From Minutocellus sp. GHC0000111 (taxonomy: Eukaryota), in contig OZ361260.1 in assembly GCA_977018835.1 (NCBI GenBank), forward strand, positions 3,534,001 through 3,598,000: DNA of 64,000 bases. The letters are read 5' to 3'. Both the position numbers and the translations under genes were made by a program. The notes below the pieces were generated by a model. That model made no database searches. It had not been told where the DNA came from and was given only the letters and a program-made list of their open reading frames with translations. This document shows, one piece after another, positions 1 to 64,000 of the stretch. Numbering within the stretch: the stretch's first letter is position 1; every line of letters begins with the position of its first letter.

Positions 1-832
1 GATCGATGCACATGCCATATGCTTCTTCTCCGTCGGTGCTACGAAAGGAAATACAATCAAGGGCCCTCGCTGCAGCGGAATGTCGAGCGTTTGCCTTGGA
101 AGAGTAGCACGGAAGCAACACAGTCTTCCCATCGATCAACGGCACTTCCACCATTTCGTATGGTGCCCCCTTCCACCGACCACCGAGAAAGTGCTCGCCA
201 TCGAAGGGGTTGGTAAAGAGTCCGACAAATTTGTATTTCATGTCCTTTTTCTTGGACTTGATATCCTCGCACTCCCACACGGTGTAGTCCGTATCCTTTG
301 CTATTTGGAGCAGCTTGGTATCTTCATCGCTGCCGAATACTTTGATCAAGCATGAGCACGGCTGTCCTGATATCTTGGCGTTGAATGCGTACAGTCGGCT
401 GCGATTCGGGCGAGGTGTAGAATCTGTCTCTTCGCCATCATCCACCCCCTTCATTTTGGCATCATCAACTAATATGTCTCGCGGTGTCCATTCCTTTCCT
501 TCCGTCTCTTTTGCTTTCACAGTGGCCCACCCATCATCTCCTTCGGACTTGGTATTCCATACTCCACAATCAACATCCGACCGCTGACCCCATGGTTTTG
601 CCGCACCTGTCGAAGCGCCATCATGACCACGAGCATGGCCGGTGTTCCAAGAACTCGATGTACGAGTTGGCGTCTTCACCTGCCCCCGTTGACCCCATCC
701 TCCGTCACCTCTCGGCAACGAGGGTGGGACCTGCTCCTCGCTACTGTGAGGCATCGATGGAGTTTGATGGCTGCTCCTGGGGTCTTTCAGTAGCCCGAGG
801 CAAGTATCTCGATCACGCGGTTTGGTGGGCAT
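1..832 (-). CDS. Partial ORF running off the window edge; possible dsRNA-binding-motif-like protein
   Basis: Hand translation is open from ATG 832 to base 1. It is absent from the ORF track because there is no stop in the window. It contains FTNPFDGEHFLGG...YSSKANARHSAARALDC, which resembles the dsRBD terminal helix (SKKxAxxxAAxxAL). Confidence 0.5.
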   Translation of the reverse strand, partial: MPTKPRDRDTCLGLLKDPRSSHQTPSMPHSSEEQVPPSLPRGDGGWGQRGQVKTPTRTSSSWNTGHARGHDGASTGAAKPWGQRSDVDCGVWNTKSEGDDGWATVKAKETEGKEWTPRDILVDDAKMKGVDDGEETDSTPRPNRSRLYAFNAKISGQPCSCLIKVFGSDEDTKLLQIAKDTDYTVWECEDIKSKKKDMKYKFVGLFTNPFDGEHFLGGRWKGAPYEMVEVPLIDGKTVLLPCYSSKANARHSAAARALDCISFRSTDGEEAYGMCID

Positions 833-1459
833 GGCGCGAGGCGCGAGGTGGCAGTGAGTTGCTTTGAAGAGAATGAAGGCAGCTTGCAGCCTATGGCAGC
901 TTACGCAGTGGCAAAAGCTCATGATCCGGCATGTGCACTCTCGGCGCCATGGCGCGGCCTCGCGGCCTCGCCTCCCCGCCCACAGCTGCTGCACAGTCAG
1001 TCCAGCAGAGCAGCAGCAGCAGCAGCCGCAGCTTTGTGAGGAGGTTGCACAGGTCAAGGCGGTCGAGACGGAAAGAGGACGTACCTAGGTAAATTAGAGG
1101 TATTGGAAAATACCTGTATTACTAGTCTAGACTAGTCCAGTGAAGTAGATCTAAGTGTGCATTTCTTCAATTGTACCGGTACATGTGATGCTATGCCGTT
1201 GTCAGACCTCGGTAGAGTCTAATGGCAAGGTTTCTCGCGAGCATCAGCGATACATAAGATAAAAATTCAATGCTATCGCTATTCATGGCTACGAAGGTAC
1301 TAATAACTGTCTCTACCTTTAGATCTAGTTCTTATCATCAATGGGCAGTGCACCTGAGAGACATTGCTCATCTCAACCACAAGGAACAAAGAGAGTGCCA
1401 CGACAAACATGAGGTAGTAGATCTAATAAATCAACGCACATCCCATAGAATATATATTT

Positions 1460-4400
1460 CTACTCATCGGCCTTGGGCGCTTCTTCGTCCGCCTCCTCGG
1501 CCTTGACAGTCTTGTCAATAGGGGCAGCGATATCCTGGGTATCGCTCCAGTAGTACTTCCACACAAAAATGGTGGCAATGGCACAGATAGCGATGGGAAT
1601 CACTGCGAGGAATAATTTAGAAAAGATGTGCAAAAAAAGGGTCAGCGCTTCGATTTCAAATTTGATTTTTCAAATTTCAGACAAACACTGCCGAGACCAC
1701 TCTCGTCGAATTGAGGAAGAAACTGGAGGAGCATTGCTGGCTGTGACAAGGAGGCCTGGGCCAAACTGTACAAGAGAACTGGAGTGATGTGCGGCGGGCA
1801 CATCCAACTGCTCTGGCGGCCCTTCCAAAGAAGCCGAGGCGAAGGTGGTGCACAACGACCGCTCCGTCACAGCGGAAGGAAGAGCCCCAGTTCGTGGCAC
1901 AGGTCCCGGCCAAGTCGACATCGTCCTGGTCCATTCCCTCTCTGACTTCGATGAAGCCATCGAGAGGTCTCACAGGAAGGGTGGACCTGCAGCGACAATG
2001 GTCTACATGTGCCTGTCAGGGCCTACGAATACTGACAGTGCTCGAGAGATTGAGATGCGGTACCAGGCGTTGGCCAAGGACAAGGGTGTGACGAACAGAA
2101 CCGAGGACGACGACTATCATCCTGGGAGTATCAGCCCCACCAATCCGTTTGCAACGGCTTGTGGATGCATCGTCAAGGACGGGCTACAGGCCGTCAAGGA
2201 TGGTACCTTCTTCCTTGATCTATCCATGCCTGAATTCTTTGCGTTGCGCATCCGAACGCACTACCCGTGGGCTCGGGACAAGAAATATTGGAGGCTGGGA
2301 ATTGGCGGGGCCAAAAAACAGAAAGCCGCAGCTCGCAAGCGGGAGCGTTGAATTGAGAAGAAGGCGGCTGCGGCGAAGAAGAAGGCGGCCTGATTCGTCC
2401 TTGCGGAAGGGGTGGAGGTAGGCATACACGTAAACAATAGAGAACAAAAACAAAACAAAAACTTACTGCGCAGTGATAGAGACAACGAGGAGATGATGAG
2501 AACGTGGTTAGATGTAAATGAGCCAAGAAGCGGTCATAAAAAGAACGATGAAGCTCGATTCCACTCACCAGCCATAGTACCACATCTCCCAGTCGCCCCA
2601 CCCAGCCATGATGGGAGCAATGACCAGAGAGATCATGCTCATGAGCTTGATGAGGATGTTGAGAGCGGGTCCGCTGGTGTCCTTGAAAGGATCTCCGACA
2701 GTATCACCAACTACGCAGGCCTTGTGAGTGTCGGTGCCCTTGCCACCGCAAGCTCCCTCGATCTCGATGTACTTCTTGGAATTATCCCAGGCTCCTCCGG
2801 CGTTGGCCATCATGATGGCAAGCATCATACCAGAGGCGATGGCGCCACCGAGCATGCCGGTGAGAGCCTTTGGCCCGATGAGAATGCCGATTACGAATGG
2901 AGCCATCACGGCATAGACGCCGGGAAGGATCATTTCTTCGACAGACGACTGGGTGGAGATAGCAACGCACTTGTCCGAGTCAGCATCGGCGGTTCCCTCG
3001 CGAAGTCCCTCGATGGTGGCGAACTGGCGACGGACCTCGATGATGATGGCACCAGCCGCCTTCTGAACCGAAAGCATTGTGAGGGCCGCAAAGAGGAAGG
3101 GAAGCATGGCTCCAAAGAGTACAGACGCAAGGACAACGGGGTCGGTGATATCAACTACATCGACCTCGGCCTTTTGCTTGAAGGCGGTTAGGAGACTAAG
3201 ACTGGTAAGAACAGCAGAGCCGATGGCAAATCCTTTGCCGGTGGCAGCGGTGGTGTTTCCAAGAGCATCAAGGGCATCGGTAGTCTCACGAACACGCTCT
3301 TCGAGCTCGGCCATCTCCGCAATTCCACCGGCATTGTCTGCAATAGGACCGTAGGCATCGGTAGCAAGGGTTACTCCAAGAGTTGAGAGCATGCCAACGG
3401 CTGAAATAGCGATACCATATCCACCTGCTAGGGCGTTGCAGCCAAAGATGGTAGCCACAAGAATGACGACGGGGGCGACACAAGAAATCATGCCAATACC
3501 AATACCCTGAATAATGACAGTGGCCGGACCACTGCATATCGATGGGTTGAGGAAAGGAAAGAGATGAGCAATACAAACCCAGGAAACAATACTAGTAGAA
3601 TAGTCACAAAAATCTCCCCCTCATGTGCACATGCGGACGACTTACGTAACACCGGCTTCCGTAATCGATCTCGTGGGCCAGTAACTGTATGAGGTAAAGT
3701 ACTCCGTCGCTTGGCCAATGAGAATACCAGCAAAGAGACCGATAATGACACAAGAAAAAATCTTCCAGCCAAGCTTCTCGGTATCAGTGACAGGCATGGG
3801 CATACCAGTTTCATCGGTGCCAAAGAGGATGGTAGATCCTTCAGAAAACCTCTGAGAGATAATGACGGCTACGAATGCAAGGACGAGAATGCCAGAGACG
3901 ATGGTTCCCTTATGCAAGGCAAAGAGAAGCTGGTGCTGGGAGGCTCCGTCCTTGGTACCAACGGCGAAATAACCAGCGACGGCAGCGAAAATTCCGGCTC
4001 CTGCAACCCAGAAGGGAAGCATAACAAGAGTGGGATCTCCGTTAGCGAGAGCAGCGGCGGCAATGATGGAGCCAACAAAGGACTCAAAGAGATCGGCACC
4101 CATGCCGGCGACGTCACCAACCTAGGGAGGAAGTGAGAAAAGAGAAACAATAGGTACAAACCATTGAGTTACATAGAAAGAATACGATGCGGGCGGTGAA
4201 AGAAACTGTGGCAGTGCCGGCAATCCGAAATACATTTTTTACTCACGTTGTCGCCAACATTATCGGCAATAACGGCCGGGTTACGCGGATCGTCCTCAGG
4301 AATATCCATTTCCACCTTGCCGACAAGATCGGCGCCGACATCGGCAGCCTTGGTGTAAATGCCTCCAGCAACACGAGCGAAGAGGGCAATGGAACTAGCA

Positions 4401-5396
4401 CCAAAGCCGAAACCGGCGAGGGAATCCATGGCATAGACCAGGGCGAGTCTCTCGTCCTCGCTACGGTTGATGGTCATGAGGTAGAAGAAGAGGGAAAGGC
4501 CGAAGAGACCAAGGCCAACGACGGTGAAGCCCATGACGGCACCGCCGGTGAAGGCAACGCGCAGAGCCGTGGCAAGACCCTCCTTGTCGGCGGCCTGGGT
4601 GGTACGAACGTTGGCATCGGTAGCAACGGCCATGCCCCCCCAACCCGCAAGGGCAGAGAGACCGGCACCGGCAAGGAAGCACCCGCCCATGCGGATACCA
4701 TCGAGACGATCGTTGGCAGCCGTGGGGGGATCGGCCGAATAGAGTGCCACAAGGAAGGCAAAGAAGACGGCGACGAAAAACGACAAGTAGAAGTACTCAG
4801 TCTTGAGGAAGGAACGAGCGCCGGAAGCGATGAGGTCGGACAGCTTGTTCATCTCATCACTTCCACGGGGGGCTTCCTTGAGCTGTAGAATTGTGAGAAT
4901 TGATAAGAAGGAAGAAAGCAAAGACGAACAAGCGCATATAAATGAGAGAAAAATCAACGCAATGGTTTATTTTGATCTCTCACGCAATGGTATCTTTTGA
5001 GCTCAAATTATGTTGTGCATATTATGTTTGTGCGAAATGCAAAACCAGGCTCTGTGTTGACCACCGACCAGTTCTCGCGCGCGCTCCAAGGAATAGGCAG
5101 AACGATCAAACCAATCGAGCAATCAACTAAACACTCCGCCCCCGAGCAAAGAAAGGCAATAAATTGCCTGCCTGCCTGCAATTGCATGCACTCCGAACTT
5201 TTTTTTTTGTGGCCGTATCTTTATTTCCAGCACAAAGAAGTCGAGTGTTTTCTTTCATTAAAAAAGCGGGAACGCAATGATGCCTTACCTTGCGCAGGAG
5301 CCAAAAGACCATGAGGCCAGCGAGGCCGCCAGCGACCAAGCTGAGCGAGACGAGCTCGATGGGATGAGCGGTGGGTGGGTTCGGCCAGGTTCCCAT
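1460..5396 (-). CDS. Membrane H+-translocating inorganic pyrophosphatase (V-PPase), 5 exons: 5396-5289, 4882-4247, 4121-3646, 3531-2570, 1602-1460
   Basis: Diagnostic motifs [53 protein letters not shown] and [14 protein letters not shown]. The first three introns are GT-AG and keep the frame. The terminal exon [19 protein letters not shown]...ADE* is joined via the nested intron. Confidence 0.95.
1603..2569 (-). other. Nested spliceosomal twin intron ([D1,2] stwintron): inner intron 2568-2466, outer intron G(2569)+2465-1603
   Basis: The minus strand reads GGC T|G[GTGAGT...CTAAC...CGCAG]TAAGT...CTGAC...CGCAG|TG ATT CCC. Sequential splicing gives in-frame YYGLIP. Confidence 0.75.
1845..2351 (+). 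other. Unknown ORF lying antisense inside the PPase outer intron; probably an inserted or degenerate element
   Basis: 168-aa ORF with no recognised domain, located in an unusually long (about 860 nt) intron. Confidence 0.3.
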
Positions 5397-5861
5397 TTTT
5401 CAATGATGGGGAGGGGGCTTGAAGTGCTGGAGTGCGGGGAGGATGCGAAACACAGCAGGAAGATGTGTTCGACTGTAGATACACAGCGGGATACAAAACC
5501 AAACAAGGTGAGGACAGCAGGCAGAGATACGCTACTTGCTTATCAACAACGGTTCGATTGGGATGTGCCAATGGATCTATTTTATGTGATGGGTGTGATG
5601 GACTTGAAGGCGAGCCAGCTGGTCGTCGGCCAATGCGTGTCAATTTGAGGTTACGATCCGCCACTTTTGGGAAATTAATGAAATTTTTCGAGGCAAGGCC
5701 TTGACTCTTGGTATGTTCTTGAGGTCCAAAGAAAACCATCGAGAACCGTCCCGTCACATGCAAAGTTTCTTTGTACTTCTCGATTGAAGGACAGACTGTG
5801 GCTCATTCATTGTTTTCAGCCAAACGAACAAGAGAGACAAAATTGCTCCACGGTAGGTACT

Positions 5862-7904
5862 ATGGCGGAAGCGTCGGGTCCTTCAGCCGGCAGCGGCGGC
5901 GGACCAATCAAACGCGGCGGCGGCAGTGGCAGCCGGCGCAGCGCAAAGCGCGGCGGGCGGAACCGTCGGGGCGGAGGAGGGCGCGGTGCCTCCTCCTCCT
6001 CAGCAGCCGCTGCTGCCTCCTCGTCCGGCGGCACCGGCAACACCAAAAGGACCAGCAAGAGCAAGCAGCAGCAAAAGACCAAGAAGCAGCAGCAGCCCAC
6101 CGGCCCTCAGCTGCCCACCCTCAAGGTGGCCGTGCGCAACATCACCGATGCCGGGCGGCACGGCACGGCGACCGACGTGGTGGCGATGGTGACCCGTCTG
6201 ATCGAGGACGTCAACAACAGCACCTGCAGCTCGAACACCGGCACTGGTACTGGTACCGGTGCGTCGTCGTCGTCACCTTCCGAGCCCAGCTCCTCGGCGG
6301 CAGCCCTGGCCGCCGGGATGATCCCCCCGGTCAAGCTCTGGCTCGACCCCATGTCGGCCCGGGCCGTTTGTATGCCCGATCGGGCGCGGGATCTCCAAAA
6401 GAGGCTCCAGGAGGAGCACGAGGAGGCCGAGAAGCAAGAGGCTGATGAGGCAGAGCAAGAGGCAGAGGAGACCGAACAGCAGCAAGAAGGAGAGGGAGAG
6501 GATGCCGACGCAGCTGCCCCCGGTTCAGGGGAAGGCGAAGAGGACGCCGACGTCAAAACGAAGGCATTGGAAGGAGATGCCAAGGATACGAATGAAGGTG
6601 ACGGACAAGCCGAGGAGGAAGTCAATGCTGAAGGTCACAAGTCCAAGGCGAAGAAGCAGCAACCTGTTTTGTCATCGACGGTCGGATGCATCCCCATCGA
6701 GAACGATGCCAACGAGGGCGGCGATAGAAGCAGCAACAGTGGCAGCAGGGGTACGACAACCGATATGGAGAAGGGACCATCCGACAAGGATGCCATCTCC
6801 GTTCGGATCGTTTCCGTCACCCCTCCCAAGAAGACCCGGCGGAGGGGGGAAGTCGGGGGGACGGCATATCTCGTTCTGACCCCTCCGATGCCCAGCTGGA
6901 TCAGAGAAAAGATGGAGGGCAAAGGCGGCGGCGGTGGCAAATCCAAGGATGCCGATACTGACGCAGCAGCGGCAGCAGCGGCAACAGCAGCAGCAGCTGG
7001 AGCGGATGAAGCAGAGGAAGATGAAATGAAAGAAGGATCTTCTCCGTTACCCCCGGCAGGCCCAGCCAGCACCACGAATAGTGCCACCATTACGCCTGCT
7101 GATCGTTCCAGGGCACTGGCTCAGTCCCGCCTTCACCTTCGGTTGGCTTTGGAGGTCCTTTCAGCTGTGGCGGAGGCGGATGCCAAGTCCTCGCAAACCT
7201 ACGGGCTCTCCGTCGTGGTAGCCGCCCCGGCCCAAAAGGCTTGGAAAGATCGCGATCCTGTCCGCGTGGCGGTCCTACCCGACCTCGGCGTGGAACGATG
7301 GAAGCGGCCCATACCAAGTGTCGATCGTAGGTATGACTCCACATTGGAACGGAGCGCGGACTACAAGGACTTCTTGGAGAGGGAGCGTGTTAAAGAGGAG
7401 GAACGATCGGCCCGGAGCAAGCCAACCCCTGGTGGGATTGGCGGCGATAGCGGCGGGGGAGGAGCCGCAACTCCGGCCGCAACTGCTCTTGCCGATCTGT
7501 CTGGCGCCTTTGGTGTTGATGCCGAATCTGGACACGCCCTATCGGCTTTGGTCGTCGAGCTGCGCAAGAAGCGCGAGGCCGAGAAGGAGAGGGAACGGGA
7601 AAAGAAGGCAAGGAAGAAAAAGGCCAAGGCCGAAGCCAAGAAGAAAAAGGCCAAGGCTGAAGCCAAGGTTCTGGCATTAGCAGGCGGTGGCAAGGGTAGC
7701 AAGGTTGGGAAGAAAGGCTGCGGGAGGAGCGGTACGAGTAGTAGCAAGAAAAAGAAGAAGAAGAGCAAATCCAGCGGAGGTCCAAGCGTCGCTCCAGGCG
7801 CGGTCTTATTGAAGCGCGGCGCTGGACCGAGTGGTGGCAATGCCGCCAGTACTAAGTCAGGTGGAGGCAAAGATGGCAAACAGAAAAGGAAGAAGAAGGC
7901 GTAG
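5862..7904 (+). CDS. UPF3: UPF3/Smg4-like nonsense-mediated decay factor with low-complexity insertions
   Basis: LKVAVRNI matches the UPF3 KVVxRxLP strand. VAAPAQK...DRRYDSTLERSADYKDFLE matches the APxQK...GTIExDxxYxxFLE motif. Lys/Arg-rich C-terminus. Confidence 0.65.
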   Translation: MAEASGPSAGSGGGPIKRGGGSGSRRSAKRGGRNRRGGGGRGASSSSAAAAASSSGGTGNTKRTSKSKQQQKTKKQQQPTGPQLPTLKVAVRNITDAGRHGTATDVVAMVTRLIEDVNNSTCSSNTGTGTGTGASSSSPSEPSSSAAALAAGMIPPVKLWLDPMSARAVCMPDRARDLQKRLQEEHEEAEKQEADEAEQEAEETEQQQEGEGEDADAAAPGSGEGEEDADVKTKALEGDAKDTNEGDGQAEEEVNAEGHKSKAKKQQPVLSSTVGCIPIENDANEGGDRSSNSGSRGTTTDMEKGPSDKDAISVRIVSVTPPKKTRRRGEVGGTAYLVLTPPMPSWIREKMEGKGGGGGKSKDADTDAAAAAAATAAAAGADEAEEDEMKEGSSPLPPAGPASTTNSATITPADRSRALAQSRLHLRLALEVLSAVAEADAKSSQTYGLSVVVAAPAQKAWKDRDPVRVAVLPDLGVERWKRPIPSVDRRYDSTLERSADYKDFLERERVKEEERSARSKPTPGGIGGDSGGGGAATPAATALADLSGAFGVDAESGHALSALVVELRKKREAEKEREREKKARKKKAKAEAKKKKAKAEAKVLALAGGGKGSKVGKKGCGRSGTSSSKKKKKKSKSSGGPSVAPGAVLLKRGAGPSGGNAASTKSGGGKDGKQKRKKKA

Positions 7905-8634
7905 GCATGGCTTACTTTGCACCTGCTTGGCTACATTGGTCACTGTCATTTATGTGTGTACACATACATCTAGTGCCGGTACTGGATCGTGCAGGACCTT
8001 CGGACGCAAAATGTCAGGTTCCGCTGCTTACGTTAAAACAGCAATCCACTCCAATTCGTCGGACGCCGATCTGTTCTTTGCCTTTGCCTGCAATGAAACA
8101 ACTCGATTATTGCATCTCTTCATCTCTAAGCTACGTAGTGGTGCAGTTGTTACGTAGCTAGAGCAAGTTCCCAAGGGTCAATTGGGCGGATCGATCAGGG
8201 ATCAAGAGTCGTTACGTCGCTACGCGCGTCGTACCGGTCCTTGTCTTTTTGTAAAAGAAGAACAGAAGCTAGCTACCGGTCCTTCTCTACATTTTAGATC
8301 TACGCGAGAGCAAGGCAACACACAGATTACCATCATTGAATTTCTCCATGCACACATGCCTTCACAGCAGAATTTAACGATAAAATAGTTATTCCCACCT
8401 ACGCGTACCGTAGGTCTTGCTCTGCAGATCTATCTAGATCTATATCTACGTGTGCCGGTGTGTAGATTCCTGTAACATAAAAAGCATGTAATCCATGTAA
8501 CATAATCCATGTAACATTAAAAAAGCATGTAATCCACTGCCCTCGCCCCCTTCGTGAATGCAAATCCTTGTAGGTTCCTGACCCTTTTTACGGATCCGAT
8601 GGACACAGCCCCTTTTCAGCTACCGGTACATGTA

Positions 8635-10910
8635 CGAAGTCCGTTTCGCGAGAAATCGAGCGCAGGGTCGGGACCAAAACAGCGACTTTTTGGGCCCGCA
8701 ACCGCCTGAATCTTAGATCTACCGGCATTGAATACATGTACAATGCAAAGTACATGTATTGCAGCAGCTAGTATCCAGATCTACAATCCAATCTAGTATT
8801 ATTAAACCACCGCAGGACTAATTATCCATGGTTGGATCAGCAGGAGGAGGAGCGATAATTTTCCCATCTATCCGAACCATGCCATTTTCAGTCGGCCTGA
8901 AATCTTTTCGCACCCCAACATGAATGCCTTCACCGTTTCCAAGAAAATCATTGTTGCCTTTTGCAACGATTACCTTCTTTGCAATTCTATGAGCCTGGAT
9001 GTATGCCGATGCGATCTTCCAGTTTTCCAGCCCCATCCAAACTTCCTCCGCTGCATCCCAAGTCTGATCCTCTGTCAAAACCTTCAGCCCCTCCCGATCG
9101 CGGCACAACATTGTATGCTGCTTTGACATGCAAGGGAAAACAGACAGATCAAGAACATTCATATGGGGCATTTGCGGGGCCTGAGGTTCCCAACGCCATC
9201 CCTTGTCCCGACAGTATCCTTCCACATATTCCACAAATTCAGTCTCGGCATGGGGCCCAGCATTGTCGCCCTGGAAAATAGGGACATAGCCTTCAAACTT
9301 TCCGCCAGGTCCGACCAAAGCCTCAACATCCGGAAATATCTTGTTCTCAAACAAAGCTTTCAGTGGGAACTTGGGATTATCAAGGGTGCCATGGCTGCAT
9401 CCAGTCACCGCGCAATCCACAAGGTATAGATCGTCTTTCTTCCGAACCACCGGGCCGCAATATTTGATTCTACCATCTGCCTGCCGCACCGCCTCCCTTA
9501 CCATCTGCCTCGCAATTTTATGCGCCTGAGCCCGAAAAAGTCCAAGCTTGAACGCAATGCCGCCATTCTCAATGCTGTCAATAAAAGCCAAGGCAGTGAC
9601 AGCCACCACCATGCACTAGTTGATGTGATTTCGGTGATATGCCGAGAAGGACCGAGGATCAACACCCAATTCTGCAACTTGCTTGGCATGCGATCGAAGA
9701 ACCAAGCCCCAAAACCACTTCTCATCGAACATAACAAGGAGAAACTTGCCACCGCCGAGCCCCCAATTGTTTCGGAATTTCCGCGCAAATGCCAAATGTT
9801 TCTCCATCTGATGTGTAGTAAGGAGAGGGATGATCCTTTCGGCATAGTACCGGAACCCTTCCCGCGACATTATCCACCGCCGTATTGCCGAGCAGGAACA
9901 CCAAAAGTTGACATCCACCTCCAGCTCCCGCCAAGATTCCCGAGGATTTCGTATCAGAGCATCAACAATAACATCTCGAATGTATGGCTGCATAGCCAGA
10001 TGAGATCTCCTCTTCATCTCCCACATCGCCTTCTCAGATGCAGGTAGAGCACCATACGCCTTCATCCATCCCGAAAATCGTGCACCATGCTCTGCGCTGG
10101 ACAGCACCGAATAGTCCACCTTTGCCTGCTCCCTGCACTTGGCAATTGCAAAGAGACATGGTGCAGTATACCGCCGGGTCGCCGTTGCAAGATCGTCGAT
10201 GACAGAACGGAAGGCGGCCGAATCAGATGAATCATCGGCACTCGTTGGGAAGCAGTATACCGGTCCAAGTATGCCGATCGCGTCATCGAAATGCTCAGCT
10301 TCGACTTCCGCCCGAGACACAAATGGATTGAACACATACTCACCGCTGTCTTGGCCATCATCATTGACCAGGAGAAAACTCTCAAGATTGACGGGCCCGA
10401 GGATTTTGAGAAGCACATGCTCCTCAATGTCGTCAGTCGACTCGTCTGCCGGGCGATAAGGGCCGAGAACATGCCCCTCGACATGGATGATGTCGTGGCA
10501 ATAACTGAATCGGTGTACGACAAGGCCGCGGAGATGTTCCACTCCTCAGTTACCTTCATCTACAAGTTAAACGGCGTGAAGCGGGAGCTAAAGAAGCTCA
10601 AGCTCATCCCGGATTGGCTGTGGTGCGAGATCCGGGACGAATGCATCGTACTGCCGATCCGAGGCGAGTATCATGCCATCGTTCAAGATGAAGACGAGAT
10701 GGAGGCCGAACCGTCGCGTCGCACGAACGCGTCCATTTGATTAGAGCCGCTGAAATCTAAAGTCTTATCCGAATTATTGTTTCACATGAAGATAAATCAA
10801 AATTAGCCATTTTCTTAAATATTTCAGCATGACTATTCTTCGAGGCGCTTTTCAATCCCCTCGAAAGCAGTCAAAAACCGGGCGCTCGATTTCTCGCGAA
10901 TCTGACCTCG
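8635..10910 (-). mobile_element. Tc1/mariner (IS630 superfamily) DNA transposon with imperfect 29-bp TIRs
   Basis: TTCGCGAGAAATCGAGCGC at 8645-8663 is perfectly inverted at 10882-10900. The termini read CGAAGTC.. and ..GACCTCG. Flanks are TA (8633-34) and CA (10911-12, probably a mutated TA TSD). Confidence 0.85.
8818..10542 (-). pseudogene. Mariner-like DD38D transposase with a premature stop
   Basis: Motifs FDEKWF, FQGDNAG and QAPQMPHMNVLDLSVF. There is an in-frame TAG at 9615-9613 where the paralogue at 29.8 kb has K (NHVNKVM). Confidence 0.85.
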
Positions 10911-12420
10911 CATCCACCAACATCCATCCATCAATCCATCCATCCTACCATGTAGCATCTACGTAATAGCTAGCTTGTACGCCCACCACCACGCAGAAAA
11001 AAAGCAAACTACCTGGCCAGAAAGCCGAAATCAGCTGATTTCTGAAAAAATCAGCTGATTAATCAGCCGACCGACAACGCGGGCGAAGCAAGCGAAACGG
11101 CACCCATGACGCAAGAATCGGCTGATTGAAATCGACACCGTCACTCCCGCGTCTGCAACCCGCACGCGTACCTAGGTACGCGCGAGCTCCATAAAAAGCA
11201 AAAAGAGCTAGAGCACAACACAATAGTCGCTACTTGTAGGCACCCGATGTCCTCTTCTCCTCGACGATCCGCGCCTGTTGGTGGTCGGTCGCGGCGACAA
11301 CCGCAACGTGCGTCAGCACGCCCGTCCCATTCGCGCCAACATCCTTCGTGACACGGACGCCGTCGTAAAGTGTCTCGAGCGAGCCGTCCCGGACGTCGAG
11401 TTCTCTTTGAGCGGGAGCAAGAAGAAGAAAAATGATACCTTTGACTTTTCGATGCAATGGCAAAGGACGTCAACAACCTTCGCGACCGGCACGGAACGTC
11501 CAAGATGGAAGACTATCGGGAGGATGCGCTGAAGCGCATCCCGAAACACCTCCTCCGTGATCCGTCCGATTCAGGTGGTGGCACCAACGAGGGCCCAGTG
11601 CTGGGCTGGTTCGCATTCTTTGACCCGAGCAATCCGGTCCGGCTCATCTACGCCAAGACCGCAGCGCAAGCTGAGGAGCTCCGCCAAAAGAGCTGCCATG
11701 AATTCACTGAGGGGCTGTGCCACAATGACCCCTCTGCATCTTTCCCTCCGGCGGGGGACCTTCCTGTGGCCGCGGCCGCTGCTACCGGTGCTGCAGCGCC
11801 AGTGGCGGAGGATCCGGAACCGCCGCCTCTGCATGAGCAGGAACCACCGGCAGCTAGCTCTGTGGCAGCCCAATGGACATGTTCCAAAAATTAGAAAAGA
11901 GGGTGGCGGAAGCAACAGAGCAAAACACATTGAGTGTTTTGAGGAAAAGGTTGTCTGTGAGGAAACGGAGCAGGTGTGCTCTCCTATGAGACGCTGGGAC
12001 AAAAGCAAGTTTTCGAAGGACTGACTAGTCCAAGAAGTCTTCACACTCGACGGTGAAGAGTGTCACTCAAGTGGTCATTGGCGCTCTTCGGAAATTCAAC
12101 ATCCTCCAAGAGAGGGCAGTGGTTGCCGGTGACGTCTGATGCTCTGCCAAGAGAGTTCATGTCGACTAGAAGCATGTGCCACAACTCTCTCCTCTCGTCG
12201 TCCGACAGCCCAGGCATCGAAAACACTCCATCCCTAATCTTTGGCACATGTCCGTGAGACTGTGTCGAAAGCGGGGGCCTGATCGTGAAGTCCTGGATTT
12301 TTCTTCCACTCATCCTCCCATCCTCCCAGCAATTCGGCCATTGGGGCTCGTGCAATGCACCCAAGTCCAAATTGCCATTGGGCCTTCGAAATGCCAGCCA
12401 AAACACCAACCTGACGCAGC

Positions 12421-12616
12421 TGTTGACACCGTGGGATACATACGTACGTATACATACGTACGGTACGTACGGTGATCAGACCACTGACTCAGTGCCCTCT
12501 CCTGACCATTGATCCATGGGCCAACGACATCTCCGATGGCCCATTTTTCATCTACGTAGGTCCTATTAACCTCTACTAGCTATGTCTATCTAGCTTAGCT
12601 TTAGGACCTCTTAGCA
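12421..12616 (+). repeat. 5' LTR (196 bp)
   Basis: TGTTGACACC...CTCTTAGCA, near-identical to 18457-18654. Confidence 0.97.
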
Positions 12617-12912
12617 GACCTACGTGATGCATCTTTTCCACCCGTGCTCGCCCCATTTCGGTTCACACCTCACACCGGTTTGTCTTGGGTTCTCACTCGT
12701 CACGCAAGAAAACCGACACATCTTCAATCGGCCAAAACGACCGTTTCTTTCGACAACATTGGAACGACGATCCAATCCCTTCCCCGAAAGTCCTGACCAG
12801 ATCGACCCATCCAATCGATCACACTTCTCTGGATCGAACCTTATGTCGATCACACACGTCTCGCAGCAAAACACCGCCGTGCTGCCTGTCTTTCGCTGAC
12901 TGAAACACCAGC

Positions 12913-14199
12913 ATGAATCCCGACGCAGTTTTTGGCCAACCTCTCGGCGCAGCGCCGATTCTCCCCACCAAGTTAATCACACGCATGAATGACCCAGGAC
13001 AACCTCCCCAACGCGAGCGTGTTGCCAAAGCGCTCAAGGAACTTCAACAAGCGGCGGCCAGCATTCCAGCAGAGGGGGCACAATGACCACAACCTCGGCC
13101 ATTTGGGCCTCGTCGTCAGCGATGCCGAACACACCACCAAAAGCAACGGCCGACCACATGTGCCTCCGGCAAATGCTGGCCCCAGCCCCACCATTCCCGC
13201 CGTGGCCAATCTAGACCAACGCGATCGTGCAATCCGGGGATGTTACATCGAAAAGAGGGCCACTACAACTTGTACGAGCAAGTCAACACGGCGCTCAAGA
13301 ATCTCCTCCTCGACTCGATCGACGCCGTCTACATCAATCATCTCGAAGATGACATGCTCGGTTTCCAGCCAGTCACCATCCGCCAAATCATCGACAGCAT
13401 TACCGATCGCTACTTGAAATTCAACGAGACTCAGAAGGAGGAATTAGAGAAGCAGCTCGAGAAGCAGCACGACGGGGGACCCATCGACACCCACATCGCC
13501 ATATTCAACAAAGTCTTCAAGGCGTTTGAAACGGCCGGCGAACCCTTCACCAACAAGCAGAAGGTCTCCAAGTTCTACCGCTCCGTGCGCAGGTTCTCAT
13601 TGGCAAAGAAGGCATGCGAGGACTGGGACGACAGACCGGAGGCCGAACGCACGTGGGCCAACATGCAGTCGGACTTCCGCGATTGGTGTGATAAGAAGAC
13701 GGCCAACACCACCACCGAAGCGGCAGGATATCATGGCGCGAATTTGGCCTCATCGGCCTCGGACGATCCATTTCTTTCTCGAGCCGATCTCCTTTTGGCT
13801 GACACCACCGAAGCCCTCAAGACCAACCAAGCCATGATGGCGAACCTCGCCAAAAAGAGCAACGAGAAGGATGATGCCATTGCCAAACTTCGCCAAGAAA
13901 TAGCTTCACTCAAGGCCGAGATTCGCGTTCTGCGTGAGGGACGCAACCATGCTGGTGGCAGTGGAGGCTACCGCGGCGGTGGCCAGCAGAACGGCGCCGG
14001 CCACTTCCCAGGCCAAGGTCCTAACCTCAACCGCCAGGAGAAGCGGGAACTGCAGTCGATCCTCCCCAGAGGCCATCATTGCCACACGTGCGGCTATTCG
14101 TCCAACCACCCCAGCTTTGAATGCACTTGCAAAGGGCCCAACCACGTTGATAACGCCACCAAGTGCAATCCTTGCGGTGGTAGCTCGCGTCGTAACTGA
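12913..14199 (+). pseudogene. gag: gag (frameshifted near 13070 and 13255)
   Basis: GHLGLV motif and C-terminal CHTCGYSSNHPSFEC zinc knuckle. Collinear with the second copy at 47928-49210. Confidence 0.85.
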
Positions 14200-17100
14200 G
14201 CGGGAGGGACGGTGGACATTAATCAGCATAAAATTGAGGACAGCATGTCTGAATCCACCTCCTCCCCGCCTTCGTTAGCTTTTCTTACGTCAAAAAGCAA
14301 ACCTCCAACTCAAGAGCCAATCGTCCTCGCAGCAGATGCTGGAACGACGGGACATTTTGTCCAGAAGCCCCAACACCTATCGCACGATGGCCCTGTTTTC
14401 AACGTCCAACAGACAGCAATTCCTATCAGCGTCACCCTTCCGGACAACAGCACAATGACGAACACCCACGAGGCCACGCTTCGCCTCCCTGGGGTTTCCC
14501 CATCGGCTAGCAAGGCCCATGTTTTCAATGACATGACATCATCGCTCCTATCGATTGGGCAGCTTTGTGACGATGGATGTGTTGCCACTTTCGACAAGGA
14601 TTCGGCAGTCATCGCCAAGGACAATGCCGTCATTTTGCAAGGTAAACGAGACCCCTCAACGAAATTGTGGATGGTAGATCTTAATTGCTCGCCCACCATG
14701 TCGCCGCTCCCCGGCCCCAACGTCATCCAACATGCTGCCAACGCCGCAATTGCCCAGGAGACGGTTCCGGAACGTGTAGCCTTTTTACATTGGTGCGCTG
14801 GCAGTCCTCAGCTATCTACCTGGTGCAAAGCAATCGATGCGGGATTTTATAGATCTTGGCCAGGCCTCACATCAAAGCTTGTACGTAAGCACATGCCACA
14901 GTCGACACCGATGATTAAAGGTCACTTAGACCAGCAGCGCAAGAACATCAGGTCGACCAAGCCCAAACGGTCGATGGCTGCGCCAAAATCTCTCCCTGGG
15001 GTGGACGAAACCGAGCAGGATCTCCACCCGGCACAACACCAACAGCGCACCAACTATGTCTTTGCTGATTGTCATGACATAACGGGCCAGATCTTCTCAG
15101 ATCAGCCCGGCCGTTTCTTGGTGTCGTCTATTTCTGGCCACCAGCACATGACAATGGTCATATATGACTATGACTCCAACAGCATCTTGGCCGAACCAAT
15201 GAAAAGCCGATCGGGAACGGAAATGCGCCGAGCGCATTTAACTATTTTCGAATACCTCTCCAAGCGAGGATTTCGCCCAAAATTGCAACGATTGGACAAT
15301 GAAGTGAGTCGAGAGCTGAAGGAGTTCATGATGGAAGAAAAGGATGTAGATTTTCAATTGACCCCAACGCACTCCCACCGCCGAAATGCGGCCGAACGAG
15401 CCATTCGAACCTTTATGAATCACTTCATTGCGATTCTCTGTGGTGCCGATCCCGACTTTCCCCTCATCTTGTGGGATAAATTGCTGGAGCAGGCGGTAAT
15501 GACCCTCAATTTCCTGAGAGCATCCCGAGTCAACCCTCGACTATCAGCGTACGAGCAACTCAATGGCGGCTTTGATTTCAATCGCACGCCTCTCGGCCCC
15601 CTCGGATGCAAGGTCATCTTTCACGAGATGCCCTCGGCACGCGGCTCTTGGTCCCCGCATGGCGTTGATGGGTGCTATGTCGGTCCAGCCATGGAACACT
15701 GCCGGTGTTACAAGGTTTGGATTGAGGAAACTCGGGCGGAACTCACTGGTAACACACTCGTCTGGCTCCCCAAAATGATTCCGGTACCCAAAACGTCGTC
15801 GGCCGATGCAGCAACAGTCGCAGCTCATGAACTCCTGCACGCTCTACAGAATCCACATCCAGCGGCACCCCTTGCTCCCCTTCGAGACGAGCATCGTCAA
15901 GCTTTAGAAAAGCTCTCCGAGATTTTCAACAGCGTGACCCCAGCAGAATCTGCCACCTCCGCCTCTGATGAGACGATGCAGACAACCGCAGCTCCGAGGG
16001 TGCTGGAGAACGATGACGACTCCCAACGATTCCGCCTCGGCACCATCGTCGCCAAAGTGTTTGGAGATCGCAATTACAAGGGTAGAGTCGTTGCATTTGA
16101 CAAGAAGTGTAAGTGCTACAAAATCAAATGCGAGGACGACGACGTAGAAGAGATGAACGAGACTGAAGTAGGCCGTCACCTTGTCTCCAACCCCAACGCT
16201 CCGTTACCTCAGCCCCAGCAACCTCCGAGGGTGGCAAAATCCTCCACATATGATGCAGCCACCACTAAAACCCGTCGATCACGTCGATCCAACGCGCCAC
16301 CTCGCTCGTCAGTTTCTTCCAACTACTACAATCCTTTGGCTGCAGCAGACGAGCCCAACGGCGACGATGATGATGATCATGACGACGATGCAACCGTCGT
16401 AACATCCAATCAAAGTTCCAATGCCCCCACCTCCCGTCGGCAACGTAAACGCAAGTCTCCAACGATCGATACCAACCACACTCCAACATTACCAGCTCCA
16501 GCAAAATCGACAAGCAAGTCCAAACCATCGACCGCCATTCACCTCGACGATGATCATGCCGTCAGCGAGGGTGCATTCCACATCGGAACCCTCCCCCACG
16601 GCCATCATCTCGTCGTAGCACCCGCCACGTGGCCAACATGGCAGCTTTCTCGCCTTTACCAAACCTCCAACACTTTGCTAACGCCGTCGTCCATCCCGAT
16701 GCTGGTGCAATGCTTGAATACCGCGACCTCCTCAAAACGAACATGAGGGACCAATTCATTCAAGCAAACATCGATGAAATTGGACGGCTAACGGACGGCC
16801 GAGTTGGAAACAGTGCTAGCACTCCCTCCAACACAATGGCTTTCGTCCACTGGTCCGAACTGCCTCGGGGGAAAAAGCCACATGCCTCCGCATTGTCGCC
16901 GACTATCGCTCCCACAAACCAAATCCCAATCGAGTTCGATGGACTGCAGGAGGCGACAAAATTCATTACCCTGGTACAGTCTCGACCCCGACCGCTGAAA
17001 TGTTGACGACTGCAAAGTTACTTTTCAACAGCGTCATCTCTACAGACAAAGCTCGTTTCATGGGAATTGATGATGTCAGTGACTTCTATCTCAACAGCAC

Positions 17101-18408
17101 CATGCCAGAGCCAGAATGGATGTGGGCGCCAGTAGCTCTCATCCCCGACGAAGTCATGGAAGCCTACGACCTCCACGACAAAGTAAAGAATGGTCGAGCA
17201 TTGGTCAGAATCGATGGCGGAATGTGTGGATTACCCCAGGCAGGGCGCCTAGCCTGCGATCAACTTGTCAAGCATCTCAAACCCCATGGCTATTTCCCTT
17301 GCAAGCGCACTGCCGGCCTTTGTGGAGGCACAAAACCCGCCCAATTACCTTTTGCCTAACCGTTGACGATTTTGGAGTAAAGCATGTCGGGAAAGAGCAT
17401 GCAGACCATCTCATTCAGGCCCTCAACTCCAAGCACAAGATCACCACCGATTGGGAAGGCCGACTTTATTGTGGTGTTCAACTCGAGTGGAACTACGAGG
17501 CCAAATGGGTGGATCTGTCCATGCCTAACTACGTCAAGGAGATGCGCCACAAGTTCCAACACGACCGCCCCTCACGGCCCGAGCATGCGCCATGTCGATG
17601 GAATCGTCCGACGCATGGCCCGGGACCCCAGCTGCCAGAACCGGAAGACGACTCACCACCACTCGACGCCAAAGGCATCAACGAAATTCAACAGGTGGTG
17701 GGCAGCTCCTTGCACTATGGTCGAGCAATTGATTCAACAATTTTACCGGCGCTCAACAGCATCTCAGCGGAACAATCCAAAGCTACCGAGCGCACTCGAC
17801 AAGATGCCAAGAAGCTTCTAGATTACCTTGCAACCCATCCCGACGCAGTCATTCGATGCGTCAAGTCAGACATGATCCCACATGCACATGGCGACGCCTC
17901 CCACTTGTCAGCCCCCCGAAATCAAGAAGCAAGCTCGGAGGGTGCTTCTACCTAAGCTCCCGACCTAAGCACCCGCACCGCCAGCCTGACTCAAGTGATC
18001 CCATGCCACCAATGAATGGAGCCATCCTCGTCAATGCCAATGTCATCAAGCATGCAATGTCCTCAGCCGCTGAAGCCGAATTGGGAGGACCATTTTTCAA
18101 CATGAAAGATGCAGCACCAATCCGGGCAGCAGCACTAGAAGAAATGGGTCACCCGCAGCCCCCTACTGCCATCGTCATTGACAACTCTACAGCATCTGGA
18201 ATCGCCAATAAAACCGTCAAGCAAAGACGGTCTAAGGCTGTGGACATGAGATTCTGCTGGGTCCAAGATAGCATGGAGCAACGACAATTCCAGGTGCACT
18301 GACTGGCGGAAAGGAGCGCAAAATTTGGCCGATTATTTTACAAAGCACCATCCCGCCCGCTACCATGTCGACATGCGACCAGTCTACTTACATGTAGATT
18401 CCAATTAG
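14200..18408 (+). pseudogene. pol: pol: protease, integrase, Tudor-like domain, reverse transcriptase, RNase H; several frameshifts
   Basis: Protease D(A/T)GTTGHF. Integrase DQPGRF, RLDNE and NAAERAIRTF. RT DFYLN, GLPQAG and VDDFG. RNase H SSAAEAELG and KAVDMRF. Confidence 0.93.
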
Positions 18409-18456
18409 GACTCTACATGTAGATTCAATGGCACCAGTCATTGATCTGCGAGGGTG

Positions 18457-18654
18457 TGTTGACACCGTGGGATACGTACGTACGTATACATACGTACAGT
18501 ACGTACGGTGATCAGACCACTGACTCAGTGCCCTCTCCTGACCGTTGATCCACATGGGCCAACGACATCTCCGATGGCCCATTTTTCATCTACGTAGGTC
18601 CTATTAACCTCTACTAGCTATATCTATCTAGCTTAGCTTTAGGACCTCTTAGCA
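18457..18654 (+). repeat. 3' LTR (198 bp)
   Basis: Direct repeat of the 5' LTR with about 4 substitutions and a 2-bp insertion. Confidence 0.97.
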
Positions 18655-20222
18655 GCAGCAACGGCATTGACAATGGCGGCGGCAGCAGCAGCAGTCGAGA
18701 GACACGTCATCATCGTCGCGAGACGAAAACCGCCAACTTCGCGAACGCAGCGATGGCAAAGGGAGTCACACGAGGCGTTTTTCTTATCGGGAGACCATTC
18801 TGTTTTTGATCCCTGTTTATTGCGCCGCCAAATGCGGTGTTCGACGCCCTCAACAGAAGAGAGTGCGCCTTCCTGCCCGTGCGTTGCTTGCCCATGGCTC
18901 AAAAAGTGGAGCAGGCACTGCTCGGAGGAACCAAACCCCTGTCAACATCCATCTGTCCAAACAAATCCCGATTCCAAGATTGAAAAGCGAGAATGACATT
19001 TGCAAAGTGTGGCTTGCGATGCATCGGCATGATCGGCCAGTCGAGACACGTCGATTGCCGGCATTTTCGTGGCGTTGTTCAAAACGCGATCAGCCGAAAA
19101 TCAGCCGTTTCCGGGTGCCTTTTGGCATTCAGCTCAGCTAGCTAGCTAGCTAGCTAGCTACGCAGGATTTTCACACTCGCTCCTTCACGAAGAGCTCCAG
19201 CAGCGTGCAATGCAGACTGTCGCTGGCTACATGTAGAGGTGTGTCCATCTTTGTGCGCCCTTCTTGGATTGATTCCTAAACAAGGTTAACCATGGAACAG
19301 AACAGAGTGCAGAGAGGCAGGTGTCCATCAGTGGCGAGCAATGAGAGATCTCAAGTGTTGTAGCGGTGCGCGCGCAGTCCTGTCGTTTCGGCGGCTGGCT
19401 CAGCGACACGCCTGAGGCAGGTGTTGCACCTCACCCACCAAACGAGTTCTTCCTCCGTCTTGGCATCCCTCTTCGACAGTGCTCCCCTGTTCGTGAGCTA
19501 GCTTGCTTGCTCTGTTGCTGCCACCACCACCACTGAGCTTCAACCAACCAATGCGAGGTGCTCTCTCTCTTGTCTTGGTGCGCGTGCCAAAAGGTTTTCT
19601 AGAGCAGAGCTAGCTCTAGCTAGCTACGTACATGCAGCTGTGCTAGGTCCTGGTCTGCTAGTAGCTCAGCAGCATCCACCCGCCGCGTGCCTCTGCTCTC
19701 GGCCGCCATGGTGATGGCCCGCGCCATGCCGATGCGGCAATTAGCTGGCAACAAATTGCTGCGGACATGATGGGGGAGAAAAATGTCATGACCACACTGG
19801 GAAAAAAAGTGAAAAAAAAATGTTGAAGCGACAGTCACAATCCCGCTGAATTTGGTTGAAGTTCGACTATTCAATGACGTGTTTGCACGTGTCGAGTGTC
19901 ACGCATTCAACATTTATGGCATGAGAATTGCCACGTCGCAATCGTCCTTCCCCAATAAGTAATCTCGTGCTCCCATCTCTTCAAAGAATCCGAATGACAC
20001 GTCAAACCGGTGAAGCGGGAAAACAATCCCACACAACACGATCACATCGAGGCGTCAGCGCGAAGGGTGCACAAGATGCCACACAGCGTCGGCACTCCGC
20101 TTTACCGTCGCTGCTACTGTGCTCCATTACATCCACAGACCGACTCCACCAAAGCACTCTGTGTCATTCATCATCGCATCGCAATCTACGTGCAAGCGAC
20201 CAGACCAGCTACGACATTCACC

Positions 20223-21284
20223 ATGAACGTGAACATCTTAGAATTCAATCACCAGGGGATTCAGGGGAAGCGTTTTATTGACGACTTTACGTACCTCAGC
20301 AAGGTCACGAACTCCAGTGGCAACCTTGAAGTGTCAACCTCTCCTTCACTCTCTCTCCCTGATGATCAGAAGCCCAAAGGTGCGCCCAAGGGCAAGAACC
20401 TGGGCAAGATTAAGGGCAAGAGCGCCGGAAAGGACAAGCCCAAGCGCCGTCGCAATCTCTCTGGATATAATTTCTACATGAAGTATCATCGCACTGTCAC
20501 CGTATCGCCGGGAATGACGCTCGACATCCTCAACGACAGTCTCACCCACGAAGAGAAGCTCAAACACGTCCTCGAAGTCCTCGAGCGCGACCCGTGCCGC
20601 CTCCAGAGCGGACAGAAGAGACGTCATCGCAAGTCTCAAGGGGCCATTGGCTTCAAGGAGCTCACCATCCAGGTCGCCAGCTCCTGGAGGACTTTAGATG
20701 TGAGCGCCAAGAGCGTCTTCGAGGACATTGCCAGGCAGGCCAAGCATCAGACGCAGGAGAATGACTCCTCGTCGGAAAGCCGCCGTTCATCCTTTGAAAT
20801 TCAACCTGCAGCACAAGGATCGAACGTGCATGCTGTCCTCGAGGAGGCCCTTTTCTCTACCGGCACTACCAGCACTGGTAGCATGCCAAGCCTCGTTCAC
20901 TTCCAGAGCGACGGGACCACCTCCTCGGTCGCCACTGCCGGCACTGGCAGCACCGGGTTTGCCGCCGCACCACCACCATCTTCACTGCAGCAACCGATCA
21001 TCGGTGAAAACCTGAGTGCACCGGCGTTGATCGACGCCAATGCGACCACCAACCCCGTCGGATCGTCCTACCTGTGCGGCGATCTCTTCGAGCCTGCACC
21101 TCTCACAGTTACTTCGCAAGTGCCGGCAGTTCCGAGTGCATCTTTTTCGTTGAACGCAAGTTACAATTCCTTCAGCACGTTAGAACCAAGCCAGGAAGTA
21201 CATCCCAACAACAACAGCAGCAGTAGCAGCAACAACAACGAGCTAGCTTCCTTCCTCTCCAGGCTAGACTGGTCTCAACTCTGA
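20223..21284 (+). CDS. HMG-box protein (diatom-type, with insertion in the box)
   Basis: KPKRRRNLSGYNFYMK...RRHRKSQGAIGFKELTIQVASSWRTLD..KSVFEDIA. Confidence 0.85.
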   Translation: MNVNILEFNHQGIQGKRFIDDFTYLSKVTNSSGNLEVSTSPSLSLPDDQKPKGAPKGKNLGKIKGKSAGKDKPKRRRNLSGYNFYMKYHRTVTVSPGMTLDILNDSLTHEEKLKHVLEVLERDPCRLQSGQKRRHRKSQGAIGFKELTIQVASSWRTLDVSAKSVFEDIARQAKHQTQENDSSSESRRSSFEIQPAAQGSNVHAVLEEALFSTGTTSTGSMPSLVHFQSDGTTSSVATAGTGSTGFAAAPPPSSLQQPIIGENLSAPALIDANATTNPVGSSYLCGDLFEPAPLTVTSQVPAVPSASFSLNASYNSFSTLEPSQEVHPNNNSSSSSNNNELASFLSRLDWSQL

Positions 21285-21483
21285 GAGAGTTCACGACTTG
21301 CAACGACTTCCTGTTTCCATGTCATGCAGATGTCTAGATCTTGGTCTACGAAGATCTACATATAAGGCATGGTGGCATGCACATAAAATTAAGCGATGCA
21401 AGCGCAAATGTAGATTCTACATGTGTAGACGTCTTTAACATATTTGTATGTACACACATGATTGTACATGTAGTCTTTGTAGA

Positions 21484-22963
21484 GAGCGTTTCCACGAGAC
21501 CGCCGACAAAATGCTCGAAAATTGTAAGGCACTAGAAAAACTTTTTGTGCGACAATTTATGCAGTACAAAAAATGAAGCCACTAACTAGCCTCACTCAAC
21601 ACGACGAAAGCAAGGGAGAATTCATCTCCACAAGAAGGCCACCAAATGATGATATTACGATAAATTGCTCCAATCCAACCTATGCATGCGCCAACTACAT
21701 ATATTAGGTGAGCATTGAATACTTGAAAGCACACCCATTCGTACATCATGTGCTATTTTAGCAATATCTCCTCAGACCAATGAAATCTCAAATATTTAAC
21801 CCCTCAAAATGGCAAAGAACATCAGCTGGCGCTTGTCTACACCCTTTTGCATTCCCCCTGAGCATCAATACTTCCACTTGGGTCACTCAGTAAGTGATTC
21901 GGCGCCAAGGGGTCGGTATTGGACCCCAACTTTGCGTCTTCGTGGCCGTCACTATGAAAAGAAAAAACATCCGAAACAAGCGATTCCCCAACTACAACCC
22001 CCCTCCAGCCCCAATCACTGTTCCTTCACGCAATGTCAGCACACACGATACTCCTTCTATATTACATCCATCGATCCCACGTGTTGGTTTGGCCGCTTTG
22101 CCCGGGTTCTTTCCTCTCGGGCGGCAGAAGCAATGAAGGGGCAATCTGTTGCCGACACCAGAAACAGGACGTTGGGCACATTTTTCGCGAGCAGTTGTGA
22201 TGATATGCTGTCATGGCGTGGTATGCACACATGGGCGCTGCGGCGACGGCTCAGTGCGACGGAAGGGACGCATAGACAACGAAACAGTATCAGAACCAAC
22301 TTCGGATGGGTGGTGACATGGGGGTGGTGTCGCTGCGGGGCAACATTTTTCAGCGCAGACACGGATCAACGCCCCGCTATCGCCAAGCAATCCTTCCCAG
22401 TAATATTCAGGAAGGCAACGAGGTGGCCAGAGTGTGTGCGATGGCCAGGGTGGTGCTGTACATCGGGCGAACACGGGTCCTGATGGAACGTCGGAAACTG
22501 TCGAAAAAATCGGGTCTGACGCGAATGACTTTTTCAAGCCTCAAAAAGGTAATCGCAAGTCCCCTGCTGCATCACAGTGTTGTGGAAGACTATTCCAAAG
22601 GTACGGTGCCCCGTATTCTTGTTTAGTTTCAATGGGAGGCACATCGGCAACACATCTTGTGGCACCTCTTGTTTGAGCAAATGGGTTTCGTTTTATGATG
22701 AAATTCGATAAAAAATTTTCTTTCTCTCAAGCAGCACAGCTATATCAATCCACAAAAAATAAAATTTAAGACCAAATCAAAACACTCTCTTCCGTATCTA
22801 TAAGATGTGCTAAATTAACACCCAAGATCATTGTACCAAAGTAATTTTATTGTTGATTATGGTCTACAACATCCTTCTAAGCAGTAATCAGCAATAAAAT
22901 TACTTTGGTACAATGTTTACGAAACATCGCGGAGGGGGTGTCTGCTCTCTCGTGGAAACGCTC
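21484..22963. mobile_element. Non-autonomous TIR DNA transposon, Sola-like termini (GAG...CTC, 4-bp TSD TAGA)
   Basis: GAGCGTTTCCACGAGA at 21484-21499 is inverted at 22948-22963. TAGA lies on both flanks (21480-83, 22964-67). No convincing coding region inside. Confidence 0.75.
22829..22915. repeat. 31-bp inverted repeat (1 mismatch) with a 25-nt spacer
   Basis: CATTGTACCAAAGTAATTTTATTGTTGATTA at 22829-22859 versus its reverse complement at 22885-22915. Confidence 0.9.
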
Positions 22964-23465
22964 TAGAATCTAGGGAGCAGTGCAGCAGTAGAAAGTGGAG
23001 CTACCGGTAGATCTAAAAATGTACTATAAATAACGTGCCATTGTGTTGCATTGCACTGACTCTAAATCGTACCGGTGCTGGCGAGAGGGAGGAGGAGGAG
23101 GGGGGAGGAGGAGGAAGAAAGAGTTCCGATTCATTCCACCCCGTCTGGTTGCGTCGCGTCACTGAAGTTCCCTGGTTTCTGAATGAACCCTAAGCCTTCA
23201 ACTCAGCCCTGATAGAAACACGTCGTCATTGTGAGCTTTGTGAACCAAGGGAGGTCCCTTGTGTGAATGGCCTGAAAACACCTCAACGACTGCTGCTGAT
23301 GACCTCAAATCGATGTCCCCGATTTCGCAATGGCCCAAGCATGCTCAGCCATTGACTACGCGTACCTCTGCGTTCCCTTCTGTAGCCTAGTATTTTGACT
23401 AAGCAGTATTCCATTTGCTTCTACAGGGTACGCGGTAACTTTGGCATGGCACACATAGGCCTACC

Positions 23466-24707
23466 ATGATTTCGCAAAAAGCACCGATCGCAATCCTCTT
23501 GGCCCTTGCTGGGCTTTTCATGTTGGGAGGAGATAGCGACGTGATGCTGACCGGGGAAGGCAGTGGGCGAATCCTTCAGTCCGTTGACCTTACCAGCAGA
23601 GTCGAATCCGCTGCAGGGAAGATGATACTGACCACTCCAGTACTTCCCATCACCGGACACGGACAAAGACATGCTGATTTTGTAAAGTTCCATCTGCGCT
23701 GCCTTACCTCCTTGGCATCACAGACAGCCGAAATATCTTCAATAGCCATCTATACCACCGACGAGGCAGTGCTGAAGTACATCGACGACAAGAACCTTCC
23801 CCTCCAAGCCGTGATGATAAGTCCAACCGAAGAAAAAGATTTTGGCACCCTCGTTCGAAGGATGGGGGAGCTTTGGCCGGACGCGGCATCATATACTTTC
23901 ATGAACTGCGATATCTGTCCATCAATATCAATTCTAGAGACCGTCAACCAATTCAATGCAGCGAGCTGTCCTTCCGAGAAGGATGCCTACACGAGGTGGC
24001 GATTCGCAACCACTGTGCGATGGAATGTGTACTTGAACAGATTTGACGAACCTACTGCCCAAAAAGATGCCTTAGCTCATGTTGAGAAGACACACCTTCA
24101 GAAAAGGAACAGGTATGGTTTGAGGGGAGTTGATTTCTTCGCCTGGAATAGAGAGATGTACCACGAACATATTGTGCCGAATATGCCTAGCTTTACCTTA
24201 CCACTCTTTGTCGCAGATCACTATTTGCTTCACGACGCATCGTGCAACGCACTCGTTTTAATGACCGAGCAATCTGTGCCGTCAGCCAAGCTTTATCATT
24301 TGACAACAAGTAGAGAACGTGATTGGAATCGAACAGCCGATCCATCGGCATACAATAGAAAACTTGCCGACAATGCCAGGGGTGTGGGCTGGGCAAGGGC
24401 AAGCGGAGAATGCAGCTGGGACTTTGCTCGAGACATGGGCCAAGCAATGATGGGCATTTATGGCGCAGGGGCGTGCCATTATCAAGAACCTGATGCCACT
24501 AGCAGCACTTTGGAATGCTTCGAATATGGCGTCGGTACTTGTACGGTCCCAGACGAGAAGAGAATACCTTTGCTAGCAAGATCAGAGAGCGAAGTCACCA
24601 GCATGAGCAAGCTGCCACAAGACTTTGTAGAACCGGAACTGACGCCGATAGTTGGCTCTGGGACCTTGCGTGGTCTTCCCGTGGTTGAGGTCGTAGAGGT
24701 CCAATAG
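23466..24707 (+). CDS. Secreted or type II membrane protein, possibly glycosyltransferase-like
   Basis: 413-aa ORF with an N-terminal hydrophobic segment. FMNCDI (NxD) and GVDFFAW motifs. Confidence 0.55.
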   Translation: MISQKAPIAILLALAGLFMLGGDSDVMLTGEGSGRILQSVDLTSRVESAAGKMILTTPVLPITGHGQRHADFVKFHLRCLTSLASQTAEISSIAIYTTDEAVLKYIDDKNLPLQAVMISPTEEKDFGTLVRRMGELWPDAASYTFMNCDICPSISILETVNQFNAASCPSEKDAYTRWRFATTVRWNVYLNRFDEPTAQKDALAHVEKTHLQKRNRYGLRGVDFFAWNREMYHEHIVPNMPSFTLPLFVADHYLLHDASCNALVLMTEQSVPSAKLYHLTTSRERDWNRTADPSAYNRKLADNARGVGWARASGECSWDFARDMGQAMMGIYGAGACHYQEPDATSSTLECFEYGVGTCTVPDEKRIPLLARSESEVTSMSKLPQDFVEPELTPIVGSGTLRGLPVVEVVEVQ

Positions 24708-24838
24708 CATCATGACCTATCTACCAATTTAAGTTGTGCACATACAAACATACTGGAACTATGGTTAATCGTTTGTGTATTACTTTCCCATTCCACATCC
24801 TTCTGGCCATCGCTAGCTCTAGCTACGTAGGAGGATTC

Positions 24839-25780
24839 CTACTTCCCTTTCGCCGTCGACTCGACTTGGAATGCTTTGTCCCAAGCTTCTAATTCCATCA
24901 AGACTTGTTCGTTACTTAGCTCCAGATTTTCATTGCTCGAATCGGCAAATAGAATCCCACTTTTACCCGTACCGCTTTTGATACCCCCTGTACTCTCATC
25001 ATTGTTACCAACATCCCTCGCATTCATCTTTTCAATTATTGTCCTTGTCAAGCTTCCGAACTCATATGTGTCACTCCAAATAAAATTGAGCAGCAGTCGC
25101 TTCGATTTGTCGCCCAATTGGTAATCCGGATCACCGGTAAATGCCTTCTTCATTCTACGATCCAGTTCGGTGGATATGGCGCTCGTGACCATCTCACCGG
25201 CCTGTGCAACTATGCTATAGTTGAGCAATTCGATCAGTACCTTGGCCGGGAGCATTCCAGCCACTGGACTGAAGCTTGCTCCGATCGACAACATCATCTT
25301 CATTAACATCAGGACCTCCTCCCATTTCATTTCACCCGACGTTACCCTTCGCAAAATTTCCTTAGAGAGATCACCAGCAGTGTAGGAGTCCTTACCAGTC
25401 ATCTCGCATACCTTTGCCTTCACGTTGGCATCCGCCCACAAACTTAAATCACCGAAGGAGTAGGAATCTTTACCAGTTACTTCGCATACTTTCTCCTTTG
25501 CCTTGGCATCAAGATGCCTTGATAAATCCCCAAACTTGTACTCCTTTCCCGTCACCAGCTCCACTCGTTTTGTAAACCTCGACGCCAGCCCTCTGGATAT
25601 GTCTCCGAATTTGTATCCCGATGCGCCGTCATCGCCATCTGGTGCTTTCTTTGTTGGCTGGACAGTGCTGACCCTGGACCGTGCTGACCCTTGGCGACGA
25701 TGACGGCCCGAAAAGAAGGCCAAGGCGTCGTCCAACGCGAAGAATGCGGCAACCAACAGACACAAAGCGTAGCGGCGCAT
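24839..25780 (-). CDS. Hypothetical plastid-targeted protein with YxFGDLS repeats
   Basis: Signal peptide ending ALA-FF. Repeated G(K)xYxFGD(I/L)S units. Confidence 0.75.
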   Translation of the reverse strand: MRRYALCLLVAAFFALDDALAFFSGRHRRQGSARSRVSTVQPTKKAPDGDDGASGYKFGDISRGLASRFTKRVELVTGKEYKFGDLSRHLDAKAKEKVCEVTGKDSYSFGDLSLWADANVKAKVCEMTGKDSYTAGDLSKEILRRVTSGEMKWEEVLMLMKMMLSIGASFSPVAGMLPAKVLIELLNYSIVAQAGEMVTSAISTELDRRMKKAFTGDPDYQLGDKSKRLLLNFIWSDTYEFGSLTRTIIEKMNARDVGNNDESTGGIKSGTGKSGILFADSSNENLELSNEQVLMELEAWDKAFQVESTAKGK

Positions 25781-25994
25781 CCCGACAAGTGGGAAGTTGG
25801 AAATAGCAACTGATGCTCCGCCGCCGATGGCAAGCTTGCTGCTTCAAGTTTTGCTTGTGGCGGTTTGCGCCAAGAACGCAAGCACTTTGCAACTTTACAA
25901 CTTTACCGACCAGGAACCCGGAAACAACGCTCGGTCCGGGCGGGCATGCAGCGTTCTGCAGTTCAGCATTTCCTGCCCTGCCGATGCCAGCAAG

Positions 25995-27425
25995 ATGAGC
26001 GAGAGCGGTCAAGGTATTGCCGCTGCTTCTGCCGCTGCTGCTGCTGCTGCGGCGGGAGGGCCCACCTTCCTCGATAATGTCTGCATTCATCTGGCGTCGA
26101 CTCTTCTGGGTTCCACGGCCGTCACCGATATTTTGACCACAGCAGCAGATGCAACTCGACCTCATCAGCTGTACTGGCGGTCACCAATCCTCTCCCCCTT
26201 GTCCGTTCTGCAATCGTCGACATCTCCGGTGGTATCCCAAGAGGCCCAGTCGCGCGTGGTGTACGTTGATCTGACGGTGTGGTTCCTACCGCCTGCAGAC
26301 TCAGACTCGTCCAAGGCGAATGCGGCAAAGCGACCTCGAGTGAGGGCCAAGTTCGGCGCCCTCGTTCGGCATTGGCATCCCATCCGATTGGATGCCGGAT
26401 CCGGCGTCATCGATCGGACCTGCCGCCCGAACGGTGGCACGTACGTTCAGCAGGATCGCTATCTGAGCAAGAGGGGACTGAGGGAGTACGGAGACTCAAT
26501 CAATATCGATCTGGAGAGTATGGAAAGCCGACCGACAGCGAGGCTTCTGGGAAAGGCGATGGGAGGTACGGGGCTGCGGGCCGAAGTTGTGGCTAATGGC
26601 AACGGCCCACCAAAGGTTGTTGTGACGATCGACCATCAAAGTCTTGCTGAGACTGGTTCATTTGCCATTGTCAATGACAACACAGACGATGATAGTGGAC
26701 GGATCGGGGAAACGGCAATGTCCATGTTACTGGCCAATATCGAAGCTGAAAGCAGAAGGACTTCAAGTGCAAGGTCTGCCTCTTCTGCCACGAATGATTC
26801 CTCTCATGGTGCCAAGACACGTTCTGCTACCATTTCTGGAGTTGATCCCGAAGAAGAGAATGAGATGCGAAGGGTATTCGAGCAATGGTGGGGAAGGATG
26901 ATGAGAGGAGAAAACGCTTCGTCATCTGTATCCAAAGAAAAGTCAGACTCGAGCAGACCAAGCATCCCCATGGAAACGACCAGTCGGTCGTCGGCGCAGG
27001 TAGCAGTGGTTGCCAACGGAGAGAGATCAGACAACACCAAGTCGACTCGAGCAACGACTACGCACAATGCCACCGGGATTGGCGAAGAGCGAGAGGCTGG
27101 ATTGGAGCGAAAGTCTCCAGCGCAGACTCCAGCGTCTGATAAGGAGCAGCAAACGCAGGCGAACAGTTCATCTCTCGCTGTGGCCAATGACGTCAAGGAG
27201 AATGTCAAGAATGACAGTGCAAGAGCTACCTCAACATCAGCGGCGGCCGCTAAAATCGGAAATGATATATCAACTGGCAAAGATGTCATGGAAGAGAAGA
27301 CATCGACATCACCGTCTCAAATGCAGAAGAAAAAGAGAAAGACCCCGGGTCCTATTCTCGTCCGCGCCGGTGGTGGCAGGAAGAAAAAGAAGAAGGGCAA
27401 GATTACAATCGGCAAATCGGTATAA
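25995..27425 (+). CDS. Hypothetical protein with a basic C-terminus (NLS-like)
   Basis: Long ORF divergent from the previous gene. No recognised domain. Confidence 0.6.
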   Translation: MSESGQGIAAASAAAAAAAAGGPTFLDNVCIHLASTLLGSTAVTDILTTAADATRPHQLYWRSPILSPLSVLQSSTSPVVSQEAQSRVVYVDLTVWFLPPADSDSSKANAAKRPRVRAKFGALVRHWHPIRLDAGSGVIDRTCRPNGGTYVQQDRYLSKRGLREYGDSINIDLESMESRPTARLLGKAMGGTGLRAEVVANGNGPPKVVVTIDHQSLAETGSFAIVNDNTDDDSGRIGETAMSMLLANIEAESRRTSSARSASSATNDSSHGAKTRSATISGVDPEEENEMRRVFEQWWGRMMRGENASSSVSKEKSDSSRPSIPMETTSRSSAQVAVVANGERSDNTKSTRATTTHNATGIGEEREAGLERKSPAQTPASDKEQQTQANSSSLAVANDVKENVKNDSARATSTSAAAAKIGNDISTGKDVMEEKTSTSPSQMQKKKRKTPGPILVRAGGGRKKKKKGKITIGKSV

Positions 27426-27613
27426 ACAAGTACTAGCTAGTACCTGCAGCATAGGCAGCGCCGAGACAACTGTCCAAGGTGATGGTACACTTTGTTTGGA
27501 TCAAAGTTGACCGCGAGAAAATGGGTAAATGGGTAGAGAGCAAAAATGACTTTGCGAGAAGCATGTAACTCGTATTATTGATCATTAATCGGTTCAAATA
27601 AGTCTCGCCATAA

Positions 27614-29061
27614 TTAGAGCATCTCCGATACCGACAAAGGCATCTCATCAATTTGTGTAATGTAGAACTGTTCAATGTCGCGGAGGGTAGGAACGTCTTG
27701 CGTCTTGACGAAGTTGATTGCCACGCCCTTGCGACCGAAGCGGCCTGATCGTCCAATCCTGTGAATGTAAAGCTCTCGATTGGTAGGCAGATCATAGTTG
27801 ATGACCAGGCTCACCTGCTGGACATCGATGCCTCGTCCCCAAAGATCGGTGGCGATCAGAACCCGAGACGACCCGCTTCGGAATTCCTCCATCACCTTCT
27901 CACGCTCGGATTGGTCCATATCACCGTGCATAGTACTGACCGTAAAGTGCGCCTCCTTCATCTTTTCGCCGAGCCAGTCTACTTTTTGCTTCTTGTTGCA
28001 AAAAATGACAGCCTGAGTGATGGTCAGTGTATCGTACAAATCGCACAGCGTGTCGAATTTCCACTCCTCCTTCTCCACCGCCACAAAGAATTGCTTGATG
28101 CCCTCCAGAGTGAGTTCGTCACGCTTGACCAGAATGCGGATGGGATCGTTCATGAACTTGCGCGTCATTTCCAGCACTTCCACGGGCAGAGTGGCGCTCA
28201 CCAGGACCACCTGCGTGGAGGACGGCAAATACCGATAGATGTCGTAAATCTGTGCCTTGAACCCCTTGGCCAGCATCTCGTCGGCCTCGTCGAAAATTAG
28301 AGACTTGAGGCTGCGCGTCTGCAGGGCCTGGCGTTGGATGAGATCGAAGACTCTGCCGGGAGTGCCGGATACGATCTGCACGCCACCGGACTCAAAGGCA
28401 CGGATGTCCTCACCAAGGGGCTTGCCACCGATGCAGCACTGGACCTTGACGCTCATAAAGTCTCCCAGAGCCTTGACCACCCGCTGTGTCTGTTCGGCAA
28501 GCTCTCGGGTCGGACTTAAGATGATGACTTGTGGATCCGACATTCGTTCATCCAGCATCTGAAGGGCCGAAATGGAAAAGACCGCCGTCTTGCCCTGTTT
28601 TATGTTGTGCGACCAATGATTTGGATGAGAAGAAAGGGAGAAGAATATGAGAAAACGAGAACGATGGATACGACAACGCACCACTCTCTTTGGACATGCT
28701 CCCACATTCATGTCAACACTTGCAAACTCACCGTTCCGGACTGAGATTGCGCAATGACATCCCTGCCACGAACAATTGGGCGGATAGCCCGCTGCTGGAT
28801 GGCACTGGGCCGCTCGAAGCCAAAGGCATAAATACCACGGAGGAGGGCCGGCTTGAGGTTGAGCGCATCGAACGTCGGTGCCGGGGCGGTGTCGTCCTTG
28901 GGTTCTTCGGTCTGTTGACCGCCGCCGCTGGACTTCTTCTTGCCCTCCCCGTGGTGACGGTGCTTCCGCTTGTGCTTATCTCCCCGGCTCTTCCTGTGGG
29001 GGGATCCGTCGCCACCACCGCCGCCGCCGCTACTGCCCTTTCCGCTTCGATGTTTCGGCAT
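27614..29061 (-). CDS. EIF4A3: DEAD-box helicase eIF4A-III (DDX48/FAL1); exons 29061-28732 and 28594-27614
   Basis: [18 protein letters not shown] across a GT-AG intron, [23 protein letters not shown]. The subfamily-specific segments [10 protein letters not shown] and [19 protein letters not shown] are present. Confidence 0.95.
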
Positions 29062-29389
29062 GGTTGCTTGCACGAAATGATTGGTTTGCGCGTTGCGATT
29101 GCTGCCTACGCCTAGCCTCTGGCTATCGAAAGTCGTCACGATTACGCAACAGAAACTCAAAAATACACCCACGATTCTTTACGCCACAGAAACTCAAAAA
29201 TACGAGGATGATGGAGAGAAGGTTCATGAAAGTGTCATTGACAGTCCAAGCCTTGCGGCGAGATTCTTTACACCGGCCCGGCTCTATGCCACCAACACCC
29301 TTCGGCAACAGAAGGAGGATGGGTCCAGTGCAGATCGGATCTATAACGAGGAGGAGGTTGGCTCTTCGTATCTCTCTCGTTTATCGGCA

Positions 29390-30655
29390 TTGATTGATGG
29401 AACAGCACCAATCGCTGTCGGCCGACGATAAGATCTTTTGGGAGGCCAAGAGTCGGGAGAAGATTGCCCTCCAACCTACCATCCGCGGCGCTATTGTTGA
29501 TGCTATGCGGAGTGATCCAAAGATATCTTGGGAGAGTATTGAGGCCGACGATGCCATCAATTATTGGTGCAGTGCAGACACACTGTCCGACGGTGGGTTG
29601 AGTCTCGAGATGGATGTTGTCTCTGTGCCGAACGGATTATTCCTTTGCTGAGCAATGAGCAGAAGGCTAGGCACTTCCACTTCGCTACTCGTTTCCGTAA
29701 CAACTGGGGGTTGGGCGCAGGCAAATATCTGCTCATTCACTACGACGAGAAATGGTTTTGGGGCTTGGTTCAGCGCCGCCACGCCAAGGCATGCAAGGAG
29801 TTGGAGCTTGACCCCGTTTCGTTCAAAGCCTATCACAGAAACCATGTGAACAAGGTAATGGGTGTCGCTGTAACTGCTTTTGCTTTCGAGGATTCGATTG
29901 AAAACTGTGGTGATGCTCTCAAGCTTGGATTCTTTCGGGCCCAGCAGTGCAAGATCGCCGACAAGGCTGTGAATCGGACGGAGACTCTGGCTGATGGCAC
30001 CGAGGTCACAACCAACGTTCGGAATCGTGATGATCCCTACCTTGTCGATTGTGCTGTTACCGGTACTGATATTGGTACCCCTGACGATCCCAAGTTTCCG
30101 CTGAAGAATTTATTTGAACAATATGTTTTTCCTACAGTTGCTGAGCTCGTCGGTGAGGGGGCAGCATGCGAGCGGCACACTCCGGTCTTCCAAGGCGACA
30201 ATGCCGGTCCTCATGAGGAGACCAAGTGCTTAGATTTCGTCAAGGGATATTGTTTGGCAAAGGGATGGCATTGGAAGCCTCAGGCACCGCAAATGCCGCA
30301 CATGAATGTACTTGACTTGTCGGTCTTCCCCTGCATGTCTCGGCGTCATTGCTCTTTGGCTCGGAAGAGAAAGGGATTGAGGGTGCTGAAGGAGAACGAG
30401 ATTTGGGATGCAGCTGTGGAGGTTTGGGATGGTTTGGAGTCGGCCAAGATTTCTTCAGCATACATTCAGGCCCACAGGATTGCAAAGAGGGTGATTGATG
30501 CTGGGGGCGGTAATGAATTCCTTGGTGTCGGTGGATCCCCTCATGTGGGCATTCGGAAGGATTTTTATCCAACGAAAAAGGGTCTGGCTCGGCGTGATGG
30601 GCAGCGAATTCCTGCTCCTGGGACCGTAAATCCCCATGACATGGTCGCAATATAG
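29390..30655 (+). pseudogene. Second mariner-like DD38D transposase (frameshifted near 29580)
   Basis: YDEKWF, FQGDNAG, QAPQMPHMNVLDLSVF. Clearly homologous to 8818-10542. TIRs not located. Confidence 0.85.
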
Positions 30656-31056
30656 TTTAGATGTACACGATACTTAGAATTAGGTTATATTTAGTACAAT
30701 TGATTGTTTTGTGGTGATTTGCCTTGTTTTGATGGGTTGGGTCCGCTTTCTCGGTCCCTCGAGGATCGATTTTTTGGTCCCGCACCGTCCGTTCTTTTTG
30801 CGTGCGTCACAGCACCATCTGCCAGCCGGATGACTCGCATACTTTTGGTCGCACTTTCGGTGGCCGGCCGGCGCGCGAAGCAACCGACCGGCGCGCCCAA
30901 CGCGAGCCACCATGGCGGCAAAAATTCAAATTGCCGCCGCTACGTGCAGAACGAAGGCGACATCTCGCGCTGGTGTGGGAGAATTACGGCACGAGACCAA
31001 CCAGGCACTCCCGACATCCTGGTGATATTCCCGTTGGTCTCGATCCATAATTCTCC

Positions 31057-32698
31057 ATGAGCAAAAAAAACAACGGCCGCAATCCCGCGGTCAACGCCGC
31101 AGACAGAGTTGCGGTGCAGGACGCCCTGGCTGAACCACTCGTCCGTCTTCGCAGAAAGGAACTTCATTACTACAATTTCATCGGCAACAACAACGACTCC
31201 TTGATGAATGTGTTGGGATGCAGTCCCATCATGTACGGCGCCGTCATGTGCACTGCGGGCATCTTGGGGGTTTGAAGAAGAAGAAACAACACGAAGACTG
31301 CGACATGTGTTTTTTGTGAGGACAGACAACCAGAATGGATGGGATGAAGTGGTATCAAGACACTGCCTTGCCAACGACGTTCAGCGAACCCCATGCAAAA
31401 AGAGCATGTTTGTTTGCCTCGGTTCTGTCAATCCTCGTGCAGCCGACGCTCTCCATGATGATGGATGGATGGCTTTCGACATGGTCACGGTCGAGCAACA
31501 ATTTCGCCTCGAAATGCCGCCGCCGCGGCTCAATTTGACGAAGGCATGCAATGCATTCCTCAAGTCGGTCGCAAAACACACATCGGTGGGACATGCGGCG
31601 ATGGACTACGAAATCAACAGGCAGATGTTGCTCGAGGCCCAGAAGTTCCCTGGTGGGTGCAATGGCCAGGACGATGGGTGGGACAATGACGACGATGTTG
31701 GGACGGTGGGCACCCTGACCACGACGGAGGCCGGCGAGATCAGTGAGGACGATGACGACGAAGACGAGGACTATGTGCCCTGTTATGAGGACGAAGCTGA
31801 TGTTGCAAGAGAGGACGCTACACATGAAGCACACATGCAGCAGCACTTTGAGAAGAATCGTCAGAAGCACGGTGATGGCGAGCCAGAGATGGGAGCTGTC
31901 GATGATGCCGAGGATGACGATGCCCCTCACTTCCATTTCCTGAAAAAGGCCGGCATTGAGGCGGCCGACTCAGGCAAAATAAGGGCAGTGCTGGCAGAGT
32001 GCTGGAGAGCTTCATCTGTTAATATTTCTGATGGCAACAACAAGAAGAAACCAAGGACAATAGAGTTCATCCACCACAACACCTCCACCAAAGGAACTCT
32101 CCTAGAGCACAATCGCGAGGAAGATGGCATGACGGATGACGACATCAAAGAGCTCTGCAAAGCTTGCTCTAATTTGCTCCACACTCTTGATGCAACATGT
32201 TCCAGGTTTCTGAAATGGCACATGAAATGGGATGATGAGGCAAAGAAGGCTGTGAGAGAGCTTGAAGCATTGATTGCAAGTGCCCTCAAGCAAGCACGGG
32301 CAATCGGTGTTAGCATGACGCCCAAGTGGCACTTACTCGAAGATCACATCTTGGACCAACACATTTGGCTAGTGAAGAATGGATGGGGCAGCATCTGTTG
32401 GCTCGACGAATCGTTTGTAGAGCGAGCCCACCAAGAGGGCGTTAAGGAAGATCGTCGGACTCAGGGCGTCAAGGGACATGAGGCCCAACAGACGGCGCAG
32501 TTCAAGGCTGAGGAGAGGGCATCCAATCCAAAGGTCGAGGAGAGGCGGGAGCGAAACTCTCGTGTGGCAAGAACAAGGAAAAGGACAAGGACCGAAGCTG
32601 TTAAAGCAGAAACTGATGACAAGCGCCAACAAATGATCATGATGGCCACCGATGGAGATGAGGATGTAGAGATGGGAGCAGGGCATGCACAAAATTAG
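31057..32698 (+). pseudogene. Degenerate transposase-like sequence (Transib/Chapaev/RAG1-like C-terminus)
   Basis: TPKWHLLEDH...G..CWLDESFVERAHQ resembles the HKxxxH...GxxSEExxExxxK C-terminal catalytic region. Frameshifted and TA-depleted. Confidence 0.45.
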
Positions 32699-33591
32699 AA
32701 AATGAAATTACACTGCTGCTACACAATGACAAATGAATTGCACAATCCAACTTTTACAAACAGTGTCGCGATTGAGCAAAAAAGTAAATAGCACACCCAA
32801 ACAAACACATCACGTCCTTCTTAACTCACCCATTTATCTCCCAGACCAAAAAGTCCCTTTGTCGGGTTGATTGTTGCATAAACTTATCCCAATGCTGTCT
32901 GTCTCTCCTCGGGCGCAAAACCATTGTCGGAATTCCGGGAGGTCGAGTGGGGATGCGATCGGTCGGGATCAGCGAGAGTCGGTCATACGGGGGGTGCGGC
33001 GCAATCCCGGCAGTTTATCATCAACGACAACGTGGGAAAGTACCAGAGGGTCTGGGGCATCACAACGGGAGCACGACGAGCACAAAGACGGAGCAATGGC
33101 ACCACCCCAGAGAAACGAACTGCCGACAGATGGAGGAAAAGCAGGCCGATGGTTCGTGGCGTTGATACGCAGCGGAGGCCAATCTGAGGATACAGTAAGC
33201 TTCAACTATATCCAAACATGATAATGAATGCGTATTTGGTACGAAAATATAGTTACACGCCGGCGCAACGCCGACGGACCACCATGGTGTTGGACGGTCA
33301 AAGAATGGGTGACGAACGAGATTGGGTTTTGGTGGGTTTCTTCGTGACGTGTTCGTCTTCTGCCGAAAAACGCTTCATCCGACCGGCGAAACAAGACGAG
33401 ATGGGGCTGTGGCGTGGGACCCTCGTACACCCGCAAACCGCCACAGCCTTCGCGGCCTGCTGCCGATGATTCATTCCCACGCGCACCGCCCGGGCCAGCA
33501 GTAGCAGTCCATGGAACCTTTTCAAATCGAATGAAGATCCAACCCCCTCCCTCGAATCTCCAATCTGCTTCCCCGCCCCTCTTCTCATCAG

Positions 33592-34047
33592 ATGAGTTTC
33601 CTCGCTCCAGGAATAATATTGAGTACTAGTCGAGCCGTCGCATCAAGAAGAATCGCTTCTACAATGAGTACTGCCGCTACTGCATCCGGTCCAGTGGCAG
33701 AGACCATAACCAAAAAGCTCACCGAGGCATTCAGCCCCCTCCATCTCGAGGTTCGCAACGAAAGTCACATGCACAACGTTCCGGCGAATTCGGAGACGCA
33801 TTTCAAGGTCATAATTGCATCCGCAGAATTCGACACACCCAAGTGCAAGACGCCTCTCGCACGGCACAGGGCCGTCAACGCCGTCCTGGCGGAGGAGGTG
33901 GCATCAGACGGACCCGTCCATGCCCTATCGATCGTGGCCAAAACGCCCGCCCAGTGGGAAAATATGGTCCAGGAGGGCGGGGTGGATGCCATCGGCCCCA
34001 GCCCAAATTGCAGAGGCGGAGATGGAAGCTTGCCCAAAAAGAGATAA
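33592..34047 (+). CDS. bolA: BolA family protein with a probable organellar presequence
   Basis: LEVRNESHMHNVPANSETHFKV, RHRAVN, VHALSI, SPNCRGG. Confidence 0.93.
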   Translation: MSFLAPGIILSTSRAVASRRIASTMSTAATASGPVAETITKKLTEAFSPLHLEVRNESHMHNVPANSETHFKVIIASAEFDTPKCKTPLARHRAVNAVLAEEVASDGPVHALSIVAKTPAQWENMVQEGGVDAIGPSPNCRGGDGSLPKKR

Positions 34048-35417
34048 TGATGCAACGAGTTGAGCCCGCATGTTCGTTCGAATGAAATCGAATCCAATCA
34101 AATTCGCGCTCTGACATGCATGATGATAGAGATGGAGAGAGCGTTCGGCCCGTGTTTGTGGGTGATAGATTTACAAGGAGTGCATAGCAAGAAGGCATAC
34201 ATGTAGATGGGGCTGCAACAATGGATATACTACTTAGAGTAGTCTAATTTGATGGCGCATTCATGTGTATCTGCCGAGTTTCGTACAATGTAGATTGCAT
34301 GCTCACAGTAAAAATGATAAGGAAGGGCACCGCTATGAAACATTTGTTGTACTAGTACAGCGCACAAAAGTTTGTTTGCTCTAGATCTAATTGTTGACGT
34401 CAACAGATAGTGTGTCACAAATAAAGGTCAGGTTATATAGAATTTCTACCGGTACAAATGTATTGGTTACGATGTAGAAAGAATTAGGAGGCATGTCGTT
34501 GCAGATCTAGTACCGTATTGTGTGGTGTATGAGATGGATTAAACGCATGGAAAATTTACTATGTAATATCTATTTGTACAGTGATTGCATGTTCGCGGCA
34601 CCACCAAAGATGAATGGTGAGATAATGTAGCGTAGTTGCGAAAGTTCGTCGATGCGATTGTTCTTGACTTCTCAACTGCCCCACTACGTAGTTCCAAAGA
34701 ACAACAAGTAACACGAAGCTACATGTGGAAATCATCGTCATCGTCATCGCTATCGTCATCGTCTTCTTCAAAATCAAGCAGGCGGAATGTTTTAGAATGC
34801 AAAGAGAGGTAGTGACCATCGTTGCCTCTTCTCGAAGTGCGAAGTGAAGAAGGCGTATCACTTAGTGATGAGATATATTCCGTTCCTGGTTCAGAATCTT
34901 GATTATCAGGGACATTTGGACGACCTTCTTGTCTTTCTCGACGAGGTTGGCATCTCTTTTTGATAGAATCACATCGTGGCTGATGAGCGGAGTTAGCGGA
35001 GCTCTCCGATGTATCGGAGATTTTCCTTTCTCCTTGACTTGATGTTGATAGGTTGTTTGATGCTTGCGATGAGCCAAGCAGTCTTACTCGTCGAATACTT
35101 CTTTCGGAGGGACAAGGTTGTTTCGGTGTTCTTCGGCGAAGAGGAAGGAGGGAAATTGCCCGAGAAGTGCCGCTACTGGTACTTGGATCGACTTCGCCCT
35201 CAACCGCGCGGGTCCTGCTGCTTGAATTGATGGTGGTGATGCACATGGTGATGAAGAATAGAGTATCAGCCAGTGATTGTCTTCTAGAGATATCAAGTGA
35301 TCGGGTGGAAAGGCTTCAATGGAATGCAAAATGCCGAGTTGTTCATGCCAAAGAACGCAGGGTGAGGCCCAAGTGAGGCCTGAGGCCAAAAAAGATGCAA
35401 TGTGTGATGAGGATAGA

Positions 35418-35467
35418 GCCGCCATCTGGTGCCGCCGTCTGGTGCCGCCGTCTGGTGCCGCCGTCTG
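35418..35467 (+). repeat. 13-bp tandem repeat GCCGCCGTCTGGT, about 4 copies
   Basis: Seen directly in the sequence. Confidence 0.85.
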
Positions 35468-36878
35468 CTGATGCCATGTTCCATGGTGTCTCAATTTAGT
35501 CGCAGCGTCCGAAAGTTCAGATGCCACAACTTCGCCGACTTTGATTTGGTGTCTAAAATTTCAGATGCACGTTCTTCGAGACACTATTTGCATGATATTC
35601 AAAGGCCTCAAAACGCAGGCCAATTAGCAGTAATACCCGTGCGCACAAAGAACAGCCTCAACAATCAAGAGGCGGCCTTTCTGATTTTGCTACAGTCCGT
35701 CCCCGATGATAAGCACACTTGACATGCTTGCTTGGGACCTCAAATTTTAGCTGCTGATAAGCACAAGCAGACCTCAGCTTTAGTGTCATGCTTATTTTTC
35801 TCTCATGGCAAGCCCTACCGGTAGTCTAATTGGTGGAGACTACGTCCTCCAGGACTTTGGTGGGGATGCTCTATAATCTTTCCAAGGAGAACTTTGAGAA
35901 GCTTCGTTCTGGTGAGGAAGAGGCTTCTCTGGAGGTCGGGTTGAAGGCGTGGTGTGGAGTCAAGCTGGAGTAAGGCTGGTTTTGCGGTCTGGAGAGGTTT
36001 TCACATTGTTTGCGAGTAATCCAAGTAATGTTTCCTCTCCTTACTGGTAGATCTAGACCTTATTTTTGCTAACATGGTAATTGGTATTGCCACGTCATCA
36101 TCAAATAAGCATGCATGCTTAGGTGAGACCTCAGCTCTTGCCTTTACGCAAGCATTTTGAGACCTCGGCCCCAGAATGGATATGCTTGACTATTATCGGG
36201 GACGGACTGTGCCGCAGGTGAGCGGATCCAAAATCGGGATACGGAAGCGAAAATCCGAAAATCGGGATGCATGGGAGATCGAGAGCAGCCGACCAGCTAC
36301 TACTAGCTACGTACATGTAGCTAGACTGCTAAACTAGCTAGACTTGCAGACTTGAGGTAGATCTACCGGTACGTGTAGCTATAGTGTGAACAGTCCACCA
36401 CCACAGTGCACAACGACCCAATCGTTTGGATTGGACTACATGTGCACATTGAAACATGTTTCAATGTAGCAGATGCTGTTCTAGCTAGCTACCGGTACCG
36501 GTACGTCAATCTACATCAGTCCGTCCCCAAAAATAAGGATAATTGACATCCTTGTTTGAGACGTCAGCTTTTCCTCGTGATGAGGACAATTAGACCTCGG
36601 AAAGAGCACAGCCAAAATGAGCAGGAGATGGCGAATGCAAGTTTCAACATCTTCGGCACCACCACGTAGTATGATAGATCTGCATGTAAACTCTAGCTAG
36701 TTACATGTACCGTAGATATGCCATGTACTGTAGATGTAGTGGTGATGGATTCCATTATACAATGTAGATTTTAGTTAGATCTCTAGAAATCTCCAGGACT
36801 CTTTAATAGATCTAGATGATGCAGATTGAACACACATGAGAGTAGATCTAGCTAAATTTCAATACTTGGTGCACAGAC

Positions 36879-38522
36879 TCATTCGAACAATTGAGGAAGC
36901 CGAACGACAATGGCAGTTATGTCATCACGATAATCTCCCTCAATTTTCTTCCATAGCTTCATAGCATGACGAATTAGCTGAATGCTGGCTTCGCTGGCCG
37001 TTAGGCCCTTATCAAGACAATCTCCGACGATCCTGACGGCTTCCTCAGACGAAATGAATTCCCATACCCCATCCGAAGCCAGTATCAGAAATTCATCTTG
37101 ATCGGCTACCATGTGGTGTGTAATCACAGGGTTCGCGATCACTCCAATCTGCTTCATGTTATGATCGCCGAGAGATCTAGACATTGCCAAGCCCACCAAG
37201 GTGCACTCTTTGTCAAGATATATACGCGCAGGAAGGCCAGGTTCTCGAGGCTCCGCGACAAATCCACCAGACTTAATTACCCTTCGTTTTTCGACTGGAT
37301 CTTTTGCGTTCTGATCCTTCGTAAGAGAAATTGAATCATACCGCATTCGCGGCAAATCTACTGTAGGACCCCCTGGGAGAGAGTACTTCGCCTTACCCCC
37401 ACCTTGTTCACCCTTTCTTCTTCTTCTTCCAATGACAGCTCTCGAGTCTCCCACATTTGACACAGTAAGCTTGGAACCTTGCAAAACAGCCACACACGCC
37501 GTGCTTCCACTATGGTATGGTTCAATTTCCGCTCTTTGCTTGATGTCTGCATCGACAGAAAGATAAGTCTCAACAAATGCTTGGTGTAAATTTGACTGAT
37601 ATTTGGGATGATTACGAAGCCGGTTGGGAATCTCATGCATGGCAAAGTCTGCAACACGCTCTCCCCTTCGGCCATGGCCATCAAATACACCAAAGAGAGC
37701 CGTTTGTGGATCGCCGCGAGCAAAGTTTTGTACCACAATGCCTCGATCTTGGTTGATCTTCTGCGTTATCAAAGTGACAATCTGTGGCTCAACATTGGAG
37801 GAAAAAAGTAGCGATGCTTCCTCTCGCACGATGTAGGGATGAGGTTCGATGCCATGGGCCGAAAATGCTCCAACCTTGTCATCGGAAAATGCCAGCTCTT
37901 GATTTCCAATCGAAGAGGGATGGGCAAAAGTCGTATGGTGATGCTTCCGAAGGTCCTTCAAATCTTCCTCGTCATCCCCATCCTCCAGCGCTTTTATCCC
38001 CAGCTCGGACAAAAACTCAGCAAATATTTTCTTCTTTTCTGATACCTTGGAACTCAGAGAAGATGATCGCGACGATGGTGTGCTTTCAATTTCGATGGCA
38101 TAGGAAGTTTTCATTGTTGTCTGCTTTGCTTGCTGATTTGTTGTCATCGTCGTCATATCTTTTTGGTCCGCATCAGAGGAAGGCGTAGCGTCGTCCTCAC
38201 TTTCATCATGTTCAGCATCTGGAACAATGGATAAGCGTCGCTTTCGAAAGGTAACCTCCTTCCGCCCAGGTCTAGTGCTACTACTATTGTCCCCTGCTTC
38301 GCTTTCACAACGTGCTACTGTTGCTATGGTATGCAGACCATCACAACAATTATTGATGCTGCTGCCAGCGGTCGCACTGTCGATGTCAGTACTGCGGCGG
38401 CGGCTACGGCTACGGCTGCCTACCTCGCCCAGCACGCAAGAAGCCGCAATAGATGCAGCCGCCGCATGGCGGAAAAGTTGGGACCTTTGCCAATTCAGCG
38501 ATCGATACGCGTGCTTCCACAT
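36879..38522 (-). CDS. PP2C/PPM family protein phosphatase
   Basis: NQDR, GVFDGHG, SGSTA, NVGDSR, GLAMSRSLGD, LASDGVWE, DDIT. Confidence 0.95.
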   Translation of the reverse strand: MWKHAYRSLNWQRSQLFRHAAAASIAASCVLGEVGSRSRSRRRSTDIDSATAGSSINNCCDGLHTIATVARCESEAGDNSSSTRPGRKEVTFRKRRLSIVPDAEHDESEDDATPSSDADQKDMTTMTTNQQAKQTTMKTSYAIEIESTPSSRSSSLSSKVSEKKKIFAEFLSELGIKALEDGDDEEDLKDLRKHHHTTFAHPSSIGNQELAFSDDKVGAFSAHGIEPHPYIVREEASLLFSSNVEPQIVTLITQKINQDRGIVVQNFARGDPQTALFGVFDGHGRRGERVADFAMHEIPNRLRNHPKYQSNLHQAFVETYLSVDADIKQRAEIEPYHSGSTACVAVLQGSKLTVSNVGDSRAVIGRRRRKGEQGGGKAKYSLPGGPTVDLPRMRYDSISLTKDQNAKDPVEKRRVIKSGGFVAEPREPGLPARIYLDKECTLVGLAMSRSLGDHNMKQIGVIANPVITHHMVADQDEFLILASDGVWEFISSEEAVRIVGDCLDKGLTASEASIQLIRHAMKLWKKIEGDYRDDITAIVVRLPQLFE

Positions 38523-38677
38523 TTTTGACTTGCGGAATTATGAATGCATCGGAATTGCTTCTTGGGTGCAATCTATCTATCTGGCGCTCTTTTGATCTGA
38601 CTTCGGCGCGGCGTCAATTATGCCTCCGGGTTCTCTGCGACTGACTCATCTCATTCTCGTTATTCAGCTCTTTCAAC

Positions 38678-39583
38678 ATGGTGTACCTCAAGACCGCCCC
38701 GCTCCTCGCCCTCGTCGCCGTATCCGGCCACGCTGCCGCCTTCGCGCCTCTTGCCCCAGTTTCCAAGGCGTCGGCAGCAGTATCTGCTCTCCAGGCATCG
38801 AAAAGTGCCGCCGATGATGTTACCCGCAGGGATGTCTTCGTCAAGGCCTCGGCTGCCGTGACAGCAGGCCTGGTGGCTCATCTGCAGTCCGCGAATGCTC
38901 TTGATACCGACGACTTCCTCAAGACGGGACAAGTAAGCATGCCAATGGGTGTTTCTGGTCAAGCAGGGAAGGCCAAGCCTGTGACCGGTATCATTCTGCG
39001 AGAGGGTAGCGAAGTCAGTCGCGACAACAAGGGCAATGTTTTGGCAGAAATTCTCCTGGGAAAATCGTCTGATCCGACCCCCATACTTGCCACCTTCTCA
39101 TCGCCCTGGCCCTTGGCAACTGGAACTGGATTCGACGTCGAATGCAGAGATGCAAGCAGCGGTGATGGTGCCTTCCTCACGGTAGCCAAGGGGAAGGATG
39201 GCAAGTCGGTTGAGGATTTATCGAAGTCATTCTTTACGGATTCACTCTTCAAGCCCACTGGGCGGTTCTCCTTCTACGGCGCCCCCACGGACATCAAGGT
39301 CAAGAAGAGCGAAATGAATGGGCCGTATCGCATGCTTGAGATTACCTTCAGCAACCTTTCTCAGAGTACGAACGCAGAGATACCACGGACAGCTCTTGTG
39401 GCTGCGACCATTCCTGAAGGCACGGATGATGTTGTCATGCTGGTTGGAAGCTCTACGGCAACTCGATGGAGGAAGGGGTCGGAGAAGCAGATCAGAGACA
39501 CTGTGAATTCCTTCAAGGCAACGCTGGCTCCGACCAGTGGCCTCAAGGTTCGGGCCAAGGAGCAGCCGGGCAGCCTTGCATGA
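38678..39583 (+). CDS. Thylakoid-lumen PsbP-like protein
   Basis: Signal peptide followed by AFAP, a twin-arginine TRRDVF signal and an ANA cleavage site. The mature part looks PsbP-like. Confidence 0.7.
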   Translation: MVYLKTAPLLALVAVSGHAAAFAPLAPVSKASAAVSALQASKSAADDVTRRDVFVKASAAVTAGLVAHLQSANALDTDDFLKTGQVSMPMGVSGQAGKAKPVTGIILREGSEVSRDNKGNVLAEILLGKSSDPTPILATFSSPWPLATGTGFDVECRDASSGDGAFLTVAKGKDGKSVEDLSKSFFTDSLFKPTGRFSFYGAPTDIKVKKSEMNGPYRMLEITFSNLSQSTNAEIPRTALVAATIPEGTDDVVMLVGSSTATRWRKGSEKQIRDTVNSFKATLAPTSGLKVRAKEQPGSLA

Positions 39584-39798
39584 GTCAATGAATGACTAGT
39601 GACCGGTATGGTGATCATATGGTGGTGGAGATATGCTACAACAAATAGTAACATATTCATTACTAGTATGTTAGGTAGCAAAACATTTCATCTTACATCT
39701 TTTCTTACATTAGCGGCGGTGACTACCGACAATGTATATTTACCAACAGTCTATATAGCCAAGTGTATCAGAGTCTACTAGCCATGTATCAGTCAGCA

Positions 39799-40436
39799 CT
39801 AAGGCGGCGTTACTCCTTCGCTGACGCTCCACTTCGTCACTCGATCATGGATATCTGCAATTCGTGCGCTCTGAACTTCCACGGCAAGCATTGCGATATC
39901 TGGCCCAATGATGAATTGTGGGTACCGAGGATTCGCCCTCAAATGAGCCTGTCTGAACCGGTCCGCATCTGGACCGGCCTCCACGATGTAGCACCTGCCA
40001 TTTAGTGTAATGGAAGCGCCTGTGCTCTTTCCATCGTCAAACTGGTGGAAGTCATGGACGAGAAGGGCGACACCATTCTGATTTTGCAGCATATTGAATT
40101 TCTTTGTGTTGATATTCGTACTCATGACGATGACACCGTCCTCCTCAAGGAATGTAAATCTCATCAACGAGAGATGAGAAGTGTCATTCTCAGCATCGAC
40201 AGTGGCAAGATACGTTAGTTTGCATCGTTTCAGCACATCCTTGACCACCGGCGGGAAATCAGAAAAGCATATGGAACCCCTCTTAAACTGCTCACGAAGG
40301 ACCTCGATGTTCTCCTGACGTGCCTTCTCCTGCCGTCGCCTCCTTGTGCTTGGAAGATGGCAAAGGCTGGAATGAGGGCAAACAACGCCAAACTGAGAGA
40401 CGTGCCGGTACCGGTACTCGTACTCCCGGTCGCCAT
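39799..40436 (-). CDS. Pyridoxamine 5'-phosphate oxidase-like FMN-binding split-barrel protein; apparent frameshift near 40345
   Basis: YLAT...HLSLMRFT...TKKFNMLQNQNGVALLVHDF...SITLNG. The N-terminal TM segment is in another frame. Confidence 0.75.
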
Positions 40437-40880
40437 AGTTGATTGATTGGCAGACAAAATGCTTCGTCTCAGTGTCGGATTACTAGTACGACAAATGGAG
40501 TGCGTAATGTGCTATCCAGCCCTCTCGCCTTGATGCTGGTGTTGCTGCCTTGTTCCTTGCGTTCTTCAGGTCGCTGGGCCACTGCCGCTGCATGCATAGT
40601 GTTTTCCTTGCATGATGCTCTTGCTTGCCAATCGTGACGTCGAGTCGAGTCGAATAAGTCCATTCTTGGCCAGAGGCCAGCTTGATCTCCCAGCCACCCA
40701 CCAAGCGCGAATGGACCGGCAATATGGTACCGGTAGATCTGCTAAATGCTTTGTAGAGTAGATGGATAGCTTTTCATGCAGGAATCCTAATAGGAAATTC
40801 CTATCTCAAAATTTACATTCTAACATTGATCTATTCATGTCTTCAAAAATTTCGATTCGATTTTTTCTCCAAGAATTGAA

Positions 40881-43289
40881 TCAAAGACTGTCCTCAATGT
40901 CTCGGATGTCCCGATTGCTGCTGATTCGTCGCCATAATCTTCTCACACCGCCGTGACTTTCAGTCGATGCATCACTCTCATCTTCCGTTCCGCCCTTTGC
41001 CTGGGAAGCAGCATGAGCACTGCCCCGCAACTCCTTATGTGGTGCATTGTCCGTGATGGTTCTTCTCGATGGGGCCTGAGGAGGTGAAGCATCTTGGCCC
41101 GAAGCATTGGCAATAGTCGGTGGCTGCGTTACCTGAGACTGTCCAGGGACATAATCATCGGTAATTCTAGTATTGGCATCCACCTCCTGACAACCGCATG
41201 CTTCTAATCTGTCAGCAAAATCTTGGATGTCCGCTTCCATGGTATCCATGTCTTCATAGGCTGCCACAAGTGCTGTGCTTAAATCTTTGCTTTTGGCCAT
41301 CCAGCTGTCCACTTCTTTCTTAGTGTCTTCAAATGTGGGACAGGTTGGGATCATTGGATGAACGAAACCATAATTGGCATAAATTACGTCCTCACAATCT
41401 CCAGAATAATAAAAAGTAATCTCCTGACCCGGCTCAAAGCTACAGGTAGCAACTACGTTGAAGGTATGGGTCAATACATCATATGAGCCTCGAGTGCACG
41501 GCGGTCCAAAATTGAGTAGATCTGCCAGAGGTGCCAAGAAGGAGTGGGATCGAGGATTCATTACCACATGTCGACTTTCTGATTCGTCGCTGGACACCAC
41601 TCCCTTTACAACATCCTCCGATGATTCGGACCGCTCATTACTTTCTCGGCTATTTTCGACGGCGCCAGTACCTGCCACTTGCTGCTCGACAAATACGTCT
41701 GTAGGCTGAGCGGCAGGTGGAGTTTCGATGCCATCTACGCCGATAGATGACAAGTGTTCAGAGGCGCCTTCGTGTGGCGGTAAATCCACTCCCTCACCCT
41801 CGACGCTCACACTATTCTGACCACCGTTCGGGGTTATGGCTGGCGCACTCATTCCACCAGTAGCACTAGTGGACAATGCCAAAGACACAGGACGCATGAC
41901 GGCTTCACCAGCGTCATCCAAGTCTAGGACGGGTACATTCCAATGACGAGAGTTCACAACAGCAAAAGCCCAACTGAAACGATCGAAGGAAAAGGCCCAA
42001 TCGTCGATAACATCACCCTGCTCACTTTTCGGCGGGCCAAATACGTCGGGAAAATCTTTGACGAGAGCCCCCATGGCAGTCACATACATGTCTCTCATGT
42101 CGTCCTGCACTTCACCAATGACCTTCCTGACGCCATCCGAAAACCCCTGACGACGAAACTGCGCATGATCGAGTAGAAAGGGCATGCTCTCCACAGGCGC
42201 ATCTCGCATGGAGTCAATGTACTTCGATAGAGGACTTTGATCACCAAGCACATGCGCATGGTACAAAACCGCCACGATGAGGAGCGGTACTTCGTAGAAG
42301 CGAGCGTTGGCCCCATCCCATCCGTATTCTGATCGCTGCGCTGGTCCCAGCACGGTGGAGAGAACCGGATCGTGATCAATCGTCGTCTGGACCGAAATCA
42401 TGGCATTGAGGGGTATAGAAATGATGGTCTCTCCCGGCGATATCGGCTGAGTGGCGGCCAATCCGCGAACCGGGACGGTGGGGATGGCATCGGTATCTGG
42501 AGGGGTGATTCCTGCTCGGCTAGATGTGCTGCTAATGCTGTCATCATTACCAAGAACGGATTGGACGGCCCGAACGGTGGCCAGTTCCGCATGATAGGCA
42601 TCCCACGCGGCTCGTTCTGCGAGATAGTCTGGGTAGTCAAATGTTCGGATCTCCACGTGCGGCATTTTGATCCCCATCACATGCTGGCTCCACCACAAGA
42701 AGTCACCATTTTTCTTCTCCGTGGACTCATCGTTGGCGGCACGATCAGGCAGTACCGGTGCCACCACAGGAGTCTTTTCATCATTAGATATGCCTGGAGG
42801 GACCGGCGGAGAGTTCCTATTCAGATCTGATACAAACGCACTCTTTGGCTTTGGGGTTGCCTCGTCGGCGGCATGGGAGCTGACTTTCTCTTCGTTGGAG
42901 TTCGGTCGGCCAAACTCTCCAATTTCTTCCGCACCACAAACGCTCAGTCCGCCACCACCCGCACCCAAAAGGAGGAGGGCCGCCGCACCAGCGTTTCGAA
43001 TTTTCATTGCCTTCGTTCTTCGTCTGTGCGCAAGTCTATCTTCTGCTCTTCTTGATTCCCGCACCAGACTACCACCAGCACACGAGCTACGAGTAGTGCT
43101 CGCCGAAATCGGAATTCCGAGGGCCATTGCTTGAGCATCAGGATACGCTGGTTTCCGTCTGCGGGATGGCTCTGATTCTCGAGCTGATTCTCGAGCAAAT
43201 GGAACATGCCCCTCCGATGCACCATTTATAATAGAAGGCGGGGCGGGGCGGGCAGCAGCAACGAGTCGCCTCTTCCTGGAGTTCACCAT
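40881..43289 (-). CDS. SET-domain protein (Rubisco LSMT-like)
   Basis: RGLAATQPISPGE, FSWAFAVVNSR, LAPLADLLN, GQEITFYY...NYGFV. The start codon is uncertain. Confidence 0.85.
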   Translation of the reverse strand: MVNSRKRRLVAAARPAPPSIINGASEGHVPFARESARESEPSRRRKPAYPDAQAMALGIPISASTTRSSCAGGSLVRESRRAEDRLAHRRRTKAMKIRNAGAAALLLLGAGGGGLSVCGAEEIGEFGRPNSNEEKVSSHAADEATPKPKSAFVSDLNRNSPPVPPGISNDEKTPVVAPVLPDRAANDESTEKKNGDFLWWSQHVMGIKMPHVEIRTFDYPDYLAERAAWDAYHAELATVRAVQSVLGNDDSISSTSSRAGITPPDTDAIPTVPVRGLAATQPISPGETIISIPLNAMISVQTTIDHDPVLSTVLGPAQRSEYGWDGANARFYEVPLLIVAVLYHAHVLGDQSPLSKYIDSMRDAPVESMPFLLDHAQFRRQGFSDGVRKVIGEVQDDMRDMYVTAMGALVKDFPDVFGPPKSEQGDVIDDWAFSFDRFSWAFAVVNSRHWNVPVLDLDDAGEAVMRPVSLALSTSATGGMSAPAITPNGGQNSVSVEGEGVDLPPHEGASEHLSSIGVDGIETPPAAQPTDVFVEQQVAGTGAVENSRESNERSESSEDVVKGVVSSDESESRHVVMNPRSHSFLAPLADLLNFGPPCTRGSYDVLTHTFNVVATCSFEPGQEITFYYSGDCEDVIYANYGFVHPMIPTCPTFEDTKKEVDSWMAKSKDLSTALVAAYEDMDTMEADIQDFADRLEACGCQEVDANTRITDDYVPGQSQVTQPPTIANASGQDASPPQAPSRRTITDNAPHKELRGSAHAASQAKGGTEDESDASTESHGGVRRLWRRISSNRDIRDIEDSL

Positions 43290-43649
43290 TGTCGCTGTTG
43301 GTTCAAATAATAAAACGACGAGTTTCACTTGCTGCGGCAAGAGCACATACTGGTGCAATACGCCAGTAACAAAAAAAATCACACTTTCCGGCGCAGCCGG
43401 AACTTTCCAGAAAGTGGCCGCGCAGCAGCGGCCACGTGTCGCCGCGAGGAACGGACGACGCCGGGACGGCGCACCGCGCGCGCCGGCCGCGCTTTCTGGA
43501 AAGTGCAAGACATCCAGTGAGACTTAAAAGCGCTGCTGACGTGGCGAATTCTTTCCAGAAACCCCCTCGAAATCGCGCACCCGAATCACATCACGCACCA
43601 TCACAACAAATAAATTAGATCTAGTACATGTGTTACGAGAGCTACATAT

Positions 43650-45167
43650 CTACTTACTGCCGCCGCTTTTGCGTAAAAAATGAGAATCAAGTGATGTCTG
43701 GGAGTTGCTTTCCGATGCCTCCTTCATGCTGCTTGCTTTGTGCTTAGTTTTGATCTTTTGGGCTCGCGAACCCACACCAGAGTGTCCATCCTTGTGGTTG
43801 CCATCTTCGGGAGAGCCTTCCATCTTATTTAGCAGGTCTAGTGCACGCCGAGAAATACTGCGGACTTCATCTTCTAGAGCCTGATCGCTGTGGCCTGTTT
43901 TGCACAGGAATTTCTTCTCGTCGTCCTCAACGACAGCATCGAGAAGGTCAAGACAGTGGTTGTGCTTGGCGTTGTCTGTAAACCTGCCCGGTCTCTCCAA
44001 ACCCGTACAAACAAATCCATCGTTCAGCAGACCCTGTTTGTATGCACCGGATATGATGTCATGCAACGCAGTTCCTCCATGAAGTTGATCGGCGTCGACG
44101 CTGTCGTAATTCTTCTCCAATTCCACCTCTTCAGGTTGGTAATACAACTGCACAGGGGTGCTGGTAATAAAACTTTCGTCTGTCTTTCTCTTCTTGCTGG
44201 ACTTGGGCTCGGGCGATTTCGGCAAATTGAACATACTTCCCATCTTTTTTGAAAACTTCACAATTTCCTTCCGATCTTGTCGCTCGTCCTCAAGCAGAGT
44301 CTGGAGCAGAATGTTCTGTCTCTTCAGGTCGGCAAGTTCGTTCGAAAGCTGAGACAGCATTTGAGATTGCTGATTGAGAGTATTGATAACTTGAATGCTA
44401 TTGCTAGCATTAGTAAGAGGCTGGAAATCAGGATTAAGGGATTTGAAGTCTTTCAAGATGAGCTCGGACCAGCATTTGAGAGCTCCAATAGAAGTGCCAC
44501 AGGAGGAGCGAGAATCCAATATGTAGCATATTTTTTCCAATATCCTCAACATTGAGGAGGTTCATCCAGTGGGGAGGCGCGGTGGTAGTTTCTCCATCCC
44601 CATGACGAGCTTTCCGATACAGAGCAAGCTTCGGCTCCTGTCCGAAGGTGTCACTCTTTTGCTGTTGGCTGCGTTGGCAGGCCTTCTTAAAAGATGCACC
44701 AGAAAACTCTCCACGTAGACCATCGTCTTTCCAGAGAGGGTCGTCAGGGCAAATCTTCTCCAGCAAATTCAGTGCCTTGCCCAAATATTCGTTGAGGGTC
44801 GTGTACTTGAGGAATTTCGATGGGACGAGACTGGAATCGTTGAGATACTTTTCAAAATTGAGTGGTATGTTAGTATCTGCGAGCCATGTGGCATGTGCGC
44901 GGCCCAACTGCTCGATGCCGCCGTCCTCGAGATACGACGGGTCCAAATCGGAAGAAGCAACACCGCCAAACACTTCGATGAGAACGTGATCGAAAAGTTT
45001 TATGCCGGACCCATCGGCGGCTTTTGTAGAATCGGCGCGGCCCATATCGCCTGCCAGCCTTGCCGCGCCGGCAGCACCTTGTTGTGGAGAAGGCTGCTGT
45101 ACTGTGCTCTTCTTCTGCAGCGCCGCCGCAGCGGTCTGCTTTCCTTGCGCTCGCAGCATATTCATGT
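43650..45167 (-). other. Two overlapping ORFs of unknown function, probably a degenerate mobile element
   Basis: ORFs 44434-45429 and 43650-44552 switch frame near 44550. They are bracketed by clusters of CTTTC(C/T)(A/G)GAAAG-like motifs. Confidence 0.35.
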
Positions 45168-45603
45168 CGAGGAATAATGAGGTGCTGCTGCTTTCGAGCG
45201 CAAATGAGCGATCGCTCACATGATGTGCAACCCGATCGCCAAACTCTGGCGATTGGTTTTGACACTTGTTTTTCCGCAAGCCTGCCCAGCCTGTAAAAAA
45301 ATGAAAACCACACCATGAATCGGGACATTGTTTCACACTTTCCAGCTTTCTGGCGCTTTCTGCAGAAAGTTCGTTTTTATCTCCCAAAAAATTTGTGGTG
45401 CTGCAGTAATGGCGTACGTAAGCCAGCATGATCGTACGTATTACGTACTGAAGTACGGTACGAATTCCCTACGGTTGCAACGTCAGCCGAGCCCCCGCCG
45501 CCTCTCTTTCGCAGCATCCTTCGAAGGAACACCAACGTTCATTAGCATATTATTGACCGAAAGTCCAAACGGTGGCGACCAATAGCAATTGAAACCCAAA
45601 ACA

Positions 45604-46242
45604 ATGCGTCGCTTCGCCGGTATTTTTCCCGGGGCACGATTTTGTTTGTTTGTCGTACTCCTTTTTGGGCACCTTGGCTCGGCGTCTGCCTTTCAGCAGC
45701 AGCAGCAATTGGGAAGATCGACAACAGTGACACAATGTCATCATCACAACCACCATCAACATCATAAGAGGCGGCAGCTAATCATCACAAACAGGAAGGA
45801 GGGTGACTCGAATCGAAGAATTCCTCTCGCTTCGACCGCATCTTCAACCGCGGCAGATGGCTTCGGCGACAGTGGTTCCAATGCCAAGGAAGCACGTCGT
45901 CGCATTGCTCTTCCAACCGTGACATCCGATGGTACAGTGGCCAAGACTTGTGCCGCCACGGCAGCCACCGTCATTACCTACATTGTCAACAATCAGTACA
46001 ACCTCGAACCTGTCTTGGGATCATCCGTGGTTGCTCTGGCATCGGCGATTGCACTTGGACCCAATCGCCCGGTCATGCAACTTGCAGCGCTTTGCGGATC
46101 CTTCGCCGGTATGGCTCGGCAGGCCGTCATCCCAAGCCCGGCCGCTGCCGTGGTGTTGGGTTTGGTCTGCTCGTACATGATTCGGCTGTTTGATCGGCAA
46201 AAATGGCTCATTGGAAAAGGTGGTAGGCTGGGCTTCATAGCC
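45604..46242 (+). pseudogene. Plastid-targeted membrane protein gene, 3'-truncated by a copia fragment
   Basis: ASA-F targeting motif, TM helices, CGSFAGM and GGRLGFIA. The frame then runs into antisense copia RNase H sequence. Confidence 0.6.
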
Positions 46243-46258
46243 GGAAAGCAAAAAGGTA

Positions 46259-47313
46259 TTACCATCCACAGAGCTTCTTGCGAAGGTATAGAAAAGTAGA
46301 ATCATCCAAGGGTTTGGTGAAAATGTCGGCGGTCTGCTCTTTCGTATCAATAGGAAAGATCTGGATCGCCTTACTCTTGACATAGGACCGGAAATGGTGA
46401 TATTTCAGGGCGATATGTTTCGTCCGAGGAGTAAATTTGTTCGCCTCGGCGATAGTAATTTCAGAGCGATTGTCCTCAAATACCTTGCAGTGAACTTGCG
46501 GTTTCGGCATCGGAATGTCGATAATACAGCTGATCTCGATGAGCATATTCATCAAAGGAATGACTGTTCGCATAGCTTGACTCAAAGCAATGTATTCGGC
46601 CTCGGCCGTACTGAGGGCAATCTCGGTTTGAAGCTTGGACATCCAAATGACGGGGCATCCAGCATACATAATGACAAAGCCAGTACGAGACATAACGTTC
46701 TCGGCACTATCGGCGTCAGCTTGACTCCATCCACCGGCGAAATCGGCGTCGACAAAGCATTCGATACCACGGGTGGGATCTGGCTTATAAACGATGCCTC
46801 GCTGGGGATCTCGAAGTAGATATCGGGCGATTCGCTTGACTGCTTTCTCGTGAGAAAGCTTTGGATCATTGCAGAATCTAGCGCATTGATGAACTGCCAT
46901 AGAGAGTTCCGGCCGAGTGTTGCTTGCAAGGTAGTTAAGCATACCGACTGCTGCACGATAGTTCCAAGAATCTTTTCGTGGCTTGCCGTCTGCATCCTTG
47001 TGAAGTAAAGGCTTGGTGGCAGGAATGGTCTGATTGGCATTGGTCATGCGAGGATCCAGGCCGACAAATTTCGTGATTCGCTCGATTAAAAATGGCTGGA
47101 TCATTTCGAAACTTTTGTCGTCGGGATTGTCGTTGCGGATGATTTCGACACCGAGACACTTCTGGAGCGTCCCGTCGTCCGTCAACTCGAACCGATCCTT
47201 GAGTAATGCAACAGTATTATCTATCACTGATGAATCCCTAGAGATAAGAATGCAATCGTCAACATAGCTCAATAAAATGATGTCCTCACGGTAGAAAACA
47301 CATGGGGGTCAAC
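46259..47313 (-). mobile_element. Ty1/copia RT-RNase H fragment (different family from the 12.4-kb element)
   Basis: YVDDC, YRAAVGMLNYL, TRPE, FVDADFAG, ALSTAEAEY, RTKHI, ADIFTKPL. No LTR or PPT downstream. Confidence 0.93.
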
Positions 47314-47480
47314 GTGCGTTGGATTGTGCAAAGTTGAAAAGGGGGGGGATGGATCTCCAATCAATCAATGTGAAAGTGCACGCCAAACTCGTCGTGAGCG
47401 CATGATCGGCGAGAGAGGTGGGATCGGGTAAAAAGAGCCACCGGGATGAAGAAGCCCCACCCCAAAAGCATGAGGACGGT

Positions 47481-49566
47481 GGTGATCAGACCACTGACTC
47501 AGTGCCCTCTCCTGACCGTTGATCCATGGGCCAACGACATCTCCGATGGCCCATTTTTCATCTACGTAGGTCCTATTAACCTCTACTAGCTATGTCTATC
47601 TAGCTTAGCTTTAGGACCTCTTAGCAGACCTACGTGATACATCTTTTCCACCCGTGCTCGCCCCATTTCGGTTCGCACCTCACCGGTTTGTCTCTTGGGG
47701 GTTCGTTCTCACTCGTCACGCAAGAAAAACCGACACATCTTCAATCGGCCAAAACGACCGTTTCTTTCGACAATATTGGAACGACGATCCAATCCCTTCC
47801 CCGAAAGTCCTGACCAGATCGACCCATCCAATCGATGATCACACTTCTCTGGATCGAACCTTCTGTCGATCACACGTCTCGCAGCAACACCGCCGTGCTG
47901 CCTGTCTTCGCTGACTGAAACACCAGCATGAATCCCGACGCAGTTTTTGGCCAACCTCTCGGCGCAGCGCCGATTCTCCCCACCAAGTTAATCACACGTA
48001 TGAATGACCCAGGACAACCTCCCCAACGCGAGCGTGTTGCCAAAGCGCTCAAGGAACTTCAACAAGCGGCGGCCAGCATTCCAGCAGGGTGTACAATGAC
48101 CACAACCTCGGCCATTTGGGCCTCGTCGTCAGCGATGCCAAATACACCACCAAAAGCAACGGCCGACCACATGTGCCTCCGGCAAATCCTGGCCCCAGCC
48201 CCACCATTCCCGCCGTGGCCAATCTAGACCAACGCGATCGTGCAATCCGGGGATGTTACATCGAAAAGGGCCACTACAACTTGTACGAGCAAGTCAACAC
48301 GGCGCTCAAGAATCTCCTCCTCGACTCGATCGACGCCGTCTACATCAATCATCTCGAAGATGACATGCTCGGTTTCCAGCCAGTCACCATCCGCCAAATC
48401 ATCGACAGCATTGCCGATCGCTACCTGAAATTCAACGAGACTCAGAAGGAGGAATTAGAGAAGCAGCTCGAGAAGCAGTGCGACGGGGGACCCATCGACA
48501 CCCACATCGCCATATTCAACAAAGTCTTCAAGGCGTTTGAAACGGCCGGCGAACCCTTCACCAACAAGCAAAAGGTCTCCAAGTTCTACCGCTCCGTGCG
48601 CAAGTTCTCATTGGCAAAGAAGGCATGCGAGGACTGGGACGACAGACCGGAGGCCGAACGCACGTGGGCCAACATGCAGTCGGACTTCCGCGATTGGTAT
48701 GATAAGAAGATGGCCAATACCACCACCGAAGCGGCAGGATATCATGGCGCGAATTTGGCCTCATCGGCCTCGGACAATCCATTTCTTTCTCGAGCCGATC
48801 TCCTTTTGGCTGATGCCACCGAAGCCCTCAAGACCAACCAAGCCATGATGGCGAACCTCGCCAAAAAGAGCAACGAGAAGGATGATACCATTGCCAAACT
48901 TCGCCAAGAAATTGCTTCACTCAAGGCCGAGAACCGCGTTCTGCGTGAGGGACGCAACCATGCTGGTGGCAGTGGAGGCTACCGCGGCGGTGGCCAGCAG
49001 AACGGCGCCGGCCACTTCCCAGGCCAAGGTCCTAACCTCAACCGCCAGGAGAAGCGGGAACTGCAGTCGATCCTCCCCAGATGCCATTATTGCCACACGT
49101 GCGGCTATTCGTCCAACCACCCCAGCTTTGAATGCACTTGCAAAGGGCCCAACCACGTTGATAACGCCACCAAGTACAATCCTTGCGGTGGTAGCTCGCG
49201 TCGTAACTGAGCGGGAGGGACGGTGGATACTAATCAGTATAAAATAGAGGATAGTATATCTGAATCCACCTCCTCCCCGCCTTCGTTAGCTTTTCTTACG
49301 TCAAAAAGCAAACCTCCAACTCAAGAGCCAATCGTCCTCGCAGCAGATACTGGAACGACGGGACATTTTGTCCAGAAGCCCCAATACCTATCGTACGATG
49401 GCCCTATTTTCAACGTCCAACAGACAGCAATTCCTATCAGCGTCACCCTTCCGGATAATAGCACAATGACGAACACCCACGAGGCCACGCTTCGCCTCCC
49501 TGGGGTTTCCCCATCGGCTAGCAAGGCCTATATTTTCAATAATATGGCATCATCGCTCCTATCGAT
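47481..49566 (+). mobile_element. Truncated second copy of the CoDi-like copia element (partial LTR 47481-47626, gag 47928-49210, protease)
   Basis: Near-identical to 12471-14555. Confidence 0.95.
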
Positions 49567-50160
49567 AGCAGAGTAGTCTGTCACTTCCATCTATCTCAGC
49601 CTCACTTGACTTGTAGATGCCCATGGATCCATTCATGTCAGTTCCAATAATTGGGATGCGACTGTCTTGCTGACACCCATCGAGCACGTTCCGCTGTAGA
49701 CTTTCTAGCAGTGCCAGGTATTCGACCTCTGGATATTTGGAATGTGGCACATACAGTGACATCACTCTGTGTCGAACGATTCTCCCTCTGGTGTCTGTCC
49801 AGTCTAGCCTAGGTCCAGAGACATATATCGCGCCGTTCCTGAGAACATTCCCGACGTGATTGGGTCTACTGATCCTGCTCTTTTCCAAGCTTTCACTGCT
49901 CTCGAACTGAGTGCAATCGCGACTCCTCCATGCATGTGGTTGTTCTCCTGGTCGGCGCCATGAATGAACATTCGCATGTGCTCATTCTCCATCTTCTTGG
50001 TTTGGGGTTGCGCATCTTCCTGTGCGCCGATGTGTTGGATCATAACAACATCGACGCGCCGATCAATCAATGATGTCGTCAACCAACCTGTCGAGCTTGA
50101 GAGCTCCGTTATCCTCCGTGTGATTACATCCGTTCATGTTCAAAGATTTACGGCTACGAG
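49567..50160 (-). pseudogene. Non-LTR retrotransposon APE-type endonuclease fragment
   Basis: VDVVMIQ, GGVAIALS, SLYVPHS and IIGTDMNG (GDxN-like). Frameshifted. Confidence 0.7.
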
Positions 50161-50351
50161 TGAGTGCTAGCTAGCTAGATTGGTCCTTTGATGCTCTATG
50201 ATGATGATTTTGGGTTGTTGGTGTGCCTTCGCTTTCAGGGTGAGCCGTTCCCCGTGCCCTGACCTGTTCTGAACGTGTCATTGAAAGCGAACCCCACATG
50301 CCAGGCAGGCATCGGCAGGCGTACTAGGAATTATTCCTAGTAGGCCTCTAG

Positions 50352-50595
50352 GACCCAGCGCGTGAAAAACGAAGGGAAAAAAGGCCTGTTCTGGAGAAAA
50401 AACTCAACGCGTGCAAAGCAAGGGGAGAGCTCACGAGATGCGCGATAACTCCACTAATATTCGGAATTTTGAACTCGTTGTTTTTGATGACGGTAGAGAA
50501 TTGTAACATCTATTGTGTGTGCAAGTTAGACGTTGGAATTATTTCAAAAAGTTAATTTTTCCAGGATTGACTCCTGTTTTTCACAATTCCGGGTC
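50352..50595. mobile_element. MITE of about 245 bp
   Basis: CTAG-GACCC....GTGAAAAAC at 50348-50370 and GTTTTTCAC....GGGTC-CTAG at 50576-50599. The TSD is CTAG (or TA). Confidence 0.65.
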
Positions 50596-50816
50596 CTAGC
50601 TAGGCAGGGCAGGCAGGCAGATTGCGAACACTAATCAATTGTTTCTGTTGCACCATTATGAGAATAAAAAGAAACCATGCGACCCCTTCCCTCTTTGCGC
50701 TGCTGCTGCTGCTGCAGCGCTGCAGCAGCATGCACGCATGCACTCGCTCATTCGCTCATTCCTCATTCCAAGCACTCCAACCCAGATAACCCAACAAGCG
50801 GCTACCTACTACGAGT

Positions 50817-52304
50817 ATGTCAGGAGACAATCGCAGCACCAGAGTTGCCCTGGCAGCCTTTGCTACCAGTGCCTTCCTCTACCTTCGTCGAAGGCGCCGG
50901 TTAGATCGGCGGGGCGGCAACTCGGATGGGAGGCCCATCCCTGCTGAATTGTCGGGCAGGATTGGCAGTCGAGGCATGGCAGCACTGGGACCAGCGATTC
51001 CCTATTTGGATGCCTTCCTCAAGTGTTTGTTTGACGCATGCGACCCCGAGAGCAATCCCCAGGGGCATATTGCACTGTGTATGGCTGAGAATAAGCTCGT
51101 TACTGAAGTACTTGCACAACGACTCATGCTTCCTGGTACAGCAGTCTCAGCCTTTTCTGATTCCATTGTGTACGGATACAATGGGTTCCTTGGCTTGCCA
51201 CAAGCTCGGGAGGCGGTGGCGTATTTCCTGGCACGAAAGTTTCTTTGCTCTCCCGAGAGAGCTGACCATTTGTCAAAGGAGGAAGCGCATGGCATGATTG
51301 ACCCGCAGCACGTGGCATTCGGCTCCGGTGCTGCCTCTTTGCTCAATTACCTTTGCTTTGCACTCGCTGAGGAGGGCGATGCCGTTCTCATACCAGCTCC
51401 CTATTACGCAGCATTCGAATCTGATATTGCTACGATTGCCAAGTGTGTGCCGGTCCCTGTGATTCAGTCGAATCCTGCTGATGGGCCGACGATAGCAGAA
51501 TTGAATGCAGCCATGACGAAGGCAAAGGCCATGGGCTTGCGACCCCGGATATTGCTGCTGACCAACCCAAACAATCCACTTGGTACCATCTATGAGCCGG
51601 AGGTTATCAAAAGGACAATATCATGGGCTAGGGACCACAAATTGCACACAATTGTTGATGAAATCTACGCACTAAGTGTGAGGAATCGACATTTTGAATC
51701 CGTTCTGCAAACGACGGACAATAAGCTTGGTGTCGATGTGCATTTCCTTTGGGCTCTATCAAAGGATTTTGTTTCGTCAGGTTTTCGCATCGGTATCCTT
51801 TACACTCAAAATGAAGCTCTGCTGAGGACATTACAAAACTTGAACATCTTTAGCGGTGTCAGCCATCCCATGCAAATGATTGCAGCGGAAATCTTGACGG
51901 ACGATGCCTTTGTGGATTCATTCCTGGCCAAATCGAAAGAACAACTATCTCTGGCGTGCAAAGTATGCGCAGAGAAGTTGAACGAGATGGTTGTGCCGCA
52001 TGTCATACCGGAGGCTGGTATGTTCGTCTACGCCGACTTTTCCAACTTGTTGCCATCACAGACGCCGGAGGGAGAAGAGAGATTTGCTGCATTGGTCCAG
52101 GATGCTGCTCGTGTAGTGATGACGCCCGGCCAATCGATGCGCGATCCTCGGGTTGGGTGGTTTCGTATCTGTGTAGCCTACTACCCAGATTTGGAAGTTT
52201 TGAGAATTGCATTGGAAAGACTGTCAAGGTTGATCCTGAAGATCAAGGGCCAGGGGTGGGAAAACATCTCAGCCGATTCGGTGAGGGCTCAGATATTGGC
52301 ATGA
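50817..52304 (+). CDS. ACC-synthase-like PLP-dependent aminotransferase (class I/II)
   Basis: LCMAEN, IPAPYYAAF, LTNPNNPLG, IVDEIYA, LSKDF..SGFRIG, GWFRIC. Confidence 0.9.
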   Translation: MSGDNRSTRVALAAFATSAFLYLRRRRRLDRRGGNSDGRPIPAELSGRIGSRGMAALGPAIPYLDAFLKCLFDACDPESNPQGHIALCMAENKLVTEVLAQRLMLPGTAVSAFSDSIVYGYNGFLGLPQAREAVAYFLARKFLCSPERADHLSKEEAHGMIDPQHVAFGSGAASLLNYLCFALAEEGDAVLIPAPYYAAFESDIATIAKCVPVPVIQSNPADGPTIAELNAAMTKAKAMGLRPRILLLTNPNNPLGTIYEPEVIKRTISWARDHKLHTIVDEIYALSVRNRHFESVLQTTDNKLGVDVHFLWALSKDFVSSGFRIGILYTQNEALLRTLQNLNIFSGVSHPMQMIAAEILTDDAFVDSFLAKSKEQLSLACKVCAEKLNEMVVPHVIPEAGMFVYADFSNLLPSQTPEGEERFAALVQDAARVVMTPGQSMRDPRVGWFRICVAYYPDLEVLRIALERLSRLILKIKGQGWENISADSVRAQILA

Positions 52305-52656
52305 TGTGCGTTGTTTACAACCCAACAGATTAGGTCTAAGGTAATGCCGGTAAAGTAGACTTGCACACGGACAATGCTGGATTTGCATTTGTGCATTTGG
52401 AGCAGCGAGGCCACTTCGGATTGACCTTGACTGCAGGTCAATTCGGCGCCTCCGGGTTTCCCATCATCGGGTCGCGTCGCGTCGGTCGTCGGTCGGTGGT
52501 GCCGATGGCGGATTGCGCCAACGCTCCTTGAGCTCTTGGACCTTACCCTCCTGAGTCGAGTCGTCGAGTCAACTGTACTTGATCGGACGTCGGACCCCCT
52601 CATACTCTAGCTAGTACTCTAGAAGTAGAGAGTAGGACCGCTTCTACTCTGGCACA

Positions 52657-53621
52657 ATGGCGGTCACGATGAACGCCTCGGTACTTTTCTTTTTCAGCAT
52701 CGTCGCCGCCAGAGTGGATGCTTTCACCGCCACTGCTGCCTCGGCACCTTCTCATCGCGCGGCGGCGCCATCGCCGAGCGTCTATCCCTCTCCACCACCA
52801 AACTGCGACTTCAGTGCCGAGGAATGGGAGCAACGATGCGAACTTGCCGTATCGTATCGAATCGCGCACATGGAAGGGTGGGGAATGAACATATTCAACC
52901 ACATCACATTGCAGCGCTAGGTGATGGACCGCACTTCCTTTTGAACGATTATGGTCAAGGATTCGATGAGATAACAGCATCGAATTTGCTCAAGGTGACA
53001 TTGGACGGTACCCAAGTGCCTCCGTCGCAGGGAAGAGTATTCAAACCGGGGTACGTGCTCCACTCAGCTCTTCATGAAGGTCGAGACGATGTCCATGCCA
53101 TTTGGCACTGTCACCAGCTGGAATCAACTGCCATATGCCAAACCACAACAGGGCTCTTACCACTGTCACAGGAAGCAACGTTTGCACTGGCCAAAGGGAT
53201 CGCTTATCATCCATACGAAGGAAGCGTCAATTCACTTGATGAGCAACCGCGCTTTTTGGAGAGCTTGGGACCAACAAATGAGGTCATGATGTTGGAAGAC
53301 CACGGTCCATTGGTAGTAGGTTCACGCCTTGAAGAAGCATTCTCAACCATGTGGTTTCTGACGCGCGCATGTCAGTATCAAGTTCGTGCAATGAGCAGTG
53401 TCGGCGGCGATTTAAGTCGCATCAACGTTCCCACGGAAGAAATCGAAATGGAAATGAACGACCGCGCGGACAAATTTGACGAAGCACCGACCATCAAGGT
53501 CGAAAGAGAAGATGGACAGGAAGAGGAAGTTGTCGAAAAGCACGATACAGAGGCATTGATGTTCCACTGCGCAAGAAGAGCAGCCGAGAGGGAGTTTGGT
53601 GCTGAGAACATTTATATCTAA
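52657..53621 (+). CDS. Class II aldolase/adducin N-terminal domain protein with a signal peptide; frameshift near 52915
   Basis: FNHIT, FLLNDYG..FDEITASNL, LHSALH, HCH, DHG. The frame changes with no GT-AG intron available. Confidence 0.8.
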
Positions 53622-53751
53622 GAATTGTAAATGCAAGGTTCAGCTACTTGCTTGACGCGCCAGGCACGCATACGCTAGCGCTTTTCGCGGTACCACAAAC
53701 ATATCACAAATATTGTACATGTTAGATTATTCATTGCTCTGTATTTATGGT

Positions 53752-56382
53752 CTATTCCATGTCGAAACCTTCAGTATATATTGCAACTTTCAGTCTCTCG
53801 GAGAGAACTTTCTTGCTGTCATAAACAGGGAGGTCGATTCGGTTGAAGCATGTGTGGGCTCTTGGGTATAGGCACGTGTCGACATCAACACCATTGATGC
53901 AGAACTTTTTGATGTTGCCGTCGTTGCCCTGAAGCACAGAAAATCCTCGGGAGGGTACACCGCTCGTGGCCGTAACAAACTGCAACAATCGTGCGCGCAT
54001 CTCATGATCAAAGTCATCTCTGACTATCTCCCAAAACCAACGACAAACTTGGTGGGAGCCCCGCTTGGACTCGAATTTCCCCTTGGACACCCAATCATCA
54101 ACATCGATTGTAGGAAGACCACACATCAGCAATTCCAACTCTTGGAAGTCAAATACGGTGAGAAGAGGCTCGGGGATAACGTCAAAGAATCCGAGAAGTA
54201 GTTCCGTCATTTGAGGCTTGGTTCTATCGAGCATCTTGTATTTCAGGCACGCTTCTAGATATTCAGGCAAATTGTCCTTTGTGACCTCGACATTTGCACC
54301 ATCTGGTATCAGATCGAATGATTCCTTGACTCCCAAAACATCTTCCGTACAGGTGAAGTCTTGGTAAAGGTATTCAATTTCGTCTGGTTTCATTTTGGTG
54401 ATGGACTTCAGCTGCTTGTAGTACTCTTCATCGACCAGCTCGAGATCGCCAAAGGTAATTGGCCACCCCAAAATATGTTTGTACAGGTGGCGAGTCATGT
54501 GGCATGCTACAAGGCGTTGGTCGAAGAGAGCCTTTCCCATGACGCGACCGAGAAAGCGAAAGTAGAGCAAATGATCCTCAGGGCAAGACACTTTAGACAA
54601 GGGGTTGATGCGCATGTTCATCTGGTTCCCAGCTTCGGACAACCACAGTCCCCTGTCGGGGTCGAAGATTTGTTCTGTTACCAGCTGAAACCACTCTCGG
54701 GCCAAACCACCAGCATCAACACCTGGCTCACCCATGAACTCGAAGCGCCATATCTTCCGCAGATCATGTCGACTGAGACTCATAACAGCCGCGATTGAAT
54801 CGGCCAGTAGGAATTGTCGCCGAACGGTAATGCGCATGTGGCCCTCATTCCAGTCCACAGTCAGCCGCGAACAGGTATCATGGAACCACCGCGCCTTTTC
54901 AGCAAAGTCATGGCCCTGGGCGGTCATGATATCGGCATATCCAACAATCTCGCGTCCTTTTCCGTCATCCTTACTGGTCACCTTGGAATCCACCGCAGCC
55001 TCTGATGCTGGAACCAAGCTGAGCATGCCAGTTCGCATCCTCTCATCATTGCCCTCGAGAAATATGAGCCTACGAACATAGGCCGACCGATCGATGTTGA
55101 AACGCGGGCTAAGATCTACATCGCCCTGTTCATCCATCCTCACCCACTGGAACTTCATGTCGGTGACACGGATAGTCCTCGTCCATCCATCCTTGATGGA
55201 ATCGTAGTTCATTTTGAGACTCTCGATCATCTTGGACGATGGCTGTGTCACTGGGAGTTGGAATCGGATCTTCTGTCCCGGGCCAGCATTGGGAGGACAC
55301 GTTACCAAAACCCTCTGACCGCCTGCTAGTAGAGCGAAAGGCTGATTTGATGAAACTCCCGGCGGGACAATGACTTCAAACATTTGCATAGTGAGTTGGG
55401 GACGGGGCGAAGGTACAGGAAGGTCTTCGGGAGGGCGATCCAAATCCGTAACTCCTGAAACTCCAGATGAGGGCTGCGGCTCGGGTGCTGGGGGGACGAT
55501 TCGGACCTGCATCCCTGGATATGCCGTAGGAGGACATTGCACCATCAGCTCCCGACCCTCAACCAACACGCGGAAGTGCGATCCGGGGACAACTCCCGGT
55601 GGAACCACCACCATGTAGGCCTGCTGCTGCTGCGGAGCCGGGGGAGCCGAGGGTGCACTTGGTGGATCAGGGGGGGATATCGTCGAGGTTCCACCGCTGC
55701 CATTGCGAGCATTGATATCATCGTCTTCTGGCTGAGGCGAGCGTCTTCCTTGCTGCTGCTGCCGAATCCGATTCTCCTCCTCCTGCCGGCGTCGTGCTTC
55801 TTCCGCCTCAATGACCGGTTGGTTCGTCAGGGTGGCCTGAGACGACATTCGAACAGCACCACCACCCTCCCCCGTCACACTGGTAAGCGGCGCCATGCCT
55901 AGCTGATTTTGCCGAACGACTGGTTCGGGTGGGACGGTAATTTGGAGCGACTGGCCCGGCCGAACGTCGGGAGGACACCGAACCCGCACGACGCGGGATC
56001 CAGCGTGCACCTGGAACTCCTGATTTGGACCCACTCCCGCCGGAACTGTTACACGAAAGACTTGCGTCGGTCCCGCATCGTTCCGAGATATGGAATACGC
56101 GCCCGGTCGAGAGATGGTCTGCGCGGTGAGGGGTGGTTGCTGCTGGGAGCTACCGCCGCCACCTCCGGACGGCGGGACGGTGGTGTAAGTCGTTGTTACC
56201 ACCCGATTACCTCCACTGGACGTGCTGCTGCTCCCAGCACGAACATTCGACCCGCGGACCACCGTATGCGTTCGAGATGCAGTGGGAGCCGTCGCCGAGG
56301 CCGTGTGGCGATTGTTTCGTGAGGCGCTCCCTCGGTTGCCAGGATACGACGACCTCGACGAAGAGGAGCTGCTGTTTCCCAT
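53752..56382 (-). CDS. HECT-type E3 ubiquitin ligase (NEDD4-like HECT) with MGNS myristoylation signal
   Basis: EPGVDAGGLAREWF, FLGRVMGKAL, LLQFVT, PRAHTCFNRIDLP. Three N-terminal VxVPxGVxPxxxF...CP repeats. Confidence 0.95.
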   Translation of the reverse strand: MGNSSSSSSRSSYPGNRGSASRNNRHTASATAPTASRTHTVVRGSNVRAGSSSTSSGGNRVVTTTYTTVPPSGGGGGSSQQQPPLTAQTISRPGAYSISRNDAGPTQVFRVTVPAGVGPNQEFQVHAGSRVVRVRCPPDVRPGQSLQITVPPEPVVRQNQLGMAPLTSVTGEGGGAVRMSSQATLTNQPVIEAEEARRRQEEENRIRQQQQGRRSPQPEDDDINARNGSGGTSTISPPDPPSAPSAPPAPQQQQAYMVVVPPGVVPGSHFRVLVEGRELMVQCPPTAYPGMQVRIVPPAPEPQPSSGVSGVTDLDRPPEDLPVPSPRPQLTMQMFEVIVPPGVSSNQPFALLAGGQRVLVTCPPNAGPGQKIRFQLPVTQPSSKMIESLKMNYDSIKDGWTRTIRVTDMKFQWVRMDEQGDVDLSPRFNIDRSAYVRRLIFLEGNDERMRTGMLSLVPASEAAVDSKVTSKDDGKGREIVGYADIMTAQGHDFAEKARWFHDTCSRLTVDWNEGHMRITVRRQFLLADSIAAVMSLSRHDLRKIWRFEFMGEPGVDAGGLAREWFQLVTEQIFDPDRGLWLSEAGNQMNMRINPLSKVSCPEDHLLYFRFLGRVMGKALFDQRLVACHMTRHLYKHILGWPITFGDLELVDEEYYKQLKSITKMKPDEIEYLYQDFTCTEDVLGVKESFDLIPDGANVEVTKDNLPEYLEACLKYKMLDRTKPQMTELLLGFFDVIPEPLLTVFDFQELELLMCGLPTIDVDDWVSKGKFESKRGSHQVCRWFWEIVRDDFDHEMRARLLQFVTATSGVPSRGFSVLQGNDGNIKKFCINGVDVDTCLYPRAHTCFNRIDLPVYDSKKVLSERLKVAIYTEGFDME

Positions 56383-57561
56383 GGTCTTGATTCTTCTTGT
56401 ATTCGTTTCGTTTTGTTTGTGCTTGAATTGGATTACTGAGTTGTGTTTTGTCAAATAAATGGTCGGATTGAATCAATCAAACCAATCCAGCCGGCTTTTC
56501 TTGCTTGCTTGCTTGCTTTTCTCGCCGAATGCGAAGCTTAGTCGGATCTGAATCGTTCGGTTTCTTGGGTCAAAAGACAACAATGCAATCGCCCCCCAAC
56601 GCTCAGATAAAACAGCCAATCACCTCAGGAATGTTCTTGAATGCAATGCAACCAAGTCCCGTATCCTGACAGGTAACCAATTCAATTCCTCCCAATACGA
56701 TCTCCTTTCTTGCACGATGTGCTAATCGTAGTTCGTGCTTGATGAGTGGTCACCGCCGGAGAAAAACCGAAAGACCCCAAAAAACAATCACCAATGCGCT
56801 CTCTTCCAGAAGGGATTTTTATTAGAGTATAGATATCTGCTCTCTTTTCAGTTCCTTCGTTTGCGACAGGGGAGCAAACATAACAGTGGGCCGGATACGA
56901 CCGTTGTTCGACACATCATGTATGTGTCGATTTTCTCACGAGCCAGAACCGCGGGACCAACCATGAACCAACTCCCGCACGCTCTGTGTGGCGTGCTCAC
57001 AATTTCACCGAACAACAAAGAGCCTCGAGCCAAGCAATACCACCAGCAACTCCCTGCCATGTGCTGATTGATAATCGACGCCGTCGTCGGCATCTGCAGC
57101 CTATCTCACAAACTCATCAAAAGTGCCGTCGGAGCCATCTCCGCATCTTCTTCTCATCCAGACGAAAGCTCGGCAGCCAAAAAAGCCGACCTCGGAGAAA
57201 CTGCGAGGACGCATTCGTGCCATTCTACGTCTCGTCAGGATTGTTGCAATACCAATAGTAACAACAGCACCAGTCTAGGACAGAAGTACTGCGTCCTTAA
57301 CGCCGGCGGTGGTGGAGGATGACGCCTGTAGGTGGTGGCAGTGGGTCTCCGTCATTGTCTCATGGCACGTTCTCTTCCCGGAGTGACGTGTCGGTAACGA
57401 AAAACAATGACAATGAGAACCCCTTGCCGCCGCCAGCGACCACGACCGAGACTGCTCCAAAGTGCACCAACTGACAGTTTACCCCCAAGTCCAAGAAAGT
57501 GCACGATGCCGCCGCCGCTACTGCTTCAGCTGCAGCTGCAGGTGGTGCTGGTGACCAGGTA

Positions 57562-58250
57562 ATGGAACTTCTGGTAAACCAATCTGAGAAAATTGCATTG
57601 TCAATTCTTCGAGGCGGTGGTGACGATGGGAACATCAAGACATGGTTTGATAAGCAATTGCAAGAGAATGAAATCACTGGCTTTATATTTACAGAGGAAT
57701 CTGGTGAATAATCTGACCAGACTATTTGGCAGCCTTTGATCACATCGTTTCGTCCGCCAATGTTTCTAGCAAGAATTGCACGATCAGACTTTATGCACTG
57801 TCCAGCGAACGGCAAGACGCCTCCAGTGCCGCCATGCGAAATTGGAATCTGTCCAATTACGCAGCGGTCATTGGCGACCATGAGAACAAACTCGTGCAGT
57901 ACATCAAAGACACCTACCTCCCTAACCTTCACATCACCGACTGTTCGCGCATGATGGAGCTCGACCCGGAACTGACCGTGAAGAATTATCCACACGGAGC
58001 CGTTCAACCAGCCGTGCTGATATTTGTCGGCGATCGGCCTGCACTGGGTTGGGCATGCATCCCGACAGCCGCCAATCTCCAAGGATCACTAGGCAGGCCC
58101 AACCTTGATGCATGTTGGAATGTGGTCGAGCAATGTGTGAGGATGAAACGGGAGGGCAAGACCTTTGATGTGGTCGACGGAGAAACACTGCCCAAGACAG
58201 CTACCTGTGGGCAGGCTTGCAGAAATTGCTGCCACTGCATTATACTCTAG
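57562..58250 (+). CDS. Hypothetical protein (possibly thioredoxin/AhpC-like) ending in a CaaX motif; interrupted near 57705-57732
   Basis: GAVQPAVL...W..IPTAANLQGSLGRP and C-terminal CCHCIIL*. Confidence 0.5.
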
Positions 58251-58626
58251 CTAGGCCCAGCAGACTAGGTATCAATAGAAGGAAGAATATGACTCCCAGC
58301 GGCGCAGTCAATGATAGGGTTGGAATGACGATACCGAGTCTCTTTTAGCTCGGTTTCTGACGCATCTTTTTTGTTGAACTCCGTGCAAAGGGATCTGATC
58401 GATAGTGCACGCAAGGGTCGAAGGAGTGAGATCATGTGTACCCTACAACCAGTAATGTGAATGATGTGGTGAATGATTGAACCGGCAAAGCACTTGAAAT
58501 ACTGCTACTAAGTTGGTTCCTTTGGCCCGAGACGGCATATATACATATAATCAAACGACATCAATTGTATAAATGTGTACATCTAGAGCCTATTACCTAA
58601 TCTACTTGAATCGGTCGGGTCTTTCT

Positions 58627-61600
58627 CTAACTGTCAACTCCAAGAGATTTTGGCTTACCGAACACGCCGTCGAGGATGTTCTGGAACTCCATCTGGTGGA
58701 TCTTGCCCATACCAGTCGCCGGGGCGGCGCTGACGGCTCGGCCGACATATCTCGGCCTTTTCTCGTCGCCATTGATCTCACGAGTCGCCGTCATGATGCG
58801 AGGCAGGCAGTAACTGTAAGCGCCCATGTTCTTCGGTTCTTGCTGAGCAAAGATGACCTCAGCATTGGGATACCACTTGACATTGCTGGCAATTCGATCG
58901 AATGGGAAGGGAGCAATCTGCTCAATCCTCACAAGGGCCACATCCGTGCGACCCTGCTTCTCGCGCTCGGCGAGCAGCTCGTAGTAAATCTGTCCAGAGC
59001 AGAAGACGAGGGTCTTGACCTGCTCCGGGTTGTCCCAGATGTCCCTATCGGTCTCATTGATAACGCGCTGGAACATTTTGCCAGGGCCCATATCATCGAG
59101 AGACGAAACGCATCGCTTGTGACGGAGGAGATTCTTGGGCGAAACAACGACCAAAGGCTTGCGGAAATCACGGTGTATTTGCCTTCGGAGGCAGTGGAAG
59201 TAGTTGGCGGGGGTGGTGCAGTTGACAATTTGCATATTGCACTGCTGGACCTGCATACGCTCATCCCGTGCAAGGTTAGGAATGTGATGAGGATCTTCGT
59301 CCACCTGCTGCAAGAAGCGCTCCACGCGGCACGAAGAGTGCTCGGCTCCCTGACCATCGAATCCGTGAGGCAAGAGCATAACAAGCCCTTTTTGACGAAG
59401 CCACTTGTCCTCTCCCGCCACGATAAACTGATCAATCATGATCTGAGCACCATTGACAAAGTCACCGAATTGAGCCTCCCAAAGGACAAGGCAGTTGGGG
59501 TTCTCCAAACTGTATCCATGCTCAAAACCAAGGACAGCAAACTCAGAAAGGATTGAGTTACGAGCAATGAATCCAGCCTGCGTATCGGGACGAACCAACT
59601 CCTCCTTCGGGGCAGACATGTCCAGGTTCTGGGCCAACGAGTTGAGCGGGGTGTACTCCTCCTCAGTATCCTGATCCTTCACAACCGCATGGCGATGACT
59701 GAACGTACCACGCTGCACATCCTGACCAGTAATGCGTACGTGGTTACCTTCAATTAGGAGAGAACCAAAGGCCATAGCTTCGGCTGTACCCCAGTCGATA
59801 CCAGTGCCTTCTTCGGCCATCTCCTTCCGAGCCTTGAAGATCTTCTGCATCTGGCGATGCAGCTTGAATCCCTCCGGAACAGTTCCAGCCTTCATTCCGA
59901 TCATCCTCAGTGTCTCAGTATCAACTCCAGTTGGACGGATGCGGCTCATCTGCGAGGGACTCTTGAAGCCGGTCCATCGGGAACTGAGCCAATCCTCCGG
60001 CTTGGCCTCGTACGACTTACTCTGCTCAAACTCGAACTCATAGTTCTTGAGAGTAAAGTCACGGATCTCTTGCAGCTCTTCGGGGGTGGCGGTGCCATCC
60101 TCGATGAGACGCTTCTCGTAAATGTCCAGGGTGGTGGGGTGCTTCTGTATCTTCTTGTACAGCTTGGGTTGGGTGAAGAGGGGCTGATCGAGCTCGTTGT
60201 GGCCGTTACGGCGGTAGCAGATCATATCGATGATAACATCGGTTCCCCACTCGTGACGGTACTCAACAGCCGTTTCAAGGGCGGTCGATACAGAGAGCGG
60301 GTCATCACCGTTACAGTGGAAGATGGGAGCACCGAAGGCCTTACCAAGGTCAGAGCAGTACGGGGTCGATCGGGAGTGGATGGGGTTCGTGGTGAAGCCA
60401 ATCTGATTGTTCACAATGACGTGAATGGTACCGCCGACGTTGAAGTCGGGCACTCCGGCGAGCTGCATGGTCTCATACACCACGCCCTGACCGGCGAAGG
60501 CGGCATCGCCGTGCAGGAGGATGGGGACGCAGTTCTGCTTGTCGACGTCGCGATCACCGCAGTAGTACTGCTTGGCACGGGTCTTGCCGGCAACGACGGG
60601 GTCGACGCACTCCAAGTGGGAGGGGTTGGCGACCAAACTGAGATGGATCTGCCGTCCGTCGGGGTAGGTACGGTCCATGCTGGAACCCAAGTGGTACTTG
60701 ACGTCACCGCTGATGCCCCACTTTCCACCCTCGGCCTTGGTGTGGGCATCGATGTCGTAGTGCGTGCCCTGGAACTCGGAGAAGATGAGGGGCATGGGCT
60801 TGCGCATCACGTTGGCCAGGACGTTGAGACGGCCACGGTGGGGCATGCCAATGATGAAACTGTGCGCGCCCAGCTCGGACGCACGGTCGATGCCATCCTT
60901 GAGGGCGGGAATGATGGCCTCGCCACCGTCCAGACCGAACCGCTTGGTGGTGTTGAACTTGTTGGAGAGGAAGTTCTCAAAGGTGTCGGCAAAGCACAGA
61001 CGCTCGAAGATGTGCAGCTTCTTCTCCTTGTCGTACGAGAGCCACCGGGGCTGCTCGACGCGCTCTCGGATCCAGTTGCACTTGTTCTGATCACCGATGT
61101 GCATGTACTCCACGGCGAGGGTGCCGCAGTACGTCTTCCGGAGCATGTCGACGATGGAGCGGAGGGTGACCTTGCCGGGCATGCCGGCCAGCTCCTCGAG
61201 GAAGCCCTTGTTGCCGCCGCTGGACGTGCCGCGGAAGTTGAGCTTGCGATCCAGATCACCGGGCCCGTCGAAGCCATGATACGCCGGGGTGAGTTTCTCG
61301 GGATAGCCCTCGGGCAGATGGGATGGGTCGCGCGAGTTGGACGGACGGAAGGGGAAGGATTCCTTGGTGTGCAACCCCAACGGATCGAGGTTGGCGGCCA
61401 TGTGACCCGAAACCTGATAGGCACGGATGAGATGCGAAACGCCGAGGGAATCGGACTTGCCGCCGGTACCGGCCAGGGAGGCCGCCGATGCCGACGCCAC
61501 GGCGCCGGTGCTGGGGACGACGCTAGGGCTGCTGTAGTCCGCCTCGTCGTACGGGACGTCCTGCTCGAGGTTCTCAAAGTAATTGCGCCACGTCTCGTGG

Positions 61601-61950
61601 ACGCTGTTGGGGTCGGCCAACCAGGCATCGTACATCTGCTCGGCGTAAAGCGATCCCGTCCCGTTCAAAAATGTTTCGTTGGAGTGCAATGGCTGAGCTA
61701 CGGCGGCGGTCGAGTCATCATCGTAATCGTCAATGGCAGCGGCCGCCGTCGATTTAAATCGGCGGGGCAATCCTCGCGAACAGGCTGATGCTATGTCAGC
61801 TCCAGCACCAGAAGCCAGGAGAGCCGAACGGGCGGTTCGGGACAGCAAGCCAAATGCCGACGAAGATGCGGATCCGCCGGTGACTGTTCCACACGATGCC
61901 GATGCTGCTGTTCGCCGGAGGGCCGTCCGCAAGATGGCCTGAGTCGTCAT
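58627..61950 (-). CDS. OGDH: Mitochondrial 2-oxoglutarate dehydrogenase E1
   Basis: KRFGLDG, GMPHRGRLN, GDVKYHLG, HGDAAFAGQG, NNQIGFTT, WEAQFGDF, PEHSS-like GAEHSS. N-terminal presequence. Single exon. Confidence 0.98.
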   Translation of the reverse strand: MTTQAILRTALRRTAASASCGTVTGGSASSSAFGLLSRTARSALLASGAGADIASACSRGLPRRFKSTAAAAIDDYDDDSTAAVAQPLHSNETFLNGTGSLYAEQMYDAWLADPNSVHETWRNYFENLEQDVPYDEADYSSPSVVPSTGAVASASAASLAGTGGKSDSLGVSHLIRAYQVSGHMAANLDPLGLHTKESFPFRPSNSRDPSHLPEGYPEKLTPAYHGFDGPGDLDRKLNFRGTSSGGNKGFLEELAGMPGKVTLRSIVDMLRKTYCGTLAVEYMHIGDQNKCNWIRERVEQPRWLSYDKEKKLHIFERLCFADTFENFLSNKFNTTKRFGLDGGEAIIPALKDGIDRASELGAHSFIIGMPHRGRLNVLANVMRKPMPLIFSEFQGTHYDIDAHTKAEGGKWGISGDVKYHLGSSMDRTYPDGRQIHLSLVANPSHLECVDPVVAGKTRAKQYYCGDRDVDKQNCVPILLHGDAAFAGQGVVYETMQLAGVPDFNVGGTIHVIVNNQIGFTTNPIHSRSTPYCSDLGKAFGAPIFHCNGDDPLSVSTALETAVEYRHEWGTDVIIDMICYRRNGHNELDQPLFTQPKLYKKIQKHPTTLDIYEKRLIEDGTATPEELQEIRDFTLKNYEFEFEQSKSYEAKPEDWLSSRWTGFKSPSQMSRIRPTGVDTETLRMIGMKAGTVPEGFKLHRQMQKIFKARKEMAEEGTGIDWGTAEAMAFGSLLIEGNHVRITGQDVQRGTFSHRHAVVKDQDTEEEYTPLNSLAQNLDMSAPKEELVRPDTQAGFIARNSILSEFAVLGFEHGYSLENPNCLVLWEAQFGDFVNGAQIMIDQFIVAGEDKWLRQKGLVMLLPHGFDGQGAEHSSCRVERFLQQVDEDPHHIPNLARDERMQVQQCNMQIVNCTTPANYFHCLRRQIHRDFRKPLVVVSPKNLLRHKRCVSSLDDMGPGKMFQRVINETDRDIWDNPEQVKTLVFCSGQIYYELLAEREKQGRTDVALVRIEQIAPFPFDRIASNVKWYPNAEVIFAQQEPKNMGAYSYCLPRIMTATREINGDEKRPRYVGRAVSAAPATGMGKIHQMEFQNILDGVFGKPKSLGVDS

Positions 61951-62460
61951 GACTGGTGGATACTATTCAATATGGCTGGGCCGCCGACGTGCTTTGTAGT
62001 TGATGATTGTTTCTTGTCTTCTTCTCCGATGTCTGTGTCCGGCAGAAGGTGATGGGTGATGGGTTCTCTCTCCTCTCGTATCTTGCTTGTAATTTCGTCG
62101 AGCTTTCGTGCCGTTACGTAGCTTGGAACACCAAAAACAAAAATCCCAGCCAAACAACAAAACAGGAGCCAAACGCAATGGATACGACAGATACCGAACA
62201 ACCAAGATTGCTTTGGATGGCAGCTACGCGTCAGATATTGTATCTGGCGATATGATACGCTTCTTCACCTCAAATGTTTCTCGAGGGCAATGTGCTGCTG
62301 CCGGAAGAGCGGGCGCGAAAGTGGAAGTCAACGAGGAAGTTCTCCGCTCTCCGCAGCACCCTGTCCGTCGTCGGGCTTTAGCGATTGCTTGGCCGCCTTT
62401 CGACCATTTCGACCGAAGTCGCAAGCAAGATACCCTCTGTCCAAACCAGATACATGTACG

Positions 62461-63937
62461 ATGGGATTCGAGGCCTGTTGCCTCTTCTTTGCCGCACCGC
62501 CGGTCGAAGACGATGAGGCGACGCTGGTCTGGTCGCCAGCGGCGGCATTCTCATCTCGCAAGGGCCAAAAGGCAAAAAAGTCACAAGATGCGTCGTCTAC
62601 GGATGCCGCCAACAATGCCAGCAGCAGCAGCAGCAATCCCACCAAAGATCTTATTATTGGGGATTTCGAGGGAAGAGACGAAACCGCGTGTACTGACGAG
62701 GAGGAGGTGACTCTTCACAGCTATCTGTCCTCTATGGACGATGCCGACGAGATCGCCAACGAAGAAACTGCTGTTGGGCGAGATGGGGAAGAAGCTGACA
62801 ACGCTTCTTCTTCCTCATCAACTGCAAAAAACACCATCATCAGCATCGGCATTAGCCCAAGATATCGCTGTTTCCGCCGAGGCTGCCGTCAAAGAGGCAC
62901 AAAGGGCGGCTGCAGACTTCGAACGGACGAAACGAGAGCGTGCCATCGCATCCGAATTCGAACGTCGACGTGCAGAGAGGGCCGCAGAACGGGAGAAGCA
63001 GGCATTGGAGCGCGAGGTTCGGCAGGCAGAAGCCAGGGCGGCTCTTTTGGAACGGCAGCGGAAAGAAAAGGAGGAGGCCGATAAGAAGCGTCGTTTGGGA
63101 TCTCGAGCTGCATTCGAGGAGCGACGGAAGGAAGCAGAGGAGCTCAAGCGCAAGAGAGAGGACGCCAAGAGGAGGAGGGAACAACAGCAGGTGCAAGCTC
63201 CTTTTCAACCACAGCAATATCAACAGCAGCACCACCATAATGTTTTTGCCCAGAGCACACCTGGAATTTGGGGGATTGCCAATCCATGGCAGCAACAATA
63301 TCAGCATATGCCTCATCAGCAAATGCACCAATCGCATTACACGCCACAGAAGCCGTATAATCCACAACCCCAACCGCAGCCGCAACCGCAGCCGCAGCCA
63401 CAGACGTGGGCCCGTTCTCAGCCCCAATCTACTTCGCCTCCGACGAATGCGCAGTATCGTGCAAAGGCAGCACCAACATCGCCTCAACCAACTCAGCATC
63501 GACCAAAGCCCCAAAAGATTCCTTCTTCGAGCACATCTACATCTCCCCCTACAAAGACGCAAGCATCTGCAACGCCAGGAGCCACCAAATCGACAGAGGA
63601 AGTGAAAAGGAGCATACTCATTGCCTGGGCTCTCGAGCCGCCCAATTATCAGCAGCTCAAATCTATCGCTACAATGATAGCAAATCTGCAAGTGGTCCTA
63701 CCGCCTTCCTTTGGTGTCAAGTCGCATGAATATTTTGCAAAGTGGAAGCCAATAAACTACCATGATATCTGCCAAAATGAGGAAGCTCTGAAGAAAGCTG
63801 TTCGTAAATGTCGTTTTTTCCTTCACCCGGATAAGCTGCCGTCTGACCTCGATGAAGTCCAAAGCTTTGTGTGTAAAATGATTTGGGATGTAATGAACGA
63901 TGCCTGGGAAAGCCACAAAACAGGAGTCCCTGTATAA
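62461..63937 (+). CDS. Auxilin-like J-domain protein; 5' structure uncertain, frame change near 62845
   Basis: Coiled coil, PQ-rich region, and C-terminal LKKAVRKCRFFLHPDKLP...IWDVMNDAW. Confidence 0.75.
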
Positions 63938-64000
63938 TCCGTAAATATTCCGTCAGTTTTGAGTCTATCATTAGATGTATTTATTTGTATTTTCTATTTC

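Follow-up and report, generated by a model that had tools for sequence, protein, structure and literature searches.

Gene structure at the locus

The window, i.e. the whole stretch of 64,000 nucleotides that was analysed, carries on its minus strand between positions 5396 and 1460 a five-exon gene for a membrane pyrophosphatase (Table 1; Pfam H_PPase, E value 1.4e-133). With 447 bits against PF03030, for which the cut-off is 29.7, the encoded protein belongs to this family, while specificity for H+ rather than Na+ is a prediction. Introns 1 to 3 are of the ordinary GT-AG type, with lengths of 406, 125 and 114 nt, and their three joints were all present in three of three RNA runs (X3, X6 and X12). 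The last intervening sequence is longer, comprising 967 nt, and its complete removal yields a protein of 774 amino acids that ends in YYGLIP..KADE, with the stop codon TAG at 1462-1460. Divergently oriented to the pyrophosphatase gene, a neighbouring frame of 740 codons (5682-7904, plus strand) is rich in low-complexity sequence and had no Pfam match.

Table 1. Coordinates of the pyrophosphatase exons and of the elements of the last intervening sequence, given in window positions.
Feature	Position	Strand	Description and basis
Exon 1	5396-5289	minus	sequence
Exon 2	4882-4247	minus	sequence
Exon 3	4121-3646	minus	sequence
Exon 4 of the H+-pyrophosphatase (specificity predicted)	3531-2570	minus	Pfam H_PPase and RNA contigs
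Whole candidate stwintron	2569-1603	minus	967 nt, with GG and AG as its outermost letters; interrupts the Leu codon of YYG-L-IP in phase 1; RNA joint
G1 of the external donor	2569	minus	sequence; present in the intermediate, absent from the mature joint; indel-free in X1, X14 and X17
Internal U2-type intron GTGAGT...CGCAG	2568-2466	minus	103 nt; RNA joint of 2465 to 2569 in X12
Predicted branch site CTAAC, internal intron	2511-2507	minus	sequence
TAAGT, +2 to +6 of the external donor; with G2569 forms GTAAGT	2465-2461	minus	sequence; X12 junction GGCTG/TAAGT
External intron body	2465-1603	minus	864 nt counting G2569; length varies among related strains
Predicted branch site (G)CTGAC, external intron	1645-1641	minus	sole branch-like motif in the final 80 nt
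External acceptor CAG, followed by T	1605-1603	minus	sequence; used by the mature joint
Exon 5, terminal, coding	1602-1460	minus	hydrophobic stretch (predicted membrane helix), acidic tail and TAG; sequence; C-terminus matched in homologues
ORF-like passenger, 187 codons, inside the external intron, opposite strand	1788-2351	plus	ORF listing

Layout of the last intervening sequence

Exon 4 ends with TAC TAT GGC T (2570) and is followed by G2569, a self-contained unit of 103 nt and TAAGT. By the criteria for canonical U2 introns in PMC12403724 (GURWGY, RYURAY and YAG), the 103-nt unit qualifies as an intron with GTGAGT, TCTAAC (five of six positions) and CAG. It lies exactly between G1 and U2 of a second donor, which is the defining position of the internal intron in a [D1,2] stwintron, and its removal leaves a canonical external intron with GTAAGT, GCTGAC and CAG. 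The original prediction had described this architecture from the letters of the window, and all of its coordinates agreed with the sequence on re-examination. Translation likewise bore out that unspliced RNA runs into a stop at TGA 2567-2565 and that one-step splicing from GT2568 to AG1603 loses the frame, with a stop at 1515; splicing of the inner unit only leads to a stop at 2261. Fusion of G with TAAGT to a GTAAGT donor, from which the prediction had derived an in-frame YYG-LIP, gives a product that is identical to P0129, a stored Logan protein found on 12 contigs. The predicted donor layout stood, but an alternative had been overlooked: when every single donor with GT or GC from 2660 to 2556 is considered, three GC donors alone are in frame, the nearest of them at 2572 with YYVIP at the junction and again 774 amino acids, yet the joint in RNA lies at 2570 and not at 2573. 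A small hidden exon does not fit within the inner intron because AG is absent between the inner branch site and 2467.

The strict pattern (GGTRAG, branch site, YAG-TRAG) occurs once in the 64 kb, at the 2569 site. It appeared in 2 of 60 Markov-shuffled windows (mean 0.03) and is rare by chance. A relaxed scan of the window added only an upstream exonic GGT paired to the same acceptor. Both acceptors read CGCAG followed by T, the outer one at 1607-1603 and the inner one within the palindrome CTGCGCAG (2473-2466); this likeness may be a matter of chance or a trace of duplication.

Splice junctions in RNA contigs

From a list of 22 runs, 4 of the 10 on record as RNA and 4 of the 12 others were compared, in all cases as assembled contigs; X19 and X20, of small share, and the remaining runs did not enter the evidence. 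Such contigs carry no strand and lose rare variants, and their depth was not used for ranking RNA species; DNA and RNA never came from matched material. The predicted mature junction GGCT/TGATTCCC was found in all four RNA runs, which belong to two studies (X3 and X12 in P2, X6 and X7 in P3), as a joint of 1602 to 2570 (GGCT/TGATT) that skips 967 nt. The joint has no register ambiguity, its ends on the sense strand are GG..AG, and the mature RNA lacks the entire intervening sequence including G1, as is required of a [D1,2] stwintron. In two X3 contigs with this joint, the exon pieces had no mismatching letters to the window. The predicted intermediate GGCTG/TAAGT was recovered as well, in one of the four RNA runs: a single X12 contig joins 2465 to 2569, skips 103 nt with GT..AG ends, has 31 letters on its short side and matches the window exactly, with no other letters across 2465-2107. 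This joint has one letter of register slack, and the alternative register would have GG..CA ends. The intermediate joint was not seen in the contigs of X3, X6 and X7. Both junctions were observed in RNA contigs; conversion of the intermediate to the mature mRNA, and the origin of both from the allele in the window, would be the simplest connection between them.

Three trivial explanations would do without nested splicing: the assembly may have miscounted the Gs and so conceal a plain intron, splicing may start from the GC donor at 2572, or the protein may end at TGA 2565. The GC donor does give an in-frame product of 774 amino acids, with YYVIP. Against this group of explanations, the positions 2568-2569, at which the original prediction had advised a check of the G count, are without indel in X1, X14 and X17, so that the GG is no assembly slip, and the RNA joint lies at 2570 in an unambiguous register. 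Furthermore, the junction motif G-x-x-P, and with it the Gly, is kept in 116 of 120 homologues, 59 of which have the GLIP that the prediction had proposed to look for, while the other four end or diverge just before it; P0129 is the product expected from two steps. Neither a single-G form nor an mRNA end at TGA 2565 nor a small exon, the outcomes that would have spoken against the prediction, came to light, and we regard the trivial explanations as having a negligible probability.

The spliceosome might instead cut one base 5' of the GT and remove all 967 nt in one step as a GG-AG intron, with inner-only splicing as a side product. The mature junction does read GG..AG from end to end, a GG-AG site has been reported in human CPSF3 (PMC4176328), and the intermediate was present in just one of the four RNA runs. 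However, the GG donor (GCT/GGTGAG) matches the U1 consensus at one of nine positions and is unfit for the U2-like GG-AG class. By the same measure, the inner donor (CTG/GTGAGT) reaches 7/9, the rebuilt donor (GCT/GTAAGT) 6/9 and introns 1 to 3 reach 6/9 to 7/9. The intermediate exists and possesses a consensus GTAAGT donor, which also argues against a one-step reaction. Joints of 1602 to 2569 (one-step splicing from the canonical GT), 1602 to 2467 (CA/GTAAGT removed first) and 1602 to 2573 (GC donor) were unlisted in all four RNA runs, where contigs cannot prove absence. Taken together, we consider one-step GG-AG splicing very unlikely.

DNA-like runs, related strains and alleles

Of the four runs that resemble DNA, X1, whose kind is unrecorded, covers 5452-1200 at a depth of 176 and, with splice joints missing at every intron, behaves as DNA. 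It contains the stwintron form alone, with GG intact and indels elsewhere, and may be the source of the window itself. The stwintron region is kept in related strains from three other studies: an X14 contig covers 2694-2329 with 19 gap letters, all of them at 2408, 2439 and 2523; two X17 contigs, 2700-2524 (no gaps) and 2542-2409, bear the intron; and an X18 contig (2586-2339) retains the inner-intron region. X17, by our guess DNA of a related strain, also contains the exact mature joint, at a depth of 13.6 and with 30 letters on its shorter side, next to the intron-bearing contigs, and a joint at intron 3 was not seen in this run. Therefore, X17 may include an allele or copy from which the entire 967 nt are missing, unless some cDNA is present in the library. 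In X18, an intron-free copy that is more distant reads YFGLIP.

The polymorphism among these runs gives rise to a further explanation, in which the mRNA stems from an allele or copy without the 967 nt, what looks like the intermediate comes unspliced from an allele whose only intron here is a plain GTAAGT one, and the allele in the window is poorly spliced or dead. This would agree with the precisely joined form in X17 that lacks the intron-3 joint, with the intron-free copy in X18, with RNA runs that have no matched DNA, and with RNA populations that are themselves polymorphic: a second haplotype of the outer intron and a deletion joint of 2155 nt are present in X6 and X12. On the other hand, X1 has solely the stwintron form at high depth (although it is perhaps the window's source, and contigs drop rare variants), the inner-only joint and hence an inner-less allele was found in none of the four DNA-like runs, and the stwintron region is kept in all three runs from other studies. 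The X12 intermediate contig is identical to the window, and two separate alleles with precise losses would be needed, of which the loss of the inner intron through cDNA would itself presuppose the intermediate (PMC5639578). We consider this allelic explanation improbable, if less so than one-step GG-AG splicing.

The 2155-nt joint connects 4291 in exon 2 to 2135 in the outer intron, skips 4290-2136 and has AT..GG ends on the sense strand. It occurs in X6 and X12, from two studies, accompanied by a haplotype that differs at 1589, 1632, 1769 and 1864, and X7 has a 612-nt contig with this span; X1 and X3 did not show the joint. Its appearance is that of a deletion allele, which would yield a product of 234 amino acids.

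The external intron differs by indels of 86-550 nt among X14, X17 and X18. One X18 contig lacks 1859-2408, i.e. 550 nt of the region of the passenger ORF. This ORF had no Pfam match and three near relatives among 89 candidates; the relatives P0136 and P0137 read through the TGA that ends it in the window into a tail of 11 residues. The passenger is probably a relic. A higher conservation of the inner intron than of intron 3 in X14 (at most 2/103 against 10/114 positions among the substitutions listed; Fisher p 0.036) was noticed post hoc and is not counted as evidence.

Homologues and origin of the intron position

The best named homologue over exon 4 is from Minutocellus polymorphus, with 99% identity, and over the whole protein the identity is 95.9-96.1% to Minutocellus proteins and 95.0% to Arcocellulus cornucervis. 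When 29 chosen proteins were placed in a quick maximum-likelihood tree, the model grouped with Minutocellus and Arcocellulus in one clade with an SH-aLRT of 98, in agreement with the assignment to diatoms that had been made from the sequence alone. We take this group to be the family Cymatosiraceae.

Two further proteins, P0023 (one member, on one contig of 12.8 kb) and P0120 (44-kb contig), read through the junction motif to the C-terminus, and we infer that they represent intron-free genomic copies because other members from their sources are single-exon gene calls. The stwintron position seems to be lineage-restricted, and some close relatives appear to be intron-free here. Neither the four DNA-like runs nor a metagenome scan revealed a relative in which this site has a plain GTAAGT intron. 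The scan for relatives with GT at this codon returned three loci (L001-L003), all reading through without intron, which are uninformative on intron presence because they look like transcripts. A 23-nt junction pattern had no matches in genome_contigs and none in viral_contigs, as expected for a eukaryote. On these data, insertion of the inner intron into a host intron that was already there, the course described for lipS in fungi (PMC5639578), is indistinguishable from a gain of the whole unit. The position would be a lineage-restricted gain, convergent with fungi.

Several homologous models deviate close to the motif. The Fragilaria crotonensis model P0053 has the C-terminus ..WECGTLVSFPLGS, and a shifted frame of its possible coding DNA reads WYFGLIP. 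It seems to be frameshifted just before the motif, either because an intron was misplaced, through an error in the sequence or because of a further nested intron. P0017, P0052 and P0075 stop with ..GK, at the motif Gly or shortly before it, which suggests, as far as these sequences can tell, that other diatoms and their relatives have introns close to this position but not at it.

Predicted order of the splicing reactions

We conclude that the 967-nt last intervening sequence is very probably a strict [D1,2] stwintron that is removed by two ordinary splicing reactions in a fixed order. In the first reaction, for which the junction was observed, the 103-nt GT-AG intron would be excised and G2569 joined to TAAGT. 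In the second, the rebuilt GTAAGT donor would be spliced to CAG1603 with removal of 864 nt, passing through the observed intermediate. The product, whose junction was likewise observed, encodes the in-frame pump of 774 amino acids including its last hydrophobic helix. If the GTAAGT...CAG unit were removed first (donor CA/GTAAGT at 2466), CA/TG would remain and the inner acceptor would be destroyed, because exon 5 begins with T. The order of the reactions is therefore predicted to be obligatory. The first reaction may prevail over the frameshifting one-step route through pairing of the nearby inner splice sites, as in intron definition.

Two structural features were tried and rejected. The 3' end of the inner intron is complementary to the outer acceptor over 9 nt and might have acted as an order-enforcing mask, but of 122 windows centred on CGCAG, 18 pair at least equally well and 4 reach 9 nt. 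For a terminal stem resembling NTIRE-10, the best end-to-end duplex between the first and last 20 nt was interrupted and had -8.3 kcal/mol, a value inside the span of -1.7 to -9.4 kcal/mol that the inner intron and the ordinary introns of the gene cover.

Comparison with known stepwise introns

Strict [D1,2] stwintrons have been described in Pezizomycotina, for example in lipS and dhaoS of Aspergillus nidulans and as unique stwintrons in Hypoxylaceae, where an inner U2 intron likewise separates G1 from U2 of the outer donor (PMC5639578, PMC5587772, PMC9024468 and PMC12403724). The fungal cases were tested by the same two junctions (PMC12403724, section 7); intermediate and mature junction are detectable in public RNA data, and the downstream exon begins with a base other than G, as in the diatom. 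The whole unit of fungal lipS can be lost precisely (PMC5639578), which would fit the joined form in X17. In contrast to these ascomycete cases, the host here is a diatom and thus a stramenopile, and the external intron of 864 nt, with its ORF-like passenger and large indel polymorphisms, differs from the Trichoderma reesei example of 66 + 88 nt (PMC5587772). With the sister [D1,2] stwintrons of Xylariales, which have NTIRE-10 terminal stems (PMC12403724), the diatom case shares the splice architecture and the lineage-restricted position, whereas the fully complementary near-terminal inverted repeat of 10 nt was not present and no sequence-similar stwintron copies were found within the 64-kb window. 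Of the features by which PMC12403724 defines a [D1,2] stwintron, the diatom case displays all that could be assessed.

The alternative [D1,2]/[A2,3] stwintrons also have a one-G overlap between inner acceptor and outer donor (CAG/GTAAGT), but require G as the first base of the downstream exon (PMC5587772). Exon 5 of the diatom gene starts with T, so that the case is strictly [D1,2] and has no [A2,3] alternative. At the ratchet point of recursive splicing, an acceptor AG is directly followed by a complete GT donor (AG/GT). Recursive splicing is stepwise as well and regenerates a donor at the first splice junction, whereas in the diatom the acceptor is followed by TAAGT instead of GT, and the G of the donor comes from upstream of the first intron. 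The two processes are set apart from each other in PMC5587772.

A literature search that included few subscription papers and no supplements found stwintrons in ascomycete fungi only and no nuclear stwintron outside fungi, including diatoms and other stramenopiles, in line with the original prediction, which had known of no report from stramenopiles.

Implications

The [D1,2] stwintron is a known kind of intron, and its very probable occurrence in a diatom would be a large extension of its range beyond the ascomycete fungi found in the literature search. Being supported by RNA in a lineage far from fungi, the case suggests that this layout follows from general spliceosome behaviour, and also that splice sites lying close together are paired across short introns in diatoms. 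More tentatively, and with considerable doubt, stwintrons beyond fungi might have had an independent origin in this diatom lineage, at a site where other diatoms have no intron, and the 967-nt unit might still be segregating among near-identical strains (present in X1, X14 and X18, both forms in X17), caught in the process of gain or precise loss. If this were true, introns that are removed in two steps would form a hidden class, recognisable in algal transcriptomes by apparent GG-AG junctions. Gene finders that assume GT-AG introns would truncate or frameshift genes with a nested intron of this kind, and a GG-AG junction combined with an internal YAG-TRAGT can serve as a key to search algal and protist transcriptomes. 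The possible presence/absence polymorphism of the unit may provide a handle on the gain and loss of such introns.

Follow-up and report, generated by a model that had tools for sequence, protein, structure and literature searches.

Strand-symmetric TpA hypermutation of transposable elements in a diatom genome

Results

Mobile elements and host genes at the locus

The window, by which we mean the whole 64,000-nucleotide stretch analysed, is diatom DNA. A full-length copia LTR retrotransposon (copy A, 12421–18654, plus strand) was delimited by its LTR pair and a 5-bp target duplication (GCAGC at 12416–12420 and 18655–18659); it begins with TG and ends with CA, and its interior is heavily hypermutated and frameshifted. 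The pol region (14200–18441, plus strand), traced with P0001 by tblastn in four frame pieces, carries protease, integrase, a Tudor-like domain, reverse transcriptase (RT) and RNase H. It matched PF21743, has homologs that include Phaeodactylum and Fragilaria proteins, and is disrupted by TpA changes and by small duplications (indels). Both LTRs are spared, with 9 RTAY sites unaltered at 12436–12470 in the 5' LTR (12421–12616, plus strand) and 10 unaltered in the 3' LTR (18457–18654, plus strand). The two LTRs differ by three CG/CA pairs, one TG/TA pair and a 2-nt indel; one LTR site, with TA in one LTR and TG in two, counts against a reading as TpA loss. A second copia copy (copy B, 47481–49566, plus strand), truncated at both ends, is 96.6% identical to copy A over 2097 aligned columns and only lightly hit, keeping TA at 25 sites where copy A reads TG or CA. 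The first-pass annotation had placed both copies correctly.

Other elements differ in how strongly they are affected. Mariner/Tc1-type element 1 (8635–10910, minus strand), with 34-nt inverted ends and a weak, below-cut-off match to PF01498, is nearly spared, with 2 TpA-type changes among 5 listed differences. Its contig depth of about 10,200, against 82.5 for single-copy DNA (run X1), corresponds to more than 100 copies. It is flanked by TA (8633–8634) and CA (10911–10912), in agreement with the TA-to-CA change claimed for its target duplication, which is a single site. A second mariner-type transposase (29543–30655, plus strand) is moderately hit, and its reported loss of Tyr was confirmed: three of four conserved Tyr columns read C, C and H, where mariner 1 reads Y, Y, F, Y. 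A multicopy transposase-like ORF (31208–32698, plus strand) is strongly hit, with observed/expected ratios of 0.25 for TpA and 1.45 for TG+CA. Its family has many copies on Mb contigs, with 11 columns that hold both Cys and His. Four window ORFs, with the starts tried, were absent from the protein collection, so these copies may belong to an assembly other than that of the window. The likeness of this ORF to RAG1/Transib is a weak Atlas lead only (0.89). An unrelated copia RT–RNase H fragment (46259–47308, minus strand; weak, below-cut-off match to PF07727) is mostly intact, with one Cys site (KCLGVEI) for which we looked for a polarising outgroup and found none. The 2-oxoglutarate dehydrogenase E1 gene (OGDH; 58627–61962, minus strand), whose nearest named relatives are from diatoms, served as host control and is unhit.

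TpA sites are lost on both strands of copy A

Copies A and B differ at 48 substituted columns. In 25 of these, copy B has TA and copy A has TG (9) or CA (16), the opposite case (TA in A, TG in B) being found in one column. Four further columns make up two CA/TG double sites (13468 and 13803), and the remaining 18 comprise 7 transversions, 6 other transitions and 5 CpG-type changes. The earlier count of about 28 TpA-type sites is thus right, and its "about a dozen" other substitutions are actually 18. Copy B contains 65 TpA dinucleotides, 25 of which read TpG or CpA in copy A; counted by strand, 25 of 130 TpA sites were altered versus 7 of 817 other A/T sites (Fisher p=5e-17). In this comparison the changes A>G and T>C are confined to TpA, the pattern known from Bigelowiella, and both strands are affected, here (9 TG, 16 CA) as at RTAY Tyr codons across copies (63 Cys, 66 His). 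The double sites had been presented as one ancestral TA hit on opposite strands. The CA/TG pairs are present, but we rejected the argument that they establish TA as the ancestor on their own, since a CG ancestor would give the identical pair through CG>CA and CG>TG. At 13803, DNA outgroup L001 has a Thr codon, which disfavours a CG ancestor there; at 13468, L001 is unaligned.

Compared with intact outgroups, copy A pol has lost 20 of 43 conserved Tyr residues, every one to Cys or His, and shows the reverse change at 0 of 42 positions. A single TpA loss explains 32 of its 59 departures from conserved residues, and TpA gain explains none (0/59). Tyr is thus retained in the intact outgroups at the positions of Cys or His in copy A, which fixes the direction of change as TpA loss. 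The TpA bias persists after this polarisation; the first-pass annotation had proposed polarising with a consensus as a check. The Tyr losses claimed at MCGLPQAG, GVKHVG, VIRCVKSD and DASHLS, and the protease change DTG to DAG, hold against these outgroups; LACDQL and MRFCWV are present in the sequence and lie outside the outgroup-scored columns. At the DNA level, 20 TpA-type sites could be aligned to L001, which has the base of copy B at 15 of them, that of copy A at 2 and a different one at 3. Among 40 displayed rows of the read comparison, the read majority is TA at 23 and the window TA at 3. In 15 further copies, Tyr became Cys or His in 158 of 370 cells and the reverse was seen in 1 of 334, cells that are not independent events, as the copies have common ancestry. 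The patterns are copy-specific, and 22 of the 43 Tyr sites carry both Cys and His among copies. The transposase-like ORF at 31208 changed in the same direction (Cys or His at 7 of the 8 outgroup Tyr that could be scored; reverse 0/15), so that the targets include both retrotransposon-like and DNA-transposon-like elements. Among related copia elements at 80 metagenome loci, Cys or His filled 18 of 1362 cells where Tyr is broadly conserved, compared with 8 of 23 in copy A. A separate count for clusters 3 and 4 gave 2 of 548. These are mostly short collapsed contigs and are uninformative on absence in other species.

The host control is spared and targeting is patchy

In OGDH, conserved Tyr changed to Cys or His at 0 of 27 positions and to Phe at 4, in agreement with the claim that host genes keep their Tyr. 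The contrast with copy A (20/43, p=7e-6) indicates restriction to mobile DNA as judged by one polarised host gene, the other host control being composition, namely the RTAY share of 15 ORF stretches. RTAY accounts for 13 of 127 TpA in copy A, whereas the host ORFs have it at 218 of 598 (p=1e-9). Depletion was borderline in the ORF at 31208 (p=0.058) and in an HMG gene (p=0.065), and the test found none in mariner 2 (9/27), the RT fragment (15/47, a host-like TpA profile), mariner 1 (30/75) or copy B (21/53, also host-like). This share separates hit elements from genes better than plain TpA observed/expected, the measure suggested earlier, which in 1-kb windows discriminates poorly because coding DNA is TpA-poor already.

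The clear targets are all repeats, yet mariner 1, copy B and both LTRs show almost no hits. Targeting is therefore patchy, and the earlier statement that the process acts on repeats is right for some copies and too broad as a rule: an affected family can include members that escaped, and mariner 1, despite its high copy number, and the LTRs escaped as well. Since copy B and the more than 100 copies of mariner 1 are nearly spared, the process has not stopped the copia and mariner 1 families.

Mutation follows a flank rule and extends beyond the insertion

The share of TpA hit in the A/B comparison was 18/21 at RTAY, 4/11 at RTAR, 3/20 at YTAY and 0/13 at YTAR. Across copies, with flank bases taken from the window copy, Tyr codons after a purine gave 63 Cys and 66 His in 206 cells, and those after a pyrimidine 33 Cys and 6 His in 186. 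TAY on the edited strand is thus hit far more often than TAR, and a purine before the T improves a site about twofold. ApA was changed (AA>AG) in at most 2 of 249 cases.

Copy A is inserted into a low-copy repeat, the empty-site joint from 12408 to 18655 being found in three of four runs. The left part of the repeat (11206–12420), defined by depth above single copy, and the right part (18660–19200), defined by the joint and by read differences, have approximate outer ends (set by depth bins on the left), and both are hypermutated: 15 of 18 listed differences on the left are TA in reads and TG or CA in the window, both listed differences on the right (2/2) are TA in reads and TG in the window, and RTAY makes up 1 of 23 TpA in the two parts together. 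An Illumina RNA contig (X7) that spans the insertion junction carries the window's TG/CA at 12121, 12131, 12224 and 12262 but has TA at 12073. Because the repeat is hit on both sides of copy A and the junction-spanning contig is mixed, these data support mutation in place after insertion.

Discussion

In some transposon copies of this diatom, TpA has been converted to TpG and CpA on both strands. On balance, we think it likely that this took place after insertion and through a TadA/ADAT-type host DNA adenine deaminase. Deamination would turn adenine into hypoxanthine, which replication would then read as G; the putative enzyme would be directed to silenced repeat chromatin, so that targeting would track chromatin state and not copy number, and hits would build up in place, locus by locus, across many generations. 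The changes take out conserved Tyr and the protease motif but create no stop codons; they may inactivate the elements and so serve defence, a role that we infer. The flank rule and the sparing of ApA point to a deaminase of the TadA type and away from Pol eta and ADAR. Natural TadA/ADAT substrates are tRNAs. TadA-derived base editors likewise produce A>G and prefer TAC (PMC8065034). That motif derives from engineered editors acting on single-stranded DNA, which counts against the match.

The first-pass annotation had proposed a strand-symmetric A-to-G process at TpA in DNA. TpA loss, strand symmetry and action on DNA stand; sequence alone cannot tell A>G from T>C on the other strand. TET/JBP enzymes oxidise thymine, and 5-formyluracil mispairs. 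The same targeted process could start from a modified or oxidised T at R-T-A, which would mispair with G and end up as C. Alternatively, an N6-methyl-type modification of A could precede deamination. The data are symmetric in this respect, the flank rule being rewritable as R-T*-A(-Y), but the window holds no positive evidence for a thymine lesion and the TadA motif match favours A; we regard this version as rather unlikely, though worth keeping in view.

It is improbable that a Pol eta-type polymerase introduced the changes as errors while filling gaps during repair of methylated repeats. Pol eta somatic hypermutation gives A:T transitions with TA, a WA motif on both strands, as hotspot (PMC7884765), and small tandem duplications are frequent in copy A. 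However, AA is a hotspot there too, whereas AA is practically unhit here beside 25/130 for TA; the canonical WA spectrum is largely refuted, and copy B has duplications yet is barely hit.

Editing or error during retrotransposition, by ADAR-like RNA editing or RT misincorporation, is very unlikely, as the first-pass annotation had concluded. The best-documented target is a retroelement, and ADAR prefers a 5' U (bioRxiv 10.64898/2026.01.13.699255, main text). Against this, the strands are hit equally where ADAR would edit one, the flanking repeat and transposase-like ORFs are also hit, and UAG, the ADAR2 hotspot (PMC10661471), contrasts with 0/13 at YTAR.

That modified bases misled the base calling or polishing of long reads has a similarly slight probability. 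Many of the displayed rows lack the window allele in any contig of the two best-matching runs; the displayed rows were selected for support of the non-window allele, and read contigs drop rare variants. Read support comes from contigs over 8.5–22 kb only, runs with a small word share being left out. The four mutated alleles in the junction-spanning Illumina contig, which bear on the short-read check proposed earlier, and the variation of patterns from copy to copy argue against miscalling. Least probable of all, to the point of being negligible, is a misread polarity with RIP-direction change (CpA>TpA, TpG>TpA) in copy B: it would yield the same dinucleotide pairs, DNMT4, related to RID, occurs in diatoms (PMC9998398) and CpG-type changes exist (5/48), but outgroup Tyr, the near absence of reverse changes, the TA read majority and the polarised TpA losses without gains refute it.

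To our knowledge, cytosine is the target of the mutational defences that eukaryotes are known to direct against mobile DNA (RIP, APOBEC, 5mC decay). RIP (RID/DNMT4-type) makes dense, dinucleotide-specific transitions on both strands that wreck repeats in place, a likeness to the window. RIP is set off by duplication as such, with homology sensing and a sexual-stage trigger; in the window the clear targets are all repeats, and mariner 1 and copy B show little damage. RIP targets repeats by C>T (PMC7296669). It makes TpA from CpA, whereas the process in the window removes TpA; the opposite direction claimed by the first-pass annotation is upheld, C>T at CpA creating TpA being absent from copy A pol.

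TpA hypermutation is not undescribed, as had been implied: the identical signature is published for integrated NCLDV and virophage DNA of Bigelowiella natans, where, according to the main text, the same spectrum arises de novo and an ADAT is proposed (Mettrop et al., bioRxiv 10.64898/2026.01.13.699255). The systems share TpA>TpG and TpA>CpA only, two-strandedness, action on DNA, and foreign or mobile targets. Bigelowiella is a rhizarian with single-copy viral inserts, a roughly 1000-fold raised de novo rate and activity in a subset of lines, and its main text implicates transposons by enrichment of TpA-poor Pfam families only. The window, in contrast, is from a diatom, with copia and transposase-like families polarised copy by copy, spared LTRs, patchiness from copy to copy, and a flank rule that we did not find in the Bigelowiella main text. 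A literature search, which did not cover subscription journals, found no diatom report of TpA hypermutation.

Adenine-directed mutational defence rests so far on a single preprint, and the window extends the TpA signature to a diatom and to transposons. More tentatively, and with less than even confidence, we propose that a chromatin-guided diatom adenine deaminase edits genomic DNA at R-T-A-Y and destroys transposons, as an ancient SAR defence shared with Rhizaria. If true, this would be the adenine counterpart of RIP and APOBEC, a natural adenine base editor. Partial saturation makes site-by-site rates and strand and flank preferences readable and comparable with candidate enzymes. LTR-divergence dating would miss TpA damage because the LTRs are spared, and a "gene" rich in Cys and His in a genome of this kind can turn out to be a transposase in decay.

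TpA loss in copia copies

By its sequence affinities the window is diatom DNA: among named sequences, its 2-oxoglutarate dehydrogenase E1 (OGDH) is closest to those of diatoms, and its copia pol to Phaeodactylum and Fragilaria proteins. Ordinary genes are interspersed with transposon elements: a full-length copia element (copy A, 12421–18654, target duplication GCAGC), a truncated copia copy (copy B, 47481–49566), two mariner-type elements, a multicopy transposase-like ORF (31208–32698) and a copia RT fragment unrelated to copies A and B.

Alignment of the two copia copies gave 48 substituted columns. TA in copy B read TG (9) or CA (16) in copy A at 25 of them, one was the reverse, with TA in copy A, two CA/TG double sites accounted for four, and 18 were other substitutions. 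This column tally confirmed the 28 TpA-type sites of the first-pass annotation and raised its "about a dozen" other changes to 18. Of the 65 TpA of copy B, 25 were TG or CA in copy A; counted per strand, 25/130 TpA sites had changed against 7/817 other A/T sites (p=5e-17).

Since the A/B pair alone fits both TpA loss and RIP-like TpA gain, and the CA/TG sites may also stem from CG, outgroups were brought in. Three intact protein relatives (P0001, P0149 and P0155; cluster representatives 74–86% identical to the query) define 43 conserved Tyr, of which 20 are gone from copy A pol (Cys in 11 places, His in 9); the reverse was seen at 0/42 conserved Cys/His. Of 59 departures from conserved residues, 32 fit one TpA loss and none a TpA gain. 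Of the 20 TpA-type sites that could be aligned to a DNA outgroup (L001, 76–78% identical), 15 had the copy B base there, 2 the copy A base and 3 neither. Among the 15 listed members of the closest cluster (113 members; contigs of 0.6–3.3 Mb), 158/370 Tyr cells read Cys or His, with 1/334 in reverse, and every copy had its own pattern. Both Cys and His occurred among copies at 22/43 Tyr sites, which implies that the same TpA was struck independently on opposite strands. In contigs of four public sequencing runs, changes from the window to the family majority were mainly C>T and G>A (run X1: C>T 59, G>A 51, A>G 36 and T>C 24 places); among the 40 rows displayed of 301 differences, reads had TA where the window has TG or CA in 23, and the opposite in 3. 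We conclude that the signature is real and that its direction and action on both strands had been read correctly at first pass: the DNA change is strand-symmetric, TpA-specific and copy-specific.

Flanking bases of the changed sites

With flanking purine (R) or pyrimidine (Y), the TpA changed between copies B and A were RTAY 18/21, RTAR 4/11, YTAY 3/20 and YTAR 0/13. When 43 Tyr sites were scored across 16 copies, a purine before the codon went with 63 Cys and 66 His in 206 cells, and a pyrimidine with 33 Cys and 6 His in 186; the cells of this tally are not independent of one another, and its flanks are those of the window copy. On the strand of the changed A, a pyrimidine 3' of A has an about tenfold effect and a purine 5' of T an about twofold one.

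Targeted and spared DNA

The observation that host genes keep their conserved Tyr held for OGDH under the same scoring (relatives 78–84% identical): 0/27 went to Cys/His and 4 to Phe, a difference from copy A of p=7e-6 for this one host gene. Fifteen host ORF stretches agreed in their composition, with RTAY making up 218/598 TpA there and 13/127 inside copy A (p=1e-9). An HMG-box gene adjoining the hypermutated block (19998–21284) had a low RTAY share (5/27, p=0.065); possibly the process spreads into host DNA there.

The proposal that the process acts on repeats stood in part. Besides copy A, it applied to the low-copy repeat surrounding it, hypermutated on both flanks (RTAY 1/23 TpA), to mariner 2, with Cys, Cys and His in three of four conserved Tyr columns, and to ORF 31208, a member of a family with many copies in the genome. 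Where P0445, its only outgroup (58% identical, so that some columns may be family-level changes), has Tyr, 38 family copies read His 93, Cys 84, Tyr 48, Phe 45 and other 3; reverse changes were 0/377, and 11 columns mixed Cys and His. A Pfam search of this ORF gave no match, and weak Atlas leads pointed to proteins of the RAG1/Transib type (0.89) and to diatom clusters without a name (0.94). The proposal failed for copy B, mariner 1 (>100 copies judged by contig depth) and the RT fragment, whose TpA profiles were host-like, and for both copy A LTRs, which kept 9/9 RTAY sites within their first 50 bases. Targeting appears to be set per locus, even per sub-element, and not by repeat status alone.

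A TACG/TACA-rich tract opens both LTRs (12436–12470 and 18472–18506) and retains all nine optimal RTAY targets; the DNA on either side is heavily hypermutated, and LTR differences within the tract are CG/CA. This suggests that the tract is shielded, either by protein binding or by chromatin of another state.

Short insertions were unusually frequent in 14200–18441, 12600–13260 and 47690–47840. Relative to intact P0001, copy A pol had nine private insertions of 2–6 nt, mostly visible tandem duplications, two one-base losses and one additional 6-nt insertion common to the family; copies A and B differed by 10 indel events beside the 18 non-TpA substitutions. Because copy B has short insertions too, they probably reflect a duplication bias separate from the TpA process.

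Origin of the changes

One Illumina RNA contig, from another study's run (X7; 12027–12470), reads across the point of insertion with TG/CA as in the window at 12121, 12131, 12224 and 12262. The mutated alleles are thus present in short-read data, which argues against a base-calling artefact. The two best-matching runs showed the majority allele alone at most displayed rows of this read-level check, which covers 8.5–22 kb of the window, but this is expected regardless, since their contigs discard rare variants. At 12073 the X7 contig has TA and the window one hit more, a difference that in-place accumulation would predict and that recombination could also produce.

We infer that A is probably deaminated by a TadA/ADAT-type enzyme acting at TpA, because TAC is the motif that TadA-derived editors are reported to prefer (PMC8065034). 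A lesion on T instead of A is compatible with the sequence alone. ADAR-type editing fits poorly: ADAR2 is described as favouring UAG (PMC10661471) and acts on one strand, whereas here YTAR was untouched and both strands were hit. Mutagenesis by Pol eta, reported to act at WA (PMC7884765), ought to strike AA, yet AA>AG between copies A and B was at most 2/249. RIP is ruled out by the direction of change, TpA being lost and not gained, despite a diatom DNMT4 reported as RID-related (PMC9998398). Because TpA loss makes no stop codons, long frames stay open yet missense-laden. A role in defence is plausible.

Relation to known hypermutation

The signature is one variant of a type of hypermutation with a single earlier description: Mettrop et al. 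(bioRxiv 10.64898/2026.01.13.699255) report the same TpA>TpG/CpA change in Bigelowiella natans, arising de novo in integrated viral DNA, whereas here it lies in diatom transposons. They suggest transposons as further targets and propose ADAT; a word search of their text returned no "diatom", and our literature searches for a diatom report of TpA hypermutation found none. Table S2 of that preprint is relevant to the flank rule, and our comparison rests on its main text. New here are the host group, the direct demonstration on transposons and a partial saturation that lays the flank rule open.

Other features of the window

The copia pol contains a PF21743 Tudor-like domain between integrase and RT (16030–16180, E=7.5e-11), also present in its closest relatives, which could be a chromatin-targeting module. 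Two adjacent minus-strand ORFs at 43650–45468 had no Pfam matches and no TpA depletion. At 21500–22000, very high contig depth (about 9,000–14,000) marks a further high-copy repeat.
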